Shown here piece after piece: positions 1-64,000 of a stretch of 64,000 bases of DNA. The first letter of the stretch is position 1. The number at the start of each line of letters is the position of its first letter. The position numbers and the translations under genes are program-made. The notes below the pieces were generated by a model. It was not told where the DNA came from. It did no database searches and saw only the letters and a program-made list of their open reading frames with translations. The stretch is from a virus (Duplodnaviria; Caudoviricetes), in the IMG/VR virus record IMGVR_UViG_2896201746_000001, positions 48,121 to 112,120 of that record; one strand, written 5' to 3'.

Positions 1-2039
1 ACTGCGGCGGCGAGACGCTGAAGGTCGTCAAGCACTTCGCGGCGCGCATCGAGAAGTGGCACACCCTGCCCTCGACGGCCGCGGCCTATGACGAGGCCAA
101 GGCGATCCTGGCCGAGCTGGACAAGCTCAACCAGCAGGCCAAGCAGCCGCCGATGCCCCCTCCTCCCCCGCCCCCGCCTTCCCAGCAGCCCAACGAAGAG
201 ACGGGTGAGGGTGGCGGCCAGGGCCAGCAGGACGAGCGCGACAGCAGCGGCGAAACCGAGAACGAGGAGTGCTCGTCGAACGCCGATCCCGATGAGCCTG
301 TCGAGCAGGACGATGACGGCGGCAACAGCGAGGGCAGCGCCGGCAGCGACAGCGACGAAGAGGCCGAACACGACGAGGCGTCCGGGGTCGATGACGCCGA
401 CGGCGACCAGGGCGAGGGGGAGCAGGATGACGAGCAATCGGCCGGCGGATCCGATCAGGACGATGCTGACGATGGCGATCAGGGCGGCGATGGTAGAGCC
501 GGCGGCGACGGCGCTGATGAAGGAGCTGACGACGATCAGGGCGATGGCGATGCTGCCGGCCCGGCCGCTTCCGAAGGCGACGAAGACGAGGCTGCTGGCG
601 ACGACGCCGATGACGGGGACGACGGCTCTGCTGGCGGCGATGCTGATGGCGAGGACGCCGACACCGGCGCAGACGCGAACGGCGCTGGAGGCGATGGCGA
701 CGCAGATGATGACGACGCTGCGGACGCTGGAGACGACAGCGAAAGCGATGCGGGCGGCGCTGGAGGCGATGCCGGCGAAGATGGCGCAGACGGCGAGGAC
801 GATGAGGGCGACGCCCCGGCCCCTGGCGATGACGGTGCCGGCGATGAAGATGGCGATGCCGCCGGCGACAGCAACGGCGACGATCCGGGAGGCGATGGAG
901 AGGGCGAGGAGGCTGACGACGAGCCGGTAGAGGACAGCCAGGAGGCCAGCGACGGCCGCGGCACCGATGACGTCGCCGAGGGCGGACCGAGCGGCATGCG
1001 CGGCGTGCTCGATGCGCTGTGCGGCGAGCAGAAGCGCGAGGCGCTCGAAAAGTCGTCGACCCTGCACGCCGTCATGCAGAGCGAGATCGAGGTCGACAGC
1101 CGTGCCGTCACCGGCCATCGCGCCTACACCGAAGAGTTCGATCAGATCATCGAGCCGGTCGGCGAGGCGACGCTGGAGAGCTACAGCCGGGCCTACGACG
1201 CGGTGAAGCCCTACGTCAACGTCATTGCCGGCGTGCTGACCCGTGTTCTGCTGTCGCGCACCACCGCGACCACGCTGCGCGGCCGGCACTCGGGCGCGGT
1301 CAGCTTGAATGCGATCAGCCAGCTCCGCGCCGGCCAGTCGAACGTCTTCCAGACCCGCCAGGAGGGCGCGAAGCTCGACACTTACGTCGAGCTGGTCGTC
1401 GATCACAGCGGCTCGATGGACGGAAGCAAGATCGAGACGGCGATGCAGACCTGCATCGCGCTTGCCGAGAGCCTGGCGAAGATCGGCATCCCGTTCGGCA
1501 TCTCCGGCTTCACGACCGGACTTGGCTGCGAAGAGCACGAGGCACAGGACAAAGATCTGTGGCGACGCGCCCGCGATTACGTCTATGGCGCGTTTGCCAA
1601 TCCCGATCTGGCCGACTTCGAGCGGATCGACCCGATCGTCGAGTTCCGCTACAAGACGCCCGAAATCCCGTTCGCCCAGATGAAGACCAAGCTCGCGCTG
1701 ATGCCCGGGCAGATGATGGGGGCCAACGCCGACGGCGACAGCATCTACAAGATCGCCAAGCGCGTCTCCCGCCGGCGGGAAAGCCGCAAGGTCATCATCG
1801 TCATGTCGGACGGCTTCCCGGCCGCGCGCCAGGGCAAGAACATCGAGGGCGACGCGGCCGAGCGCTACATGGCCCATGTCGCCAAGCTGCTCGCCCGGAC
1901 GCCGGGCCTGGAGCTGGTCGGAATCGGCATCATGTCGGACGCGGTGAAGCACTACTACCCGCGCTGCGCCGTCATCAACAACGTCGCCGATCTGCCGGCC
2001 GTGGCGATGAACGAACTCAAACACGCCCTGATGGGGTAA
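1..2039 (+). CDS. CobT-like VWA-domain protein with long acidic Asp/Gly low-complexity linker (5' end outside window)
   Basis: MIDAS motif LVVDHSGSM and C-terminal KVIIVMSDGFP...LVGIGI; the frame is open upstream of 153; adjacent to a CobS-like AAA gene. Confidence 0.8.
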   Translation, partial: CGGETLKVVKHFAARIEKWHTLPSTAAAYDEAKAILAELDKLNQQAKQPPMPPPPPPPPSQQPNEETGEGGGQGQQDERDSSGETENEECSSNADPDEPVEQDDDGGNSEGSAGSDSDEEAEHDEASGVDDADGDQGEGEQDDEQSAGGSDQDDADDGDQGGDGRAGGDGADEGADDDQGDGDAAGPAASEGDEDEAAGDDADDGDDGSAGGDADGEDADTGADANGAGGDGDADDDDAADAGDDSESDAGGAGGDAGEDGADGEDDEGDAPAPGDDGAGDEDGDAAGDSNGDDPGGDGEGEEADDEPVEDSQEASDGRGTDDVAEGGPSGMRGVLDALCGEQKREALEKSSTLHAVMQSEIEVDSRAVTGHRAYTEEFDQIIEPVGEATLESYSRAYDAVKPYVNVIAGVLTRVLLSRTTATTLRGRHSGAVSLNAISQLRAGQSNVFQTRQEGAKLDTYVELVVDHSGSMDGSKIETAMQTCIALAESLAKIGIPFGISGFTTGLGCEEHEAQDKDLWRRARDYVYGAFANPDLADFERIDPIVEFRYKTPEIPFAQMKTKLALMPGQMMGANADGDSIYKIAKRVSRRRESRKVIIVMSDGFPAARQGKNIEGDAAERYMAHVAKLLARTPGLELVGIGIMSDAVKHYYPRCAVINNVADLPAVAMNELKHALMG

Positions 2040-2054
2040 TAGAGGAATAGCTCA

Positions 2055-2234
2055 ATGGTTCAATTGACGGGCCCCGAGCGCGCGGCCTTGAAGACCGCGC
2101 TGCGCAATGAAATCGAGCGCCTGGAGGCGCTGTGCGGCCTTCGGCACGCCCTCCCCTACGAGAGGGAGTCATGGTCCGAGCAGATCGCTGATTCCAGATC
2201 GGCGCTCGCCAAGTTGGAGGCGCTGTCCGCATAG
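2055..2234 (+). CDS. Small 59-aa helical protein (MVQLTGPERAALKTALRNEIERLEALCG...), absent from the ORF track
   Basis: GAGGA RBS before ATG 2055, open to TAG 2234; fills the cobT-cobS gap. Confidence 0.6.
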   Translation: MVQLTGPERAALKTALRNEIERLEALCGLRHALPYERESWSEQIADSRSALAKLEALSA

Positions 2235-2371
2235 CTCAATGCAGCAATAGCTCTATTCGGCAATGACTCCATGCGTGAACGCGCGGGCACGTCTTCAATT
2301 GCCCTCTGGCGCTCGCGCGTGCGATGTTCTATCAGTCAGCGATGATAATAAACCAATAAGGGGTTTGTGTT

Positions 2372-4579
2372 ATGTCCGCACAGGTGATCGCGATGCGTAA
2401 ACCCGCAATCGACATCGAGGCCAAGGTGAAGTGCCGGGAATGCGGGTTCGAGGGGCATTCCCTCTACAAGCATATCCAGGACGCCCATGGCCTGAGCGCC
2501 GAGGACTACATCGCCAAGCATCCCGGGGCCGAGCTGCTGTCGCCGCTCGGCAATGAGGTGATGAAGGCGCATTTCTCGGCCCAGGCCGAGGTACGCTACA
2601 CCAGCGAGCCGAAATCGTCGATCGACCTGTTCGCCATCGGCTTCGGCAAGGCGACCGGCTACACCAAGCAGATGCCGGTGCGTACCTATGCCGGCTTCAC
2701 CAAGGAGCACGGCGTCCCGGACGTCGATCCGAACTACTACTTCCCCGAGGCCGTCAGCCGCGACCTCATCATGGGCATGGAGAAGGGCGGGCGCGTCTAT
2801 GCCCACGGCCCGACCGGCTCCGGCAAGTGCCTCGGCAAGGGCACGCCGGTGATGATGTTCAACGGCACGATTCGGCCTGTCGAGGATGTGCGGGTCGGCG
2901 ATCTGCTGATGGGGCCTGATAGCTTTCCGCGCCGCGTTGTGGCGATCGGCAGCGGGCGCGAGCCGCTTTATCGCGTCGTGCCGACCAAGGGCGATGCCTA
3001 CGTCGTCAACGAGAGCCATATTCTGTCGCTGCGCATGACGAACGGATCAAAGCGCTCGTGCGGCATTGAGGATGGCTCAATCGTCAACATCGAGGTGCGC
3101 GACTACCTTCAGAAGACATCGACCTTCAAGCATTGTGCGAAGGGCTGGCGCGCTGGTGTCGATTTTCTCCCCCTGGCCGAGCCGCTGCCGCTTGAGCCGT
3201 ATTTTCTTGGTCTTTGGCTGGGTGACGGCAATTCGGCGAACTCGAACATCTGGTCGACGGAACCCGAGATCGGCGCGTATCTTCACGACTACGCCCGTCG
3301 CCTTGGAATGGTGTGCCGCGAGGACCGCTCGGCGTCGTCCGTCGATCTCGTCACCTACTCGATCTCGAAGCCCGGAGGTAAGAAGCATACCCACGTTTTG
3401 CGCCAGGCGCTTCGCCTGCACGGCCTGATCGACAACAAGCATGTTCCGCATGCCTATAAGACGGCATCGCGTTCCGAGCGCCTGGAGCTTCTGGCCGGCA
3501 TCATCGACACCGACGGCTGCCTCGGTGTCGGCGGCTATGATCTGACGCTGAAGTCCGAGCGCCTGCTGGATGACGTGGTTTTCGTGGCGCGTTCGCTCGG
3601 CTTTGCCGCATACAAGGCGGAAGCCAAGAAGACCTGCGCGAACAACGGCGTCGAGGATATCTATTATCGCTGCTGGATCAGCGGCGACATTGACCAGATC
3701 CCGTGCCGCGTCGAGCGCAAGAAGGCGACGCCGCGACAGCAGGTAAAGAATGTGCTGAACGTCGGCATCACGCTGGAGCCGTTGGGCGAGGGCGACTACT
3801 ACGGCTTCCAGATCGAAGGACCGGATCGCCTGTTCCTGCTCGGCGACTTCACGGTGACGCATAACACCACCTGGTTCGAGCAGTTCGCTGCCCGCACCGG
3901 CCGCCCGTTCTGGCGCGAGCAGATGTTCCGCGAAAAGGAGCCGGTCGAGCTGACCGGCCTGTGGGTCGTCAATGACCGCGGCGCGATGGAGTATATGTAC
4001 TCGGGCTTGGTGAAGGCGCTCCAGCAGCCGTCGATCATCTGCTTTGACGAATACGACAGCGGCAACGCGGTCGTCACGGCCATGTGCAACGCCCTGTTGG
4101 AGGGCAAGCCGCTGATCCTGGGCAACAAGGGCGGCGAGAAGATCTGGCCGCATCCGGAGTGCATCATGGTCGCCACCGGCAACACCAACGGCATGGGCGA
4201 CGACACCGGCCTGTATGCCTCGACCAGCGTGCAGTCCTTTGCCACCATGAACCGCTTCCGCATGTTCGTGAAGATCGACTACATGCCGGAGGAGAAGGAG
4301 CGCGAGGTCATCAAGCGCGTCTTCCCGAAGCTCCCCGAGGGCCGGGTGAAGAACATCGCGAAGGTCGCAAAGCTGGTGCGCGACGGTTACATCGGCGGCA
4401 AGGTGAGCTGCCCGCTCTCCACGCGCCAGGTGCTCAACTGGGCGGACTGGGATATGAGCACCGGCGAGTCCGGCCGCTCCTTCCGCCTCGCCTTCGTCAA
4501 CCAGCTCAACGAAACCGACGCGAAGGTCGTCGGCGAGCTGTACCAGCGCGTTTACGCCAAGAGCATCGACGAGGATTAA
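2372..4579 (+). CDS. CobS/MoxR-like AAA+ ATPase with N-terminal C2H2 finger, interrupted by an intein
   Basis: CRECG..H..H finger; Walker A GPTGSGK|T split by the intein; Walker B ICFDEYD; ATGNTNG sensor; MNRF. Confidence 0.85.
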   Translation: MSAQVIAMRKPAIDIEAKVKCRECGFEGHSLYKHIQDAHGLSAEDYIAKHPGAELLSPLGNEVMKAHFSAQAEVRYTSEPKSSIDLFAIGFGKATGYTKQMPVRTYAGFTKEHGVPDVDPNYYFPEAVSRDLIMGMEKGGRVYAHGPTGSGKCLGKGTPVMMFNGTIRPVEDVRVGDLLMGPDSFPRRVVAIGSGREPLYRVVPTKGDAYVVNESHILSLRMTNGSKRSCGIEDGSIVNIEVRDYLQKTSTFKHCAKGWRAGVDFLPLAEPLPLEPYFLGLWLGDGNSANSNIWSTEPEIGAYLHDYARRLGMVCREDRSASSVDLVTYSISKPGGKKHTHVLRQALRLHGLIDNKHVPHAYKTASRSERLELLAGIIDTDGCLGVGGYDLTLKSERLLDDVVFVARSLGFAAYKAEAKKTCANNGVEDIYYRCWISGDIDQIPCRVERKKATPRQQVKNVLNVGITLEPLGEGDYYGFQIEGPDRLFLLGDFTVTHNTTWFEQFAARTGRPFWREQMFREKEPVELTGLWVVNDRGAMEYMYSGLVKALQQPSIICFDEYDSGNAVVTAMCNALLEGKPLILGNKGGEKIWPHPECIMVATGNTNGMGDDTGLYASTSVQSFATMNRFRMFVKIDYMPEEKEREVIKRVFPKLPEGRVKNIAKVAKLVRDGYIGGKVSCPLSTRQVLNWADWDMSTGESGRSFRLAFVNQLNETDAKVVGELYQRVYAKSIDED
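2828..3865 (+). mobile_element. Intein with LAGLIDADG homing endonuclease (346 aa)
   Basis: Starts CLGKGTPV, block B VNESHIL, YFLGLWLGDG and LLAGIIDTDG motifs, ends DFTVTHN followed by Thr; inserted in the P-loop. Confidence 0.93.
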
Positions 4580-4685
4580 GCGCGCCGTCGTCTATATGTC
4601 ACCGCTGACGGACAGTAGCTTTTCCCCGCTCTGTCTGTCAGCGCTATAGTCATTTCACGAGTTATTTTTGTGGAGCGCAGTGACA

Positions 4686-5515
4686 TGGACGACGTGATCT
4701 TCGAGGCCTCGCTCGTCGAGGCCGAGCTTCAGGCATTCCGCAGCCGTCCCTGCTACGGCACGCTGGCTCAGCCGGTCGCGCGCTGCGCGCTGTGCCTGGT
4801 TCATGACGACTGCGTGGCGCTGCGCAGCGAGGCTGCGGCCTCGCTCGACGTGATCGCCGAGCATTACGCCTATCTGCTGGCCGCCCGGCCCGCGCCGGCT
4901 ACCTCCTGGCCCGAGGTGTTCGACGAGCTGGCGGTCGAAGCGACGCCGGCCCCGCAGCGCGAGCGCCGCCCTGCCGCCCGCCCCCGCCCGGAGGCCTTCG
5001 ACTTCCGCGGCGTCATGCTGCGGCCGGACGGCGAGACGCTGGTGACGAAGACCCAGCTCACCGTCTCCGGCGATTTCCAGCAGCGCGCGAAGGACGTCCC
5101 CTGGCCCGAGCTGTTCTGCATGGAAAGCGGCAGGGATTACCGCATCACCTGCCCGGCCACCGAAGACCGCGACAAGCGCCACCAGATCGACTGGTATCGC
5201 GCGGGAAGCTGCGTCGCCGTGATGCCCGACCTCGACCAGTTCGCCAATCTCGGCAACCCCTATGCCGGTCAGAGCCACGTCATTGGCGGCTCGATCGCCT
5301 ACTGGACCTGGGAGATTGCCGGCGGCATGGCCGAGACGGTGCCGGTCGCGCCGCAGGACATCACCGACCGGGTGCTGTCGGCGTCGGGCATGCGCGGGAC
5401 GGCCTACAACAAGGCCTGCGTGCGCGACGCCCTGCGCGACATGGCGCTGTTCGGAATCCTGCGCCGCTGCCGGCGCATCGACAACGGACATCTGGTTTTT
5501 ATCATCGAGAGGTGA
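4686..5515 (+). CDS. Hypothetical phage protein (N-terminal Cys cluster)
   Basis: Long ORF with typical codon bias between the cobS-like gene and dnaE; start approximate. Confidence 0.6.
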
Positions 5516-5749
5516 TAATCTCCCGCCAGTCACAGAGCGGGACTGTGCTCCAAGAGCCACTGCCGGGGCAGGCGACTTCAAGCGCCGGCTCTTCCAAGCC
5601 TATCCTGCGCGCGAGCGCCGACCATGTGTTCCCCGCAATCGACGTCGTTGATGTAGACCATGGTGAAGGTGGGAAGCCCCGGCACTATTCGTTTGACCAT
5701 ATGTCAGTAATTAGTGAAGTATACGCAGACGCTGTTTTGTGAGGGCGAG

Positions 5750-8700
5750 ATGAGCATTCCCTTTCACCACCTGCACGGCCACAGCTTTTTCAGCAATCTC
5801 CTGCAGCCTGACGCGCTCTCGTCTCCGGACGACCTCGCCAAGCGCGCGGCCAGCGTCGGTCTGTCCTCGATCTGCGTGACCGATCATGCGTCGATCGCCG
5901 GCGTGCCGGCGCTGCTGAAGGCGGCAAAGAAGCACGGGCTGAAGGGCATCGTCGGATCCGAGCTTTACTGCACGACCGACCCCGCATGGCGGCCGGCCAG
6001 CAAGGAGGAGGGCCGGCGCGACTACAGCCATGTCGTCGCGCTCGCGCAGAACCAGGATGGCTTCACCGAGCTGTGCCGGCTGCTGTCGAAGGCCTCCGGC
6101 GAACCGAACTTCTACGGCAAGCCGCGCAATGCCTTCGCCGACCTCTATGAGACGAAGAACCTGATCTTCACCACTGCCTGCGCCGGCGGCGTGCTCAAGC
6201 GCGGCGACGCCGACTGCGTGCTGCGCGAGCTGGTGGCGGCCGTCGGGCCGGAGCGCGTCTACCTGGAGATCCAGCCCCATCAGGACGAGGGCCAGCGCCT
6301 GGTCAACGCGCGGGCGGTGCATCTGCGCGACCAGCTCGGCCTGCGCCTCGTTGCCACCCAGGATTTCCACTACGCCAACCCCGGCGACAATGTCGGCCAT
6401 GAGGTGCTGCTGGCCGTCGGTAGCCAGGACGTCTGGTCGAACCCGGAGCGCTGGCGCTACCCGGTCGACGACCTCTATGTGAAGTCCGGCACCGAGATGC
6501 TCCAGGCCTTCGCGCCCTGGATCAAGTCGGGCGCGCTCGACAAGGCGCATGTGCTGGAGGCGTTCGAGAGCACGGCGATCATCGCCGACCGGCTCGGCTT
6601 CGAGCTGACCAACCGCGCGATCTCCCTGCCGAAGATGTCCGACGACAGCCGCAAGACGCTGCTGGTGATGGCCGGCGAGGCGCTCAAGCGCAAGGGGCTG
6701 GCCGGCGACGAGCGCTATGTGAAGCGCCTCGTCCATGAGATGAACGTGCTGACCGAGGCCGGCTTCCTCGACTATTTCCTGATCCTGGCCGACATCATCG
6801 CCTGGGCGAAGCGCAACGGCATCGCGGTCGGCCCCGGCCGCGGCTCGGCCGGCGGCTCGCTGCTGTGCTATCTGATCGGCATCACCACGATCGACCCGAT
6901 CCGGCACGGCCTGATCTTCGAGCGCTTCTTCCGTCCCGGCCGCCTCGACCTGCCCGACATCGACACCGATTTCGAGGACGAGCGCCGCGACGAGGTGCTC
7001 GACTACATCGAGCGCAAATACGGCAAGGACCATGTCTGCGGCGTGGCGAGCTACACCATGCTCAAGCCCCGCGGCGCGATGAAGGACGTCGGCCGCGTCT
7101 TCGAGATCAACCACGTCGAGATCAACCAGGTCACGGGCGCGATCAAGGTGCCCGACATCCAGGTCGACGATCCGGAGGCCGAGAAGGCGCATGCCGAGGA
7201 GATCTTCGCCGACCCCGCCGTCGCCGGCTTCTTCCGCAAGTACCCGGTCGTCGAGCCGCATGTCCGCGCGCTGACCGGCTGGATGCGCGGCACCGGCCAG
7301 CATGCCGCCGGCGTCGTGATCTCCGGCGTGCCCGTCGCCGACCTGTGCGCGCTGCTGCGCGGCAAGGACGGCCGGCGCGTGTCGTGCTGGGACAAGTGGC
7401 AGATCGAGAACATGGGGCAGATGAAGCTCGACATTCTCGGCCTGCGCACGATGACGATCCTGCGCCACGCCGCCGAGTATGTGCTCCAGCGCACCGGCCG
7501 CCGCATCGTCTACGAAGACCTGTCCCTCGACGATCCCCGCACCCTGGAGCTGTTCGACAAGGGCGATACGACCGGCGTGTTCCAGTGCGAGAGCCACGGC
7601 ATGCGCGAGGTCTTCAAGGGCTGCAAGGTCGACCGCTTCTCGATCATCGCCGACGTGATCTCGCTCTACCGGCCCGGTCCGATGAAGGAGATCCCGAAAT
7701 ACCAGCAGGTCCAGACCGGGCAGATTCCGGCGACCTACATGCACCCGCTCCTGCAGCCGATCCTGGAGCCGACCTTCGGCACCCTGATCTATCAGGAGCA
7801 GATGATGGAGGTGTTCGTGCAGGTCGGCGGCTTCGACTTCACTGAAGCCGACAAGATGCGCAAAATCTGCGGCAAGAAGCTGGGGCCGGCCGAGTTCGCC
7901 AAGCATGCACCGCCCTTCATCGAGGGCGCGAAGCGGAACGGGCTGACCGAGCAGGAGGCCGAGGCGATCTTCGCGACGATGGCCGAGTTCGGCATCTACT
8001 CGTTCAACAAGTCCCACGCCTACGCCTACGCCACCATCGCCTATTGGACGGCCTACATGAAGGCCAACTTCCCGGCCGAGTTCTGGGCAGCGCATCTGTC
8101 CTGCACCGAATCGTCCGAGAAGCTGAAGCTGGCGATGAAGGACGTGGTGAAGGCCGGCATGCAGATCGACTGGCCGAACGTTAACACCTCCCACGCCACG
8201 CGCTTCGTACCGATCTCCGACGTGATGATCGCAGCGCCGCTGACCGCGATCCACGGCGTCGGCGAGAAGGCGGCCGAGCTGATCGCCGGCGCTCGCGAAG
8301 GGCGCATCGACAACCAGGGCCTGGCCCGCGGCGAAGCTCGGCAAGAGAAGAAGGGCATCGTGCAATTCGACGCGAGCCGGACAGTCGCAGGAGCGTTTAC
8401 AAGCGCCCAGGATTTCGCCAATCGCATCTATGCGCGTGTCGTCAACAAGCGCGTGACAGACGCCCTACAGAGCGTTGGAGCGTTCCCTTGGGCACGTCCG
8501 CATGACGACGTGCTGACAGCGAAGCGACGCGAACTGATGAAGGATCTCGCGGTCGACGTGCTGACGGTCGACACCGGGGCAACGCTGCTGATCGACAACT
8601 CGACGGTGGCGGCGTTGCAGCGCATCTTTACGGTCCTGCCCGTGTTCGAGCAGGAGACGAAGATGAAGGCGGTCTACCCCGGCATGACCGGCAAGTCGGC

Positions 8701-9130
8701 GCGCATCATGGCGATCCTGGGTGCGCCGGGCTGGCAGGAGGAGAAGGCCGGCACGATGGGCCAGAACCCCGCCTTCGAGAAGCTGCTCGACGTGCTGCGG
8801 CCGGAGCTGTCGCTCAAGCCGTCCGACTTCTACTTCACCAGCCTGTACCGCTTCCGCAAGCCGCCGCTCGGCTTTGACCAATGGCGCGATAGGTCAATTG
8901 AGCTATTGCACCATGAGATTGACATCGTGAAGCCGCCACTCATCATCGCCATCGGCTCGGACGTCACCAAGGCGCTGATGGGCGAGGATGCCAGCGTCAT
9001 GCGCCTGCACGCCAAGACCGAGCGCTTCAAGGACTTCCCGGTGGTGTTCTGCAAGTCGCCGATGCTGGACGGTGTTGGCCCGGACGATCTCCGGCAAGTT
9101 TCGCTCGCCATCTCTGAGCTTCTTGTCTAA
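5750..9130 (+). CDS. dnaE: DNA polymerase III alpha subunit with C-terminal UDG-like domain
   Basis: PHP motifs HLHGHS and VTDH; GPGRGSAGGSL; PDIDTDF; KLDILGL; YSFNKSHAYAY; C-terminal UDG family-4-like segment. Confidence 0.95.
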   Translation: MSIPFHHLHGHSFFSNLLQPDALSSPDDLAKRAASVGLSSICVTDHASIAGVPALLKAAKKHGLKGIVGSELYCTTDPAWRPASKEEGRRDYSHVVALAQNQDGFTELCRLLSKASGEPNFYGKPRNAFADLYETKNLIFTTACAGGVLKRGDADCVLRELVAAVGPERVYLEIQPHQDEGQRLVNARAVHLRDQLGLRLVATQDFHYANPGDNVGHEVLLAVGSQDVWSNPERWRYPVDDLYVKSGTEMLQAFAPWIKSGALDKAHVLEAFESTAIIADRLGFELTNRAISLPKMSDDSRKTLLVMAGEALKRKGLAGDERYVKRLVHEMNVLTEAGFLDYFLILADIIAWAKRNGIAVGPGRGSAGGSLLCYLIGITTIDPIRHGLIFERFFRPGRLDLPDIDTDFEDERRDEVLDYIERKYGKDHVCGVASYTMLKPRGAMKDVGRVFEINHVEINQVTGAIKVPDIQVDDPEAEKAHAEEIFADPAVAGFFRKYPVVEPHVRALTGWMRGTGQHAAGVVISGVPVADLCALLRGKDGRRVSCWDKWQIENMGQMKLDILGLRTMTILRHAAEYVLQRTGRRIVYEDLSLDDPRTLELFDKGDTTGVFQCESHGMREVFKGCKVDRFSIIADVISLYRPGPMKEIPKYQQVQTGQIPATYMHPLLQPILEPTFGTLIYQEQMMEVFVQVGGFDFTEADKMRKICGKKLGPAEFAKHAPPFIEGAKRNGLTEQEAEAIFATMAEFGIYSFNKSHAYAYATIAYWTAYMKANFPAEFWAAHLSCTESSEKLKLAMKDVVKAGMQIDWPNVNTSHATRFVPISDVMIAAPLTAIHGVGEKAAELIAGAREGRIDNQGLARGEARQEKKGIVQFDASRTVAGAFTSAQDFANRIYARVVNKRVTDALQSVGAFPWARPHDDVLTAKRRELMKDLAVDVLTVDTGATLLIDNSTVAALQRIFTVLPVFEQETKMKAVYPGMTGKSARIMAILGAPGWQEEKAGTMGQNPAFEKLLDVLRPELSLKPSDFYFTSLYRFRKPPLGFDQWRDRSIELLHHEIDIVKPPLIIAIGSDVTKALMGEDASVMRLHAKTERFKDFPVVFCKSPMLDGVGPDDLRQVSLAISELLV

Positions 9131-9171
9131 CTTCTCTATCAGTCACTAATTACAAATATAAAGGTGATGAT

Positions 9172-9462
9172 ATGAATGTGTCTGTTTCTGAACAGCAAGT
9201 CGAGGACGCCGTAAAGGCGCTGATCGCCGCGAACACCCGGCATCTTGAGGAGCTGGGGCCGATGGCCGGCATCGTCGCGAACGAGGAGCTGACGAAGGGC
9301 CTGGTCGAGCGCTCGCTCGCGACGCTGGTCGAACTCGGCATGGCCGTGAAGGACGATCGGGGCGCGGCGCTCCTGACTGACTTCGGGCGGGCGGTGCTTC
9401 AGCACCCCCGCGCCCGCGAGATCAGCGCCGCGATGCTCGGCGAGCAGGCCGGGAGGGCGTGA
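9172..9462 (+). CDS. Hypothetical protein (possible winged-helix fragment)
   Basis: AAGGTG RBS; LVELG...LLTDFGRAVL pattern. Confidence 0.55.
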   Translation: MNVSVSEQQVEDAVKALIAANTRHLEELGPMAGIVANEELTKGLVERSLATLVELGMAVKDDRGAALLTDFGRAVLQHPRAREISAAMLGEQAGRA

Positions 9463-9465
9463 GCG

Positions 9466-9885
9466 ATGACGATTGTTCGCGACGCCCACGGCATGCTCTG
9501 CCCGAAGTGCGGCCAGGATGACTGCATCGACGTTGCCGCGCTTGTTCATGTTCGCCTGACGGGTAGCGGCAGTGACGCCGATTTGAGCTTCGACGGCAGC
9601 CATGAATGGGACGATGACAGCCGCTGCTGCTGCGGTGCCTGCGGTCACGGCGGCACCGTGAGCGACTTCAGAAAAGCCGCAGAGCAGCAGATGGTCCGCG
9701 AGCTGGTCGACCTCTTCGGCGAGAAGGGCCGCCCGGACGACTTCCTGGATGGCCATGTCCATGACGCCAAGTTCGCCGAAGCCTCGCAGATCAACAACGG
9801 CGGCGTCGAGGATCAGATCGCCTATCTGATCGCCGTCGAAGGCTTCGAGGCGGTGCGCCAGATGATCGAGGAGGACGAGCAGTGA
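9466..9885 (+). CDS. Zinc-ribbon hypothetical protein
   Basis: CPKC...CGAC pairs; operonic spacing. Confidence 0.6.
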   Translation: MTIVRDAHGMLCPKCGQDDCIDVAALVHVRLTGSGSDADLSFDGSHEWDDDSRCCCGACGHGGTVSDFRKAAEQQMVRELVDLFGEKGRPDDFLDGHVHDAKFAEASQINNGGVEDQIAYLIAVEGFEAVRQMIEEDEQ

Positions 9886-10268
9886 AGATCACCAACCAGG
9901 AGCGCGACACCATCCTCGCCGCGCTGCGCTTCTACCAGAGCAAGGGCATGGGCGATCCCTTCAACCGTCCCGACGACATCCACGACATCGCCACTAACGG
10001 CGGCGACGGCATCAGCCTGGACGACGCCGGCATCGACGCCCTGTGCGAGCGCCTGAATGTCGAGCAGGAGGGGCCGGATCCGATCGGGGCGCTGATCGAA
10101 GAGTTCGGCGGCGACCGCGGCGTTTGGGGCGAGCACCCCGGCTACCCGCGTGCCGACTGGCGCTATCAGGTCGAGAACGGCGACACGAACCTCGGCTACT
10201 GGGAGTGGGTCGAGAACGAACTGGCGATCGAGCGCTCTGCGCCCGTCGCCGAGGGCGGGGAGGCCTGA
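9882..10268 (+). CDS. Hypothetical phage protein
   Basis: Overlapping GTGA coupling; W-rich C-terminus (DWRYQVENGDTNLGYWEWV). Confidence 0.6.
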   Translation: MKITNQERDTILAALRFYQSKGMGDPFNRPDDIHDIATNGGDGISLDDAGIDALCERLNVEQEGPDPIGALIEEFGGDRGVWGEHPGYPRADWRYQVENGDTNLGYWEWVENELAIERSAPVAEGGEA

Positions 10269-10270
10269 CG

Positions 10271-10765
10271 ATGGAGCTGATGCTTCCGACGCTCGGGATG
10301 GCGAACGCCCAGCTCACGCGGCATGAGAGCGTCAACTTCGACCATCGCATCGTCAGCACCTTCCGGGGCGAGCGGTTGGCCGAGGAGATCGCGGAGAAGG
10401 CCGCGGCGATCCGCGCCAGCTCGGGCATCAAGATCGCCATCATCGCCCCGCTGTCGATCAACCGCGTGCGCTATGCGCTGACGGCCGAGACGGATTTCCG
10501 CGCCGGCGAGTGGAAGCTCTGGTGGTTCGGGCTTGCCAACGGCAAGCAGCTCACCGACGCCGCCCGCGCGCACCTCAACGGCATGGCGGACGTTCGCGAG
10601 GCGATCGCGCGCTGGTGCGACAGCAACGTCGCGGCCCTGCGCGAGGAGAGGGTCGCCGAGTTCGTGGCGAGCACCCTCGCCCATGTCTCGGCCATCGAGA
10701 GCAACATGCGCCAGGTCCGGGCCGCCCTGGAGGCCGTCGGCGCGCAGCAGAGGGAGACCGTCTGA
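10271..10765 (+). CDS. Hypothetical protein
   Basis: GGAGG RBS, ATG 10271, coupled to the next ORF. Confidence 0.55.
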   Translation: MELMLPTLGMANAQLTRHESVNFDHRIVSTFRGERLAEEIAEKAAAIRASSGIKIAIIAPLSINRVRYALTAETDFRAGEWKLWWFGLANGKQLTDAARAHLNGMADVREAIARWCDSNVAALREERVAEFVASTLAHVSAIESNMRQVRAALEAVGAQQRETV

Positions 10766-11007
10766 TGCGCGACATCGGCCTGTTCGAGGCGATCAGCATC
10801 CGCGCCAAGGCCGCGCGGCTCGTGATGCGCGAGACGAGCGGTCACGAGTTCGAGGGGACCGACGAGGAGCTGATCGACCGGGCGGAAAAGGGACATCCGC
10901 GCCTCGCCCGCGCGCTCAAGATCGCCGACGGCATCATCCGCATGACCGAGGAGGCCCACTTCCCCGTCGCCAGCAAGACGCGGGGCATCGCCTCCGGCTG
11001 GGAGTGA
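10765..11007 (+). CDS. Hypothetical protein
   Basis: TGATG coupling, GGGAG RBS. Confidence 0.5.
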   Translation: MRDIGLFEAISIRAKAARLVMRETSGHEFEGTDEELIDRAEKGHPRLARALKIADGIIRMTEEAHFPVASKTRGIASGWE

Positions 11008-11242
11008 CCGAATTGCGCTGCCCCAAGATTCCCCGCCGGCGCAGCAACCGTCCCAGGCCCGCCTCCCGCTCCCTTCCCGGCCGCTGGTACGTCGATGAGT
11101 GCGGGTGGTGGGTCAGGCCGAACGCGAACGGCACGGCCACCTTTCTTAGCTGCTCCGGCAGCTTCACCGATCGGCTCGATCCCCGCATGAAGCTCTGGCC
11201 GACCGATCAGAACCCACCCATCATCACGGAGACCGCCTTTCC

Positions 11243-11710
11243 ATGATCCCCACCGACGGCATCGCACGGGCCTTCAGCATCCGCCCGGAAGATCTTGCGA
11301 TGGACCTGCAGATCAACCCGACCAACATGGACGACGCCATCATCCGGCAGGCCGGCCTGTACGCCTACTACGTCTCTGCCCATGCCGAGGCCGAGGGCCG
11401 GCTGCGTCAGGCCAAGCTGGAGCGGGACGTCTTCACGGCCGCGCTGGACAAGCAGCTCCGCGACCAGGCGCTGGCTCGCGGCCAGAAGCTGACCGAGAAG
11501 CAGGTCGAAATGCAGGTCATGCTGCATCCGGACTGGAAGGTGCGCGTGCAGCGCGTCAACGAGCTCGAGGCCGCGGTGTCGCAGTTGGAGGGCCTGGTCA
11601 GGGCGTTCGCCCAGAAGAAGGACATGCTGGTCACGCTCGCGACGAACATCCGGGCCGAGCGCCAGCAGAGCTTCGCCATCCGCAATCAGCCGCAGACGCC
11701 GTTCGGCTGA
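11243..11710 (+). CDS. Coiled-coil protein, UvsY-like recombination mediator candidate
   Basis: Helical protein with KLTEKQVEMQV...FAQKKDML; lies just upstream of SSB/exonuclease/recA. Confidence 0.55.
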   Translation: MIPTDGIARAFSIRPEDLAMDLQINPTNMDDAIIRQAGLYAYYVSAHAEAEGRLRQAKLERDVFTAALDKQLRDQALARGQKLTEKQVEMQVMLHPDWKVRVQRVNELEAAVSQLEGLVRAFAQKKDMLVTLATNIRAERQQSFAIRNQPQTPFG

Positions 11711-11866
11711 TCGACGAGGTGAGAATCACACCTTTGCGTGGGCAACTATCATTGACCGATGACAGAAACAAAGCTAGTTTGTATCTCGTGACGTGATGAA
11801 CGTCCAACGCCGTAGTGCATCGTTCCACAGTTATCATTCATTCCTGATAGAAACTGAGGTTTTTCC

Positions 11867-13096
11867 ATGAACGCTCTCGCTCCGACCGCTGCCGCTGCCG
11901 CCCCGATGCCGTTTGGTCAGCTCGACCCGTTCACCGCCGCCCTGATGGCCGACGTCGATGCCGACGCCAAGGCCGCGGCTTCCAAGAGCGCCGACCGCTT
12001 CCGCTTCAAGGACGCCGGGGAATACTACCTGCGCCTTGTTCCGTCGAAGGGTTTCGGCACGCAGAAGCCCGACGGCACCTGGAACACCCGCTGGTTCCAC
12101 AGCTTTGGCACCCACGCCTTCAAGCCGCCGGGGTATGAGAAGAAGGTCTGGTTCGGCTGTCTGCATCACACCTACGGCCAGGCCTGCCCGCTGTGCGCCG
12201 CCGTCGCCACCGGCAAGAATAACCCGATGGTGGCCGAGATCGCCGACGAGGCGTATGCGTCGCGCCGGTATCTGGTGAGCGGTCAGTTCTTCGACCCCGT
12301 CACCCGCACCTTCAACCCGGTCGTGCCGATCGAGCTGGCGAAGACCCAGTTCGAGAAGATCAAGGGTCTGCTGCTGGTGTCGAAGACGTTCTTCGCGCTG
12401 CAGGGCGGCTACGTCTTCAAGGTCGTCGCGACGCCGCGCTCGCAGGGCCAGGGTATGGAGATCGCCGTCTCCGACGCCTCGCCGTTCGACACCGGCATCA
12501 CCGACGACGATCTGCTCGACCTGGAAGAGATCGTCCGGGCCGACATCATCGAGAAGAACGCCGCGGTCGCGTCCTTCACCGGCGATCTGCTGCGTCCGCT
12601 CGCCCAGCAGCCCGGGCAGCGCTCCGCCGGTGGCTTCGCGGCCGTCGGTGCGCCGAACGGCTTCCCCGGTGCCCTGCCCCCGCCGTCGGCTGCTCCGGCC
12701 GGCTTCCCGGGCGCTGCGACGCCGGGCTACGCTGCCGGTGCGCAGTTCATGCAGTCGGTCCAGCAGCCGGCCCAGGCGATGCCCGGCTTCCCGGGTGCCG
12801 CCGCTTCGCCGGCCGCTCCCGCCTTCCCCGGCGCTGCTGCCCCGGCCGTCGCTCCGGCTGGCTTCCCGGGTGCAGCTCCGGCCGCGGCCGTCGCGCAGCC
12901 CCAGCCGGCCGCTGCTCCGCAGCCGACCGTGATCGACGTGCCGGCCCAGCCGGTCGCGCCCTCCCCTGCCCCGCAGCCGGCGGCAGCTCCCGCCGCCGTG
13001 CAGCCGGCCGCTGCCCAGCCCGCCCCGGTCCAGCCGGCCGCCACCTCGGCCGAAGCGCTGGCCGCCGAGCTGGACAGCATCCTGGGCGGCCTGTGA
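11867..13096 (+). CDS. gp32-like single-stranded DNA-binding protein with Pro/Ala/Gln-rich tail
   Basis: YLRLVP, H..GCL..TYGQACPLC zinc motif; low-complexity tail ending ELDSILGGL. Confidence 0.65.
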   Translation: MNALAPTAAAAAPMPFGQLDPFTAALMADVDADAKAAASKSADRFRFKDAGEYYLRLVPSKGFGTQKPDGTWNTRWFHSFGTHAFKPPGYEKKVWFGCLHHTYGQACPLCAAVATGKNNPMVAEIADEAYASRRYLVSGQFFDPVTRTFNPVVPIELAKTQFEKIKGLLLVSKTFFALQGGYVFKVVATPRSQGQGMEIAVSDASPFDTGITDDDLLDLEEIVRADIIEKNAAVASFTGDLLRPLAQQPGQRSAGGFAAVGAPNGFPGALPPPSAAPAGFPGAATPGYAAGAQFMQSVQQPAQAMPGFPGAAASPAAPAFPGAAAPAVAPAGFPGAAPAAAVAQPQPAAAPQPTVIDVPAQPVAPSPAPQPAAAPAAVQPAAAQPAPVQPAATSAEALAAELDSILGGL

Positions 13097-13162
13097 TCGC
13101 CTGCGATCGCTGACGAATGAGAGGGGCCTTCGCGCCCCTCTCCTTTTATCGGGAGCAACCCC

Positions 13163-14089
13163 ATGACAACGACTCTGCTGGTCGACGGCAGCAACATCGC
13201 CTGGGCGGCGTTCTATGTCGGCGAGACGCTGATCGACCATCTTGGCCGGCCGACCGGCGCGATCTTCGGCTTTCTGCGCATGGTGCGCGCGGCGGCCGAC
13301 CAGATATCCGAGCTGACCGGCGACACGGTCAAGGTGATGATCGCCTGGGACAGCAGCCGCGAGAGCCTGTGGCGGCGCGACGTATACCCCGACTACAAGG
13401 CGAGCCGCGACACCGAGAAGACGCCGGAGGATCTGGCGAGGCTGGCCGACTTCGGCGATCAGGTGAAGCGCATCCGCCAAATCCTGCCCTGCCTCGGCAT
13501 CACGCAAATCCGAGCCGAGCGCTTCGAGGCCGACGATCTGGCCGGCTGGCTGACCCGGCGCTGGCCGCAGACCCGTTTCGTGCTGATGAGCGGCGACTAT
13601 GACTGGCTCCAGCTCGTCAGCCCGACCGTGTCGTGCTGGATCGTCAGCAAGGCCCAGCTCGTCACCCCGCTCAACTTCGCCGACATCGTCCAGGCCCGCT
13701 ACGGCGTGCCCCTGACCAACCCCGACCAGTATGTGCGCATGAAGGCGATCGCCGGCGATGACGGCGACGACGTGCCGGGCGCACCGGGTATCGGCACCAA
13801 GACGGCCGGCAAGTATATCCTGGGCGAGCTGGCGAAGAAGAAGGACGGCACGCAGACGGCCAAGGAGCAAGCCATTGTTCAATGGCTCAATGATCCAATG
13901 GGCTACGAGCGCTCGCTCAAACTGGTCGATCTGCGCGACATGCAGATCCCGGCCGAGGCGGTGACGCTGGAGCGCGGCGCGTTCGACGAGAGCGCCTTCG
14001 TCGATGTCTGCATGACCCACTCCTTCGACAGCATCTACAACGACCTTCCGACCTGGATTGTCCCCTTCAAGCTGGCTGCCGTCTCCTGA
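13163..14089 (+). CDS. 5'-3' exonuclease / T4 RNase H-like flap endonuclease
   Basis: LLVDGSN, YPDYKASR, FEADDL, SGDYDWLQL, GDDGDDVPGAPGIGTKTA (H3TH). Confidence 0.92.
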   Translation: MTTTLLVDGSNIAWAAFYVGETLIDHLGRPTGAIFGFLRMVRAAADQISELTGDTVKVMIAWDSSRESLWRRDVYPDYKASRDTEKTPEDLARLADFGDQVKRIRQILPCLGITQIRAERFEADDLAGWLTRRWPQTRFVLMSGDYDWLQLVSPTVSCWIVSKAQLVTPLNFADIVQARYGVPLTNPDQYVRMKAIAGDDGDDVPGAPGIGTKTAGKYILGELAKKKDGTQTAKEQAIVQWLNDPMGYERSLKLVDLRDMQIPAEAVTLERGAFDESAFVDVCMTHSFDSIYNDLPTWIVPFKLAAVS

Positions 14090-14120
14090 CAGGGCGCTGC
14101 ATCAATAGAGGAATAGCTCA

Positions 14121-15320
14121 ATGGACTTCGACAAGATCATGGAAGGGCTGGCGGACGCCGTCGGCAGCCGCGACAGCTTCTCCGGCTCCGTGCCCTACTG
14201 GCTGCCTACCAGCCTGCCCAACGTCAACATGGCGATCTCCGGCGATCCGAACCTCGGCTTCCCCGGTGGGCGCATCATCACCATCGCCGGCCCGGAAAGC
14301 TGCGGCAAGACCGCGCTGATGACCGAGCTGATGACGAAGGCGCAGCGCATGGGCGGCTTCTCGGCACTGGAGGATTTCGAGCACGCCTTCGCCCATGTCC
14401 ATGCCAAGCGCCTGGGGCTGGCCTGCGACGACACCGATAAGAACTGGTACTACCGCAAGCCGGCGACGGCGGAGGAGGGCTTCGCCCGCGTCTACAAGAT
14501 CATGCGGTACGTCCGGTCGGTGGAGCTGGGCTTCACGCTGCCGAAGGACACCGACAAGAAGCCGCGGGCGTCGGCCGAGGCCCTCTATGACGCGATGCGC
14601 GGCGTCGATCTGTCGAAGCTGGTGCCAATGGTGCTGGGCATGGACTCCATCGCCTCGATGATCCCGGAGGCGCAGGACGTCGACTACACCAAGCAGAACA
14701 TGAAGACCAAGAACATGGAGCACGCTGCCCTGCTCAGCATCGAACTGAAGCGGCTGGCGCGCGACGCCGACGTCACCGGCGCGACCATGATCCTGCTGAA
14801 CCAGCTCCGCACCAACCCCGGCGTCATGTTCGGCGACAACTCGACGGAGCCGGGCGGCAACGCGCCGAAATTCTATGCGTCGGTAATGCTGCGCCTGCGC
14901 CGGGTCGACAAGTGGTATCGGAACTACGACGACAAGACGTCCGAGGTGATCGGCGACGTCGTGGAGTTGTATACCCGCAAGAACAAGGTCTTCCGGCCCT
15001 TCAAGAAGACCAAGTACGTCTTCCGCACCGTGGATCCGGTCGGCCTGGACCCGATCGGCACGATGATCCTGCTCGGCAAGGAGGCCGGCGTGCTCGGCCC
15101 GGTCGGCGGCGTCACGGTCGAGTTCGAGGGCAAGAAGCGCTGGAACGTGAACGACTTCGACGAAGCCTGCCGCAAAGACCCAGACCTCGCCAAGCGCCTG
15201 ACCGACCACGTCATGTCGTCGATCAACCCGGTCGAGGACGGCCCGGTCCAGTCCGATGACGAGAGCACGCCGGCACCGGGCGGCGCTGGCAGCGTCGACC
15301 TGTCCAACGCCTTCTCGTAA
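14121..15320 (+). CDS. recA: RecA/UvsX-like recombinase
   Basis: GPESCGKT, DSIASM, LNQLRTNPGVMFGD..PGGNAPKFYASV, KNKVFRPFK. Confidence 0.9.
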   Translation: MDFDKIMEGLADAVGSRDSFSGSVPYWLPTSLPNVNMAISGDPNLGFPGGRIITIAGPESCGKTALMTELMTKAQRMGGFSALEDFEHAFAHVHAKRLGLACDDTDKNWYYRKPATAEEGFARVYKIMRYVRSVELGFTLPKDTDKKPRASAEALYDAMRGVDLSKLVPMVLGMDSIASMIPEAQDVDYTKQNMKTKNMEHAALLSIELKRLARDADVTGATMILLNQLRTNPGVMFGDNSTEPGGNAPKFYASVMLRLRRVDKWYRNYDDKTSEVIGDVVELYTRKNKVFRPFKKTKYVFRTVDPVGLDPIGTMILLGKEAGVLGPVGGVTVEFEGKKRWNVNDFDEACRKDPDLAKRLTDHVMSSINPVEDGPVQSDDESTPAPGGAGSVDLSNAFS

Positions 15321-15344
15321 ATCGAAAACGACTGACTGCAAAAT

Positions 15345-15376
15345 GAAGCCCGCGGAAAACTCCGCGGGCTTCTTTC
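15345..15376 (+). terminator. Intrinsic terminator
   Basis: GAAGCCCGCGGA-AAAC-TCCGCGGGCTTC then TTTC, after recA. Confidence 0.75.
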
Positions 15377-15463
15377 ATTTCTCCTGTCATTAATTGCTGA
15401 AGTATATTTCTCGTGTCGCGACACAGCGACGCTGATTTGTGTTGCATCAGTGGAGAATGCCAG

Positions 15464-16453
15464 ATGTCTTCTCTCGTTTCCTCTATCATTGCTTTGCCGA
15501 TGCAGAAGCGCATGCTGTCCCCGAATGACGCCCGCGAGCTGTACGACAACCATGTCGACCGGCACTTCGTTCAGCGCATCTTCAAGCCGAGCAAGGCCAA
15601 GGACATCGAGAAGACAATCAAGGCCGGCACCTACATGGGCGTCGTGCCGTTCGTTTTCTTCAAGATCCGCGGCATAAACCGGCTGCTGCTGGTCGACGGC
15701 CAGCACCGCATGAGCGCCATCGCCAATGCCGGGGTCGTGGTCGAGGTTTTCTTTGTGGTCATGGAAATGCCGGACGAAGCGACAGCCCGCAAAGCCTTCC
15801 TAGAGTTCTATCGCGGGTCGACGCCGTCTGCCACCGATGCCGTCTCCCCGGCCCAGATGTCCGGCGCTGGCCTGACGCCGTCCGAGACGAAGCTGGTGCT
15901 GGGTGCGGGCCGGATCATCTACCGAAATTTCAACGTCAGCGCCAGCAAGGGCAAGCTGGACCCCGAGCTGCTGTCGGGCATGTTCGAGAACTGGAGCGCT
16001 GCCGGACAGGAAGCGTTCAAGCTCATCCGCGCCGCGGCCGGCAGCGAGGCGAAGAATTGGGAGATTGCATCGGTGCTGGCCGTCATGATGCCGACCCTGC
16101 TGCCGTCCTCGATCAAGGTCGAGGCGACGCGCTTCTGGGAGAACGTGCTGAACAAGCACGCCCGCCGCTCAATGTACGAGCAGGAGACGCGGGAGGCGCG
16201 CATTCGCCATAACCTCACCGCGGGCGGCCACCATACCCGACAGGCGGTCATCAGTGGCATGCTGGCGGGCTGGAACGCCTGGCGCGATTCCCTGCCCCGC
16301 CCCTTTACCGGCTCGCCTCGCAATGGCGCTCCGATCTACGATGTCGACCTGTCCCGTGTGCCGGCCGGCCTCCTTATCGACGCCGTGCCGTATGTGCAGC
16401 CGGCCGCGGCCCTGAAACCCGTCATCATGCCGTTTTCGATTGCTGCTGAGTAA
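15464..16453 (+). CDS. ParB/Srx-like DGQHR-domain protein
   Basis: LLLVDGQHRMSA motif; GGAG RBS. Confidence 0.6.
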   Translation: MSSLVSSIIALPMQKRMLSPNDARELYDNHVDRHFVQRIFKPSKAKDIEKTIKAGTYMGVVPFVFFKIRGINRLLLVDGQHRMSAIANAGVVVEVFFVVMEMPDEATARKAFLEFYRGSTPSATDAVSPAQMSGAGLTPSETKLVLGAGRIIYRNFNVSASKGKLDPELLSGMFENWSAAGQEAFKLIRAAAGSEAKNWEIASVLAVMMPTLLPSSIKVEATRFWENVLNKHARRSMYEQETREARIRHNLTAGGHHTRQAVISGMLAGWNAWRDSLPRPFTGSPRNGAPIYDVDLSRVPAGLLIDAVPYVQPAAALKPVIMPFSIAAE

Positions 16454-16466
16454 AGTCGTCTTTTTC

Positions 16467-16496
16467 TTGCGCTATCAGTAAGCGATGACATAAACT
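16467..16496 (+). promoter_or_regulatory. Promoter with TCA-N8-TGA operator
   Basis: TTGCGC-tATCAGTAAGCGATGACa-TAAACT. Confidence 0.7.
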
Positions 16497-16526
16497 AACG
16501 ACATAGCAAACAACGAGGTGTGTTAG

Positions 16527-16895
16527 ATGTCCACCGCTTCCCAGACCATCGCACTCGACCGCGACACCTTCGGCCCCGAGCTGACCGAGAAGCTGAGCAA
16601 GCTGATCCCGGAGGCGCAGGCCCTCGCCAATGAGGCCGGCGATCGGATCGACGTTGGTCTACGCTACGCCGACCGCACGATGACGCTGCTGCACTTTAAG
16701 GAGGATCAGGGGCCGGAAGACTTCCTGCCGCTCGTGACCGTGGTGCCGGGCGAAGAGCTGGTGCTGAGCAACAACCTGGCCTTCGCGATGCTGAGCCGAT
16801 TCCTGAGCGTCTACTTCACCGCCCAGACGATGCGCGAGACGGTCGCTGCCATGGCCGCCGGCGCAAGCCGGCCGGCGGCCGCAACTGTCCATTGA
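16527..16895 (+). CDS. Hypothetical protein
   Basis: GAGGTG RBS downstream of an operator-containing promoter. Confidence 0.65.
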   Translation: MSTASQTIALDRDTFGPELTEKLSKLIPEAQALANEAGDRIDVGLRYADRTMTLLHFKEDQGPEDFLPLVTVVPGEELVLSNNLAFAMLSRFLSVYFTAQTMRETVAAMAAGASRPAAATVH

Positions 16896-16906
16896 GGGCG
16901 CGGCCG

Positions 16907-18028
16907 ATGAAACTGATCGCCTTCTCCGATCTGCATGTGCATCGGCACCGCTTCGGCGCGAGCGTCGATGCGAAGACCGGCCGGCACTCGCGCCTCCAGC
17001 ACTGCCTGGACGTGCTCGACGTGACGGCCAAGGCCGCCGCATGCCACTATGCCGATCTGCGCGTCTTCTGCGGCGACCTGTTCCATGTCCGGGGCCATCT
17101 GCGCCCGACCGAGCTGAACCCAGTCTTGGAGCATTTCCGGGGCGTCCATAGCGAGAATTGGGCACCCGGCTATGATCTGATCGACTGGATGATTCCGGGC
17201 AATCACGACATGGAGGGCCGCGCCGACGGCGAGCACGCCCTCGATGCGCTGAAGCCGATCCCCGGCATCTCGATCTTCGAGGGCTTCGGCTACGAGGTGC
17301 TGGATCTCAACCGCGTTGCCGGCCTGTCCGTCGGCCTGGGCTGGATTCAATACGCCCCGGACGTGCCCGAGCTGATCCGCCGTGTCGATCAGGTCGCCGC
17401 CAAGCGGCGCACCCACGCCCGCCAGCCGACCCACACGATCTGCCTGATCCATCACGGCGTCGACGGCTCGATGGCCGGCATTCCGGACATGGGCTTCGGC
17501 CCGCAGCATCTGCCGACCGCCGACTTCGACCTGGTGCTGTGCGGCGACTACCATACCCACAAGCAGCTCGCCCCGAACGCCTGGATGCTCGGCGCTCCGC
17601 TCCAGCACACATTCGGCGACGCCGGCCAGACGCGCGGCTACTCGGTGATCGAGCTGGTGCCGGGCCGGCCGCCGGCGCTGGAGCTGGTCGAAGTGCCGGG
17701 CGTGCCGAAGTTCGTAACCTGGGACGCCGGCGACGCGATGCCCCGTGACGCCGCCGGCAACTTCGTCCGGGTCCGCGCCGACGACAAGGACGCGCTCGCC
17801 CGTATGCGCAAGATCGCCGAGGATGCCGGGGCGCTCGCGGTGCAGGACGAGCTGGTGCGCTCGATGGCGCAGATCACCCGGACCAGCGTCTCGCTGAAGA
17901 TGAAGACGAGCGACCTGTTCCGCACCTGGCTCGACGGCCAGATGAAGGCCGGTCAATACGCCGGGCAGGATGCGGCAGCGCTGGCAGCACTGAACGATGC
18001 CTGCCTGGTAGAAGCCGGGGTCGCGTGA
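16907..18028 (+). CDS. sbcD: SbcD/Mre11-like metallophosphoesterase nuclease
   Basis: SDLH, GDLFH, PGNHD, GDYHTH motifs. Confidence 0.88.
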   Translation: MKLIAFSDLHVHRHRFGASVDAKTGRHSRLQHCLDVLDVTAKAAACHYADLRVFCGDLFHVRGHLRPTELNPVLEHFRGVHSENWAPGYDLIDWMIPGNHDMEGRADGEHALDALKPIPGISIFEGFGYEVLDLNRVAGLSVGLGWIQYAPDVPELIRRVDQVAAKRRTHARQPTHTICLIHHGVDGSMAGIPDMGFGPQHLPTADFDLVLCGDYHTHKQLAPNAWMLGAPLQHTFGDAGQTRGYSVIELVPGRPPALELVEVPGVPKFVTWDAGDAMPRDAAGNFVRVRADDKDALARMRKIAEDAGALAVQDELVRSMAQITRTSVSLKMKTSDLFRTWLDGQMKAGQYAGQDAAALAALNDACLVEAGVA

Positions 18029-18055
18029 AGGCTCGTTCTGTCGTATCATTCAACG

Positions 18056-18556
18056 ATGACAGAACTAAAGCCCATAGGAGTGGATCAGATGGCGACGACC
18101 TTCACGGCCGACCAGCTCCGTGTCGGCATGGCGCTGCGCTACAAGGGCGACGACGTTCCGTTCGCCACGCCCTTCCTGAAGAACAAGGGCAACAAGCTCG
18201 GCAACTGGCTGCTGCCGAGCTTCACCGTCAACCCGGCCGCCCCCAGCGGCCGGAAGTGGGAAGACCTCCCCGGCTCCAAGCGCGACACCTACACGATCAC
18301 CAAGATCGAGACGGGCCGCAAAGGCAAGGGCGGCCGGCCGCTCGAAGACCTCATCCATATCGTCGGCGAGGGCTACGCGCAGGGCACCGTGTTCGGCCTC
18401 GTCCCGGCCGACGTGATCGCGAAGTTCGAGCTGGTCGGCGACGCGGTCGACATGCTCGATCCCGAGAAGCTGCCCGATGAGATCAAGGCGCATCAGGCGA
18501 CGATCCTGCGGGAGGCAGAGTGGTCGCGGCAACTCCAGCTCACCGAGGGCTGGTGA
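18056..18556 (+). CDS. Hypothetical protein (start may be 18089)
   Basis: Strong codon bias; coupled to the next ORF. Confidence 0.6.
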   Translation: MTELKPIGVDQMATTFTADQLRVGMALRYKGDDVPFATPFLKNKGNKLGNWLLPSFTVNPAAPSGRKWEDLPGSKRDTYTITKIETGRKGKGGRPLEDLIHIVGEGYAQGTVFGLVPADVIAKFELVGDAVDMLDPEKLPDEIKAHQATILREAEWSRQLQLTEGW

Positions 18557-18864
18557 TGGTCGATCTGGTTTCGCTCAGCGCCGAGGACATCGAGGCGGCC
18601 CGCGCCGTCTTCGGTATCCTGGCGCAGGCCGAGGACACGGTCGAGGATCTTGTCCGCCGGGCCGACCGCTCGGCCTGCGATCTGGTCGTCACCGAGGACG
18701 GCGACGAGGTCGAGCTGGTGCTGGAGGGCGACTTGCTGCGAACGCGGATGTCGCGCGCAGCGTTCTGCGAGGCGGCCGTCAGCAGCGGCCGGTTCCGCTT
18801 CGCCGGCGAGCACATGCGCTTCATGCCGCTCGCCTGGAACCGGGCATGGAGCCAGGGATGGTGA
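18556..18864 (+). CDS. Hypothetical protein
   Basis: TGATG coupling. Confidence 0.5.
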   Translation: MVDLVSLSAEDIEAARAVFGILAQAEDTVEDLVRRADRSACDLVVTEDGDEVELVLEGDLLRTRMSRAAFCEAAVSSGRFRFAGEHMRFMPLAWNRAWSQGW

Positions 18865-19310
18865 TCGACACCTTCAGCGGCCGATACCGCTTTCTCAGCA
18901 ACTTCGCGCCCTCCCCGATCGTCGCCGTGGGCATCCGCTTTCCGACCGTTGAGCACGCCTTCCAGGCGCTCAAATCGACGAGCCGGAGCGACTGGGAGAA
19001 AATCGCTATGCTGCCGACGCCGGGGCTGGCGAAGCGCGCTGGCCGCGGGCTGGCGCTGCGGTCGAACTGGAGCGAGGTGCGCGTGGCCGTGATGACCACG
19101 CTCGTCCTGCTGAAATTCTGCACCCATGTCGACCTGCAGCGCCGGCTCGTCGCTACCGCGCCGGCTACCCTGATCGAAGGCAACACCTGGGGCGATCGCT
19201 TCTGGGGCGTCTGCGGCGGGGTCGGCGAGAACAATCTCGGCAAGATCCTGATGTACGCCCGCGATCTGGCCGCAGCCGGATGCTTGCCGCATACAGCAAT
19301 GCCCCAATAG
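18858..19310 (+). CDS. NADAR (YbiA-like) family protein
   Basis: FLSNFAPSP, TVEHAFQALK, LIEGNTWGDRFWGVCGGVGENNLGKILM. Confidence 0.9.
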   Translation: MVIDTFSGRYRFLSNFAPSPIVAVGIRFPTVEHAFQALKSTSRSDWEKIAMLPTPGLAKRAGRGLALRSNWSEVRVAVMTTLVLLKFCTHVDLQRRLVATAPATLIEGNTWGDRFWGVCGGVGENNLGKILMYARDLAAAGCLPHTAMPQ

Positions 19311-19351
19311 CTCCATTGAGCAATAGCTCTCTAGCCCTCAGCAGGTGGCCG

Positions 19352-19570
19352 ATGGCGATCCTGAAAGAAAGCGACTGGGTGCGCTAAACCCAGGAGTTCT
19401 GTGAAACGAGCATGACCACGGCCGGCATGAACGATCTGCTGAGCCGGCGCGGCAGGGTCATCCGCGTCCACAGCGACGGCAAGCTCTGGGACATCGACTG
19501 GGGCGACGTCATCCTCCAGTCGCCCACCGACTCCTCCCTGCATGTCGTGACCGACCCGCCAACCCGATAG
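19352..19570 (+). pseudogene. Small ORF with in-frame TAA at codon 12
   Basis: AGGTGG RBS, MAILKESDWVR*TQEFCETS...; the frame continues with coding-like bias to TAG 19570. Confidence 0.4.
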
Positions 19571-19590
19571 CTCCATTGAAGCATTGCCCC

Positions 19591-19932
19591 ATGGCTGCAT
19601 TGCTGAATGCCGACCACATGGGCCGGTATGTCGAGGTCTGGCGCACGCTCTCGGCCATGCAGTCGCCGCTCTCGCGCGGCCGGATGATCTGGCGCTGGCA
19701 TGACGTGGGCCTTGGCCTCGATCTTCCGGCGGAGCGCCGGTACACGACGCGGCCGGGGCCGGACGGGGAGCTTCGCAGGGAGCTGCTCTATCAGCGCGAC
19801 TACGACCTCCATCGCGCCGCCCTGGAGCTGATCGCCGCCGGCGCTCTGCGGGTCGACCATCTTCCGAACGGCGACTGGGTCTATCCGGACGCCGCGTGCT
19901 GGGAGGCGCTGCAATGGGCGGACGGCTGGTAG
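19591..19932 (+). CDS. Hypothetical protein
   Basis: ORF between two octamer arrays. Confidence 0.5.
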   Translation: MAALLNADHMGRYVEVWRTLSAMQSPLSRGRMIWRWHDVGLGLDLPAERRYTTRPGPDGELRRELLYQRDYDLHRAALELIAAGALRVDHLPNGDWVYPDAACWEALQWADGW

Positions 19933-19984
19933 GCCGATAGAGCGATTGAGCCATCGAGTCATTGAACGATAGACCAATAGGTGC

Positions 19985-22108
19985 ATGATGAAACTTGTGT
20001 CTGTGAAGGCCGAGAATTTCGGCCCCTTCGTCGAAGCCGGCCTTCGTCTCGACGACCGCGGCCTGCTGCTGGTGCAGGGCGACAACCAGCTCTCCAGCTC
20101 GGCCGACAGCAACGGCTCGGGCAAGTCGTCGCTGCTGGAGGCGATCTTGTGGGCCAACTTCGGCCGCACGATGCGCTACGACCTGCGCGGCAAGCCGACC
20201 GGCGACGAGTACGTCAACAACCGCTTCGGCCCGACGCCGGGGAAGAACTGCCGCGTGACCTGCACCTGGGACATCGACGGCCGGAAGGTCGAGATCCTGC
20301 GCACCCGCAAAGACAAGGCCCTCAAGAACGTCGTGATGGTGTCGGTCGACGGCAACGACATGACCCGCGGCACGATGAAGGAGACCGACCGGCTGATCGA
20401 GGAGCTGCTCGGACTGGACTTCAATGCGTTCGTGCGCTCGGTCTATTTCGACGGCTCGAAGATCGTCCCGTTCCCAACCCTGACCGACAAGGAGATCAAG
20501 GACGTCTTCGAGCGCGTCCTGGGGCTGGACGATCTGTCGAAGGTCGCCCAGGTCGTGAAGGACAAGCTGCGCCTCGCCAATGCCAACCTGTCCGGCGTCC
20601 AGAACGATCTGCGCCTCGCGCAGGCCCAGCACTCCACCGCGCTGGTCGAGCAGCAGGTCGCCGAGGGGCGGCAGGCGACGTTCGAGGCCGAGCGCGCCGC
20701 GGAGGTCGAGCAGGCCGAGCGGGAGATCGCCACGCTGGCCGGCACCAGTCAGCGCGATGCCGCCGCGATCCAGGCCGATGACGACGCGCTGGCCGCTCGG
20801 GAGGCCGAGGCGCATGCGAAGCTCGGCAAGCTCCAGCGCCTCGATGACGCTATTGCTCAATGGAGCAATGACCATGCCGCCGCACAGAGCAGCCGGGCGA
20901 CGGCCGCGGCGACGCTCAATCATCTGCGCGCCCAGAACCCGGTGCCGCCGACGGCGCTGCTGATGGAGCGCCAGCAGATCGCCGGCGAGATGGACCGGCT
21001 GGCGCGCGAGATCGGCCGGGTGCAGCATGACATCCAGCATGCCGAGGGCAGGGTAGGGACGGCCTGTTCGGAATGCGGCAAGCCGGTGGAGCAGGGCGAC
21101 GTCGAGGGCTTCGTCGCGGCGCAGAAGGGCAGGCTGAACGATCTTGGCCGCCAGCACGCCGACCTGAAGCCGAAGCTGGCCGACGTCGATGCCCGGATCG
21201 CCGCCGACGAGCAGACCCAGCGCCAGGCCATCGCCGCGCGGATCGCGACGGCCGAGGGCGAGCTGGGGGCGGCGAACGCCCGGCTTACGGCGCTGGGCGA
21301 GACGAAAGCGAAGCTCGACAGCTTCGCGACGCTGCGCACGGACATGCAGCGGGTGCTCGCGGAGCTTTCAGGAGCGCGTTCTCGTCTCGCTGACGAGCGA
21401 CACGCAGCAGAGCGCGCGAACGCATCCATCGAAGCCCTGCGCGCCCGGATCGCAGACGTGCGCGCCAAGCCCAACCCCTATGTCGAGGATGCCGGCCGTT
21501 GGAAGACGCGCATGGACGAGCTGGCAGCGCAGATGACCGGGCTGGAGGAGCGGGCGGCCGGCTACGAGAAGGAGATCGGCCAGCTCAAGGTGCTCGACGA
21601 CGCCTACGGCCGGACGGGGCTGAAGGCGCATATCCTGGAGACGGTGACGCCGGTGCTGAACGACCGCGCCAACGACTATGCCCAGCGCCTGGCCGACGGC
21701 AAGGTGAAGATCGAGTTCGCGACCGTCACCCGGCTCAAGGACGGCACGCTGGCCGAGCGCTTCTCGGTGAATGTCGAGAATGACGAAGGGGCAGGGGCCT
21801 ATCACGGCCAGTCGTCCGGCGAGAGCCGCAAGATCGACCTCGCCATCGCGCTCGCCATGTCCGATCTCGTCGCCGCCCGTGCGTCCAAACCGATCGACCT
21901 GTTCGTCGCCGACGAGATCGCCGAGAGCCTGGATCCGACCGCGGTGGAGCGCGTCGTCGGGCTGCTGCAGGACAAGGCCAAGGAGCGCGGCACGATCCTC
22001 TGCATCAGCCACGCCGACATGCGCGACCTGATCCCGGACATCGTCACGGTGCAGAAGACGGCGGCCGGCTCGCAGATCATCGACGGCGCGATCACGGGAG
22101 GGTGGTGA
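19985..22108 (+). CDS. sbcC: SbcC/Rad50-like ABC ATPase
   Basis: NGSGKSS Walker A, coiled coil with CSEC zinc hook, QSSGE signature, FVADE Walker B, CISH. Confidence 0.92.
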   Translation: MMKLVSVKAENFGPFVEAGLRLDDRGLLLVQGDNQLSSSADSNGSGKSSLLEAILWANFGRTMRYDLRGKPTGDEYVNNRFGPTPGKNCRVTCTWDIDGRKVEILRTRKDKALKNVVMVSVDGNDMTRGTMKETDRLIEELLGLDFNAFVRSVYFDGSKIVPFPTLTDKEIKDVFERVLGLDDLSKVAQVVKDKLRLANANLSGVQNDLRLAQAQHSTALVEQQVAEGRQATFEAERAAEVEQAEREIATLAGTSQRDAAAIQADDDALAAREAEAHAKLGKLQRLDDAIAQWSNDHAAAQSSRATAAATLNHLRAQNPVPPTALLMERQQIAGEMDRLAREIGRVQHDIQHAEGRVGTACSECGKPVEQGDVEGFVAAQKGRLNDLGRQHADLKPKLADVDARIAADEQTQRQAIAARIATAEGELGAANARLTALGETKAKLDSFATLRTDMQRVLAELSGARSRLADERHAAERANASIEALRARIADVRAKPNPYVEDAGRWKTRMDELAAQMTGLEERAAGYEKEIGQLKVLDDAYGRTGLKAHILETVTPVLNDRANDYAQRLADGKVKIEFATVTRLKDGTLAERFSVNVENDEGAGAYHGQSSGESRKIDLAIALAMSDLVAARASKPIDLFVADEIAESLDPTAVERVVGLLQDKAKERGTILCISHADMRDLIPDIVTVQKTAAGSQIIDGAITGGW

Positions 22109-22109
22109 G

Positions 22110-22415
22110 ATGCCGCGCACCCGCACGCCCTGGTCCCACCCTGCCTTCACCGGCGCTGCCGCGACCAGCGCAGCCGCCCGGCCGGGGCGGGCCACCACGA
22201 CGATCCTTCAGGAGAAGATTCTGGAGCACCTCACCCTCTGCGGCGAGCAGGGGGCGACCCAGGAGGAGCTGGAGCAGGTCTTCGCCGGCCAGTACAAGCC
22301 GCAGTCCGTGCGCACCCGCACCCGCGAGCTGTACGACATGGGGAAGGTGAGGGCGGCCGGATTCACGCGGCCGACCACGTCGGGAAACCCGGCGAAGGTC
22401 TGGCTGGCCGCATGA
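22110..22415 (+). CDS. Small winged-helix DNA-binding protein
   Basis: GATQEEL...SVRTRTREL...GKV...TRPTTSGNPAKVW pattern. Confidence 0.65.
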   Translation: MPRTRTPWSHPAFTGAAATSAAARPGRATTTILQEKILEHLTLCGEQGATQEELEQVFAGQYKPQSVRTRTRELYDMGKVRAAGFTRPTTSGNPAKVWLAA

Positions 22416-22631
22416 CCGGCGAGAATGGAGGAGGTTGGGTCTGATCCCGTGAGAACGTGAGGCTCAACGGCAGGCGGCGCATAGCACAGTAGCACGGCCT
22501 CACGTCCCGCGCCCGGGATACCGGACGCCATTTTGGTATCACAACATCTTGAGCTGGACAAGGCAGATTTCGCCTTGCCGTGCATAGATGTTGTATTATT
22601 ATCAGTAAGTACTGACACGAAGCGAGGAATT

Positions 22632-22826
22632 ATGGCCCGCGTCAAGGAAATCCATGTGTCTGTCGGTCGCACGGTTGGGCTGCCCAACTACGGCTCGATC
22701 CGCTTCGACGATGCGGAGGTCGTCGAGCTGGAGCCGGGCGACGATCCGAACCAGGTTTATGCCGATGCCTATGCGCGCGTCGCCGGCCGGCTGAGCGCGA
22801 AGCTCCAGCAGATGGGCGTGAAGTAG
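22632..22826 (+). CDS. Small conserved-looking phage protein
   Basis: GAGG RBS; VSVGRTVGLPNYGSIRFD. Confidence 0.6.
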   Translation: MARVKEIHVSVGRTVGLPNYGSIRFDDAEVVELEPGDDPNQVYADAYARVAGRLSAKLQQMGVK

Positions 22827-22835
22827 TGCCGGCCC

Positions 22836-22891
22836 ATTGGGTAATACGGCAATAGCGCAATTGACCTATTGGGTCATAGCCCAATACAGCA
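22836..22891. repeat. Seven-unit 8-bp-phased AT array (representative of 14 dispersed arrays)
   Basis: ATtgggta ATacggca ATagcgca ATtgacct ATtgggtc ATagccca ATacagca. Confidence 0.85.
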
Positions 22892-22902
22892 AGGACCGAA
22901 AC

Positions 22903-23493
22903 ATGAGCGAAATCACGGTGATGGGCCTCGACCCGTCGATCCGCCACACCGGCATCTGCGTCGGCCGGCTGATCCTGCCGCAGCGCCGCATCATCATCGA
23001 CGACCTGGCGCTGATCGACACGGAGAAGCGCTCGGGCAAGGACGTGCGGCAGAACTCGGACGATCTGCGCCGGGCCGAGGAGATCATCACGCAGATCGAG
23101 GCCCGGATCGTGAAGCACAAGGTCGCCTTCGCCATCTCCGAAGTGCCGACCGGCGCGCAGTCGGCGCGTGCGGCCTGGATGCTCGGCATGGCGGTCGCGA
23201 CGCTGGCGTCGCTGAAGCTGCTCCGCGTGCCGCTGATCCAGGTGCAGCCGAACGAGACGAAGCTGGCATCGGTCGGCTCGAAGACCGCGACCAAGCAGCA
23301 GATCATCGACTGGGCCTACGACAAGTTCCCGGACCTGCCCTGGCTGACGCATCGCGCGTCGAAGCATCCGCACAAGCTGACCGCCGACAACGAGCATATG
23401 GCCGACGCCGTCGCCGTCGTGCATGCCGGCATCGAGACGGCGCAGTTTCAGCAGGCCGTCGCGCTGGCCTTCGGCATGGCGCGGGCGGCGTGA
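22903..23493 (+). CDS. ruvC: RuvC-like Holliday junction resolvase
   Basis: MGLDPSIRHTG, ISEVP, ATKQQII, HMADAVAV. Confidence 0.85.
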   Translation: MSEITVMGLDPSIRHTGICVGRLILPQRRIIIDDLALIDTEKRSGKDVRQNSDDLRRAEEIITQIEARIVKHKVAFAISEVPTGAQSARAAWMLGMAVATLASLKLLRVPLIQVQPNETKLASVGSKTATKQQIIDWAYDKFPDLPWLTHRASKHPHKLTADNEHMADAVAVVHAGIETAQFQQAVALAFGMARAA

Positions 23494-23506
23494 GCCTTGC
23501 CTTGGT

Positions 23507-23535
23507 TTGCGGTATCAGTAACCGATGACTAGAAT
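23507..23535 (+). promoter_or_regulatory. nrdA promoter with operator in the spacer
   Basis: TTGCGG-tATCAGTAACCGATGAC-TAGAAT (17 bp). Confidence 0.8.
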
Positions 23536-23580
23536 ATACCTCCCGACATCGAGCGGGACTCTTCACCGGAGACCCTCCCT

Positions 23581-25362
23581 ATGATCCAGATCGACTATAG
23601 CCGGGACGCTCTGCTGAGCGAGCAGTCCCTGAAGCTCCTGGCCGAGCATTACCTGCACCCCGGCGAGCGCCCGCAGGACGGCTTTGCCGCGGCGGCGATC
23701 GCCTGGGCCACCTTCCGCGGCGTCACCGATTGGGCGCTCGCCCAGCGCCTCTACGACTATGCCAGCAAGGGCTGGTTCGGCTGGGCCTCGCCGCCACTGT
23801 CGAACGCCCCGCGCGCCGGCAAGCCGACCAAGGCTCTGCCGATCTCGTGCTTCGCCGGCGCGGTGGAAGACACGCTGGAGAGCCTGGTCGCCCACGACAA
23901 CGAGCTGAAGTGGCTGTCGATCATGGGTGGCGGCGTCGGCGGGCACTGGGATCTCGTGCGCTCGGTCGACCGCAAGGCTCCCGGCCCGATTCCGTTCATC
24001 GTGACGGCCGATGCGACGGTGCGCGCCTACAAGCAGGGTGCGATCCGGCGCGGCAGCTATGCGGCCTACCTGTCGGTCAGCCATCCCGACATCCGTGAGT
24101 TCATCGGCCTGCGCCTGCCGGCGGCCGCCGGCGACAGCAACCGCAAGTGCCTGTCCACCGGCTTCCACCATGCCGTCAACATCACCGACGACTTCATGCG
24201 CGCGGTGATCGAGGGCAAGAGCTGGGATCTGATCGACCCGCATCACGGCGACGTGCGTGAGACTGTCGATGCCGCCGAGCTGTTCGCCCAGATCCTCGAA
24301 ACCCGTGCGCGCACCGGCGAGCCGTATCTGAACTTCATCGACACGGCCAACCGGCATCTGCCAGAGGCGCAGAAGAAGCTGGGCCTGAAGATTCTCGGCT
24401 CGAACCTCTGCGACGAGATTCATCTGGCGACCGGGCGCGACATCTTCGGCAAGATGCGAACGCTCGTCTGTTGCCTGTCGAGCCTGAACATCGAGAAGCG
24501 CGACGAATGGCTGCCGGTGATCTGGCAGTTCGTCGGCGACCTCATCACCGCCCTCGACAACATCATCGAGTATTTCATCGAGCACGCGCCCGACACCATC
24601 GCCACCGCCCGCTACAGCGCCATGCGCGAGCGTGCGCTGGGCCTGGGCACGATGGGCATTCACGCCTACCTGCAATCCAAGGGCATCCCGTGGGAGAGCT
24701 GGGAAGCGGTCGAGCTGGATGAGCGCATCCATGCCGAGATCAAGGCCGCGGCCGAGAAGCGCTCGCTGGAGCTGGGCGCTGAGCGCGGCGAGGCCCCGGA
24801 CATGGTCGGCACCGGCCGGCGCAACTCGCATCTGCTTTCCATCGCGCCGACCGCGAACAATGCCTCCATCGTCGGCACCAGCCCGGGCATCGACCCGTGG
24901 AAGGCGAACGCCTTCGCCCACCGGACGCGCGTCGGCACCCACCTCGTCAAGAACCGGCACCTGGAAGCCCGGCTTGAGCAGCTCGGCCGCAACACCGACG
25001 AGGTTTGGCAAGACATCATGCTGAACCGGGGATCGGTGCAGCATCTGGACTTCCTGACCGAGCGGGACCGGGCCGTGTTCAAGACGGCGATCGAGTTGGA
25101 TCAGATGTGGGTGGTGCAGCACGCGGCAGCCCGCCAGAAGCATATCTGCCAGGGCCAGTCGCTGAACCTGTTCTTCGCGCCCGGCACCGACCGCAAGCAC
25201 GTCGCGAACGTCCACATTGCCGCCTGGGCGCTCGGCTGCAAGGGCCTCTACTACTACCGCACGGAGGCCCGCAACAAAGCCGACACCGTCTCCAAGTCCA
25301 TCGAGCGCGTCGCGCTGAAGGACGCCGTCGCCGGCGACGACTGCATCTCCTGCCAGGGGTGA
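23581..25362 (+). CDS. nrdA: Class Ia ribonucleotide reductase alpha subunit (short, no evident ATP cone)
   Basis: PISCF, GSNLCDEI, SIAPTA, LYYYR, C-terminal CISC. Confidence 0.95.
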   Translation: MIQIDYSRDALLSEQSLKLLAEHYLHPGERPQDGFAAAAIAWATFRGVTDWALAQRLYDYASKGWFGWASPPLSNAPRAGKPTKALPISCFAGAVEDTLESLVAHDNELKWLSIMGGGVGGHWDLVRSVDRKAPGPIPFIVTADATVRAYKQGAIRRGSYAAYLSVSHPDIREFIGLRLPAAAGDSNRKCLSTGFHHAVNITDDFMRAVIEGKSWDLIDPHHGDVRETVDAAELFAQILETRARTGEPYLNFIDTANRHLPEAQKKLGLKILGSNLCDEIHLATGRDIFGKMRTLVCCLSSLNIEKRDEWLPVIWQFVGDLITALDNIIEYFIEHAPDTIATARYSAMRERALGLGTMGIHAYLQSKGIPWESWEAVELDERIHAEIKAAAEKRSLELGAERGEAPDMVGTGRRNSHLLSIAPTANNASIVGTSPGIDPWKANAFAHRTRVGTHLVKNRHLEARLEQLGRNTDEVWQDIMLNRGSVQHLDFLTERDRAVFKTAIELDQMWVVQHAAARQKHICQGQSLNLFFAPGTDRKHVANVHIAAWALGCKGLYYYRTEARNKADTVSKSIERVALKDAVAGDDCISCQG

Positions 25363-25369
25363 TCCACCG

Positions 25370-26590
25370 ATGAGCCTGTTCGAGTACAGCACCGCCTACA
25401 AGCCGTTCCTCTTTCCCTGGGCCGTCGAGCTGGCGGTCGAGCACGAGCGCATGCACTGGACGGAGGAGGAGGTCGATCTTGCCGACGATGTCGCGGACTG
25501 GAAGACGCCGGGCCGCCTGACGCCGGCCGAGAAGAACTTCATCAGCCAGATTCTGCGGATGTTCACCCAGAGCGACGTGAACGTCGGCCGCTTCTACCTC
25601 GACTACCTCGTGCCGCGCTTCAAGAACAACGAGATCCGCAACATGCTGGCCTCGTTCGCGGCACGCGAGGGCACCCATCAGCGCGCCTATGCACTGCTGA
25701 ACGACACACTGGGCTTCCCGGAGAGCGACTACACCGCCTTCATGGAAATCCGGGAGATGGCCGACAAGTCGGACTTCATGCTCGACGCCGACCCCAGCAG
25801 CCACGGCGGCCTGGGGCTGACGCTGGCGAAGTCGGTGTTCAATGAAGGCGTCTCGCTGTTCGCCAGCTTCGTCATGCTCCTGAACTTCCAGCGCCGCGGC
25901 CTGATGAAGGGCATGGGCAAGGTTGTGGAGTGGAGCACGAAGGACGAGAGCAAGCACGTCGAAGGCATTGCCCGGCTGTTCCGGGCGCTCTGCGACGAGC
26001 ATCCCCGGATCGTCACCGACGCCTTCAAGCGCGCGATCTACAGCATGGCCCGGCAGGCGGTCGAGCTGGAGGATCGCTTCATCGACTTGGCCTATGCGCA
26101 GGGCGCGGTCGAGGGCCTCGCACCGGAGGAGGTGAAGGCTTACATCCGCTTCATCACCGACCGGCGGCTCGTCCAGCTCGGGCTGAAGCCGAACTTCTCG
26201 GTGGGCGGCAAGAATCCGCTGCCGTGGGTGGACGTGGTGCTGAACGCCCCGGACCTGACCAACTTCTTCGAGAACAAGGTTGCCGATTACGAGGTCGGCT
26301 CGCTGAGCGGCGACTGGAGCTTCGCGCCGCCGCGGCGCTTCCGCGTCTACAGCAAGGACGGCTGCCCGTTCTGCCGCCGGGCAAAGGATTTCCTGGCAGG
26401 GCAGGGGCATGCGCTGGAGATCGTCGATCTGAGCGACGACGCCGAGCGCCAGGCCTTCTACGACGAGCGCGGCTTCCAGGGCCGCGAGCGCTCGGTGCCG
26501 AAGATCTACGAGCTGGACGCGGTCGGCGGCGAGACGCTGATCGGTGGCTTCACGGAGACGCACGCGCTGCTGTCGCCAGAAGTCGCTTGA
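25370..26590 (+). CDS. nrdB: Ribonucleotide reductase beta subunit fused to C-terminal glutaredoxin
   Basis: FTQSD, EGTHQRAY, EGVSLF, DESKH, NFFENKVADY; then VYSKDGCPFC...VPKI...IGGF. Confidence 0.92.
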   Translation: MSLFEYSTAYKPFLFPWAVELAVEHERMHWTEEEVDLADDVADWKTPGRLTPAEKNFISQILRMFTQSDVNVGRFYLDYLVPRFKNNEIRNMLASFAAREGTHQRAYALLNDTLGFPESDYTAFMEIREMADKSDFMLDADPSSHGGLGLTLAKSVFNEGVSLFASFVMLLNFQRRGLMKGMGKVVEWSTKDESKHVEGIARLFRALCDEHPRIVTDAFKRAIYSMARQAVELEDRFIDLAYAQGAVEGLAPEEVKAYIRFITDRRLVQLGLKPNFSVGGKNPLPWVDVVLNAPDLTNFFENKVADYEVGSLSGDWSFAPPRRFRVYSKDGCPFCRRAKDFLAGQGHALEIVDLSDDAERQAFYDERGFQGRERSVPKIYELDAVGGETLIGGFTETHALLSPEVA

Positions 26591-26712
26591 GCAATGGCGC
26601 AATAGCTACATGGAGCCATGTAGCTATTGCCCTATGCGCGGCTGCCAACCTGCGCTGGATCTTCTCGGGTGCTGGCCCTAGTGTCCGCGCCCGAGCTACC
26701 AGGGAGCCAGTC

Positions 26713-26988
26713 GTGCAGAACGTGATCGCCGCGGCCGTTGCAGCCGCCATCGTGACCGGCGGGGCCGTCTACATCGCCCAGATGCCAAAGCCGCGCGATA
26801 GCGCGATCGGCCGCTTCCAGATGATGAAGAACGGCGAGACGGGAGTTTGGCGTCTCGACACAACGACAGGCGAGCTTAATGCCTGCTACATTCTCTCTGG
26901 CAAGGACGGCGTCACGAGAGGATGCGTTGGAGTCGAGGTGCCTCCGCCCAACCACTTTGACAAGTACGACACGCCTGCCCAGAAGTGA
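26713..26988 (+). CDS. Small exported/membrane-anchored protein
   Basis: GGGAG RBS, GTG start, hydrophobic N-terminus, WRLDTTTGELNAC. Confidence 0.55.
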   Translation: MQNVIAAAVAAAIVTGGAVYIAQMPKPRDSAIGRFQMMKNGETGVWRLDTTTGELNACYILSGKDGVTRGCVGVEVPPPNHFDKYDTPAQK

Positions 26989-26994
26989 GCACCC

Positions 26995-27019
26995 AGCCCC
27001 GGCTTGCACCGGGGCTTTC
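26995..27019 (+). terminator. Intrinsic terminator
   Basis: AGCCCCGG-loop-CCGGGGCT followed by a short T run. Confidence 0.55.
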
Positions 27020-27095
27020 CTGCGGCGCTCTTTTATATTCACCACTCACTGATAATATCGTATAGTCGCGTCATAGAACACAACGAGGTGAGCAT

Positions 27096-27680
27096 ATGAG
27101 CACTCCCTTCACCGGAGCTGAGTTCCATCGACTGACAATGCGTACCGCAGCCTCGAACCTGCATCCCGAGAAGATCGAGCTGACCAAGCTGTGTGCCGGC
27201 ATGGCCGGCATCATTGGGCTGGCCCGCGCCCTCGATCTACTGAAGAAGGGCTTGGTCTACGGCAAGGACATCGACGCCGACGGCTTCGCGAACGCCCTCT
27301 ATGAGGTTGTCAACGAGGATACCGCCCCCTTCACCGAAGAGGACGAGGACCGTATCAACCTCGATGCCGTCCCGGCCGACGTCACCCACGCCATTCTCGG
27401 CATCGTCACCGAAGCCGGCGAGCTGGCCGAGGCGTGGCTGAAGGCGGTTCTCGGCAAGCAGCCGCTCGATCTGGTCAACGCCGCCGAGGAGACCGGCGAC
27501 ATCGACTGGTATCAGGAGCTGCTGGCGCGCGGCACCGGCATCGCCGTCGACGACGCCCGCGCCCGGGTGATCGCCAAGCTGGTCAAGCGCTACGGCGACA
27601 AGTTCTCGGAGGACCGGGCGCTGGTGCGCAACCTGGACGCCGAGCGCGCGGCGCTCGAAGGCAACGCCGAGGCGGCATGA
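27096..27680 (+). CDS. MazG-like nucleotide pyrophosphohydrolase
   Basis: HAILGIVTEAGEL, EETGDIDWY, IAKLVKRYGDKFS. Confidence 0.8.
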   Translation: MSTPFTGAEFHRLTMRTAASNLHPEKIELTKLCAGMAGIIGLARALDLLKKGLVYGKDIDADGFANALYEVVNEDTAPFTEEDEDRINLDAVPADVTHAILGIVTEAGELAEAWLKAVLGKQPLDLVNAAEETGDIDWYQELLARGTGIAVDDARARVIAKLVKRYGDKFSEDRALVRNLDAERAALEGNAEAA

Positions 27681-27940
27681 TGGTCGCGACGCGCAACACG
27701 CCGTCCATGAGCGCATCGGCCGGCGAAATGGGCACCGTGGCCAACATGATGGTCGAGGGCACGCGCCGGTCGGCCGGCCGTAAGCTCAACACGGTCGAGA
27801 CGGCGACGGCAAACCTGATCGGCAGCCAAGTGGTCATCAACGCGACGCTGTTGCGCGTCGAGCATCGTCTGGCCGCGATCCAGTGGCTCCTGACGGCCGG
27901 CCTCGTCGCCGGCCTCCTCAAAATGTTTGGGGTGTTTTGA
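27677..27940 (+). CDS. Small protein with C-terminal transmembrane helix
   Basis: ATGA overlap; [18 protein letters not shown]. Confidence 0.5.
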
Positions 27941-28980
27941 TGAGACAGTACCTCGACCTTCTCCAGGACATCATCAACACCGGCACCGACAAGGCCGACC
28001 GTACCGGCGTCGGCACGCGCTCGGTGTTCGGCCGGCAGATGCGCTTCAACCTGGCCGACGGCTTCCCGCTGATGACCACCAAGAAGGTGTTCTTCAAGGG
28101 CGTCGCGGCCGAGCTGCTCTGGTTCATCTCCGGCGATACCAACATCAAGCCGCTGGTGGAGCAGGGCGTCTCGATCTGGACCGACTGGCCGCTGGCCGAC
28201 TACAACAAGCGGTGCCCGGTCGGTCAGATGATGACGCGCAGCGAGTTTGAAGCGAAGATCCTCGCCGACGACGGGTTTGCCCGGCAGTGGGGCGAGCTTG
28301 GGCCGGTCTACGGTCATCAGTGGCGCAACTTCGGCGAGGAGCTGGGTGGCGACGGCGTCGATCAGCTGGCCGAGGCGATCGAGACGCTGCGCACCAAACC
28401 CGACAGCCGGCGCATTATCGTCAACGCCTGGAACGCCGCCGAGGTTGAGGCCGCCGCGCTGCCGCCCTGCCACATGATGTTTCAGTTCAACAGCCGGCCG
28501 CTCGATTTTGGTCGCCGTCTGCGCTTCGCCGCCGAGCGGATGAACGCCGACTTCTCGACCACCCACGCCAAAATCCGAGGCTGGGTCGACCCCGACGATT
28601 GGGTCTCCGGCGGCAGGGTCGACGCCTATATGGACGAGATCGGCGTTCCTAAGCGCGCCCTCGACCTCCAATTCTACATGCGGTCGGTCGACGTCTTCCT
28701 GGGGCTGCCCTTTAACATCGCGTCCTATGCGCTGCTGACCCACATGGTCGCCCAGATCACCGGCCACGCGCCGGGCGAAGTCGTCTGGACCGGCGGCGAC
28801 GTCCATATCTATCAGAACCATTTCGAGCAGGTGCGCGAGCAGCTCCGGCGCGAGCCTCGCCCCCTCCCGGCCCTGCGGCTGAACCCGGAGGTTCGGGAGA
28901 TCGGCCAGTTCAAGATCGGCGACATCGAGCTGGTCGGCTACGATCCGCATCCGGCGATCAAAGCTCCGGTGGCCGTCTGA
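27940..28980 (+). CDS. thyA: Thymidylate synthase with an internal insertion
   Basis: [44 protein letters not shown]. Confidence 0.96.
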
Positions 28981-29486
28981 TGATCGTCTCCATCATCGCT
29001 GCCGTGGCGCTCAACGGCGTGATCGGCAGTAAGGGCAAGCTGCCCTGGCATTTGCCGTCCGATCTCAAGCGCTTCCGCGAGCTGACGATCGGGAAGCCAA
29101 TCATCATGGGGCGCAAGACCTGGGAGAGCCTGCCCGATGGCCGGCTCCCGTTCCGCACCAACATCGTGGTCAGCAGCCAGGCACACCGAGCCGCCTTCAT
29201 ACCCGCCCCCGATTTCGTCATGCCGTCGCTCGAAGCGGCGCTCGATCTGGTGCGCAGGGCAGGGGAGGGGGAGGCCTGCATCATCGGCGGCGGCGAGATC
29301 TACAAGCAGGCCCTGCCGCTTGCCGACCGCGTCCATCTGACCCGCGTCAGCCTTCACCCGGAGGGCGATGCGACCTTCCCAATCTCCCCCTGGATGCCCG
29401 GCTTCAAGCAGACGCTGGAAAGCGGCTGGCTGATCGAGAACGGCATCCAGTTCCGCTACGAACTCTACCTGAAGGAGACCGCATGA
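28980..29486 (+). CDS. folA: Dihydrofolate reductase
   Basis: VIGSKGKLPWHLPSDL, IMGRKTWESL, IIGGGEIY, EGDATFP. Confidence 0.95.
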   Translation: MIVSIIAAVALNGVIGSKGKLPWHLPSDLKRFRELTIGKPIIMGRKTWESLPDGRLPFRTNIVVSSQAHRAAFIPAPDFVMPSLEAALDLVRRAGEGEACIIGGGEIYKQALPLADRVHLTRVSLHPEGDATFPISPWMPGFKQTLESGWLIENGIQFRYELYLKETA

Positions 29487-29731
29487 ATCCCGCGATCTTC
29501 GTCGTGCTGCTGAGCGTGCTGACGCCGGCCGGGTACGCCTGCGCCGGCACCGCGCCCATCCTCTACGCCGCCCAGGCCGCAGCGCCGGCGGCCGATACGC
29601 TACGCACCGTCATCGCCGACGGCAGCGAGCACCTCTCCATTCTGCCCGGCAGCCGCACCAAGCGGCAGCCCGTCACCCAAGCCGCCGGCAAGGACGATTT
29701 CGGCCCGGTCGGTGCTATCATTCATCGCTGA
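29483..29731 (+). CDS. Small secreted hypothetical protein
   Basis: AGGAG RBS, ATGA overlap, signal-peptide-like N-terminus. Confidence 0.5.
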   Translation: MNPAIFVVLLSVLTPAGYACAGTAPILYAAQAAAPAADTLRTVIADGSEHLSILPGSRTKRQPVTQAAGKDDFGPVGAIIHR

Positions 29732-29743
29732 GAGACGACGACA

Positions 29744-30133
29744 ATGAACCTAACGAAGCCCACCCTCGACGAAATCCGCGAAGGCGCTGCGCCGGAGTTG
29801 GCGGCAATCGGCGCTGTCGATCCCGCGGCCTACCGGCGCTCGCTGATCGAGACGCTGATCGAGGTCTGGAAGCTCTGCATGCAGCATCCCGCCGCTCGCT
29901 TCCTCGATCCCAGCGCCGCCGAGAAGTTCCGTTCGGAGCTGAAGACGCTGCCGCTGGCCGACCTGGAGAAGCGCGTCATGGCGCTGCAGGAACAGAACCC
30001 GGAGGTGCTGGCCGCGGCAATGAAGAAGAGCGGCTTCAAATTCACCCACAACGCCGACGGCATGCGCATCGAGCTGGCCGATGACAATCCGACCGGCCGC
30101 GTTGTCACCCGCGAAGAGTTCGAGGCCCTGTGA
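29744..30133 (+). CDS. Hypothetical protein
   Basis: Coding-like ORF after an operator. Confidence 0.6.
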   Translation: MNLTKPTLDEIREGAAPELAAIGAVDPAAYRRSLIETLIEVWKLCMQHPAARFLDPSAAEKFRSELKTLPLADLEKRVMALQEQNPEVLAAAMKKSGFKFTHNADGMRIELADDNPTGRVVTREEFEAL

Positions 30134-30315
30134 TGCGATACGCACTCCCCTGCATCGTTGGATGGATTTCTGTCGCGGCGTCGGTGATCGCGCTGAGCGC
30201 GGCAGCACAGGCCGCCGTCGAAGGCGCGGCCACTGCTGCCGGCTTCGTCGGCGTGATCGGATCGGTCGCCTGTGCGGTCGCCACCGGCGTCTCGGCCACC
30301 CGTGGAGGCAACTGA
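30133..30315 (+). CDS. Small two-TM membrane protein
   Basis: Hydrophobic; TGATG-coupled. Confidence 0.45.
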   Translation: MRYALPCIVGWISVAASVIALSAAAQAAVEGAATAAGFVGVIGSVACAVATGVSATRGGN

Positions 30316-30461
30316 TGAGCATTGGATCCGGAATCGCCATCCTCGGCATCTGGCTGGTGCCGGCTGCGGCCATGTTCTCCCGCCATGTCGGCGGCGCTGG
30401 CGTCCTGTTGGCGCTGGGCTGTGCCTGTGCCGCCACCGGCCTGATCGCAGGAGCGCTGTGA
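30315..30461 (+). CDS. Small two-TM membrane protein
   Basis: GGAGG RBS; MSIGSGIAILGIWLV...; TGATG-coupled on both sides. Confidence 0.5.
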   Translation: MSIGSGIAILGIWLVPAAAMFSRHVGGAGVLLALGCACAATGLIAGAL

Positions 30462-31108
30462 TGACCCGTCGCCCCGTCATCCTCTTCACGGGCACCCAGG
30501 GGTCGGGCAAGACGACCGTCGCCCGCGAGCTGGCGCAGCGCCTGGGCCTGCCGTTCTTTGGCAGCCGCGCCGGCGAGATTCATCGCCTCTACGGCGTTCA
30601 CGCAGACGAGCAGATCGACATCAACCTGCGCCTCGCCATCCAGGAAGCGATCCTGGAGGCGTGGCGCAGCGACCGGGAGCAGGCCGAGCACACCGGCGGC
30701 GTCTTCGACCGCTGCCCGGTCGACTTCGCCGCCTATATGCTGGCCGACGTAAATCGGGAGATGAGCGAGCAGGCGAGCCGGGTTGCGGCTCAATATGTTC
30801 GTCTATGCCTATCGTTAACCGATGATGTAGGTCAAATCATTCTGTGCAAACCCCTGCCGGCCGTGATAGAAGATCGAGGACGCGACAAGGCGAGCGCCGC
30901 CAATGTTGCCTATGGCCTGCATATCCACATGCTGATCGCCGGCTTCCTCGCGGAGCACGCGATCCCGCACGCTGTCCTCGAACCGGATGAGCTGGAGAGC
31001 AGGCTTGAGGCGGCGACCGGCCTTGTCGATGAGGGATTCGATAAGGAGGCCAACCGTGTCATCGTCGACCGTCTCACAGGAGCAGGAGCAGACCGGCACT
31101 TCCACTGA
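30461..31108 (+). CDS. P-loop nucleotide kinase-like protein (dNMP kinase/AAA_28-like)
   Basis: GTQGSGKTT, VFDRCPVDFAAY. Confidence 0.75.
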   Translation: MTRRPVILFTGTQGSGKTTVARELAQRLGLPFFGSRAGEIHRLYGVHADEQIDINLRLAIQEAILEAWRSDREQAEHTGGVFDRCPVDFAAYMLADVNREMSEQASRVAAQYVRLCLSLTDDVGQIILCKPLPAVIEDRGRDKASAANVAYGLHIHMLIAGFLAEHAIPHAVLEPDELESRLEAATGLVDEGFDKEANRVIVDRLTGAGADRHFH

Positions 31109-31388
31109 GCGCCCGGTCGTCCAGACCCGAGAGATCATCGAGGACATCCACAAGGCGACAGGCATTGAGCGCGGAGAGATCGGCAAGGTCTTGACCGCGC
31201 TCTACGATGCCTGCGCCAGCCGCTTGGCGAACGGCGAGGAGATCGACCTTCGCGGTTTCATGAAGATGACGATCCGCGATTACCAGAGCCGAAAATACTA
31301 CGTCCCGCCCAAGGAAGATTACATCGAGCGCGGCCCGTCGACACGGGTCAACATCGCTCTGGCAGGGGCGTTCAAGAAAAAGCTGTAA
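31056..31388 (+). CDS. HU/IHF-like DNA-binding protein
   Basis: AGGAGG RBS plus GTG; LANGEEIDLRGFMKM...AFKKKL. Confidence 0.75.
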   Translation: MSSSTVSQEQEQTGTSTERPVVQTREIIEDIHKATGIERGEIGKVLTALYDACASRLANGEEIDLRGFMKMTIRDYQSRKYYVPPKEDYIERGPSTRVNIALAGAFKKKL

Positions 31389-31397
31389 CAGAAGGAG

Positions 31398-31425
31398 AAG
31401 GCCGGGCACCGTCCCGGCCTTTTTT
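31398..31425 (+). terminator. Intrinsic terminator
   Basis: AAGGCCGGG/CCCGGCCTT stem plus T tract. Confidence 0.8.
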
Positions 31426-31508
31426 GCATCTGCCCCTTAAATTCCCTGTTTGGCTTACGTCCAAACATATATGCGAGATGCCAAGCATCCTAACCTATAT
31501 GAACATGC

Positions 31509-32066
31509 CTATTCGGCCGGGGTGTTTTCGTCGCTCTTTGCCTCAAGCAAACGTAAAAGAGGAGGCATAGGCGGCTTTTCTGGAAGAGGGCAGCTTGCCA
31601 GCCCAATTACTGAAATGTCCGCCCGCTCACAAAAGCTTCTCACATTTTTATCATCACTATAGATTACCTTTGCACCTGATACCTTGGCTATCGCCGCGAT
31701 CTGCCGATCATACTTGATCTTGGCCCAAGTCCCGTCACCATCGCGCTTGCTGCCGGAGTCCAGCGCATATCGTGTCATAATTGCAACCTCAACAGCAGCG
31801 GCAGCGCCAAAATCCTCGATCCTGAAGGCGCTTGACCTCTGTATTGCAGAGACAATCTTAGGGCCAGCCTTACCAGCTCTAACTAGAACTTCACTCAGCG
31901 CAGGGGCTGGTATAATAATTTTTGTCTTGTTCTTCTCAAGAGACGCAACAACTAACTGAACGCGCTCTGAGGCGAAGTCAATTGGTTGCTGAGTTACAGG
32001 ATCTTTGGGCGTGGGGGCGTCAGGCCAGAGGGCCAACATCATCATGGTTGCATCAAATACGACCAT
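31509..32066 (-). CDS. PIN-domain ribonuclease (toxin-like)
   Basis: VVFDAT, PALSEVL, YDRQIAAIA, IYSDD; lower GC. Confidence 0.8.
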   Translation of the reverse strand: MVVFDATMMMLALWPDAPTPKDPVTQQPIDFASERVQLVVASLEKNKTKIIIPAPALSEVLVRAGKAGPKIVSAIQRSSAFRIEDFGAAAAVEVAIMTRYALDSGSKRDGDGTWAKIKYDRQIAAIAKVSGAKVIYSDDKNVRSFCERADISVIGLASCPLPEKPPMPPLLRLLEAKSDENTPAE

Positions 32067-32815
32067 CAGTGTAGCTCGCTCGGTCCGTTGCGGAGTATAT
32101 CCAATTCAGCCCAAATGTCTTCGGACGTATGCCACTCGGTGTCAGGCATGGCCCTCAGTTCTTCCAGAACCTGGCTAAGTGGCCGGTCGTCCAAAGGCTC
32201 GAAACGACGAATTTGGAAACGATCAAGGCTCCATGTACCAGTTTCGCCGCGAATCCACTTTCCAGTACCGAACACTCTCACCTGCCCCGTGAACAGATAT
32301 TCGGCCAAGGCTTTCGCTGTTGGTCTGGCGGCCACGCAATTATATCGGTTCGCGCCAGCCTGCAAGTGAACTGGAACGAGATCCTTAGGCCCTCCTACCA
32401 TAATCACTTCGCCATCCAGACTTCCTTCCTGGGTGACGTGCGAATACCCCTTCTCTTCGATGGCCGCCTTACCAGGAAACTGAATAATTTGAGCGCCACG
32501 CCCCAACTCAGTAATTTCTGCAACGCCGTTGTCCTCGGCGAGGCGGCGATTGATCGCACCAAATGCCTTCAGCGCATCGGTCGGGCCATCACCCGTGCGA
32601 ACGCGGTCGATCCGCTCATCAACTTTGGGAACAGCTTCATCTTCGATAACGTAAGCTAGTTTGGTGCTGCCCTCTTCCAGGCGCACGAAATGCACGCTCC
32701 CGTTCTCGCCAAGAAACGTGGCAAGGTCAGTCATATACTCGGCGAGCCGAGACATAGGGATGGTGTCAGGAGTATATGCACTGATCCTGAATGTATACTC
32801 GCGACCTTTAGGCAT
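32066..32815 (-). CDS. PIN-partner protein (putative antitoxin/sensor, C-terminal OB-like region)
   Basis: Translationally coupled to the PIN gene; AGGAGG RBS; low-GC insert opposing phage orientation. Confidence 0.65.
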   Translation of the reverse strand: MPKGREYTFRISAYTPDTIPMSRLAEYMTDLATFLGENGSVHFVRLEEGSTKLAYVIEDEAVPKVDERIDRVRTGDGPTDALKAFGAINRRLAEDNGVAEITELGRGAQIIQFPGKAAIEEKGYSHVTQEGSLDGEVIMVGGPKDLVPVHLQAGANRYNCVAARPTAKALAEYLFTGQVRVFGTGKWIRGETGTWSLDRFQIRRFEPLDDRPLSQVLEELRAMPDTEWHTSEDIWAELDILRNGPSELH

Positions 32816-33111
32816 GTTGCCTTTAAGCCTCCTTATTCAGGGCCAGTGCGGCCGACGATTCCATGCTCCACAAAATCGACCTCGTTGCCCTGGAAATTTG
32901 GGCCGAAAGAGCGAAGAAGATAAGATCTTCTCGCTGGCTGTATGGTGCCGTTCCGGTTTGCGTTTTACAAGCATATAACGCTTATGCTTTATGCGCCGTC
33001 GCATATTCGCAAGGGACGCATTTGCTCGATGGTGGGCATCAACTCGTCTATTGTCTTGTCAGTCAGCGATGATGCTGAACGTCGTTCCAATAGCGATTGT
33101 GTGGGTGTCCG

Positions 33112-34368
33112 ATGAACGCTATTCCCGCTGCCGCCATGAGCCTCGACGAGATCGAGCAGGTCATCAACGCCGCGACCGAGACCTCCAGCCCCGTGCAGCC
33201 CGCCAGTGCCGATCTGTCGGCCTTCCGCGCGCCGGAGCCGGGCGAGGCCACCCCGCAGCCCGCCGCGTCCGACGAAGTCACCTCGATCGAAGCGGAGCTG
33301 CGCGAAATCCTGGGTGCGCCCGTCGCCGAACCGGCCCCAGCGCCCGAGCCTGTCCCACAGCCGATCGCCGATGCAGCGTCGCAGCCGGCCGAGCCGGTGG
33401 CCGAGCAGCCCGTCGCCGAAACCCCGGCCGAACAGCCGGCCCAGGATGGGCAGAGCCTGATCGAGGCGATCACGAACGAGATCAAGGCCGACGAGCAGGC
33501 CTCCGGCAGCGCCGAGCCGGCCCCGCTGATGAGCGACGACGACGTCACGGCGCTCGGCGAGTTCCTGCACGGCGCGATCAAGAAGATGATCGACGCCGGC
33601 AGCATCGCCAGCTACACCGAGCACCCGACGATGCAGAATCCGCCGGCGAGCTGGACGGCCGGCAGCTTCAAGAAGGCGATCGCCTTCTTCAACCAGGGCA
33701 CCGGCCGCAGCTTCGTCGTGCCGGACGACGACGAGCAGGCGCTGGCCTTCGCGCCCTTTTTCGAGCGCGCCATCGCCATCACGACCGGCCTGTTCTCCGG
33801 TAAGCCGGTCAAGCAGAAGAAGCAGGCCGGCGAGAAGGCCCAGAAGCAACCGAAGGAGAAGAAGCAGCCGGAGCGTGTCGCGGCCGAGGTCTTCAAGGTA
33901 GCGCTGGCCAACGTGGCGCTGCCGGAAGAGCGCACGGCGAAGGTGGTGCTGCCGACCTGGCTGTATCTCGACGCCGACCCGGCGAAGATCACCAAGCGCA
34001 AGGGGCACCAGATCGACCCGTCGCGCGCCGCGAGCTGCATGCCGGTGATGCCTAACGCCCTGCTGATGGACGACACCGGCAACCCGTACCCGAACGACCC
34101 GGCGCACCCGACGATCGTCACCTTCGGCGACTGGGCGAAATACGTGAAGATCGGGCACGCGGTCTTCGAGCTGCTGAAGGAGCAGACCGAGGTGAAGGCG
34201 CGCGACGGCAAGTTCATCGGCGAGGTGCTGAAGCGCGCCGGCCTGCCGCAGGACACCAAATACGCCGAGGCCTCCGTCGTCGACGCCCTGCGCGATCTCG
34301 CCTGCTGCGGCTATGCGGTGCAGTTCCTGGAGGGCCGCACCCGCATCTTCCGCATCGCCGAGGAGTGA
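33112..34368 (+). CDS. Hypothetical protein with Pro/Glu/Ala-rich N-terminus
   Basis: Strong codon bias; operator upstream. Confidence 0.7.
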   Translation: MNAIPAAAMSLDEIEQVINAATETSSPVQPASADLSAFRAPEPGEATPQPAASDEVTSIEAELREILGAPVAEPAPAPEPVPQPIADAASQPAEPVAEQPVAETPAEQPAQDGQSLIEAITNEIKADEQASGSAEPAPLMSDDDVTALGEFLHGAIKKMIDAGSIASYTEHPTMQNPPASWTAGSFKKAIAFFNQGTGRSFVVPDDDEQALAFAPFFERAIAITTGLFSGKPVKQKKQAGEKAQKQPKEKKQPERVAAEVFKVALANVALPEERTAKVVLPTWLYLDADPAKITKRKGHQIDPSRAASCMPVMPNALLMDDTGNPYPNDPAHPTIVTFGDWAKYVKIGHAVFELLKEQTEVKARDGKFIGEVLKRAGLPQDTKYAEASVVDALRDLACCGYAVQFLEGRTRIFRIAEE

Positions 34369-34451
34369 GCCTCCCCGCAATATCAACGGCTTGGTGCGGC
34401 CTGCTCATCGACGAGGTGAGCAGGCCGCAGCCCTTTGTGCGTCATCCCCTG

Positions 34452-34949
34452 TCAGCCAAATATCTTCACATACTCATCGACGGACAAATGATCTTCGCAC
34501 CATGAACGAAATTCTTCGGCCGAATAAAAAGTGTGAGGAACCCATTTCCTGGTTGCAAATAATGAACCCCTCTTTATTACATCATGGGTTTCATTTTCTT
34601 CGCCTTTGTAGTTCTGGACGCACAAAAAATATACGCCGTCAATATTTTTGTATAACAATCCATACACGCTTTTGTATTTTGCTATTGGATTGTTTGCATT
34701 AGAATCAGCAATGACAGCACTGCGCACCCTGCTATGAACAGCCGCTCTTGTTATGGCATGTTCTGTAAAATGATCCTCAAATAGCCACTTGACAGGAACA
34801 TGGGCGATCAGGGCAGACTCATCTGCAAAGCATTTAACGCCGTTCTTTATTTCCTTAAACCCTTTGATAGATTTAAGTCTTTCCTCCCTCAGCGCATCTC
34901 CAAATTCCGAAGTGATCTCAGAAACCTTGTTTATAATCCAGTTAAACAT
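34452..34949 (-). CDS. AT-rich hypothetical (moron-like) protein
   Basis: 165-aa ORF in a low-GC island; GAGG RBS. Confidence 0.6.
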   Translation of the reverse strand: MFNWIINKVSEITSEFGDALREERLKSIKGFKEIKNGVKCFADESALIAHVPVKWLFEDHFTEHAITRAAVHSRVRSAVIADSNANNPIAKYKSVYGLLYKNIDGVYFLCVQNYKGEENETHDVIKRGSLFATRKWVPHTFYSAEEFRSWCEDHLSVDEYVKIFG

Positions 34950-35123
34950 GATTATTCCTCGGGAATACTTCTATCGGATTGATCTTATAAAATTATAGTC
35001 AATCCGTCAAAGATTCATGGCGGAGGCTCCTGGCCGCGTTTAGCGTAGTTTTTCGGCCGTTCTATGGTGTCGCCCCTTCCAGGCATAATGCCCGCCGACG
35101 ACACGACAATGGATTCCCCAGGA

Positions 35124-35324
35124 ATGAAGATCGAGAAGATCCCAGGCTTCGGAGCGCTGGAAATCTGCAAGGACACCGGCGATCTGGCCTTCACCATCCC
35201 CGAGCGTCTGCTCGACCATCCCGACCTGCTTCGCGACCTGTTGAAGCTGGCCGAGGCCGGCGGCGGGAAGGCGATCAGGACGGTCGAGGTCAATGGCCGG
35301 CATTGGGTGCAGGTTCCCGAATGA
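35124..35324 (+). CDS. Hypothetical protein
   Basis: AGGA RBS; overlaps the next start. Confidence 0.45.
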   Translation: MKIEKIPGFGALEICKDTGDLAFTIPERLLDHPDLLRDLLKLAEAGGGKAIRTVEVNGRHWVQVPE

Positions 35325-35734
35325 TCCGGAGTTGGTCAGAGCATGCCCGCGACTTTGCCGACGAAGCGCATGAGGCTGTCCGCAAGGTCGCCGAGCGGCA
35401 CGGCATTCACGTCACGATGAAGCCGATCGCGCCCAGCCGCGGCGCGACGCTGACCCTGACGATGAAGGCGCATCTCACCGAGCCGAAGCTCGACGGCATG
35501 GCCGGCGTCTTCCTCGGCACCCACCGTCAGCTCGGCCTGGACCGCGAGGATCTCGGCCGGCGCTTCGCCTGGAAGGGCAGGGTGGCGAAGCTGGTCGGCG
35601 CTGACTTCGGCGAGCGCCCGCTCATTGCCCAATTGCCCGATGGCTCAATGGAGCAATTGACGACGGACGAGTTCAAGGCGGGCTGCCGCGCGCTCGCCGA
35701 CGGCGAGATCGAGCAGCTCGACGGCGACTGGTGA
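35321..35734 (+). CDS. Hypothetical protein
   Basis: ATGA coupling; contains an internal octamer array. Confidence 0.55.
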   Translation: MIRSWSEHARDFADEAHEAVRKVAERHGIHVTMKPIAPSRGATLTLTMKAHLTEPKLDGMAGVFLGTHRQLGLDREDLGRRFAWKGRVAKLVGADFGERPLIAQLPDGSMEQLTTDEFKAGCRALADGEIEQLDGDW

Positions 35735-35846
35735 GGCGACGAAAAAGAGTGACAGCCCATCATATCCTCATGTATTATCACTAAGCGCTGACAGATAGCG
35801 CGCCGCAGCCTTGCCGCCCCAGCCCATTCAATGACAGGAGACTTCG

Positions 35847-36029
35847 ATGCCGTCCCCGCGGCTGACCTCCCCGCTTGAGTTCTACAACATCCTGGACGCC
35901 CACCGGGCCGCGAGCCGGATGATGCAGGAAGACGGCCTGGACCGCCGGATCAAGGCGATCACGGTGGGGCAGGTGACGAAGTACCGCATCGAGCTGATGC
36001 CGGCGCAGCCCGTCCTGCAGGCTGCCTGA
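35847..36029 (+). CDS. Small hypothetical protein
   Basis: AGGAG RBS after an operator. Confidence 0.55.
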   Translation: MPSPRLTSPLEFYNILDAHRAASRMMQEDGLDRRIKAITVGQVTKYRIELMPAQPVLQAA

Positions 36030-36057
36030 TCCAGCCCTCCATCATCGAGCGACGACC

Positions 36058-36531
36058 ATGAATCCCATCGACGTGTTGAGCAGCCGGCAGCGCCAGCTCT
36101 GCGAGCTTGCCGCCCAGGGCAAATCGAACAAGGAGATCGCCCGCGATCTGGACATCACCGAGCACACGGTGAAGGTCCACCTGAAGAACGCCTATGCGCT
36201 CCTCGGCATCGACCGCCGAACCGAGCTGGTCGGCCTGTTCCCGCCGCGTGCGCGCTCCGGCCGCGACATCATCGACCTGTCGGATCCGGTCGCGAACGCC
36301 GTTCCGGTCGACCGGGTGATCGACGACGAGACCGACCGCAACATCGTCGCGCTGGTCGCGGCCGGCAGCTCCAACCAGGCCGTCGCCCGGGGAGTCAGGG
36401 TGTCGCTGCCGACGGCGAAGAACCGCGTGCGCATCCTGATCCGCCGGGCCGGCGTGCGCAACCGCACGGAGCTGGCCCGCTGGTGGGCGGCGAACGCGAC
36501 GAAGTTCCAGAGCATGCAGGAGTGCGCCTGA
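36058..36531 (+). CDS. Tandem LuxR-type HTH regulator (two HTH domains)
   Basis: LSSRQRQL..GKSNKEIARDLDITEHTVKVHL and GSSNQAVAR..TAKNRV..RNRTELA. Confidence 0.85.
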   Translation: MNPIDVLSSRQRQLCELAAQGKSNKEIARDLDITEHTVKVHLKNAYALLGIDRRTELVGLFPPRARSGRDIIDLSDPVANAVPVDRVIDDETDRNIVALVAAGSSNQAVARGVRVSLPTAKNRVRILIRRAGVRNRTELARWWAANATKFQSMQECA

Positions 36532-36851
36532 TGCAGACGTTCTACTGCGCAGTCATCACGCGCGACGCACTGCGTCTGGAGTTCTCCCTGCGCTCTCCAG
36601 AAGCGCTTGAAGACGCTATTGCGTCTGCGCTGCATGCTCGCTGTCTGACGCTCGACGACGTGACGGTGAACAGCGGCGTCGTCTATGCCGAAACCCTGCA
36701 GACGGCGGCCGGCATGGTCGCGGCCGGCGTGCTCGACGGGATCGACGCCAGCAGCAGCGCGCACGACCGGGCGTTGGCCTTCGCTGGAATCATTGCGGCG
36801 GCCCGGCGGATCGGGTATCAAATAACCGGCTGGAAGCCGATCGACGAGTGA
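36531..36851 (+). CDS. Hypothetical protein
   Basis: AGGAG RBS, TGATG coupling. Confidence 0.5.
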   Translation: MQTFYCAVITRDALRLEFSLRSPEALEDAIASALHARCLTLDDVTVNSGVVYAETLQTAAGMVAAGVLDGIDASSSAHDRALAFAGIIAAARRIGYQITGWKPIDE

Positions 36852-37121
36852 TCGCCCGGCCGCTTTTCCCTCCTGAAATTCAAAATCCTCCCGGTCAGCG
36901 ACCCTGGCCCGGGAGGATGGCCGCCGCACATAAGTGCCATTATGGAAATATTCCTACGGATATAACGGTAAATTTCTCCCGTCTTTGCGGTGCTTTTCAA
37001 AAGCCTTAAAAGCTAACTAATATATATACTTATAATAGAATAATGATTGGAAGAAAGGGCTTCGCAGTTGCCCTTTCCCTTACTCCATTCTAAAGGATGG
37101 GCACCGCTCCCGGAGGCTTCG

Positions 37122-37382
37122 ATGAAAACAACCAAGACCGCGCGCAGTGTTAGACTTCCAGATCGCCGGACCACGATCGAGATGGAGGACGAGTTCTGGG
37201 ATGCTCTTTACGAAATTGCCGGTCGACAGAACATCGGCCTGGACGAACTGGCCGGCCGGCTCGATCAGCGCCGGGGCGACAACACGCTGACGACGGCCTT
37301 GCGCGTCTATGCGGTCTCCTACTACCGTTCGGCCGTGAGCGCCCAAGAGACCGGCGCGGCCACGACGCCTCGCATTAACTGA
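37122..37382 (+). CDS. Ribbon-helix-helix domain protein
   Basis: RSVRLPDRRTTIEMEDEFWDALYEIA...LTTALRVY, typical of the alphaproteobacterial RHH family. Confidence 0.8.
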   Translation: MKTTKTARSVRLPDRRTTIEMEDEFWDALYEIAGRQNIGLDELAGRLDQRRGDNTLTTALRVYAVSYYRSAVSAQETGAATTPRIN

Positions 37383-37405
37383 CGATACGCCCAGGAAAAC
37401 CAGCC

Positions 37406-37858
37406 ATGGCACGCGCATTCAAAACCGGCCTCTGCGTGGCAATCGCTGCCGCCTCCCACTGTTTTATCCCATCTTCGCTGTTAGCCGCTGGCAAGCCAAC
37501 AGGCGCTTCAGTTGAGAGCCCCTATTATTCGGGAGCCAAGCTCCGGGAGCTGGTTGACCACTATATGGTCCTCAATAGTCCCGCTTATGATAAGCTACAG
37601 GACAGACATAAAGTCGTTTACGCAATTCATGCTGCCGAATTTCAAGGCTTCGCTATTGGAATGCTGTATTCGGCCACTGGGAAAGATCCTTCAGCCTGCC
37701 TGTCGTGGCAAAGTCGCAACGAATATGTTGCGAAGTTTGCGATGGCCGTGCGCGATACTATGGCCTATCAGCACGAGAACGACCAGCCCGGACCATTTAT
37801 TATCTTCGCTGCTTCAGATATAGCCTGCGATCAAAGTGCCTGGAAGAAGAAGCAATAG
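37406..37858 (+). CDS. Secreted hypothetical protein
   Basis: Signal-peptide-like N-terminus; lower GC. Confidence 0.55.
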   Translation: MARAFKTGLCVAIAAASHCFIPSSLLAAGKPTGASVESPYYSGAKLRELVDHYMVLNSPAYDKLQDRHKVVYAIHAAEFQGFAIGMLYSATGKDPSACLSWQSRNEYVAKFAMAVRDTMAYQHENDQPGPFIIFAASDIACDQSAWKKKQ

Positions 37859-37874
37859 CCGCTACTGGCGGTAA

Positions 37875-38102
37875 TTAGAAGTCCTTCACGCCCCAGGGCA
37901 GCTCTGCGAAGTCGATACGGCGTCGGTCGATCGCCGGCGTCTTCTGCACGATCCCTGACTCGGTGGCGCGTCCTGGCGTCGGTTTCGGTGCCGGGCGGGG
38001 TGCGCTCGCTGCAGGCGGGACTGCTCTGGCGGCGCGCTCGACGTCCGCCCAGCTCCAGACGGCCCGGCTGCGCCGCCGCTTCGGTTTTCCATCATCGGTC
38101 AT
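37875..38102 (-). CDS. Small hypothetical protein
   Basis: AAGGAG RBS on the minus strand. Confidence 0.45.
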   Translation of the reverse strand: MTDDGKPKRRRSRAVWSWADVERAARAVPPAASAPRPAPKPTPGRATESGIVQKTPAIDRRRIDFAELPWGVKDF

Positions 38103-38298
38103 GGTGTGGCTCCTTTAACATCTTCCCGTATGCCTTTCCATGACAACCTTAAATCCCGTGTATGCCAACGAACGTCTTTGCCACCTCCGCTGACGCCGAG
38201 GCCTGTGCCTGCTCGTTCCGCTGTCCCTTCACTACTTTTGCCTGTTCGTGCTACAAGACGGGGTGATGGCCAGTATCGGCCAACCTAGGGAGGACACC

Positions 38299-38571
38299 GT
38301 GCCCATACCTCTGAACGATGTGCAAGAAGGGCTTTGCTATAAGACTCCAGGCGACCAATACCGGAGGGTGGTGAAGATCGAAAAGAGCAGCTCTGGCGAC
38401 AGCGCCGACGACACCGTGATCTATGAGTCGTGGGGTGGTAACAAGGGCAATTCCAGCGGCCATCTCCCCAGGACGAAGGCCAAAAGAAAGACATTCGCCG
38501 GTGATGTTGATAGTACCATCGCGTGTCCAACTTCGATGCGTCCCCTGGGAACGGTTCAGTCGGAGCTGTGA
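38299..38571 (+). CDS. Hypothetical protein
   Basis: GGAGG RBS plus GTG at 38299. Confidence 0.5.
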   Translation: MPIPLNDVQEGLCYKTPGDQYRRVVKIEKSSSGDSADDTVIYESWGGNKGNSSGHLPRTKAKRKTFAGDVDSTIACPTSMRPLGTVQSEL

Positions 38572-39030
38572 TCTCTTTCGCCGAGTGGCGGAAGCTTAGA
38601 TATAGACCCTGTAGAACTGGTTGGCTGTGCGGAGGCTTTTTGTTCGGCTCTCCGCGCAGCCATCGCGGCAAAATGACGACCGCTCAATCATCTGCGCGCC
38701 TTGTGCAAAGAGTACCGGTGGCGTTTCCCCGGCAGGCGGCATAAGACAGAAGTCCTGATACCCGAGCTGGAGCGCTCCGAGTCGCTGCTGGCGGCCGGCG
38801 GGTTGCGGCCCTTCGCCAACTGCACGCCCTTCAAAGAGCTGCCGGTGTTCGACGCCTACCGGGCCACGCTGCGCGAGAAGTGGCGCAACGACGGGCCGGC
38901 AGCGCGCTGGACGAACTGGCGCAGGCCGGACTGGGCAAGGGTCGAGGTTTCTATCTTCCTATAGATTCTTCGTGACAAACGGAGTACATCTATCGCATTA
39001 TCAGTGAGCGCTTAACGATAAGAGGAGAAC

Positions 39031-39420
39031 ATGAGCACTCCGCATGCCCGTGTCGCCGACCCGATCACCAGCGACACCATTCCCGATTTCCTCAAGGGCT
39101 GCTGCCCGGTTGGCCCCTTCCTGTTCCTGACCGAGGGCCACGAGCCGATCATCGAGTTCGCCAAGCGGCTGAAGCCGATTTTCCCGGCGATTCGCGGCTT
39201 TCATTGCAGCGACGCCAGCATGACCGATCGCGGCGTCGTCATCACCGCCTCGCTGATGTTCGCCACCGAGGCCGACGCCGAGGTCTTCTCCGGCAAGCTG
39301 CTGGGCGGCGATCCCGTCATCGTCGAGCCGTATGTCGAATGCGCCTTCAAAGACGAGGCCGATCGCGCCATGCTTCGCTCGCAGTTCGTGACGCTGCTGA
39401 CCAAGCCCATCGCCGCGTGA
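39031..39420 (+). CDS. Hypothetical protein
   Basis: GAGGAG RBS after an operator. Confidence 0.65.
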   Translation: MSTPHARVADPITSDTIPDFLKGCCPVGPFLFLTEGHEPIIEFAKRLKPIFPAIRGFHCSDASMTDRGVVITASLMFATEADAEVFSGKLLGGDPVIVEPYVECAFKDEADRAMLRSQFVTLLTKPIAA

Positions 39421-39425
39421 TCGCC

Positions 39426-39704
39426 ATGCTGCGCCCGTTCCTCATCGTCTTCCTGATCGCCGCTGCCTGGCCGGCCGTCGCCAACGAGCGCGCCACGATC
39501 CGGGACCGCGCAGGCCGCGTCCAGGGGCATATCGTCGAGCGGCCGGATGGCCGGGTCGTGATCGAGGACACCCGCGGCCGTGAGAAGTATGAGGTGCTGG
39601 TTCCGCGCGAGCGCGTCGATACCCGCACCACCACCGACCCTGCCGAGCGCCACTACCAGGACACGCTCGATACGATTATGGGCCGGCCCTGGAGCCGGAA
39701 GTAA
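39426..39704 (+). CDS. Small secreted protein
   Basis: MLRPFLIVFLIAAAWPAVA signal peptide. Confidence 0.55.
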   Translation: MLRPFLIVFLIAAAWPAVANERATIRDRAGRVQGHIVERPDGRVVIEDTRGREKYEVLVPRERVDTRTTTDPAERHYQDTLDTIMGRPWSRK

Positions 39705-39718
39705 AGGAGGTTCGCTCA

Positions 39719-40087
39719 ATGGAGCGCATCATCACCCTCGCCGTCCGTTCGCTGACCGAGGATGCCCTCGGCACCGCCCTGGGCGAGCTGCGCGCGGCCG
39801 TCGGCCGCATCAACGATCTGCCGATCAAGTCGGCCATCGAGTTCGTCGAAGCGCCGCCGGGCGTCCTCGAACGCGGCCTGACCCCGCGCGAGGCGCAGGT
39901 GCTCGATTGCGTGGTCGAGGGGTTGAGCGGCAAGGCGATGGCCCGCCGGCTCGGCATGTCCGAAGGCACGGTGAAGTGCCATCTCAACAACCTCTACCGC
40001 AAGACCGGCTCGGCCAACCGCACCCAGCTCGCCATGTGGGCGACGCGCAACCGCCCGGCCCGGCAGCCGGAGGCCCTGTCCGCATGA
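39719..40087 (+). CDS. LuxR-type HTH regulator
   Basis: LTPREAQVL..GLSGKAMARRLGMSEGTVKCHL..NRTQLA. Confidence 0.85.
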   Translation: MERIITLAVRSLTEDALGTALGELRAAVGRINDLPIKSAIEFVEAPPGVLERGLTPREAQVLDCVVEGLSGKAMARRLGMSEGTVKCHLNNLYRKTGSANRTQLAMWATRNRPARQPEALSA

Positions 40088-40314
40088 GCGTCGTCAACCC
40101 GGAGGATGTCCTGCGCGAGGTCGTGCGCCAGTTCCCCGCCAGCCCGGCCGACATCGCCGGCCGGCTCAATATGCAGGGCGGCTACGCCATCGTCTCGATC
40201 GGGAAGGTCATGTCCTCCCTGCACCAGGCCGGCTACCTGCAGGGCACCCAGCGCCTTGGCCGCATGATTTACCGTCCAACCGAGAAGGGGAGAAGCTACG
40301 TTTCCAATTTCTAG
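40084..40314 (+). CDS. Small winged-helix protein
   Basis: IAGRL...LHQAGYL...YRPTEKGRSYV. Confidence 0.55.
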   Translation: MSVVNPEDVLREVVRQFPASPADIAGRLNMQGGYAIVSIGKVMSSLHQAGYLQGTQRLGRMIYRPTEKGRSYVSNF

Positions 40315-40436
40315 TAAGCGCTGACATCTTCCCTTGAAGATGCTTAGCTAAGCTGGTAGGTTAGCTTCGATTCCCTTCCGGGCTAATCCGGAGAGCAATC
40401 TGGAGAAGTCCGGCCAACCCAACCCAGCGAGAGATC

Positions 40437-40646
40437 ATGATCCAAATGACGGCTGATTCCGTGTTCATTGATTCGCGCGCCGCGGCCGACGACATCAGCG
40501 CGGCCCTGGCGAAGTTCGCCGCTGAGCATGGTCTGAGCTACGACATTGAGACAGCGGAGCACATTGCGTTGGATCTCTTCCCCGGCGGTCTGCCGGAACT
40601 GGCCCGCCAACTGATTCTCGTCTGCAACATCACCCCTCAGAGTTGA
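40437..40646 (+). CDS. Small hypothetical protein
   Basis: Short ORF in an intergenic gap. Confidence 0.4.
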   Translation: MIQMTADSVFIDSRAAADDISAALAKFAAEHGLSYDIETAEHIALDLFPGGLPELARQLILVCNITPQS

Positions 40647-40735
40647 TCTACACCACCGGCGATGAATGATCGTGCGCGGCGGCAGCTTATGCGCGAAGAT
40701 CATTCATCGCTGACAAACACAAAGCAGGTGTGTTT

Positions 40736-41065
40736 ATGACCATCACGATGCCCCTTACCTTCGAGGTCGTCGAGCCGCCCAGGCTCGACCCGGAGAACCG
40801 CCAGTTGATCGGCCATGTCCGGATCAACGGCGTCGATCATCACGTCACGCTGATGCAGGTCGTCGATCTGGCTGCCGCCGAGGAGGACTCGGCCGGCGAG
40901 GATGTCGAGAGCTTCGACACGACCTTCGGCGACCAGGCCCCGGCGCATGAGCACTCCAGCCGGTTCCAGGCGCTGCAGGACTTCGAGAGCACCGGCGAAC
41001 CCTTCCGCACCGTCCCGGTCGATGGCCGGGAATACGTCTGCGTCATCACCCCCTTCACGGCGTGA
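40736..41065 (+). CDS. Hypothetical protein
   Basis: AGGTG RBS after an operator; coupled to the HD gene. Confidence 0.6.
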   Translation: MTITMPLTFEVVEPPRLDPENRQLIGHVRINGVDHHVTLMQVVDLAAAEEDSAGEDVESFDTTFGDQAPAHEHSSRFQALQDFESTGEPFRTVPVDGREYVCVITPFTA

Positions 41066-41625
41066 CGGCCATGGACGGCTTACTCGACACCCGCACCGGT
41101 AGCTTCGTGACCACCGTCTCCGGCCGCCGCTTCTTCCCGCTCGACCCGCGCGTCGAGGACATCTGCATCAACGACATCGCCCACTCGCTCGCCCGGCAGT
41201 GCCGCTACAACGGCCATGTCAGGGCCGGCCACTACTCGGTTGCCGAGCACAGCGTCCTCTGCTCGCTGGTCGTCGACGAGGAGATCGCGCTGCAGGCCCT
41301 GCTCCATGATGCCGCAGAAGCCTACATTGGCGATTTGGTCCGGCCGATGAAGGTGCTGCCGGAGCTGCGCGCGGTCTGGACGCCGATCGAGGAGGGCGTC
41401 GAGCGCGTCATCTCCGAGCGCTTCGGCCTGCCCTTCCCCTGGCATCCGGACGTCAAGCGCGCCGACAACGCGGTGCTGGCCCGGGAGATCCTGGAGATCC
41501 GGCCGGCGACACCCTGGGCACACGAGTGTGCCGAGCTGCCGGCTGACGTCGAGGTGACGGGCTGGCAGCCGGGCTATGCCGAGTGGAAATTCCTCAAGCG
41601 TTTCAACGAGCTTTGTCGCCCCTAA
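41062..41625 (+). CDS. HD-domain 5'-deoxynucleotidase (YfbR/YfdR-like)
   Basis: DIAHSLA, YSVAEHS, LLHDAAEAYIGD. Confidence 0.88.
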   Translation: MTAMDGLLDTRTGSFVTTVSGRRFFPLDPRVEDICINDIAHSLARQCRYNGHVRAGHYSVAEHSVLCSLVVDEEIALQALLHDAAEAYIGDLVRPMKVLPELRAVWTPIEEGVERVISERFGLPFPWHPDVKRADNAVLAREILEIRPATPWAHECAELPADVEVTGWQPGYAEWKFLKRFNELCRP

Positions 41626-41703
41626 CAGTAGATCGCGGACGAAGGAGAGCCTTCAAGAAACCCTTTTAATGAGCTATGCTCCAACCTCAGGGACTCGTCT
41701 GGA

Positions 41704-43521
41704 ATGAAAATGGAAGTTATCCAGTATAGTAAGCGTCAATCTGCGTCGAAAGCAGCAAGCCCGGCAGAAAGTTTGAATGCTGCCCGAGTAATGGCGCGTG
41801 CGCTTTCTGAAGCGACGCCGGAGAGTGATCGGGGATCTCTGGCGCGTTCTTTTTGCCACCGGCTTGTCTCGGCTTGGTGGAGGGCTCTGACGTCTCCTGC
41901 TCATGACCTTGAGCTTCGCCCTTTGTTTGAGCACGAAGAGCTATCGGATCTTCCAGAGCCTGCCGCCGCGTCGGCCGACAGCATCGGCATGGCAGCGGCG
42001 ACTTACGATCCAGAGCGTGCGGCCTACGCTATCGGCCTCATCTACACGGGCATGCTGCCACAAGCCTTTCGGGCTAGTCACGGCATGTACTATACGCCGC
42101 CGGAATTGACAGCCCGTCTGATCGAGCAGGCGACTGTCGCTGGAACGGATTGGGCGCGCTGCAGGGTCTTGGATCCAGCCTGTGGTGGAGGGGCGTTCCT
42201 GGCTCCTGTTGCTCGGAGGATGCTCTCAGAGCTTGAAGGCGTTACCCCGGCCATCGCGATTAAAAATGTGTCAGGCCGGTTGCGTGGCTATGAGATTGAC
42301 CCGTTCGGAGCTTGGCTTTCGCAGGTCACTCTTGACGCCGTGATGCTGCCGATGTGCCGACAGGCAAAGCGGCACATGCCGTTGGTGGTGACAGTTTGCG
42401 ACAGCCTTAAAAGCCGTCCGCCGCGTGAGAGGTTCGACCTAGTTATTGGCAACCCACCCTACGGCAGGGTGAAGCTCTCTCAAGACGAGCGCGCCCGCTT
42501 CCAGCGCAGCCTTTATGGCCATGCCAATCTTTACGGGCTTTTCACCGACATAGCCCTTCAACATGTGCGGGCTGGAGGCGTCATCGCCTATGTCACGCCA
42601 ACGAGTTTTCTGGCTGGAGAATACTTCAAGAATTTGCGTTCTCTGCTCGGCTCCAATGCTCCACCTGTGACGGTGGACTTTATCGCCGTGCGTAAGGGCG
42701 TATTTGAGGACGTTCTTCAAGAAACTCTCCTCGCTACCTATCGCCGGGACGGGAAGGCCACTGGTGCTGAGGTATTCGAGGTTATGCCGAATGGGGAGCA
42801 GGGAATCCGGGCAATCCGCGCCGGCAGCTTCTCCCTACCTGAAGACCAATCTCAGCCCTGGAGGCTGCCGAGAACTCCAGATCAGGCCCCTCTCGTTGAG
42901 CAACTTCAGGTCATGCCACACCGGCTGGCTGACTGGGGCTATGGTGTCAGTACGGGGCCTCTCGTCTGGAATCGACACAAGGAACAACTCTGCAGTGCGA
43001 AGGGCTCCGGACAGCTTCCACTTATCTGGGCCGAAGCAATCACGGCTGATGGGAAGTTCATTTTCCGCGCAGAGAAAAAGAACCATGAGCCTTACTTTAA
43101 GCCGTTGCCGGCAGATGATTGGCTAATTACGCGCACGCCTTGCGTTTTGTTGCAGCGTACGACTGCAAAAGAACAGAGCCGGCGGTTGATTGCCGCCGCT
43201 CTGCCGGCGTCCTTTCTGAAAAAGCACGGCGGAGCCGTGGTGATTGAGAACCACCTCAATATGCTGCGCCCAATGGGTGCAAAACCCAAAGTGTCGGCTG
43301 CTGTTCTAGCTGCTTTCCTGAACAGCGATGCCGCAGACAAGGCTTTCCGCTGCGTCAGCGGCAGCGTCGCAGTATCAGCCTATGAACTCGAGGCTTTGCC
43401 CCTCCCTGATCCGGCATCGCTCAAATCGCTCGCCGAACTAGTGCGCCGTCGGGCCGGAAGAAAGGCCATCGAAGATGAGTGCAATCGACTTTATAACAGA
43501 AAGACGGAAGACAGTGAATGA
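41704..43521 (+). CDS. N6-adenine DNA methyltransferase (gamma class, PstI/BsuBI-type RM)
   Basis: YYTPP, LDPACGGGAFL, IGNPPY, NLYGLF; low-GC island. Confidence 0.92.
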   Translation: MKMEVIQYSKRQSASKAASPAESLNAARVMARALSEATPESDRGSLARSFCHRLVSAWWRALTSPAHDLELRPLFEHEELSDLPEPAAASADSIGMAAATYDPERAAYAIGLIYTGMLPQAFRASHGMYYTPPELTARLIEQATVAGTDWARCRVLDPACGGGAFLAPVARRMLSELEGVTPAIAIKNVSGRLRGYEIDPFGAWLSQVTLDAVMLPMCRQAKRHMPLVVTVCDSLKSRPPRERFDLVIGNPPYGRVKLSQDERARFQRSLYGHANLYGLFTDIALQHVRAGGVIAYVTPTSFLAGEYFKNLRSLLGSNAPPVTVDFIAVRKGVFEDVLQETLLATYRRDGKATGAEVFEVMPNGEQGIRAIRAGSFSLPEDQSQPWRLPRTPDQAPLVEQLQVMPHRLADWGYGVSTGPLVWNRHKEQLCSAKGSGQLPLIWAEAITADGKFIFRAEKKNHEPYFKPLPADDWLITRTPCVLLQRTTAKEQSRRLIAAALPASFLKKHGGAVVIENHLNMLRPMGAKPKVSAAVLAAFLNSDAADKAFRCVSGSVAVSAYELEALPLPDPASLKSLAELVRRRAGRKAIEDECNRLYNRKTEDSE

Positions 43522-44600
43522 GTTTACCTCCTTATGTGTCGCGTAGCATTGTTTCTGAACGCCTCCCGCTGATATTTCCGGAAGGCACTCCAAACAGGAC
43601 CTACTGTATTCGGGAGTTGGCTGCAAGCGCAGTCTTTACTGCTATATACATAGGAGCAGTTGAAGGTGCGGCGCGCTATCTTGGGCCGGTACACGTCTAT
43701 CGGATGACAGAACAGCAGGCAGCGTTGGCCGATTCGGGGAGCCGCGAGGCTTACGCAGCAGGAATCCTGAAGAAGAAATTCCGTGTGCCCGGCGAACGTT
43801 GGTACGCCGATAACACCCGTGAGCCGATCCGTGACGAAACTCTAAGGGATGGATTGGTCGCCGTCGGAGCGGTTCTGCGCCGTGAGGATCTGCCGACCAC
43901 GTCCGGGTTGCCGCGTTATCAACTCAAGGGAAGTTTTGCTGGGCTTTTTGATCCAGCTCTCGAGGGAGAAGGTCTGGAGAAGGCCATTGCTAATTTCCAA
44001 GCAACGCACCTCAGCAAAAGCGCTTTAGCGAGGATATCCATCATTCTTGCTGGAGCTGCTGGGAAAGAGGGTGGAGTTCTTGTCACCTTTCCCAACAAGG
44101 AGACAAGAACGCTGGCTCCGGGGCCAAGCTCAATTATCTCTAAAGACGTTATCGAAGTATTTTCCGCGCACTTCCTTGATAAGCCTGCCGTGCTTTGGTT
44201 GAGCGAAAGCGGAAATAAGGTGGTTGCTAAAGACGATAAACTTGCAGCAGCCATTGGTTTGAAGATAGAGGCTGACAAAAATCTTCCAGATCTGATTCTG
44301 GCGGATCTTGGACCGGCCGACCCGCTCATTGTATTTGTCGAAGTGGTGGCAACAGACGGCGCAATGACCAAAAGGCGAAAGGAAGCTATGCTAGAGTTGA
44401 CGGATGCAGCCGGCTTTCCGCGCACCCAGATCGCCTTTTTAACAGCCTACCAGGACCGGGAGTCCGCTGGATTCAAGAAGACGGTGGCGGGGCTTGCGTG
44501 GGGGTCATTTGCTTGGTTAGTCTCCGAGCCGAAAGGTATTATTCACATGCGTGACGGCGAGACGAGTTTTCGACTCTTGGATGCGGTGATAAAAACATAA
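43518..44600 (+). CDS. BsuBI/PstI-family type II restriction endonuclease
   Basis: NTREPIRDETL, LAPG, LPDLIL..FVEVVATDG.M..RR, LTAY..R..FKK..LAW; overlaps the MTase stop. Confidence 0.85.
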   Translation: MSLPPYVSRSIVSERLPLIFPEGTPNRTYCIRELAASAVFTAIYIGAVEGAARYLGPVHVYRMTEQQAALADSGSREAYAAGILKKKFRVPGERWYADNTREPIRDETLRDGLVAVGAVLRREDLPTTSGLPRYQLKGSFAGLFDPALEGEGLEKAIANFQATHLSKSALARISIILAGAAGKEGGVLVTFPNKETRTLAPGPSSIISKDVIEVFSAHFLDKPAVLWLSESGNKVVAKDDKLAAAIGLKIEADKNLPDLILADLGPADPLIVFVEVVATDGAMTKRRKEAMLELTDAAGFPRTQIAFLTAYQDRESAGFKKTVAGLAWGSFAWLVSEPKGIIHMRDGETSFRLLDAVIKT

Positions 44601-45080
44601 TAGAGATAACCGACTTTGGAGCAGATGCGGTGGTAATGAAATGAGAAAGCTAAAATAAGGCTGGCCAATATCACTATCCTTTATCGAGCTTATAAAATAA
44701 ATCTCCATCATCTTGAGTTGTCAGGAAACCTCCGCTTATGGAATGCTTCCTGGCAACTCAAGATAATATTGAAAATATTCTTTCTGGCTAGTTAGGCTGA
44801 ATGCCGCCCGCAAGCCATCTTTCTGGTTCAGTTCACAGCTAGCGTTGTTTGTGAGTGCCCACTGCGCGTTTCTAGTGTGAGCGTAACTTCGATTCGGTCT
44901 GCGTGGAGAAGGTACAAGTCAAGTCGCTGCGCAAAATCGCCGAAGAGCTGGGCATGTGCCGCAGGCTCCTGGCAAAGCGCATCTGATTTCTTCTCCGTAA
45001 GCGGCGCGCTTTCATTTCCGCGGAAGCGCGCCGCATGCGACTATCATTCATCGCTGATCGACAACGACGAGGAATGAGCG

Positions 45081-45359
45081 ATGAACGTCGAAGCCCTGCA
45101 AGCCGCCCTTCAGCGCGCGATCCGCCTGACTGGCGACGACTTTCACCTCACCCTGACCGGCACCGGCGCATACGTCACCCACTGGACCCGCCCCGCGGCC
45201 GACCTCTTCGAGGACTGCACGGCGGTCGCGAGCGGCAGCATCCCGGAGTGCCTGGCCGCGCTCGATGCCTATGTCGACGTCCTCGTCTCCCAGCGCGCCA
45301 AACCCACGGCTCCCGCCCGCCCGGCCAGCGCCCGGGCGCTCGATGCCGTCTTCGCGTAA
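45081..45359 (+). CDS. Hypothetical protein
   Basis: GAGG RBS after an operator. Confidence 0.6.
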   Translation: MNVEALQAALQRAIRLTGDDFHLTLTGTGAYVTHWTRPAADLFEDCTAVASGSIPECLAALDAYVDVLVSQRAKPTAPARPASARALDAVFA

Positions 45360-45382
45360 TGAGCCAATGGAGCAATAGAGCA

Positions 45383-45613
45383 ATGGCACTCGATCCTGTT
45401 CGCGCAGCCCGCGTCCGTCGCATGCTCCCCGACAAGACAACCTGGCCCGGCACCGTCCTTGCGATGAAGCGCATCGAGGAGGGCTGCATCGTGGAGTTCG
45501 GCGATATCCGCAGTTCCACCGCCCCGTTCTTCATCCACCTCGGTCCCGGCCGCGCGCCGCTGCGCTTCGATACGGTCGACGAGCTGATCGCGGCCGGCTG
45601 GGCGGTGGACTGA
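45383..45613 (+). CDS. Hypothetical protein
   Basis: Start lies within an octamer array; ends ELIAAGWAVD. Confidence 0.55.
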   Translation: MALDPVRAARVRRMLPDKTTWPGTVLAMKRIEEGCIVEFGDIRSSTAPFFIHLGPGRAPLRFDTVDELIAAGWAVD

Positions 45614-45615
45614 CC

Positions 45616-45852
45616 ATGAGCCGCGCCCCCTGGCCCGGCAAGGCCATCACCGGCTACGTCCGGAAGAGCCTGGACGACAAGCCCTGGGACGCCTCCTTCC
45701 AGCCGAAGCCTGACGCGAAGTTCTTCACCGCCCGGCCACGGCCGCTCGAAGACAACGGCTGGAAGGTGCAGTTCGAGGGCCGCTGGTATCCGCTGCGGGG
45801 CGGCATTCACGTCCCGTTCTCGATCCTCCTGAATACGCCGCTATCGCCATGA
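45616..45852 (+). CDS. Hypothetical protein
   Basis: Operonic ORF. Confidence 0.5.
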   Translation: MSRAPWPGKAITGYVRKSLDDKPWDASFQPKPDAKFFTARPRPLEDNGWKVQFEGRWYPLRGGIHVPFSILLNTPLSP

Positions 45853-46358
45853 TCCTCGCCGTCACCGGGCACCGACCCGAGAAGCTGGGCGGCCACTCGC
45901 CGGCGCTACGCCGCAAGCTCGCCGTCTTCGCGTCGTTCCGGCTCCGTCACTTCATCCAGACCCACGGCCGGCCCGACAAGATCATCTCCGGCATGGCGCT
46001 GGGCTGGGATCAGGCAATGGCGATCGCGGCGATCGCCGCCGGCATCCCGCTGGTGGCGGCCGTCCCCTGCGACGCCCAGGATGCGACCTAGCCGGCCGAG
46101 AGCCGCGCCTTCTATCGGATCCTGCTGCACCGCGCCGCCGAGTTTCACGTCATCAGCCCCGGCCCCTACGAGGGCTGGAAGATGAACACCCGCAACGAAT
46201 GGATGGTCGATCACAGCGACCGGCTGCTGGCGCTGTGGGATGGCTCGCAGGGCGGCACTGCGAATTGCGTGCGCTATGCCCGCGGCCTCGGCCGGCCGAT
46301 CGACAACCTCTGGAGCGAATGGGAGAAGTTCACCGATGCTCTTCATGCCGCTGATTGA
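45849..46358 (+). pseudogene. SLOG/YspA (DUF1273-like) protein with internal TAG at 46089-46091
   Basis: AVTGHRP, SGMALGWD, QDAT*PAES, MNTRNEWMVDHSDRLLALWDGSQGGTANCVRYA, all in one frame. Confidence 0.85.
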
Positions 46359-46566
46359 GATTCCGGACCAGCTCGCCGACCGCGTTCAGGCTGCCTTCTA
46401 CCCGGAGAAGCCGCTCAACGAGCGCCAGTTCGCCGTCCGTTCCTACATGGCCGACCGGATCACCGACATGGTCCTGCAGCACATTCCGCTGGTCAGCCGG
46501 GACAGCATGAAATGGGACAACCGCCGCGGCGACGCCGCCGGCGACGGCAAAGTGCTCGCGAGCTGA
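46336..46566 (+). CDS. Hypothetical protein
   Basis: Overlaps the SLOG 3' end; coding-like. Confidence 0.45.
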   Translation: MLFMPLIEIPDQLADRVQAAFYPEKPLNERQFAVRSYMADRITDMVLQHIPLVSRDSMKWDNRRGDAAGDGKVLAS

Positions 46567-46570
46567 GCCG

Positions 46571-46828
46571 ATGGCGGTCGTTCCGCAGGAGGAGCGCCTA
46601 CGGGCGTTCCGGGCGATCGCCCAGGCGCGGCTCCGGCGCTGGCCTGGGCTTGCCGATGCGGCGAGCGACGCCGGCTTCGTCGCCCTCCCGCCGGCCGTGA
46701 AGATGCAGCGCTTGATGGCCGAGGGCGGGCCGTGGTCGAGCTATCGCTTCGGCGATCTGGATCGGCCGGAGCGGGCAATGATCCTCCGGGAGATCGCCGA
46801 GGCGGCCTTCTTCGCCGACGGCTGGTAG
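46571..46828 (+). CDS. Hypothetical protein
   Basis: Operonic ORF. Confidence 0.45.
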   Translation: MAVVPQEERLRAFRAIAQARLRRWPGLADAASDAGFVALPPAVKMQRLMAEGGPWSSYRFGDLDRPERAMILREIAEAAFFADGW

Positions 46829-46937
46829 GCGCTGGCAGATGTGTGCAAGCGAAGCCCTTGACAGGCCGCGGGGATGAAGGCTTCTGCCACGTTCCGTTGG
46901 TGGTAGAGCAACTCGAAATCGCTTGGAGGAGCGAGGT

Positions 46938-47837
46938 ATGCGTGACTTCCTGAAATTCGTGCGGAAGCTGGTGCTGTTCGTTGTCGTGGTCGCCGTCTCG
47001 GCCGTCGTCGGTACGGGGATCGGCGTGAATATGGGCGGCGGGAAGGAGAATCCGGCCGGCTCCGGCCTGGGCGGGCTTTTCGGAATGCTCATCGGTGCCG
47101 CGACGCCGATCGTCATCGTGGTGATCCGGGCAATCCTCCGCCAGCGCCGCAAAGAGCGCGAGATGCGGGAACGGATGGAGTGGGAACGCGACCGCGCCGC
47201 CAGGACCGAAGCTGCCATCGCCCACGTCAACGAGATCGTCCGCACGCATGCCAAGGCGCTCGCCCGGCAGTACCTGACGAAAACCAAGGTGGACGCCTAT
47301 GGGGCGAATGACTTCTCCGCCTGGTTCAAGGAAGAGGATCATTTCGTGGCGCGCGTGCTGTCTCCGCGGCTGTCCGACGAGGAGCTGGAGCTGCTCAACC
47401 GGGCCGACGGGGTGACGCTGAAGGACGTGTTCCTGGAGGCCTTCGACGAAATCGTTCTGGCCGAGGTCGTCGCACTGAAGAATGGCGCGGCCAGCATCGA
47501 GAACATCACCCCGGCCGAGTATGAGCGCCTGTGCGCCCGCCTGCTGGACGAGGCCGGCTGGGATACGAGCGTGACCGGCGCGTCCGGCGACCAGGGTGCC
47601 GACGTCATCGCCACGCTCGGCGGCGAGACGCTGGTCGTCCAGTGCAAGCTCTACAAGCGCCCGGTCGGCAACAAGGCTGTCCAGGAAGCCGCTGCTGCCC
47701 GCACCCACTACCGCGCCACCCATGCCGTCGTCGTCGCCCCGCTCGGCTTCACCCCAGCAGCCCGTGACCTGGCCGCGAGCACCGGCGTCGTGCTGTTGCA
47801 CCATGACGATCTGCCGCAGATCGCCGACCACATTTAG
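46938..47837 (+). CDS. Membrane-anchored Mrr-like restriction endonuclease domain protein
   Basis: Two N-terminal TM helices; EYERLC..GDQGADVI..VQCKLY..VGNKAVQE..FTPAA. Confidence 0.85.
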   Translation: MRDFLKFVRKLVLFVVVVAVSAVVGTGIGVNMGGGKENPAGSGLGGLFGMLIGAATPIVIVVIRAILRQRRKEREMRERMEWERDRAARTEAAIAHVNEIVRTHAKALARQYLTKTKVDAYGANDFSAWFKEEDHFVARVLSPRLSDEELELLNRADGVTLKDVFLEAFDEIVLAEVVALKNGAASIENITPAEYERLCARLLDEAGWDTSVTGASGDQGADVIATLGGETLVVQCKLYKRPVGNKAVQEAAAARTHYRATHAVVVAPLGFTPAARDLAASTGVVLLHHDDLPQIADHI

Positions 47838-48005
47838 AGGAAGAATCAACATATTGTTGCTTTGTCGACTAAATAAGGCATTGATATAATGGGGAAATTA
47901 CAGGGTTGTATCGCTGCCCTTTTGGAGGAGACCCAATTGTTCACTCCCGCCCCCGCTCCTGTTGGGGTAAGTTGATCGGGGTAAACACAACCGAGAGAAC
48001 CGCCC

Positions 48006-48476
48006 GTGGTCCAGCCGCTGCCGCCTCCTTACGAGTTCCGATTCATCGACAAAGATCCGTACCGCATGTGCATGACGGACATCTCGATCGACCTGGAACT
48101 CAACCAGATCATCTCGGCGGCGGCGCTCCTCGATTCCCGGACCAGCGAGCTGCTCCACGGCATTCACGTCTACGACGTGGACCTCGATGACGGCTGGACG
48201 CACTACGACCGGCGAAGGGCAAAGGATGCGTATCATCCCGACGTGAAGCCTGCAGTGCTCGATCTTCTGCACGAGGGCACACGGCTGTTGCTGGAGCGCT
48301 ACAAGCCCCAGCAGGTCGTCTGCCGCACTGAAGAGCCGACGCCCCTCGGCGAATTGCCCGCGCGCTTCCAGGAGACGATCCGCTTCCTGGAGAGCCAGGG
48401 CTATAAGCGGCAATTCCTCTATCAAGACGAAGAGGATCGCTGGCACTGGGAATGCGAACGGCAGGAACTTCCGTAA
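48006..48476 (+). CDS. Hypothetical protein
   Basis: 156-aa ORF with its own AT-rich promoter region. Confidence 0.55.
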   Translation: MVQPLPPPYEFRFIDKDPYRMCMTDISIDLELNQIISAAALLDSRTSELLHGIHVYDVDLDDGWTHYDRRRAKDAYHPDVKPAVLDLLHEGTRLLLERYKPQQVVCRTEEPTPLGELPARFQETIRFLESQGYKRQFLYQDEEDRWHWECERQELP

Positions 48477-48483
48477 TAACACT

Positions 48484-48653
48484 GATTTCCCATAACGCCC
48501 GTATTGCTGATATCAGCGAGGAACTTGGCAATGGCAACCTGATATCAGCGAGGAACTTGGCAAAGGCAACAACCTCACGTGCCCCTGATATCGGCTTGAG
48601 AATCAACCAATTCCCCGATTTCCCATAACGCCCGCATTGCTGATATCGGCGAG
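48484..48653. repeat. Nested direct repeats with GCTGATATCAGC palindromic core
   Basis: 32-bp tandem CTGATATCAGCGAGGAACTTGGCAA(T/A)GGCAAC at 48507/48539; GATTTCCCATAACGCCCG.ATTGCTGATATC.GCGAG at 48484/48617. Confidence 0.85.
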
Positions 48654-48785
48654 AAAATCCGCTAAACCAAGCAAGTCTCGTGAACAACCCTAGCGCTCGC
48701 GTGTTGACCAATGTATCTTATGACGGATCGTCATAGCGATGATACCGCAGCCGTCATGCTGGCTGCTGAACACGAGGAGGCGAAC

Positions 48786-48947
48786 ATGGCCAACGCGCAA
48801 CGTAAGCCCCAGGCGGGCGAGCGCGAAAGCCTGATGGACTACGTGGCTGCACATGATGGCCGTCTGCCGGAACCACTCCGCAGCGCCGTCAACGCATCCT
48901 GCCGCGAAGCCTTCTTCCGCCTGCGTGAGCAACTCCTCGCCAAGTGA
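48786..48947 (+). CDS. Small hypothetical protein
   Basis: GAGGAGG RBS; followed by a terminator. Confidence 0.55.
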   Translation: MANAQRKPQAGERESLMDYVAAHDGRLPEPLRSAVNASCREAFFRLREQLLAK

Positions 48948-48974
48948 TCGTCGCCTTAACCGAAGCCCCATTCG

Positions 48975-49008
48975 AGGCCGGTGAGCGATAACCGCTCCCG
49001 GCCTTTTT
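48975..49008 (+). terminator. Intrinsic terminator
   Basis: AGGCCGG..GAGCG/CGCTC..CCGGCCT plus TTTT. Confidence 0.75.
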
Positions 49009-49774
49009 CATTGCCCACCCGGAAGCCCGCAAACTCCAGGCAAATCAACGCTTCCAGCCCCATAGACGGCCATCTTCCGGTTATCGTGATGGCATTTCCG
49101 ATCACTCCCAGGCAAACAACCTCGCAAACCCATTGTGGATCAATGCGTTAGCCCACGCTCCGCAGAAACAGGCTATCGCCCTAGCCCGATCTGTCGATTC
49201 CGCCTATGGATCACCCCGCAGAAGACAGCCGATTCCGTCTATGTAGACGCCCGGTGAGCGCCAGGAGAGATCACAGCGCATAGCCGCTCGACGACACGCA
49301 GAACGCTTTTGCAGATACGTGCAAGGCGCTCGCAGGATCGCGCTGGATAAGCCCGGAAACGCAAGCGCATCAACGCGAGAGCAGCATGATCGACCGGGCA
49401 TCTCCACGACGCGCCTATGAGCTGCCGGGAATAGCGCGGGGGAGGGCACAGCGCATAGGGAGCGGCTCGTATAGAGGCTCGGGACATAGAAAACACAGGG
49501 TCGTCCAGGAGGCGCGATACGAGGACACGAGGCTACCCGAGAGGTGAGATATGAGGGATGCGACAGGGGGACGGAACTACTCGATAGGCGAGAGGGGTAT
49601 CGCGTCTTTTTGTGAGCCGCGCTCGCCCGGGGGCTGCGGTCCTGTTCATTGAGGCGGCCGGAGCAGGGAATAGCCGGGCGGGTGGAGGCCCTGGGACTTG
49701 CCGCCGGTGGGCCTCAGCCGCTGGGACAGGAGGCTGCTGTTCGGCCTCCTGCCGAGCCGTGGCCAACACCAAGG

Positions 49775-50044
49775 CTATCCACGAGCCGTGCGCCCTGGTT
49801 CATCCTCGTCGACCCGCCAACGCCAATACCGCTCGGGCTTAACCCAAACCACCGTGGTTGGCGTCAGCGCCTGAAAGGCAGCAAGAACCGCCTTGCCGAC
49901 AACCTGATTGCCGTCAGCGTTTTCGGTCAGCAAGTCCTCCCTCTTTGCCTTCACGAGGTAGTCCACCACGTCATCCTGGTAGATGCAGCCTTCGCGCTCG
50001 ATCTGCGCAAGCATCCAAGCCGCGACCGTGGCGGGCGTCATCAT
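49775..50044 (-). CDS. Small conserved hypothetical protein
   Basis: Overlaps the stop of the YodC-like gene; VVWVKPERYWRWR. Confidence 0.6.
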   Translation of the reverse strand: MMTPATVAAWMLAQIEREGCIYQDDVVDYLVKAKREDLLTENADGNQVVGKAVLAAFQALTPTTVVWVKPERYWRWRVDEDEPGRTARG

Positions 50045-50232
50045 TCGGCCTTGGGCGTCGGCTTAATTTCCTCCAACGAGTCGACCGGAAAATGGCCCTG
50101 CTCCAACTTCTTGCCCGCAAACCACTGGGCGTAAAGGAAGCCACCGTCCGTCTTGGTCCTTACTGTCATTTCTGGGCCGCCCGACTTCAGCTTGACAATT
50201 GTGCCGACCGGAAATTGTTTGCTATTGCTCAT
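50041..50232 (-). CDS. YodC/DUF2158-family protein
   Basis: FPVGTIVKLKSGGPEMTV...QWF.G.....F....L. Confidence 0.8.
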   Translation of the reverse strand: MSNSKQFPVGTIVKLKSGGPEMTVRTKTDGGFLYAQWFAGKKLEQGHFPVDSLEEIKPTPKAE

Positions 50233-50289
50233 TTTCCATATTCCTTTTTGAAGGTTGGTGCCTGCACTATACCAAATGTCGCTACAATA

Positions 50290-50840
50290 AGGGGGAGAAG
50301 CGTCTTCCCGACCATCCAGTCGGGAAGAATCGCCGCGTCCAGCTCCGTATTGCGGTTTCAAATGGAAACCGCAATACCCGCCCCGAGCAGGGACTCGCTG
50401 GGCCGCAGGGGAGGTGTAGGCAAAGCTCCGCCTTCCGCTATCTCCCCGTAGGCCCGAACCATCGGCCGGGCCATTGGAAGCGGAACTGGGAGGGGCTGTC
50501 TCAGGCGCGTATCGGTGGGATGCGATTTTCACCGGCTCGCCACACCGTCCCGTCTTCGTTTGGCCGGTCCTCGCAAGGATCGCCGGCAGGGTGGAGCACC
50601 CACGTCCACGGTTCAAAGTCCCACCTACTCCCCAGGCCCAGCCCGGCCGTCGGGAGGCACGGAAGCCCAGACCCTCCGGTCTGGTGAAGATGCCCGCGCC
50701 GGCCCCGCATTTCACCTCCGCGGGGCAAGAGGTAGGCCTGGCTTTTTACCGGAACCCGACACGAGCCTAGGGCAAGACCGGGAACTCGGTCCCCAAGGGC
50801 GCTGCCAGCTTCGCTCCCAGGGGGACGGGTGGGAGCATAT
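50290..50840 (+). ncRNA. Candidate large structured non-coding RNA
   Basis: No credible ORF; TACAAT immediately upstream; many nested stems (see findings). Strand inferred. Confidence 0.5.
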
Positions 50841-50956
50841 GCAGACGGCTCGCCTGATTCAAGTAATCAGTGAAGGTAATGGACAAAGTTGCTTTTCCGT
50901 GCGCTGTCATCGAGCGATGATGAGTCATCGACAACGACAGCCCGGAGCACAGAGCA

Positions 50957-51163
50957 ATGTCCGAGATGACGATCACCAGCCCGACCGGCCGCCGCTTCAG
51001 CGTGACCCGCGAGGGCATCAGCTACCGCTACACGATCACCGAGCCGGACGGCCGCACCGTCCCGCATGAGCTACTCGGCCATGCCGACTGCCGCGAGCTG
51101 ATCTCCTACGACCTGTTCATCGAGCAGCGCAACCTGACCAGCGCCTACGCCTGCGCCGCATGA
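50957..51163 (+). CDS. Small hypothetical protein
   Basis: After an operator; coupled operon. Confidence 0.55.
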   Translation: MSEMTITSPTGRRFSVTREGISYRYTITEPDGRTVPHELLGHADCRELISYDLFIEQRNLTSAYACAA

Positions 51164-51360
51164 GGATCGCCATGACCGCCAAGCCCAACATCGAGGACGT
51201 CTTCGCTGCCTTTGCCGCGTTCCAGGGCGAGAGTGCCCGGATCGTCACCAGCCTGAACGCGATGCACCGCGCCCGGGCCTTCGACGAGGCCCGCGAGACG
51301 CTGAAGGCCCGGCTGACCCAGCTCGGGCTGGCCGAGCATATCGACTGGACGGAGCGCTGA
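51160..51360 (+). CDS. Small hypothetical protein
   Basis: ATGA overlap. Confidence 0.5.
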   Translation: MRIAMTAKPNIEDVFAAFAAFQGESARIVTSLNAMHRARAFDEARETLKARLTQLGLAEHIDWTER

Positions 51361-51473
51361 TCGACACCGGCACGGCGCGCTTTCTCTCGCCGATCGGCAG
51401 CGCGTCGTGCGAGTCTTCATCTGTCAGCAGTGACTGACATCAACACGCAACCTCAACTCTGGAGCACAGCATC

Positions 51474-51848
51474 ATGACCAACGACAAGATCGCCATCGCC
51501 CTTGCCGAGATCGCCGAGATGGGCCGGGCTTGGGAGAACGCCCGCCATGCCAAGCCGAGCCTCGCCAACAAGCTCGCCAGCGTGATCGCCGATCGCTGCC
51601 GCGACGCTTCCGAGCTGGCCAAGCGCCACGGCGTCCAGCTCGCCGCCTACTCCGGCGACTACATCCAGGCGGTAATGGAGCAGATCGGCGCAGGGCGCAA
51701 GCAGGCGCTGGCGGCGGCGAAGACGGGCGGCGGCATCACGATCCGGACGATGACCCGCGTCGTCGACGAGCCGCAGCAGCCCCTCCAGCAACCCGAGCAG
51801 CGCGTCGACATCGACTTCGGCGACGAGTTCGGCATCCTGCCGACCTGA
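51474..51848 (+). CDS. Hypothetical protein
   Basis: GGAG RBS; strong codon bias. Confidence 0.6.
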   Translation: MTNDKIAIALAEIAEMGRAWENARHAKPSLANKLASVIADRCRDASELAKRHGVQLAAYSGDYIQAVMEQIGAGRKQALAAAKTGGGITIRTMTRVVDEPQQPLQQPEQRVDIDFGDEFGILPT

Positions 51849-51927
51849 TTCCGGCCGCGTAGCTGATCCGAGCGGGGCGGCGCTGTGATGGCGTCCGCCC
51901 CGCAACTGTCTCTCACGGAGCGGAGCA

Positions 51928-52109
51928 TGAAGAAGACCATTCCCCTCGACATCCTGATCGACCTCGACCGCGTCAACGACCGTCGCCTCCGGCTCGCCTC
52001 CAAGACCCATCACCGGCCCCGGCAGAACCGTGCCCTAATGCTGCGCCGCCGCCTCGACCAGGCCGTGCGCCGGCTGATCGCCACCATGCCGCTGGAGCTG
52101 GTCCAGTAA
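51928..52109 (+). CDS. Small basic hypothetical protein
   Basis: GGAG RBS, MKKTIPLDIL; start approximate. Confidence 0.45.
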
Positions 52110-52249
52110 TGGATTTGCTGATCGAGCTGTGGGCCGGCGTCTGTGCGCTCGGCATCGTCATGGGCATCGTGCGCGGCCTAACCGTCCCTGATCCCGTCTC
52201 CGTCTTCGTCGGCATCTGTCTGGCGCTGTTCGCTGGCCGGCGCTGACAC

Positions 52250-52370
52250 GGGAATAGCGGCCGGTGTGGTGGGGCTGGGAATCGCTGGCCCGCCTGCCTG
52301 CGCACGGGAATAGCTGGCCCGCCCCCGAGGGCTGGGAATAGACGGGCGGGTGGACGCGCGCGGGAATAGC
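52250..52370 (+). repeat. Five GGGAAT(A/C)G(C/A) repeats at ~28-bp period
   Basis: Copies at 52250, 52277, 52306, 52334 and 52362. Confidence 0.8.
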
Positions 52371-52778
52371 CGGGCCGCGGGAGGCCCTCCCCCTGCCCAC
52401 GGCCCTCCGGCCGCCCCACCCCGGCGCTCCCTCGCCCCGGCGGCCCTGCCCGCCCGGCCTCCGGCCGGCCCGTGGTCCTGTCGGTGGCCCGCCGGCGGGC
52501 CTATGGGGAGGAGGGGGTGTGGCTGCGCCGGCGGCGACGATTCCTCTTGACAGGAGGCTCTTATCTGTGAAGCTGTCGAACTTGGATCCTGAATACTTTC
52601 CTATTGATTTCCTAATGTTTCTTCTTATCGAAAAAACGTGTTTCACTCGTAATTGTCAGTTTCAAAGATAATCTTTAACACTAGGCATCTTTCAAATCAC
52701 TTTTGCGAGATCATAGCATGGCTTTCCTGTCAAGACAAAATTGTCAGTCCCTAGTGAAATTCCTCTGGAATAAATCTC

Positions 52779-52807
52779 TTGTGTTATCAGTAAGCGCTTA
52801 GTATAAA
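52779..52807 (+). promoter_or_regulatory. Sigma70-type promoter with TCA-N8-TGA-like operator in the spacer
   Basis: TTGTGT-tATCAGTAAGCGCTTAG-TATAAA (17-bp spacer). Confidence 0.7.
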
Positions 52808-52879
52808 GACGTTGTTAGCGCGTTGCGTTGACGGTCAGGGAACTCCCTCCCTGATCCACTCTTTCCAACGGAGCACACT

Positions 52880-53452
52880 ATGTCGGACGTCAAGAGCGTT
52901 GAATTTAAGGCCGTCGAGCTGGTCGCCGTCGAAAGCGCCAAAGTTGCCATGCAGCCGCGCATGAACAAGCTGCCCAAGCCTGTTTACTTCTACTTTGACA
53001 CTGCCGAGCAATATCTGCCGCACGGCACGGAAATTGATGACGAATTTCTCTACAATCATCAAGTCGGTGGCAAGGCAAAGTCTTCCTACATTGGTCGCAT
53101 GCCCAATGTGGAGTTGGCTAAGAGCGGAAAGAACCCGTATGCTGATATCAGCAATACCGACACTGTCGTTACCCTGGAAAGCTATCGCCATCTCCTGCCC
53201 GTTGCGCCGCAAGTTTGGGAAGTCCTGAGCAAGTCCAAAACTCCGCTTCTGGCTTGTGAAATTATGCAGGCTGTGGCTAAGAAGAACGCGGACATGAGCA
53301 AGTTGAAGTGGTTTAACGAAGCTGTCCGTTCAACGCTCATTGATCTGTGCATGTTTGGACTGGCAAAGCGTGACACTGTGAAAGTCAACGTGAGCCGCAC
53401 TCGTTTCCAGGCAACTGACCCGAAGGCAATTGAGATTGTCGCGAAAGCGTAA
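52880..53452 (+). CDS. Protein with C-terminal winged-helix domain (regulator/initiator candidate)
   Basis: QVWEVLSKSKTPLLACEIM...AVRSTLIDLCMFGLAKR; GGAG RBS; distinct codon usage. Confidence 0.65.
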   Translation: MSDVKSVEFKAVELVAVESAKVAMQPRMNKLPKPVYFYFDTAEQYLPHGTEIDDEFLYNHQVGGKAKSSYIGRMPNVELAKSGKNPYADISNTDTVVTLESYRHLLPVAPQVWEVLSKSKTPLLACEIMQAVAKKNADMSKLKWFNEAVRSTLIDLCMFGLAKRDTVKVNVSRTRFQATDPKAIEIVAKA

Positions 53453-54238
53453 AATCTCTTGACAGTGAGCGCGAGACGTGAGTTAGCGTCTCGCGCTTCA
53501 CTTCACAGACAATGTTGCACAAGCGCAACTCAAGTTTTTCCACTCGATTGTCAAGAGATTTTTCTTGTTGACACGGCACGTAATCTTGGGAGCGGTAAAA
53601 AAAAGCGGGGGTGCTGTCGAAGTGGGATGCGGTCGTTTCCCCGCGCGGCGGATTTAATTAAGGCCTTTACTCCGTGCGCAATACCCCGCCGTTCGCTGCG
53701 CAGTGTGGCAGGTGGGAGGGTGGCCGTGTGGAAGGTGGCAGGGTGGGTGCTGACCGCTGGGTGGGGCCTGGTGGGGTGAAGCCAGGGCCTTTGCCCCGTG
53801 TGGACTGGCAAGAGGTGGCCGATGGACGTGATCGCGGACAGGGTCAGGCAGTGGTTCGTACAGATGCGGGCGGCCGGCGCGGTGGAGATTCAGCACTACG
53901 GACGGAACGGAACGGCTGGCGGCGGTGCGCTGGGAGGACGTGCTGACAGCGGCCGGAGGCTGGGCGGAGGGTTGGTGATGACCATCAACGGTGACGCTGC
54001 AATGGCCTGTTGACTCCTTAGATTGATCGTGGCATAGCCATACTTGCTTTCGCTACGGGCACTTGTCGCTGCCATACGCACCCTGACGCTTATCGCGCAG
54101 TCCGCGTATTGCTCAAAGGATCGCTAGATCCAGTAGCATCAATAGTTATGGTTGAAACACCTTAACCACGCCAATCCCAACGTGGCCGAAGGTAATGAGC
54201 AGCGCATTACACAAGCATGGCCACGCCGGAGGTTCGGC

Positions 54239-54829
54239 ATGTTCTGCAATCTTAAAGGAGCCAAGGCGCGAGCTAAAGCACTTGGCAAGGCTCTTGACGC
54301 TATAGGCGTCGAGGCACCGCATAGCGATTGCCTGGACGTAATCGCTCAGGCGGCCAACCCGAAGTTCTCGGGCTGGCATGAACTGGTACAGGCCCTCAAG
54401 AACGACGAGCGTCTGGAGGTTGACAACTATCAATTCCAGACATCGCTTATGACGATTCTCTCTGACTCTCTTCCTGATGAGCAGCTTGCGCCGGTGATGA
54501 TAAAGTTCTGCGGCTCAGGATACAAGAAACCACCGCTGATTCGCCGCCCTCTCGTGCTGGAAAATGGGGATCTAGCTCCAGGAACATTTAATCTTCTCGG
54601 CACGGCAGAATCCCAAGAATTCATTGATGAGATGAACAGGGGCTATGGCAGCGGCGACTTCTTCGCCAATGTCGACAGCCCGCACGCTCAGGCAATGAAG
54701 GCTGCCGCCGATCGTATGTTTGAGCCTCAGAGAATGGCAAGGGCAGCGCTGAACAAGCAAAGGGAAGAGCGCCAGCAGCGGATCGCAGCTAAGAAGCTCT
54801 TCGTCGTTAAGACCAAGAAGAAGGGCTGA
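54239..54829 (+). CDS. Hypothetical protein with 'glyoxalase-superfamily'-type N-terminal helical domain
   Basis: AKARAKAL...HSDCLDVIAQ...FSGWHEL; GGAGG RBS. Confidence 0.55.
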   Translation: MFCNLKGAKARAKALGKALDAIGVEAPHSDCLDVIAQAANPKFSGWHELVQALKNDERLEVDNYQFQTSLMTILSDSLPDEQLAPVMIKFCGSGYKKPPLIRRPLVLENGDLAPGTFNLLGTAESQEFIDEMNRGYGSGDFFANVDSPHAQAMKAAADRMFEPQRMARAALNKQREERQQRIAAKKLFVVKTKKKG

Positions 54830-54831
54830 CA

Positions 54832-54868
54832 TCGAAATGGGGCGTCCATCATGGACGCCCCATTTCGA
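54832..54868. terminator. Bidirectional hairpin between convergent genes
   Basis: Perfect 18-bp inverted repeat TCGAAATGGGGCGTCCAT-C-ATGGACGCCCCATTTCGA. Confidence 0.7.
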
Positions 54869-54897
54869 CATACATTTCACATGCCCTTCATGGATCC

Positions 54898-55101
54898 TTA
54901 AAGACCGATCTTTGTGTAACTCACACCGCGCTTGGTCAGTTCAGCCTCGATTTCATCAGCTTGCAGCTTCCAATCAGGAAACGTGCGGACCATAAACGGC
55001 TTGTCCTGCCCTGCCGGCGTGTTGTCATCGACCGCCAGTGCATTAGCGATAGCGCCATGCATCATCAACAAAGACTGCGTCGTATATCCGGGAACGTTCA
55101 T
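54898..55101 (-). CDS. Small hypothetical protein
   Basis: GAGGAG RBS, MNVPGYTTQSL. Confidence 0.55.
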   Translation of the reverse strand: MNVPGYTTQSLLMMHGAIANALAVDDNTPAGQDKPFMVRTFPDWKLQADEIEAELTKRGVSYTKIGL

Positions 55102-55142
55102 AGCGCTTCTCCTCAATGATAATCTGAAGTTTCTTTTGCCGG

Positions 55143-55502
55143 CTATTTCTGACGGGGATCCACAGGCTGAAGATCATAGATCTCATCTCCGCGAACAATG
55201 CAGAGGATTTCATTCGATCTGATACCCATGACGCCAGTAGTGTTCTGAACAGCATACTTCAAAACGAAGTCATTCCCGCTGGCTCTCGGGTCGTCTTGGC
55301 TAACTACCCATCCACTGGCCTTCGGCTTGTCGGGGCTTGGGTCAAGTCGCTTCTGAATGGCGGCGGCGCATTTGTCAGCGAGTTCGAGCCGGCTTGGTCC
55401 GGTCGGGGCCACGGACATGCTCTTTCCGGTCTGCACGCATCCAGCAGCGAGCAGCACCACCGAAGCCACAAGTACATTACGGAACGCCAGCAACATCTTC
55501 AC
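55143..55502 (-). CDS. Lipoprotein
   Basis: Lipobox LAAG-C. Confidence 0.65.
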   Translation of the reverse strand: MKMLLAFRNVLVASVVLLAAGCVQTGKSMSVAPTGPSRLELADKCAAAIQKRLDPSPDKPKASGWVVSQDDPRASGNDFVLKYAVQNTTGVMGIRSNEILCIVRGDEIYDLQPVDPRQK

Positions 55503-55836
55503 TCCCTACAACCGGACGCTCTGCATCCGTCAATCCATGACGCATTACATACATTAGTATGCAATGACTGACCCACTCGGTGCTCCGCGCTGCATGCAGC
55601 GTAATGGTTCACCTTCCTGCGCGGCAATCCTCGTTACGAGTTTAACCGCTAGTGGTTTCCTAGCAAATCGCCTTCAACCTGTCATCCCGCTTCAGCAGTT
55701 TTTACGAGCGCAGGAGAACTCGCGCGTCCTTGTAGAAGCAGGGTGGTTTACAGCCTGGACTTGGCGCGTCTTGCACATGGCATCGACACCCATTCCGTGC
55801 GACGATGCGGCCAATCATGCCGCATAGGACAGTCCC

Positions 55837-56490
55837 ATGCCCCGCGAGCCGCAAAACCCGTTCGAGTTCCTGCTGCGCGAGCTGATCGAGCGACCGGAGG
55901 GGCCGGCGGCGCTGGGCGCGATGAAGATGGTCGAGGATGCGCTGAGCGTGAACCTGGACGTCGTGGAGGGCGTCGTTAACGCGCTCGCCGCCCGGATCGA
56001 GACGCCCGACGCCCCGGACCTGGAGAAGCGGCTCGACGACGCGGTGAAGGCCTGGGAGGAGCGCTGCGGCGCGCCGATGACACCCAGCCTGCTCGACAGC
56101 CTCCGGCAGGATGCCGAGACGCTGGTGCAGAAGCGCATGCAGCAGCCGCCCCGCTGCGTAGAGATCCTCGACGGCTGGGACGCCGGTGCGCGCGATCTCG
56201 GCTATGAGATCGGCGGGCTGCTGGACGGGCCGGAAGGGACGTTGCATCGGCTGTGGTCGGCGATCTCGATGGATCTGGCGCTCGATGCGATCAGCGCCCG
56301 GGACAAGGCCGCGGCCAGCGCTGCCGGCGCGGATGAGGAATCGGCCGTCGACGAGATCAAGCGGCAGTTCGAGGTGGCGATCGGCCGGCCGATGTCCGAG
56401 GGCGAGTGGAGCCGGCTGCTGGAGCATGCGGCGCGGCATGCGGAGCGGGTGATGGTGCCGATCATGACGCGGGGCCTGGGCGCGCGATAA
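55837..56490 (+). CDS. Hypothetical protein
   Basis: 217-aa ORF with coding bias. Confidence 0.6.
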   Translation: MPREPQNPFEFLLRELIERPEGPAALGAMKMVEDALSVNLDVVEGVVNALAARIETPDAPDLEKRLDDAVKAWEERCGAPMTPSLLDSLRQDAETLVQKRMQQPPRCVEILDGWDAGARDLGYEIGGLLDGPEGTLHRLWSAISMDLALDAISARDKAAASAAGADEESAVDEIKRQFEVAIGRPMSEGEWSRLLEHAARHAERVMVPIMTRGLGAR

Positions 56491-56505
56491 CGCCCAGGCA
56501 TCCGA

Positions 56506-56745
56506 TCAGGCCGACGCGCTGGAGCGGCGTTCCGGCTCGTGCCTGCCGCTGAGCGACCAGATCAGGATGAAGATCCAGAACAGCGGCATCCAGCCGAAGA
56601 CGATGTTCGCGACGACGATTCCCCAGAAGCTGGAATGGTCGCGCCTGATGGCGATGACGGTCGGCAGGAACATCAGGCCGAGCAGCGCCGTGATGACCAG
56701 TGCGCCGCCGACGAACGGAACAAGCTCTCCCATCGCCGGCCTCAC
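56506..56745 (-). CDS. Superinfection immunity protein (T4 Imm-like)
   Basis: FLPTVIAIRRDH...IVVANIVFGW...WIFILIWSL. Confidence 0.8.
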   Translation of the reverse strand: MRPAMGELVPFVGGALVITALLGLMFLPTVIAIRRDHSSFWGIVVANIVFGWMPLFWIFILIWSLSGRHEPERRSSASA

Positions 56746-57116
56746 ATGCAGGGAGCGACGCGCTTGTTCCAGATCTCGTCGGGATGGAGCGTCCAGTCGC
56801 CCTCCCGCAGTCCAAGCACCGTGACCTTGGTCTGCGTCGGCGAAACCTTGGTGAAATCGGCCATTGCGCCGTAGGTGACGCCCTTCGTGAACGACCAGAC
56901 GGCCGTACCGGAATCCGGGTAGAGCTGCTGGTAGCCGGGATTGATTCCCTTGGTGACAAAGCAGCGGAATACCTCTTCGAGCGGCTTGTCGACGACGCCG
57001 CTCTGGCTGTCCGCGACCCTACGGAAGTTATCCTCGCCGGCGACCATGAAGGTGCATCCGCACAGGGAGAGCGCAGCGGCAAAAAGAACGAGCTTTCGCA
57101 TCGGTTGTTTCTGCAT
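56742..57116 (-). CDS. Lipoprotein
   Basis: Lipobox LCG-C; overlaps the imm start. Confidence 0.6.
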   Translation of the reverse strand: MQKQPMRKLVLFAAALSLCGCTFMVAGEDNFRRVADSQSGVVDKPLEEVFRCFVTKGINPGYQQLYPDSGTAVWSFTKGVTYGAMADFTKVSPTQTKVTVLGLREGDWTLHPDEIWNKRVAPCM

Positions 57117-57269
57117 CAGGTTTTCAACGTGCGCTTAGTCTGCGAAATGCCGGGCGGTCGTCAAGATCAGACTTGCCATTGAGCTATTGCTGTATGGGTG
57201 AATTGGTCAATTTGCCTAGTTGTCATTCAGCGGTTACATTAAGGCGGTTCGCCCGTCCGGAGCCGCTGA

Positions 57270-58040
57270 ATGAACGACGCACACGACATCGACGACGATT
57301 TCGAGGACGCTGACAGCGACGCTGTGAACGACTTGGAGCGCGACGACGACGAGAGCGCTTCGAGCGACAGCGACGACAGCGAGAACGCATCCAAGAGCAT
57401 CCTGAATGCTTCCGCAGCGCCCGGCCGGGCGCGGTCGAAGAAGAAGAAGCTGCTGCGCCGCGGCTCGAAGATCCCGGACCATATCTGGGCCGAGCTGCGC
57501 GAGATGTACGAGAGCGGCAACTACTCCCAGGCCGATCTGGTGCGCTACGCCAAGAGCCGAGGCTTCGGCATCAGCCAGCCCGGCATCTGCAAGCGCATCG
57601 GCAAGGAGGAGTGGGTCAAGGGAGCCAAGGCCGAGGAGATCCGACGCAAGGCCCAGGAGGAGATGGTCTCGGCGATCGGCGAGAATCTCCGCTCGATGCT
57701 CGACCGGCACTCCCAGCAGGCGCTGGCGCTCCAGCACGAGGCCCTCCAGCACTTCAACTTCGCCAACACCCAGCGCCGCTCCGGCAACCCCGACTATCTG
57801 ATCCCGGCCGCGCTGCTGCGCCAGATCGGCGCAACGATCAACGAGGCCCAGCTCATGGAGGCCCGGGCGCGCGGCTTCGACTACCGCGAGGGCAAGCCGT
57901 TCGGCCAGGACGAGGGCGACAAGTCGCAGGACATCGCCGAGCTGCGGGTGTCGGTGATGAGCGACGATGAGGTCGCCGAGCTGAAGTCGCGCAAGGTCGA
58001 TCTCGGCGAAGACGACGACGAGGACGGCGGGGACGAGTGA
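57270..58040 (+). CDS. Putative terminase small subunit
   Basis: HTH-like WAELREMYESG..QADL...ICKRI.KEEW; immediately upstream of TerL. Confidence 0.65.
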   Translation: MNDAHDIDDDFEDADSDAVNDLERDDDESASSDSDDSENASKSILNASAAPGRARSKKKKLLRRGSKIPDHIWAELREMYESGNYSQADLVRYAKSRGFGISQPGICKRIGKEEWVKGAKAEEIRRKAQEEMVSAIGENLRSMLDRHSQQALALQHEALQHFNFANTQRRSGNPDYLIPAALLRQIGATINEAQLMEARARGFDYREGKPFGQDEGDKSQDIAELRVSVMSDDEVAELKSRKVDLGEDDDEDGGDE

Positions 58041-59380
58041 TGCTGTTCCTGCCGGCGCAGACCGCGGCGATCAGGACGAATCTGTTCCCGCACATTCCCA
58101 GGGTGCGGCGGGTGATGGACAGCTCGGGCGGGCTGTCCATCAAGCTGCATCCCGGCCAGAACACCGTCTTCCGTTCGCCCAGGCGCTACCGCACCGTCGT
58201 CGCCGGCCGGCGCTGGGGCAAATCGACCCTATGCGTCGTCGAGCTGATCTGCGCCGCCGCCGCCAAGCCGCGCCAGAACTGCATGTATGTCGCGCCGTCA
58301 CACGCGATGGCCCGGCAGATCGTCTGGGACGCGCTGAAGGAGTCGATCCCCGATTCCTGGCTCGCCAAGAAGCCGAACGAGACGAACCTCGAAATCCGCC
58401 TGAAGAACGGCAGCAAGATCATGCTGCGCGGCTCGGACAACCCCGACAGCCTGCGCGGCATCAAGCTGCATTTCCTGGTGATGGACGAGTTCCAGGACTT
58501 CAAGCCGGACACCTACTCCAAGGTGCTGCGCGCGACCCTGTCGGATACCAACGGCCGGCTGCTGACCATCGGCACGCCGAAGGGCTACGCGAACATCTAC
58601 GAGCTATACCAGAACGGTATAGCGCGCGACGACGGCAAGCCCCGGAAGAAGGGCTGGGCGAGCTGGCAGTTCAAGACGGCCGATTCCCCCTTCGTCCCCG
58701 ACGAAGAGATCGAATCCGCCCGCAACGACCTCGATCCGCACAGCTTCTCACAGGAGTACGAGGCCAACTTCCTCGCCATGGGCGGCCGGGTCTATTACGA
58801 CTTCAGCCGCGACCACAATGTTCGCCCTTGCCCCTACGATCCGTCGCTGCCGACGCTGATCGGCCAGGATTTCAACATCGACCCGATGTCGACCGTGCTG
58901 ATCCAGCTCCACGGCGAGGAGGTCTGGGTGACGGGCGAGCTGAGCCTGCGCTCCAGCTCGACCGAGGACGTCTGCCGGGAACTGGTGCGCGAGTTCGGCT
59001 GGGATTTCCGGGACAAGGCGACGGTCTATCCCGACCCGGCCGGCAATACCCGCCAGCATGCCCGCGGCGAGTCCGACATCCAGATCTTCCGGGAATGGGG
59101 CTTCAACCGCATCCTGTTCCGCCGCAAGCACCCCAGCGTGCGCGACCGCATCGCCGCGGTGAACCGGCTGATCTGCGATGCCTCCGGCCGCCGGCGGCTC
59201 TTCATCGACCCGTCCTGCAAGCACCTGATCGAGAGCCTGGAGAAGCTGCTCTACAAGGAGGGCACGAACGAGCCGGACAAGGATCTGAACATCGAGCACA
59301 TGGGCGATGCCCTGGGCTATCCGTGCGAATACGAGTTCCCGGTCAAGCGGCGCTCGCACGCGATCGGCTATTCCCACTGA
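58037..59380 (+). CDS. Terminase large subunit (start possibly 58115)
   Basis: LHPGQ, AGRRWGKS, LRG..LVMDEFQD, IGTPKG, GQDFNIDP, YPDPAG, HMGDALGY. Confidence 0.93.
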   Translation: MMLFLPAQTAAIRTNLFPHIPRVRRVMDSSGGLSIKLHPGQNTVFRSPRRYRTVVAGRRWGKSTLCVVELICAAAAKPRQNCMYVAPSHAMARQIVWDALKESIPDSWLAKKPNETNLEIRLKNGSKIMLRGSDNPDSLRGIKLHFLVMDEFQDFKPDTYSKVLRATLSDTNGRLLTIGTPKGYANIYELYQNGIARDDGKPRKKGWASWQFKTADSPFVPDEEIESARNDLDPHSFSQEYEANFLAMGGRVYYDFSRDHNVRPCPYDPSLPTLIGQDFNIDPMSTVLIQLHGEEVWVTGELSLRSSSTEDVCRELVREFGWDFRDKATVYPDPAGNTRQHARGESDIQIFREWGFNRILFRRKHPSVRDRIAAVNRLICDASGRRRLFIDPSCKHLIESLEKLLYKEGTNEPDKDLNIEHMGDALGYPCEYEFPVKRRSHAIGYSH

Positions 59381-59381
59381 T

Positions 59382-59410
59382 TTGAGCTATCAGTAACCGA
59401 TGAATATAAT
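59382..59410 (+). promoter_or_regulatory. Sigma70-type promoter with operator in the spacer, upstream of portal
   Basis: TTGAGC-tATCAGTAACCGATGAA-TATAAT (17 bp). Confidence 0.8.
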
Positions 59411-59439
59411 GGAAGAACCGTCGCCGTGAGAGGCCAGAC

Positions 59440-61122
59440 ATGCCCAGCCCTACCCCGAATCTGAATCCCAACCAGCCGCAGGTGATCTCCACCTCCCTCG
59501 CCGCGGCGACAGCCGGCTATTCCGACAAGGATGTCGAGACGCTGATCCAGCGCCGCCATCCGGATTTCCAGAAGTGGATCGAGCACTGGAAGTTCTGCCG
59601 GCTCGCCTATGAGGGCGGCCGGGAGTGGTTCAATCAGAAGAACCTGTTCAAGTTCTACCGCGAAGGCCTGCGGGAATACGAGGAGCGGGTCAAGCGCTCC
59701 TACCGCGCCAACCACACCAAGCGCGTCGTCGAAGCCGTCAACCAGTTCCTGTTCAAGTCCAGGCCGCAGCGCGCCGCCGACGCGCCGGCGATCCTGCGCG
59801 ACTTCTGGGGCCGGGCGACGCTGTCGGGCATGACGATGGACAGCTTCGCCAAGCAGATCGACATCTGGCTGTCGGTCTTCGGCCTGGTCTACGCGGTCGT
59901 CGACCGGCCCGGCGATGCGATGGTCGCGGCCGACGGCAAGCTGGTGGCCGGCGATGCCGAGGCCCTGCCCTACAGCTACCTCGTCTTCCCGACCCATGTG
60001 CTCGATCTCGCCTTCGACGACGCCGGGCATCTGCGTTGGATTCTTGTCGCGGAGGACTATCGCGACGACGCCGACCCCCTGAAGAGCAGCGGCAAGCCGC
60101 TGGTGCGCTACCGGCTGTGGACGCGCAGCGAGTGGATCCTGTTCGGGCCGGAAGACGCCGATCACCCCGAGAAGATCACCCGGCTGGACAGCGGCGAGCA
60201 CGGCCTGGGCGTCGTGCCGGTCGTGCCGATCACCGAGACAGAGGGGGCGCGCTATTCGGCCCCGTCCCTGATCGGCGACGTCGCCTATCTCGACCGCACC
60301 GTGACCAATTACGCCTGCCTGCTCGACGAGATCATCTACGAGCAGACCTTCAGCCAGCTCGTCATGCCGGCCGAGGGCATCCTGCCCGGCACCGATCCGG
60401 CCAACCAGATCATCGCCGCGGCCAAGGAGCGCATCTTCCTGTTCTCCGGCGGCGACGGCAACAACCGGCCGAGCTACATTAGCCCGGACGCCAGCCAGGC
60501 CCAGCTCATCATCGACGCGATCGACCGGCTGACCCGCACGATCTACGCTGCGACCGGCACCGACGGCGGCGAGGCGAACAGCCAGGCCATGTCGAAGGGC
60601 CGGGAATACGCCTCCGGCGTCGTGCGCTCCTACGATCACGCCGGCATCGAGAACATCCTGCGCGCCAAGGCCGCGGCGCTGGAGCGCGCCGAGGATCAGA
60701 TCATGGCGCTGGTGCTGCTGTGGATGGGCCAGGACAACGTCGAGATCGACCCGAGCTGGGTGCGCTACCCGACGCAGTTCGACATTCGCGGCCTGTCGCA
60801 GGATCTCGAAGTGGCGAAGGCGCTGTCCGACCTGTCCGCGCCGGTCGCCGTGATGCGCGAGCAGATGAAGGGCATGACCGAAAAGCTGTTCCCGCGCATG
60901 AGTCCGGAGGAGCTTCAGCGCATCAACAAAGCGATCGGCAGTTGGGAGCCGGCCTATCTCGCCGAGGATGAGCTGGTCAAGGCCGAGACGGACGAGATCG
61001 AGGCCAAGATCGCCGTCACCGAGGCCGCCAGCAAGCGCGAGGACGCGCTCGCCGAGCATCAGATCGCCATGGGCGAGCGTGCCGCATCCCAGCCCCAGGA
61101 CCAGGCCAGGATTGCCGCCTGA
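59440..61122 (+). CDS. Portal protein
   Basis: Position after TerL; AYEGG, EYEERVKRS..NH, HGLGVVPVV, FSQL, ASGV. Confidence 0.8.
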   Translation: MPSPTPNLNPNQPQVISTSLAAATAGYSDKDVETLIQRRHPDFQKWIEHWKFCRLAYEGGREWFNQKNLFKFYREGLREYEERVKRSYRANHTKRVVEAVNQFLFKSRPQRAADAPAILRDFWGRATLSGMTMDSFAKQIDIWLSVFGLVYAVVDRPGDAMVAADGKLVAGDAEALPYSYLVFPTHVLDLAFDDAGHLRWILVAEDYRDDADPLKSSGKPLVRYRLWTRSEWILFGPEDADHPEKITRLDSGEHGLGVVPVVPITETEGARYSAPSLIGDVAYLDRTVTNYACLLDEIIYEQTFSQLVMPAEGILPGTDPANQIIAAAKERIFLFSGGDGNNRPSYISPDASQAQLIIDAIDRLTRTIYAATGTDGGEANSQAMSKGREYASGVVRSYDHAGIENILRAKAAALERAEDQIMALVLLWMGQDNVEIDPSWVRYPTQFDIRGLSQDLEVAKALSDLSAPVAVMREQMKGMTEKLFPRMSPEELQRINKAIGSWEPAYLAEDELVKAETDEIEAKIAVTEAASKREDALAEHQIAMGERAASQPQDQARIAA

Positions 61123-61235
61123 CGCGAGAAACCGGGGTCTCTGGACCCCGGTTTGACACACTATCAGTCATCGGTTACATATAACTCATAACCTTTTCAT
61201 CGAGCCAAGCAACCGTGCTCAAAAAGGAATCCCGC

Positions 61236-62180
61236 ATGAACATCAACTTTGCCCGGCGTCCGGCCCTGCCGGCGACTGCCGGTTTCGGTATCGCCTCCGT
61301 CGTCTCCGGTCCCTACGGCCACCGCTTCCGCTTCGAGCCGGAAAACGGCTCCGGCACCGGCCTGGCCGGCTCCGGCGCGACCGACGATGCCAGCGCCAAG
61401 TCCGAAGAGAACCAGGATAAGGCAAACGAGTCCGCTTCCAAGACCGACGGCCAGCAGCAGAGCACCCTGAGCGAACAGGAAGCCAAGCTGCTGAAGGATC
61501 TGATGAAGCACAAGAATCGCGCCAAGGAGGCCGAGGACAGTGCTGCGCAGGCCAAGAAGGAGAAGGAGGAACTCGAAAAGCGTGTCGCCGAGCTGCTGGG
61601 CGTCGAGGGAATCGACGAGCTGCAGGGCCGCCTGGAGGCGATCCGGCAGGACGAGGAGACCCGTCTGCGCGCCGCCGGCGAGTTCGACAAGCTGAAGGAT
61701 CGCCTGGTGTCCGAGCACACCAAGGAAATCCAGAAGCTGCAGGGCACGCTGAACCAGCAGGTCGGTGATCTGAAGAAGCAGCTTGAGCAGGCCAACGGCC
61801 AGATTCGCAAGCTGTTGGTGTCGAACGCTTTTGCCGGCTCCGCCTTCATCAACGGCGAGCTGGTCATCACCCCGACGCATGCCGAGCGCCTGTACGGCGA
61901 CCACTTCAAGGTGGAAGTCGACGGCGAGGGCAACCCGGTGATGCGGGCCTACAACGCCAAGGGCGAGCCGCTGATCGACTCCGCCGGCAACCCCCTGCCC
62001 TTCGACGCCGCCCTGGCCGAGATCGTCAACGCCGATCCCGGCAAGACCTCGCTGTTCCGTCCCAAGGCCAAGCCGGGTGCCGGCTCGGGCGCGCTGGGAA
62101 CGGGCGGCGAAGCCACCCAGAAGCCCCAGGCCCGCGGCGTCGCCCGCATCGCGCAGGGGCTTGCGTCCATGAACACCTGA
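61236..62180 (+). CDS. Head scaffolding protein
   Basis: Coiled coil, GEFDKL, C-terminal KPGAGSG; lies between portal and capsid. Confidence 0.7.
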   Translation: MNINFARRPALPATAGFGIASVVSGPYGHRFRFEPENGSGTGLAGSGATDDASAKSEENQDKANESASKTDGQQQSTLSEQEAKLLKDLMKHKNRAKEAEDSAAQAKKEKEELEKRVAELLGVEGIDELQGRLEAIRQDEETRLRAAGEFDKLKDRLVSEHTKEIQKLQGTLNQQVGDLKKQLEQANGQIRKLLVSNAFAGSAFINGELVITPTHAERLYGDHFKVEVDGEGNPVMRAYNAKGEPLIDSAGNPLPFDAALAEIVNADPGKTSLFRPKAKPGAGSGALGTGGEATQKPQARGVARIAQGLASMNT

Positions 62181-62277
62181 CCCGGGGTCCACATGCACGG
62201 TTGCACGCGGCATGGACGGGTTCCGGTTGTCAGTCATCGCTGAACGATAGTCAGTCATCAGCACGAGGAAGACGACC

Positions 62278-63219
62278 ATGCCTTTGATGATCGAAGACGC
62301 CCAGCACCTCTCCAACAACGACCTGGTCCGCGGCGTCGTCGAAGAGATCATCGACTTCGACAACCTGTTCTCGGTCCTGCCCTTCGTGAAGACCGAGGGC
62401 AAGTCCTACGTCTACAACCGCGAGGGCACTCTGGCGACCGCGACCTGGATCGTGCCGAACGCCAGCGTGATCCCCGAGGACGCGACGACCTTCCAGGAAG
62501 TCACCGTCACGCTGCGGATCCTGATCGGCGACGTGGACGTCGACAACTTCCTGAACTCGACGATGTCGGACACCAACAGCCAGTTGGCCGTCCAGATCGC
62601 CCACAAGGCCAAGGCCATCGCCCGCAAGTTCTCCGACGCGCTCATCAACGGTGACGCCTCGAAGAGCTACAACCTGTCGGACTTCGGCGGCACCGGCACC
62701 GCGACCAACGTCGAGTTCGACGGCCTGGATCGCCTGACCGTCCCGGCGATGACCCTGTCGGCCGGCACCAACGGCGGCGCGCTGACCTTCGAGCTGCTCG
62801 ACCAGCTCATCGACAAGGTGAAGCTGGGTCCGGACGCCTTCGTGTTCGGCCGTCGCACCATCCGCGACTACAAGCGCCTGCTGCGCTCCGTGTCGCGCGT
62901 GTCGCCGGAGTACATCCGCCTGTCGAACGGCAAGGACGTGCTGGGCTATGCCGGCGTGCCGATCCTGCTGAACGACTTCGTGCGTGAAGACCTGACCGTC
63001 GGCACCTCGGTCGACTGCTCGACCGTCTTCGCCGCGCGCATGAACGAGGTCGACGGCGTGCATGGCCTGTACGGCGGCGACAACATGGGCTTCTCGATCC
63101 AGAACATCGGGCAGCTCCAGACCAAGGACGCCCAGCGCACCCGCGTCCGCTGGTACTGCGCGGTCGCCCTGAAGGGCACCAAGTCGCTCGGTAAGATCGT
63201 CGGCATCCGCTCGATCTGA
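62278..63219 (+). CDS. Major capsid protein (HK97 fold)
   Basis: LPFVKTEGKSYVYNRE, GDVDVDNF, LINGD, EFDGL, RTRVRWYCAVAL. Confidence 0.85.
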   Translation: MPLMIEDAQHLSNNDLVRGVVEEIIDFDNLFSVLPFVKTEGKSYVYNREGTLATATWIVPNASVIPEDATTFQEVTVTLRILIGDVDVDNFLNSTMSDTNSQLAVQIAHKAKAIARKFSDALINGDASKSYNLSDFGGTGTATNVEFDGLDRLTVPAMTLSAGTNGGALTFELLDQLIDKVKLGPDAFVFGRRTIRDYKRLLRSVSRVSPEYIRLSNGKDVLGYAGVPILLNDFVREDLTVGTSVDCSTVFAARMNEVDGVHGLYGGDNMGFSIQNIGQLQTKDAQRTRVRWYCAVALKGTKSLGKIVGIRSI

Positions 63220-63228
63220 TCGCAGCAG

Positions 63229-63261
63229 GGGGCCGGGGAACACCCGGCCCCTTCTTTCTTT
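63229..63261 (+). terminator. Intrinsic terminator after the capsid gene
   Basis: GGGGCCGGG/CCCGGCCCC plus TTCTTTCTTT. Confidence 0.8.
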
Positions 63262-63278
63262 CAGCCCAGGATTTCCTT

Positions 63279-63956
63279 ATGACCGAACCCGCCCCGACCC
63301 TGCCCGACGACGCCGACGGCCTGACGCCGACCGTCGTGATCCCGGCCGTGAAGCGGCCGGTCATCCCGAACCCGGACGACACCTTCGACGCTTCCGGCGT
63401 CGTCACCCATGAAGAGCTGCCCGAGGTGCTATTCCCGACCTTCGTCCGGCTCGCCAGCGACGCGCTGACCGATTTCACCGGCGTCCTGGGGTCGATCGTC
63501 TTCAAGGACGGCATCTCGACCGAGCCGCACTCCTACCAGACCGTGATGGCACTCGCCGCCGGCGGCGGCTGGCCGGTCGAGGACGTGCGCACCGGCATCC
63601 GTCTGTCGCCGCTGTCCGAGGACCGCGCCTTCCGCGTGCCGATGGCCTCGCGCGAGTGGAACGACGGCATGCCCTATCCCGATCACGTCGAGTTCCCGGC
63701 TGCCCGCGCCGAAGCCCCGGCCGCTCCGGAAGCGCCCGCGACCGATGCGCCGGCCGAAGAGGGTCTGCTCGACGCCGTCGCCCGCGCCGTGCAGGTCCGC
63801 ACCGCGCTCTGCGCCGTGCGCGACGCCAAGGGTGCGCGCTTCCTGCGCCAGCTCTGCGAGGAGCGCGGCCTGCCGACCGCCCGTTCCGGCGATGACATGG
63901 TCGACACGCTGGCCGGCGTGCTGACGCTCGACGAAGCGAAGGCGCTGCTGAGCTGA
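63279..63956 (+). CDS. Head-associated hypothetical protein
   Basis: FTGVLGSIVFKDGIST; follows the MCP gene. Confidence 0.55.
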   Translation: MTEPAPTLPDDADGLTPTVVIPAVKRPVIPNPDDTFDASGVVTHEELPEVLFPTFVRLASDALTDFTGVLGSIVFKDGISTEPHSYQTVMALAAGGGWPVEDVRTGIRLSPLSEDRAFRVPMASREWNDGMPYPDHVEFPAARAEAPAAPEAPATDAPAEEGLLDAVARAVQVRTALCAVRDAKGARFLRQLCEERGLPTARSGDDMVDTLAGVLTLDEAKALLS

Positions 63957-64000
63957 CTCGCGTCTGAAGACAGCCGCCAGGGCCTGTTTTCGCCCCGTGG

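Follow-up and report, generated by a model that had tools for sequence, protein, structure and literature searches.

Tandem boxes with a period of 8 bp are known from the RHH protein MetJ, where one dimer occupies each of the roughly palindromic met boxes. To our knowledge, the genes of RHH centromere-binding proteins have been found next to a single repeat array or a few of them, and in known type Ib partition systems the longest arrays adjoin parA. In the phage-plasmid N15 the IR sites are scattered through the genome.

At OF and parH of TP228, according to PMC3130281, degenerate tetramer boxes alternate with AT-rich spacers of 4 bp; the boxes occur both as direct and as inverted repeats, and each is bound by one ParG dimer. 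For pSM19035, six parS sites of 7-10 heptads are described (PMC9499535); at least four contiguous repeats are needed for ParA activation, and a single protein, omega, is both global repressor and centromere binder. Four natural IR sites for SopB are described for N15 (bioRxiv 10.1101/862136).

Here we describe about 17 dispersed arrays of a degenerate 8-bp unit in a phage genome of 112,120 bp that also encodes plasmid replication and partition genes. The window, i.e. the whole stretch of 64,000 nucleotides that was analysed, corresponds to genome positions 48,121-112,120, and coordinates marked "w" refer to it. The first-pass annotation had listed fourteen loci in the window where AT recurs exactly every 8 bp, and all of them are present with the number of units it gave, see Table 1.

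Table 1. Location and surroundings of the octamer arrays (w, window coordinates).
Position	Units	Surroundings and features
w2031-2070	5	spans stop of CobT/VWA-like gene and RBS and ATG of 59-aa ORF; begins 9 nt before end of upstream gene; intergenic gap 15 nt
w2231-2278	6	begins at TAG stop of the 59-aa ORF; 93 nt before MoxR-like/intein gene
w8881-8920	5	within dnaE, 222 nt before stop; variable stretch of UDG-like C-terminal domain; partly palindromic; fold z -4.25
w13874-13905	4	within 5'-3' exonuclease gene, 188 nt before stop
w14105-14128	3	covers RBS and ATG of RecA-like gene; 20-mer common to w2039-2058
w19291-19330	5	over stop of NADAR-domain gene; in estuary relative the first two boxes come from different sequence, in phase
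w19567-19614	6	at junction of 52-aa and 113-aa ORFs
w19937-19992	7	occupies 52-nt gap before SbcC/SMC-like gene, ATG included
w20844-20875	4	mid-gene in SbcC/SMC-like gene
w22836-22891	7	about 11 nt upstream of ATG of 196-aa ORF; symmetric centre CAATAG-nn-CAATTG-nn-CTATTG
w26594-26641	6	3 nt past stop of RNR small-subunit gene; 14-bp perfect inverted repeat; 454-nt gap follows; fold z -4.97
w35624-35663	5	within 143-aa ORF, 75 nt before stop
w45359-45390	4	over TAA stop of 92-aa ORF and ATG of next ORF
w57178-57217	5	divergent gap upstream of terminase/virion operon
genome 34089, 40421, 46928, 44319		upstream of window, absent from first-pass annotation; three good and one weak
	4	parA-proximal, one of the four upstream of window, 3 bp from parA start codon; two of four boxes strict

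In the whole genome AT is repeated at period 8 in 17 runs of at least four units; 11 of these have at least five and 6 at least six. Sequences shuffled with preserved dinucleotides within 500-bp blocks (200 replicates) contain on average 0.43, 0.03 and 0.005 such runs, with maxima of 3, 1 and 1. In the window there are 13 runs of at least four units (three of 4, five of 5, three of 6 and two of 7), and at periods 3-7 and 9-15 there are at most two runs of 4 units each and none longer. Among periods 3-15, 8 alone shows such an excess of AT runs. Four more runs of 3 units in the window, at 22530, 37024, 44581 and 48602, lack the G..C pattern and are ascribed to chance, since shuffled genomes contain on average 9 runs of at least three.

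The spacing of the 168 strict boxes of the genome (CAATnG or CnATTG) displays the same period: lags of 8, 16, 24 and 32 bp are seen 18, 11, 7 and 5 times, while every other lag up to 40 bp occurs at most once. The loci, with 3-7 boxes each and four or more units in 16 of the 17 arrays, span genome positions 34-105 kb, i.e. about 71 kb or two thirds of the genome. Most of them (14/17) fall between 34 and 75 kb, surrounding the par/rep locus at 45-47 kb.

Each unit consists of a 4-bp AT-centred spacer and a tetramer, G(A/C)(G/T)C on one strand or the other, mostly GCTC or GAGC (11 and 10 among 69 tetramers). Positions that were not used for detection are also constrained: G4 in 63, C7 in 58 and A8 in 42 of 87 units. 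Among 86 boxes, 26 contain the half-box CAAT only, 21 ATTG only and 8 the full CAATTG, and the outer positions are equally conserved (C 64/86, G 65/86). The inner position shows a mild strand asymmetry (p 0.01). The two-fold symmetry of the boxes fits a dimer on duplex DNA.

The units are mostly distinct octamers, the commonest being seen three times among 87. TRF at score 30 detects 5 of the 14 window arrays, at 64-85% matches, and with so little identity between neighbouring units the arrays do not belong to the microsatellite or slippage class. They show that phased yet highly degenerate repeats escape standard repeat finders.

Gene junctions host 13 of the 17 arrays, and these lie in non-coding DNA, which makes up 26% of the genome when genes are listed strictly (p 2e-5). 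Further, of the 10 arrays behind a plus-strand gene, 9 begin between -20 and +15 nt from its stop codon, mostly inside long lytic operons. Three arrays are located in divergent promoter gaps, outside transcripts of a single sense. The virion operon is free of arrays over about 41 kb. A second repeat family, about 25 promoter-marking operators of TCAGTCAGCGATGA-like sequence, is separate from the arrays and fits an immunity repressor better than they do.

Six runs of at least four units were counted in coding sequences, but two of them are due to over-extended start codons, so four arrays are truly intragenic. The claim that these copies use rare AT-rich codons held up: GC3 beneath them is 0.50, compared with 0.89 genome-wide, where CAA makes up 6% of Gln codons, ATT 9% of Ile, and CTA and TTG 1.6% and 3.7% of Leu. 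In 300 permutations of synonymous codons the mean number of such coding runs is 0.13 and the maximum 2, always below the real four. These comparisons support the view that the arrays are non-random and under selection at the DNA level.

The par/rep module lies 1.2 kb upstream of the window, in the order Rep_3 gene, about 12 iterons, P0001, ParA and array. ParA is a 210-aa ORF with a KGGxGKT motif, matching Pfam AAA_31 (1.2e-16), CbiA (2.1e-12), MipZ (2.5e-11) and ParA (3.3e-07); it is thus a small Walker-type protein, of the size seen in type Ib systems (about 200 aa) and like theirs lacking a DNA-binding domain at the N-terminus. The short tandem repeats that type Ib systems carry upstream of parA correspond to the 4-unit array. 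Directly downstream, and overlapping the end of parA, P0001 (88 aa; genome 46033-46299, minus strand) is, with modest confidence, predicted to be the RHH-fold protein with a flexible N-terminal tail that such systems have in this place.

The AF2 model of P0001 (pLDDT 71, from a 5-sequence alignment of a small domain) has a low-confidence N-terminus and a strand-helix-helix in residues 43-88. Among the best 50 chains in VIA-align nearly all are RHH proteins, at low Z-scores of 2.6-4.5; they include omega (1irq, Z 3.6), ParG (1p94, Z 3.3) and MetJ (1cma, Z 2.8) as well as NikR, RelB and Arc. Its structural neighbours in the Atlas include CopG-type, RHH_10 and ParG-carrying clusters. In Pfam P0001 matches no family even at E 10, ParG, RHH_1 and Omega_Repress included, and ParG (PF09274) has no match anywhere in the genome. 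The best-scoring family member, the homologue P0125, reaches E 0.0014 and 19.3 bits against Omega_Repress (PF07764), below the cut-off of 33.3; neither protein is therefore assigned to the ParG or Omega_Repress sequence families. P0125 and another homologue, P0122, lie on contigs of 108,934 and 14,614 bp, the same sizes as the contigs bearing the closest DnaE homologues (P0007, P0003), which suggests that the P0001 family has been retained in the lineage.

Other DNA-binding proteins encoded are an RHH_4 protein (w37047-37382), an XRE protein, two LuxR/GerE proteins and a winged-helix-like 101-aa ORF. The first-pass annotation had named two candidate readers, the RHH_4 protein and a protein outside the window. 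The second has gained, in the form of P0001 with an array beside it, while RHH_4 has no adjoining array, the nearest being 1.4 kb away inside another ORF.

In an estuary relative that is about 97% identical, 437 bp at array 19291 are swapped for 29 unrelated nucleotides, and five in-phase boxes are retained; this was seen in 3 runs of 2 studies. Loss of phase in homologous elements had been proposed as a possible disproof; in this one case the phase was kept. pAMS5a, a distant relative with a different par and rep system, contains no such arrays. Similar arrays in hairpin form, about 25 of ATTGAGCC-type units at gene junctions, are found in G001, a Mu-like phage that is unrelated to this genome. 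In its record, which is 69% complete, no protein is shared with the phage-plasmid at E 1e-3, and there is neither a match to the P0001 family nor a visible ParA homologue. The link between arrays and partition is for this reason not secure: from the distributed partition system first suggested, the type Ib-like module (small ParA, RHH-fold protein and array 3 bp from the parA start) stands, while G001 weakens its connection to the arrays.

We tentatively favour the reading that the arrays are cooperative binding sites for a ParG/omega-like RHH protein of the element, serving partition and probably also silencing. A small dimeric protein would bind the double-stranded DNA, one dimer per 8-bp unit, and polymerise along each array. 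The most likely reader would be P0001; given its position downstream of ParA and beside the Rep_3 iteron origin, we propose that it is the ParG/omega-type centromere-binding protein of a type Ib system. The array next to parA would then autoregulate the par operon, and the remaining arrays, about 16 with about 86 boxes in all, would form extra small partition complexes. As most arrays begin at stop codons in lytic operons they could, when bound, also be roadblocks that keep transcription of the replication module low while the element exists as a plasmid, a dual role like that of omega.

What ties P0001 to the arrays is one adjacent, rather weak array and the analogy to described systems. Counting for it are the phasing, symmetry and TP228/omega-like layout, the module and fold, retention in the lineage, DNA-level selection, the divergent-gap arrays and the clustering near par/rep. 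Counting against it, the longest (7-box) arrays lie 21-24 kb from parA, and the anchoring of 9 of 10 arrays at stop codons is unexpected for a centromere; the missing Pfam family, low fold Z, strand asymmetry, G001 arrays without P0001 and the other encoded DNA-binding proteins count in the same direction.

The stop-codon anchoring, together with the position of most arrays in short gaps, would be explained if the arrays were stoperator-like silencing sites without a partition role. Some other protein, encoded by the element (e.g. RHH_4 or an unrecognised small protein) or by the host, would coat them and block or terminate transcription at gene junctions of lytic operons. We regard this as somewhat unlikely. 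The arrays in G001, which has no visible ParA or P0001 homologue, and the separation from the promoter-marking operators agree with it; however, stoperators are single, asymmetric and oriented with transcription while the arrays are tandem and symmetric in orientation, no positional evidence points to RHH_4 or to other candidates, and the virion operon, which would also need silencing, is array-free. Elements acting in RNA or single strands would also account for the ties to gene 3' ends, including three of the four intragenic arrays at 75-222 nt before a stop. They would be hairpins between cistrons, or repeats bound by a protein, at which transcripts end or are stabilised in a REP-like manner, and the G001 hairpin arrays would be their full form. 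This is quite improbable. The paired arrays of G001 do fold (z -5.7 to -12.4), as do three of the 17 here (z -2.8, -4.3 and -5.0), and the strand asymmetry at the inner position fits. The mean z is -1.26, though, and for 14 of the 17 the margin over shuffled sequence is 2 sd or less. Further, no U-tracts follow the arrays, a terminator scan placed none at them, Rfam has no matching family, one-sense operons contain forward and reverse half-boxes in equal measure, and three arrays are in divergent promoter gaps. With only 3 of 17 below z -2.5, the arrays were not assigned to the class of stable REP- or terminator-like hairpins.

Least probable of all, and very unlikely, is a role as recombination linkers or an origin as slippage products in decay; the arrays would then be boundary repeats that aid the exchange of modules between related phages or merely persist, with no dedicated binding protein. 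One of the four indel or replacement boundaries in the estuary relative falls inside array 19291, IMG/VR contigs often contain perfect 8-mer microsatellites, and deletions between stoperators are described in L5-type phages (PMC5712189). Against this, the units are too diverged for recent slippage, AT, G4 and C7 are fixed while the remaining positions vary, the intragenic arrays are maintained against the codon bias, and the replacement sequence in the estuary relative restores in-phase boxes.

Returning to binding by P0001, a bolder version would be near-holocentric maintenance: one RHH protein coating all of the arrays, some of them in rare-codon intragenic sites, as a joint type Ib centromere and set of lytic-operon roadblocks, with the G001 hairpin arrays as an independent second use of the same DNA grammar. 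We consider this unlikely. If a single RHH protein does read about 17 arrays over 71 kb, some of them intragenic, then a distributed centromere is possible for type Ib partition, a phage-plasmid can link its partition to the silencing of lytic genes, and such sites can shape coding sequence. The system is small, an 88-aa protein and sites of 24-56 bp, and directly testable.

In comparison with described systems, the resemblance to MetJ lies in the 8-bp tandem, roughly palindromic boxes and in the match of its structure to the P0001 model. The met-box consensus differs from the unit found here, MetJ is a chromosomal metabolic repressor of gamma-proteobacteria, and no MetJ-like sequence was seen in this genome. 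Like N15, this is a phage-plasmid with several proposed partition sites beyond the par locus, but there the ParB is a type Ia HTH protein acting on single inverted repeats, instead of a predicted RHH protein on tandem octamers. The mycobacteriophage L5 stoperators, as described in PMC5712189, are similar in number and placement, about two dozen sites throughout the genome of a temperate phage, mostly in short gaps within operons, and the many arrays here are likewise mainly intergenic. Each stoperator, however, is a lone asymmetric site of 13 bp that points with transcription and is bound by the immunity repressor gp71, while the arrays are tandems without orientation bias; with 3-7 units and 26 forward-only and 21 reverse-only half-boxes they were not classed as stoperators.

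Like pSM19035, this genome has several arrays, apart from one another, in which short repeats of either orientation follow without gaps; omega binds with one dimer per repeat (PMC9499535), and the same is proposed here. Nearly all of them reach the four contiguous repeats described as required there (PMC9499535), and the sub-threshold match of P0125 to Omega_Repress points the same way. The differences are the period (8 instead of 7 bp), the number of loci (17 instead of 6) and the position, as in pSM19035 every omega array lies over a maintenance-gene promoter while most arrays here are at stop codons in lytic operons. In TP228 the box is ACTC at 20 copies in one locus; here it reads G(A/C)(G/T)C, the AT of the spacer never varies, and about 86 copies are spread over about 17 loci, four of them intragenic. 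P0001 also lacks the Pfam ParG match. In agreement with the first suggestion of a likeness to RHH-protein sites, the degenerate tetramers, the 8-bp period, the 4-bp AT-rich spacers and the occurrence of both orientations are all as described for the ParG sites (PMC3130281). The gene order is also that of TP228: an array directly upstream of the gene for a small ParA, and behind it the gene for another small protein, whose N-terminus is flexible and whose C-terminal domain has the RHH fold, here by prediction.

The array feature is real and under selection. At all 14 loci listed in the first-pass annotation AT does recur at exact 8-bp spacing, with the unit counts that it gave. At period 8 there are 13 runs of four to seven units in the window; at periods 3-7 and 9-15 there are at most two four-unit runs. 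Over the whole genome, 17 runs of at least four units are found, compared with a mean of 0.43 and a maximum of 3 in shuffled sequence, and 11 runs of at least five units, compared with a mean of 0.03 (200 dinucleotide-preserving shuffles within 500-bp blocks). The comparison of array frequency with shuffled sequence, proposed earlier as a check, thus shows the arrays to be in excess. Strict boxes (CAATnG or CnATTG) recur 18, 11, 7 and 5 times at lags of 8, 16, 24 and 32 bp, and 0-1 times at any other lag up to 40. The most permissive score setting of Tandem Repeats Finder picks up only 5 of the 14 arrays, with 64-85% matches; the units are phased yet strongly diverged. Upstream of the window lie three good additional arrays and a doubtful one (see the table).

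Selection at the DNA level had been proposed from rare codons in the intragenic copies, and the codon usage bears this out: GC3 is 0.50 under the four intragenic arrays against 0.89 genome-wide, and the codons there (CAA, ATT, CTA, TTG, TCA, AGG) each make up 1.5-9% of their synonymous family. When synonymous codons are permuted within genes (n = 300), a mean of 0.13 runs and a maximum of 2 are obtained, compared with four truly intragenic runs among the six counted by the script. The array in DnaE lies in a stretch that is variable among 13 homologues.

Further evidence comes from a relative of about 97% identity, with contigs from estuary and freshwater metagenome runs. Here w18867-19305 (w, window position) is swapped for 29 unrelated letters, and the joint is seen in three runs of two studies. 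The last 16 of these letters put AT back in phase (CCATAG.., GCATTT..) and five boxes are retained; thus the phase is kept across non-homologous sequence. Loss of phase in homologous elements had been named as what would speak against the arrays, and at this array of the estuary relative the phase is conserved. Over w8501-9466 there are 20 differences, none of them within the array at 8881-8920, where 0.8 would be expected, too low a number to be informative; the relative has 679 differences in all. It also lacks a 139-aa ORF at w9466-9885 (difference w9466-9883) and has three further replacements, at w10212-10259, 18867-19305 and 26837-26933, one of which deletes the C-terminal part of a NADAR-domain gene.

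The positions that do not define the arrays are constrained as well: G4 is found in 63 of 87 units, C7 in 58 and A8 in 42. The hexamer centred on each AT is a degenerate CAATTG palindrome. Of its two halves, CAAT on the left and ATTG on the right, 8 of 86 boxes carry the pair and 31 lack both; the left stands alone in 26 and the right in 21. The outer positions are conserved equally often, C in 64 boxes and G in 65, and 49 boxes have both. This two-fold symmetry points to a putative dimer on duplex DNA. There is a mild asymmetry at the inner box position (p 0.01), which start codons within arrays may cause. Among 69 tetramers between successive ATs the commonest are GCTC (11) and its complement GAGC (10), followed by GCCC (7). 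An alternative description of the unit is therefore a tetramer box, which may face either way, joined to an AT-rich spacer of 4 bp.

Noncoding DNA makes up 26% of the genome (strict gene list) and holds 13 of the 17 arrays (p 2e-5). Ten arrays follow a plus-strand gene, and nine of these start between -20 and +15 nt from its stop codon; this anchoring holds across gap sizes from 15 to 505 nt, and for the six longer gaps p is ~0.035 in an approximate test of placement. Several arrays extend across RBS and ATG of the gene that follows, three lie in divergent promoter gaps, and three of the four intragenic arrays are 75-222 nt ahead of the stop. In a scan for sigma-70 promoters, promoter-like sites occur at no consistent distance from the arrays. 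On the scale of the genome, 14 of the 17 arrays are within 34-75 kb, surrounding the par/rep block (45-47 kb), and an array-free stretch of about 41 kb, which includes the virion operon, starts at w57218, passes the genome end and runs on to 34088.

Two other repeated sequences were seen. A 14-bp inverted-repeat operator (TCAGTCAGCGATGA-like, TCA-N8-TGA) is present in about 25 copies, in noncoding DNA ahead of operons of both early and virion genes and in no fixed relation to the arrays. These copies are probably the regulon of an immunity repressor, distinct from the arrays, and they suit the XRE-type immunity repressor better than the arrays do. Two arrays share a 20-mer, identical in both, that contains an RBS and a start codon and precedes two unrelated genes; its one match in IMG/VR is at 8289-8308 of an unrelated 35.8-kb contig (L130) without arrays.

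Positions of arrays and other features (w, window; genome, whole record)
Feature	Position	Remark
Array	genome 34089	good; divergent promoter gap
Array	genome 40421	good
Array	genome 44319	doubtful
Array	genome 46928	good; divergent promoter gap
Array	w57178	divergent promoter gap
20-mer ATAGAGGAATAGCTCAATGG	w2039-2058; w14105-14124	
TCAGTCAGCGATGA-like operators (part list)	w2332, 11749, 11834, 15387, 16475, 22602, 23515, 27039, 33059, 35778, 40700, 45044, 50907, 59390, 62230, others	
Iterons (GCCCnATTTCTCACC...)	genome 45591-46061 (locus L001 12592-13062)	between Rep_3 gene and RHH/ParA pair
Intein	w2372-4579	Hint + LAGLIDADG homing endonuclease domains
DnaE with C-terminal UDG-like domain	w5714-9130	PF03167, precomputed domains
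Restriction-modification pair	w41704-44600	Eco57I/N6-type methylase, then BsuBI/PstI-type endonuclease
32-bp direct repeat	w48507-48570	2 copies, near-perfect, TRF score 121; non-coding stretch
Ends of two unrelated ORFs	w19930-19932; w35732-35734	..DGW-stop or ..GDW-stop; no link to arrays seen
Large terminase	w58037	
Capsid	w62278	
Tape measure	genome 3323	
Tail-tip J-like protein	genome 8575	

One virus record of 112,120 bp, with direct terminal repeats, a rating of 100% complete and a GC of 63-64%, contains the window as its final 64,000 bases (48121-112120). The virion module of the genome is of siphovirus type. A second module, for replication and nucleotides, is large and comprises a CobT/VWA-like protein, a MoxR-like AAA protein whose gene is interrupted by an intein, a DnaE-UDG-like fusion that is common to some but not all of the closest homologues, a 5'-3' exonuclease, RecA-like and SbcC/SMC-like proteins and both RNR subunits. 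A short way upstream of the window is a plasmid maintenance block with a Rep_3 initiator, iterons (about 12, each 22-24 bp long), P0001 (a predicted ribbon-helix-helix, RHH, protein of 88 aa), ParA (210 aa) and, as a divergent member, an XRE-type gene; the iteron region is the plasmid origin. Having both a virion module and a plasmid maintenance block, the element is therefore a phage-plasmid.

Other relatives found are distant. Weak DNA similarity over the AAA/SbcC-like gene is seen in 117-kb Methylobacterium and Shinella plasmids, and ParA relatives among plasmids reach at most 36% identity. The dnaE gene has no megablast match among phages, and its tblastn matches, in Rhizobium and Pseudomonas phages, are all at ~33% or lower. 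The 117.7-kb Methylobacterium phage-plasmid pAMS5a, with repC, a different ParA and weak DNA similarity, is a distant relative only; its whole sequence has no period-8 AT runs of at least four, a result that counts for little in either direction. Related-locus searches from SbcC, the P0001 alignment and the proteins P0130 and P0129 found no relatives. A scan of metagenome contigs with the DnaE alignment gave at least 80 loci with cellular-type DnaE (31-36% identity), which are not relatives of use.

The gene of P0001 overlaps the end of parA. Only four homologues are detectable among 1.84 billion representatives (E 4e-7 to 3e-5); a fifth weak match, P0126 (318 aa, E 4.4e-5), was excluded from the alignment, in which an Arg-rich stretch and a C-F-R-x-E strand are kept. 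The homologues P0122 and P0125 and the nearest DnaE homologues, P0003 and P0007, are on contigs of equal size (14,614 bp for P0122 and P0003, 108,934 bp for P0125 and P0007), and therefore the P0001 gene seems to travel with the phage lineage. In the AF2 model (pLDDT 71) the N-terminal half is poorly ordered and residues 43-88 form strand-helix-helix. Nearly all of the best 50 chains in an exhaustive VIA-align search are RHH proteins (Z 2.6-4.5), omega, ParG, Arc, MetJ, NikR and RelB among them, and the Atlas structure neighbours agree with this fold. Foldseek against PDB gives no match at E 0.001, with AmrZ and Arc among the weak rows; a profile against PDB sequences gives none at E 10, and tblastn against plasmids none at E 1. 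None of the Pfam families ParG, RHH_1 and Omega_Repress includes P0001 by sequence; on Omega_Repress its homologue P0125 reaches 19.3 bits, under the 33.3-bit cut-off.

A 5-box pattern scan of IMG/VR returned 42 loci, mostly perfect 8-mer microsatellites, with several degenerate arrays in G001, L090 and L100. With a palindromic 3-box pattern the yield was 13 loci, near the number estimated for chance, and none had multiple arrays. G001 (loci L094, L127 and L128) is an unrelated Mu-like provirus record of 38,164 bp, GC 0.59 and 69% complete, with a Mu-type portal, a terminase and a Dam-like methylase. Arrays of 8-bp units (ATTGAGCC / ATTGAGTC / ATCGGGCC), about 25 in all, occupy almost all of its gene junctions; most are in inverted pairs that form long hairpins (z -5.7 to -12.4), and many units contain GANTC. 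At E 1e-3 this 69% complete record and the present genome have no protein in common, and the P0001 family gave no match in it. Either the two genomes came to the same DNA grammar independently, or it is read by a host factor or another that escaped detection, or arrays of this kind have a gene-end RNA or structural role. The 6,167-bp contig L090 has five degenerate 8-bp arrays at ~1160-4840, in inverted pairs (ATTGAGCG / ATTTAGCG facing ATCACTAA / ATCGCTAA).

Our best, still tentative explanation is that the arrays would be binding sites occupied by a polymerising dimeric protein. The likeliest reader would be P0001, which in the element's type Ib partition module would be the ParG- or omega-like RHH protein, and it would act in both partition and silencing. 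Several observations weaken partition: parA has only a short, weak array beside it and the longest arrays are 21-24 kb off, a centromere does not explain the anchoring at stop codons, and in G001 the arrays are at gene junctions without a P0001-family match. A system for silencing only, read by a different protein, we consider doubtful though worth weighing.

The hairpins of G001 bring up a gene-end RNA or structural element, which is improbable for the present genome, as only 3 of its 17 arrays fold well and an Rfam search of its sequence gave no match. Least probable are recombination linkers or decaying repeats, a reading against which stand both the divergence of the units and the phase kept in the estuary relative.

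In searches of the open-access literature no account of dispersed phage arrays phased at 8 bp came up. The closest systems are as follows. The OF operator of TP228 has eight variant ACTC boxes, direct and inverted, with 4-bp AT-rich separation throughout, and ParG binds as one dimer per box; parH consists of twelve further boxes, and about half of the activity is still obtained from four or six (PMC3130281). In pSM19035 there are six parS sites of 7-10 heptads each, overlapping promoters; one omega dimer binds each heptad in any orientation, and ParA activation requires at least four contiguous repeats (PMC9499535). With the ParG sites the arrays share the 8-bp period, the box-plus-spacer layout, mixed orientation, degeneracy and size range, and with the omega sites, which are heptads, mixed orientation and size range. 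L5 stoperators are likewise dispersed and intergenic; however, they are single oriented sites (PMC5712189). From the sites of TP228 and pSM19035 the arrays differ in box sequence and in locus number and spread, and they lie at stop codons rather than promoters and enter coding sequence.

Follow-up and report, generated by a model that had tools for sequence, protein, structure and literature searches.

An ORF-free tract of about 0.6 kb, which starts near position 50290 of the window (the whole 64,000-nt stretch of viral DNA analyzed here), is a real, constrained and probably transcribed non-coding element of a phage-plasmid. The absence of protein coding, the low sequence variation and the apparent transcription together suggest that the tract is probably a new regulatory RNA. 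It is matched by contigs of RNA-type libraries; its strand, ends and function are inferred. The reading favored here, with about even confidence, is that the tract serves the five small genes (p68 to p45) that follow it as the leader or regulatory RNA of their operon, and that processing near 50917 may yield a stable RNA. This reading is favored because no terminator is found up to the ribosome-binding site of p68.

The phage-plasmid and the surroundings of the tract

The window is the second half (positions 48121-112120) of a virus record that spans 112,120 bp and carries direct terminal repeats. It codes for siphophage-type head and packaging proteins, scaffold included (Table 1), and for a large block of replication and nucleotide-metabolism proteins. 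The first half of the genome encodes a Rep3-type initiator, ParA and a ParB-N protein. The presence of virion genes together with this plasmid set identifies the element as a phage-plasmid. The Rep3-type initiator (genome positions 44699-45610) and ParA (46292-46924) are on the minus strand and adjoin non-coding gaps of 940 and 681 nt; this region is likely the plasmid origin and centromere of the element.

The lineage is high-GC, SSU5-type and rare. The portal proteins of SSU5-like enterobacterial phage-plasmids, Pseudomonas phage nickie and Rhizobium phage RHEph10 share ~37-42% identity with the one encoded here. The best 80 of 259 terminase relatives in IMG/VR are all at most 56% identical, the 19 loci found in GTDB contigs are at most 55% identical, and of the 1041 PLSDB records with a terminase match one falls in the 60-80% band and the others below 60%. 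Of 11 neighboring ORFs, 7 occur as exact sequences in a collection of ~15 billion proteins, where their 90%-identity clusters have 1-4 members. SSU5-type phage-plasmids are frequent carriers of accessory genes, and the tract sits in the accessory part of the genome with low-GC islands nearby. In the literature on SSU5 and other phage-plasmids, the titles, abstracts and term counts of the matches listed contain no functional non-coding RNA.

The proteins of the downstream operon belong to no Pfam or PHROG family. The four scored ORFs (68, 66, 124 and 74 aa) have GC3 values of 0.89-0.93. Five operon-side ORFs, p66 and p74 not among them, were looked up in the protein collection, and four are present, in clusters of 3-4 members; p124 and p68 have no usable relative in the ESM Atlas.

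Table 1. Positions of features in the window
Feature	Position	Strand	Remarks
Left boundary repeat	49655-49688	+	holds GGGAATAGC at 49666
DUF6953 gene	49775-50044	-	Pfam E 9e-26
DUF2158 gene	50041-50232	-	Pfam E 2e-14
TATAGT box	50267-72		opposite orientation, towards DUF2158
TACAAT	50283-50288	+	candidate -10 box for a plus-strand RNA; putative role
Hairpin 1	50303-50328	+	perfect 10-bp stem, 6-nt loop; pair probability >0.9
Hairpin 2	50347-50377	+	perfect 13-bp stem, 5-nt loop
Right boundary repeat	50379-50414	+	degenerate GGGAATAGC-type unit; 75% over 36 nt to 49655-88
Conserved non-coding block	50389-50956	+	up to the p68 start codon; covered by estuary, isolate and wastewater contigs
Nearly invariant core	50471-50829	+	isolate and rice-paddy contigs
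7-bp hairpin	50702-50726	+	11-nt loop with CACCUCC; pair probability >0.9
Hairpin upstream of p68 ribosome-binding site	50904-50940	+	window 50870-50989: z -2.84 (+), -4.33 (-)
Operon of five small genes (68, 66, 124, 74, 45 aa)	50957-52246	+	no Pfam or PHROG family
Five tandem GGGAATAGC-type units, period ~28 nt	52250-52375	+	where homology and the conserved module end
Large terminase	58037-59380
Portal	59440-61122
Major head protein	62278-63219

Absence of protein coding

The tract had been called ORF-free in an earlier sequence-only reading, and the analysis bears out that it is non-coding: codon periodicity is absent, stop codons occur at chance level and no ORF is annotated. The GC content by codon phase is flat over ~50140-50860, whereas the genes on either side show the pattern of the genome, with GC3 of ~0.9. 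Both the stop-codon counts and the longest open frame equal those of dinucleotide shuffles. Three ORFs within the tract match no Pfam or PHROG family, the protein collection contains no homologue of the frame that most resembles coding sequence, and nine candidate ORFs (eight from the tract and one at 48711-48947) are absent as exact sequences from the ~15-billion protein collection. The differences between relatives in 50389-50956 are distributed over the three phases as 4/3/5, without a 3-base rhythm. Within genes, 14 of the 19 listed differences are at third codon positions. A second long stretch, 48950-49700, likewise has no codon periodicity.

Relatives and constraint on the core

Parts of the region were found in 21 public sequencing runs from 12 studies by means of a word index over 48000-52500. 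The contigs of four of these runs were placed on the window at an identity of at least 85%: an estuary metagenome (X2), a wastewater metagenome (X8), an isolate (X6) and a rice-paddy community RNA-seq library (X20).

The isolate yielded a 618-nt contig over 50327-50917, which differs from the window by 27 substitutions and 4 indels that are spread very unevenly. Seventeen of the substitutions are listed by position: eight at 50360-50470, one at 50556, one at 50714 and seven at 50830-50887. The remaining ten lie within ~30 nt of the contig ends, as read from the listing rule. The listed positions and the end location of the other ten thus define a core, 50471-50829, with 2 differences in 359 nt. 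The flanks in the same contig have 25 differences in 232 nt (comparison with the core, Fisher p 5e-9), and isolate contigs over the neighboring genes have 78 differences in 1292 nt (Fisher p 1e-6). A 204-nt contig of the rice-paddy library is identical to the window over 50557-50757 (201 nt). The core figure is based on these isolate and rice-paddy contigs, and the differences listed, which are those with the best support, exclude those private to the estuary and wastewater contigs.

The difference in the core is therefore 0.6%, against 6% in neighboring genes and ~11% in a neutral spacer. This spacer, the non-coding region 48677-49483, differs in the wastewater relative at 88 of 807 positions and by 9 gaps, and contains replaced blocks in both metagenome relatives. 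The stretch 48950-49700 is fast-evolving in relatives, with ~11-14% difference and replaced blocks. The pattern supports strong constraint on the tract. Recent exchange, instead of selection, could also account for the near-identity of the core.

Database searches gave no usable homologous DNA of the tract. A blastn search with 50233-50956 gave no match among PLSDB plasmids and GenBank phages, and a 30-base pattern from the core gave none in IMG/VR, where the DUF6953 query returned four loci and the p124 query returned zero. In JGI metagenomes the p68 query found one locus, which begins merely 30 nt upstream of the gene. Relatives of p68 and p124 are carried by a Logan contig of 22,362 nt and an ENA contig of 3,460 nt. 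Comparison of the tract by blastn and nhmmer with 113 loci of relatives gave no match beyond the DUF6953 gene. A DNA search of four samples of 401 genomes each (one class and three orders) produced no match to the non-coding part, and two short matches of 31-52 nt in coding sequence, which were taken as chance; eight single genomes or records gave no real match. In three high-GC relatives (L096, L099 and L101) the region upstream of the terminase is free of long non-coding gaps; within their loci the largest gaps measure 403-436 nt.

An exchanged segment upstream of the core

The estuary contig is 6,095 nt long, and the wastewater contigs are 2,751 and 667 nt long. The wastewater relative matches the window from 48001 and the estuary relative from 48975, both to ~49707, with left joints at 49685/49686. 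The match is regained at 50389 in the former and at 50419 in the latter, and continues to ~52350-52430. Between the joints, the window contains 681-765 nt with the DUF6953 and DUF2158 genes and hairpins 1 and 2; the estuary and wastewater relatives instead carry 957 and 1,506 nt of sequence that does not match the window. The wastewater stretch includes extra copies of the 49666-49707 unit. As the intervening segment differs in both relatives, it represents exchangeable cargo. The DUF6953/DUF2158 pair is unmatched at an identity of at least 85% by the estuary, isolate and wastewater contigs. The two genes are also adjacent in three unrelated viral contigs (L003-L005), which suggests that the pair moves as a unit; hairpins comparable to those of the tract were not found upstream of DUF2158 in these three contigs.

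Repeats mark the edges of the exchanged segment (Table 1). The degenerate GGGAATAGC-type copy at 50385-50403 coincides with the resumption of homology to relatives, and a further copy is present at 49427. The GGGAATAGC 9-mer occurs in 8 copies in the genome (~0.8 expected). A 19-base version of the motif has 6 copies with at most 3 mismatches (0.27 expected), a count that was reached in none of 100 shuffles. The tandem array downstream of the operon was not reported by Tandem Repeats Finder. Motifs of this type may delimit exchangeable modules, as sites of protein binding or of recombination. When the two non-coding regions are compared with each other, their similarity is confined to the 36-nt boundary repeat.

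Hairpin 2 is retained in the isolate, where all 26 stem bases are unchanged; in that organism the hairpin thus travels with the candidate RNA. Its loop is changed at 50360, 50362 and 50364 and equals the reverse complement of the window loop, which may be read as a single inversion of the palindrome center and not as three point changes. The nine letters that precede 50327 in the isolate contig contain GGGGAG. This could be the counterpart of 50319-26 or of 50291-98, and in either case pairing with CUCCCC at 50442-47 would be conceivable.

Evidence for transcription

That the tract is an RNA, as had been proposed from the letters, gains support from contigs of RNA-type libraries, which make a plus-strand transcript of ~0.6 kb probable, although contig data prove neither strand, ends nor expression level. 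The rice-paddy library is declared as RNA-seq. Its other pieces across the 4.5 kb measure 33-189 nt, differ from the window by 3-13 letters each (~4-15%), and include more diverged copies of DUF6953 and DUF2158; these diverged pieces are taken to derive from other organisms. The isolate assembly, whose library type is unrecorded, looks like a transcriptome: it consists of 26,017 contigs, of which the longest is 2,414 nt, and the depth in this region is 9-49 per contig.

Past 50917, the isolate contig continues with two letters and then a run of 16 A, which suggests, and would fit, a tailed plus-strand RNA. A loose end is found before 50961 in the same assembly. The breaking of the isolate contigs at 50917-50998 may be explained by a second copy of p68 with a different upstream sequence.

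TACAAT was located at the start of the ORF-free tract, as the sequence-only reading had reported. A scan for sigma-70-like promoters over 48300-51500 found none on either strand; the promoter type of the host may differ. No intrinsic terminator was found between the tract and p68.

Stems and folding

The same reading had listed a series of stems and had described the tract as highly structured. Every one of these stems is present at the position claimed for it, and the perfect ones were found again; of the listed stems, only hairpins 1 and 2 are far beyond chance. Perfect stems of at least 6 bp occur in 8 registers in 50290-50388, compared with 0.23 in shuffles, and none of 300 shuffles reaches 8. 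Windows of 120 nt over the two hairpins have folding z-scores of -4.9 to -5.8. In 50389-50956 there are 6 distinct perfect hairpins of at least 6 bp, and the excess is modest: 8 registers compared with 2.08 in shuffles (fraction 0.010). The second long non-coding stretch, 48950-49700, has no perfect hairpins, compared with 2.28 in shuffles, and a z-score of +0.63.

The folding energy of the full span 50290-50840 is better than that of shuffles (z -2.55 on the plus strand and -2.86 on the minus strand), but this is due to hairpins 1 and 2. Once they are left out, the advantage is lost: 50389-50956 folds with a z-score of -0.51 on the plus strand, where 26 of 100 shuffles fold equally well, and of -1.20 on the minus strand, and 16 sliding windows starting at 50360-50810 have z-scores between +0.38 and -1.68. 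As the minus strand of the full span folds equally well, there is no thermodynamic preference for the plus strand. The argument that G-U pairs favor the plus strand holds for the hairpin at 50513-34, which needs such pairs on that strand, but finds no echo in the energies.

The minimum free energy (MFE) fold is itself unstable, with an ensemble frequency of 0 and a centroid that is unlike it. Both strands of a proposed long-range closing helix are present on the plus strand. However, the 5' strand belongs to the segment for which the two metagenome relatives carry other sequence, and the 3' strand (50442-47) pairs in the MFE fold with the nearer GGGGAG at 50408-13. As hairpins 1 and 2 are swapped with that segment, the closing helix would straddle a variable junction. 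The CACCUCC loop of the hairpin at 50702-26 is complementary to GGAGGUG at 50409-15, and the A>G change at 50714 of the isolate, which is in this 11-nt loop, would keep a wobble pair with U50414. Such a long-range contact, suggested by complementarity, would be a lead rather than a finding. Farther downstream, the p68 ribosome-binding site (GGAG at 50943-46) is just 3' of the hairpin at 50904-50940.

Ten of the 17 listed isolate substitutions are at positions predicted to be unpaired, against 34% expected (p 0.03), where three of the ten represent one loop inversion. The other seven are in predicted pairs and all of them break the pair, including one in the high-confidence stem C50453-G50470. 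The description "highly structured" therefore does not hold beyond the first 100 nt, where the folding energy is like that of shuffles and none of the seven paired-site substitutions keeps its pair. The positive evidence for structure is limited to the hairpin count, and there is no evidence yet for an elaborate fold.

Comparison with known phage RNAs

The sequence-only reading had suggested ROOL, GOLLD or a similar class. The tract resembles these RNAs in being several hundred nucleotides long, non-coding, located in a phage or prophage and of unknown function. According to the available text of PMC5737381, ROOL has a mean length of 581 nt and few highly conserved nucleotides, and ROOL and GOLLD are often near tRNA genes and in prophages. 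RNAs of this type are the subject of a cryo-EM study (PMC12286853). The tract has the phage context but not the vicinity of tRNA genes, as there are no tRNA or tmRNA genes in the window or in the remaining 48 kb of the genome. Unlike ROOL, it is almost invariant among close relatives. It also differs from both RNAs in having no demonstrated multistem junctions or pseudoknots, and in belonging to a high-GC host lineage and a phage-plasmid.

Membership in either family is not supported, given the lack of an Rfam match and of tRNA genes in the 112-kb genome. In the window, all Rfam families stay below their gathering scores. At E values of up to 10, four weak matches are found in 50000-51100, the best with 18.8 bits against a threshold of 41.2. 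The ROOL model (RF03087; 574 positions, gathering score 99.1 bits) has no match in the window, is not among these four, and has no match at E values of up to 1 in the whole genome; 14 control genomes are likewise unmatched, so that this last result is weak by itself. The GOLLD model (RF02032; 416 positions, gathering score 150 bits) also has no match in the window.

P1-type phage-plasmids contain the C4 antisense RNA (RF01695) in the leader of the icd-ant operon, upstream of small ORFs, and express it in the plasmid state. The tract is similar to C4 in being a candidate non-coding RNA in the probable leader of an operon of small ORFs in a phage-plasmid. The C4 model has 87 positions, compared with ~600 nt for the tract, and the proteins downstream of the tract, unlike those of the C4 system, have no detectable relatives. 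C4 has no match in the window, nor at E values of up to 10 in 50000-51100. An Rfam search of the loci of seven relatives found C4 in one, L010 (873-959, 68.8 bits). L010 is an enterobacterial SSU5-like viral contig in which C4 is ~9 kb upstream of the terminase, a position comparable to that of the tract.

Proposed mechanism and alternative explanations

If it is the leader or a regulatory RNA for p68-p45, the tract would act as follows. A plus-strand transcript of ~0.6 kb would begin near 50290. Its 5' hairpin domain, which would vary between relatives and consists here of two perfect hairpins, would protect the RNA and perhaps set its specificity. The nearly invariant ~360-nt core would follow, and the 3' end would reach the p68 ribosome-binding site of the five-gene operon with no terminator between. 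A stable processed RNA might be present in the plasmid state of the element.

The tract might instead be an element that works at the DNA level via transcription, such as an RNA-primed or R-loop origin of the ColE1 RNA II or mycobacteriophage type, and the 5' hairpins would then be the target of an antisense RNA controlling copy number and incompatibility. In ColE1-type origins, an antisense RNA I gene lies across from the 5' hairpins of the primer RNA and is transcribed from a promoter of its own. The likeness to ColE1 RNA II and to the RNA-based prophage origins of cluster A mycobacteriophages consists of a non-coding transcript (0.4-0.55 kb) that is expressed from a prophage or plasmid, has stem-loops in its 5' domain and has a 3' end not defined by a terminator. 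The size of the tract fits, as TACAAT and the apparent 3' end at 50917, where there is no terminator, are ~0.55-0.63 kb apart, and so do the two perfect 5' hairpins with their loops of 5-6 nt. A swapped 5' domain on a nearly invariant body is what would be expected of a specificity determinant. Mycobacteriophages provide a precedent: the available text of PMC7157519 describes non-coding regions of 400-497 nt that are expressed from the prophage and required for extrachromosomal maintenance, and an RNA-based origin in which the non-coding RNA is directly beside parABS in a genome without repA. In the present genome, however, a Rep3-type initiator and ParA are already available ~51 kb from the tract, and partition genes are not its neighbors. 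No antisense promoter came out of the scan of both strands, with the caveat on host promoter type given above, and there is no RNAI-type match in Rfam. The region is GC-rich and its GC skew is slightly negative. An origin is considered unlikely. A large ornate RNA of the ROOL/GOLLD kind, or of a new class of that sort, whose role would be biochemical and not regulatory, is distinctly unlikely. Its length would be close to the ROOL average of 581 nt (PMC5737381), it would be located in a phage, 360 nt are almost wholly invariant, which exceeds what is usual for simple regulatory leaders, and there is the modest excess of hairpins. These points have to be set against the lack of a match to ROOL, GOLLD or any other of the 4227 Rfam families, the absence of tRNA genes from the genome, a core that folds no better than shuffles, listed substitutions among which compensatory changes are not seen, and a rare lineage with protein clusters of 3-4 members.

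At the other extreme, the tract could be a non-functional spacer beside an inserted gene pair, its hairpins being chance products or leftovers of insertion and its low divergence the result of recent exchange. The location in a hotspot of swapped cargo with repeated boundary motifs and the ordinary folding energy of the core would agree with this. It is nevertheless very unlikely, because the nearby non-coding region 48677-49483 has diverged by ~11% with block replacements and the core has not, because an isolate and a rice-paddy RNA library both preserve the core, which estuary and wastewater contigs cover as well, and because the core is present in RNA libraries at all. Finally, several open frames run across the core, among them one of 55 codons from the ATG at 50520, and could represent unrecognized small protein genes. 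The frames and stops are like those of shuffles, however, the GC content is flat by phase where genes have a GC3 of ~0.9, the substitutions lack a 3-base rhythm, and the candidate products have no Pfam or PHROG match (three ORFs) and are absent from the protein collection, so that this explanation is scarcely credible.

A more far-reaching proposal, possible but doubtful, is that the tract represents a new class of large phage-plasmid RNA, in which specificity would be set by an exchangeable hairpin domain at the 5' end, joined to a core of ~360 nt that is almost intolerant of change. Such an RNA might be an ornate machine, or it might be an RNA-primed second origin or incompatibility determinant. 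If true, either role would be new for proteobacterial SSU5-type elements, and if the fold were elaborate, large structured RNAs would be extended to high-GC proteobacterial phages. More generally, a transcribed element that is more conserved than the surrounding genes and is positioned at a cargo-exchange hotspot is a candidate control point of the plasmid state. Immunity, replication or the activity of the accessory operon could be under such control.

Other features of the genome

An iteron-like block is found at 48484-48671, directly 3' of a gene for a 156-aa protein. The palindrome GCTGATATCAGC, or a form that differs from it by one base, occurs there four times, nested in direct repeats of 32-40 nt. 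The 200-nt block is swapped for 75 other letters in the wastewater relative, and the copy number is thus variable. The block probably provides a cluster of sites to which a regulator or a partition protein binds.

A defense and exclusion set is encoded at 41704-44600, 46923-47837 and 56506-56745. It comprises an Eco57I/N6-type methylase and a BsuBI/PstI-type endonuclease in a lower-GC island, an Mrr-type nuclease and a superinfection-immunity protein. At 2372-4579, an intein splits an AAA+ ATPase (PHROG "porphyrin biosynthesis", CobS-like), and Hint and LAGLIDADG homing-endonuclease domains are situated between the parts of the ATPase.
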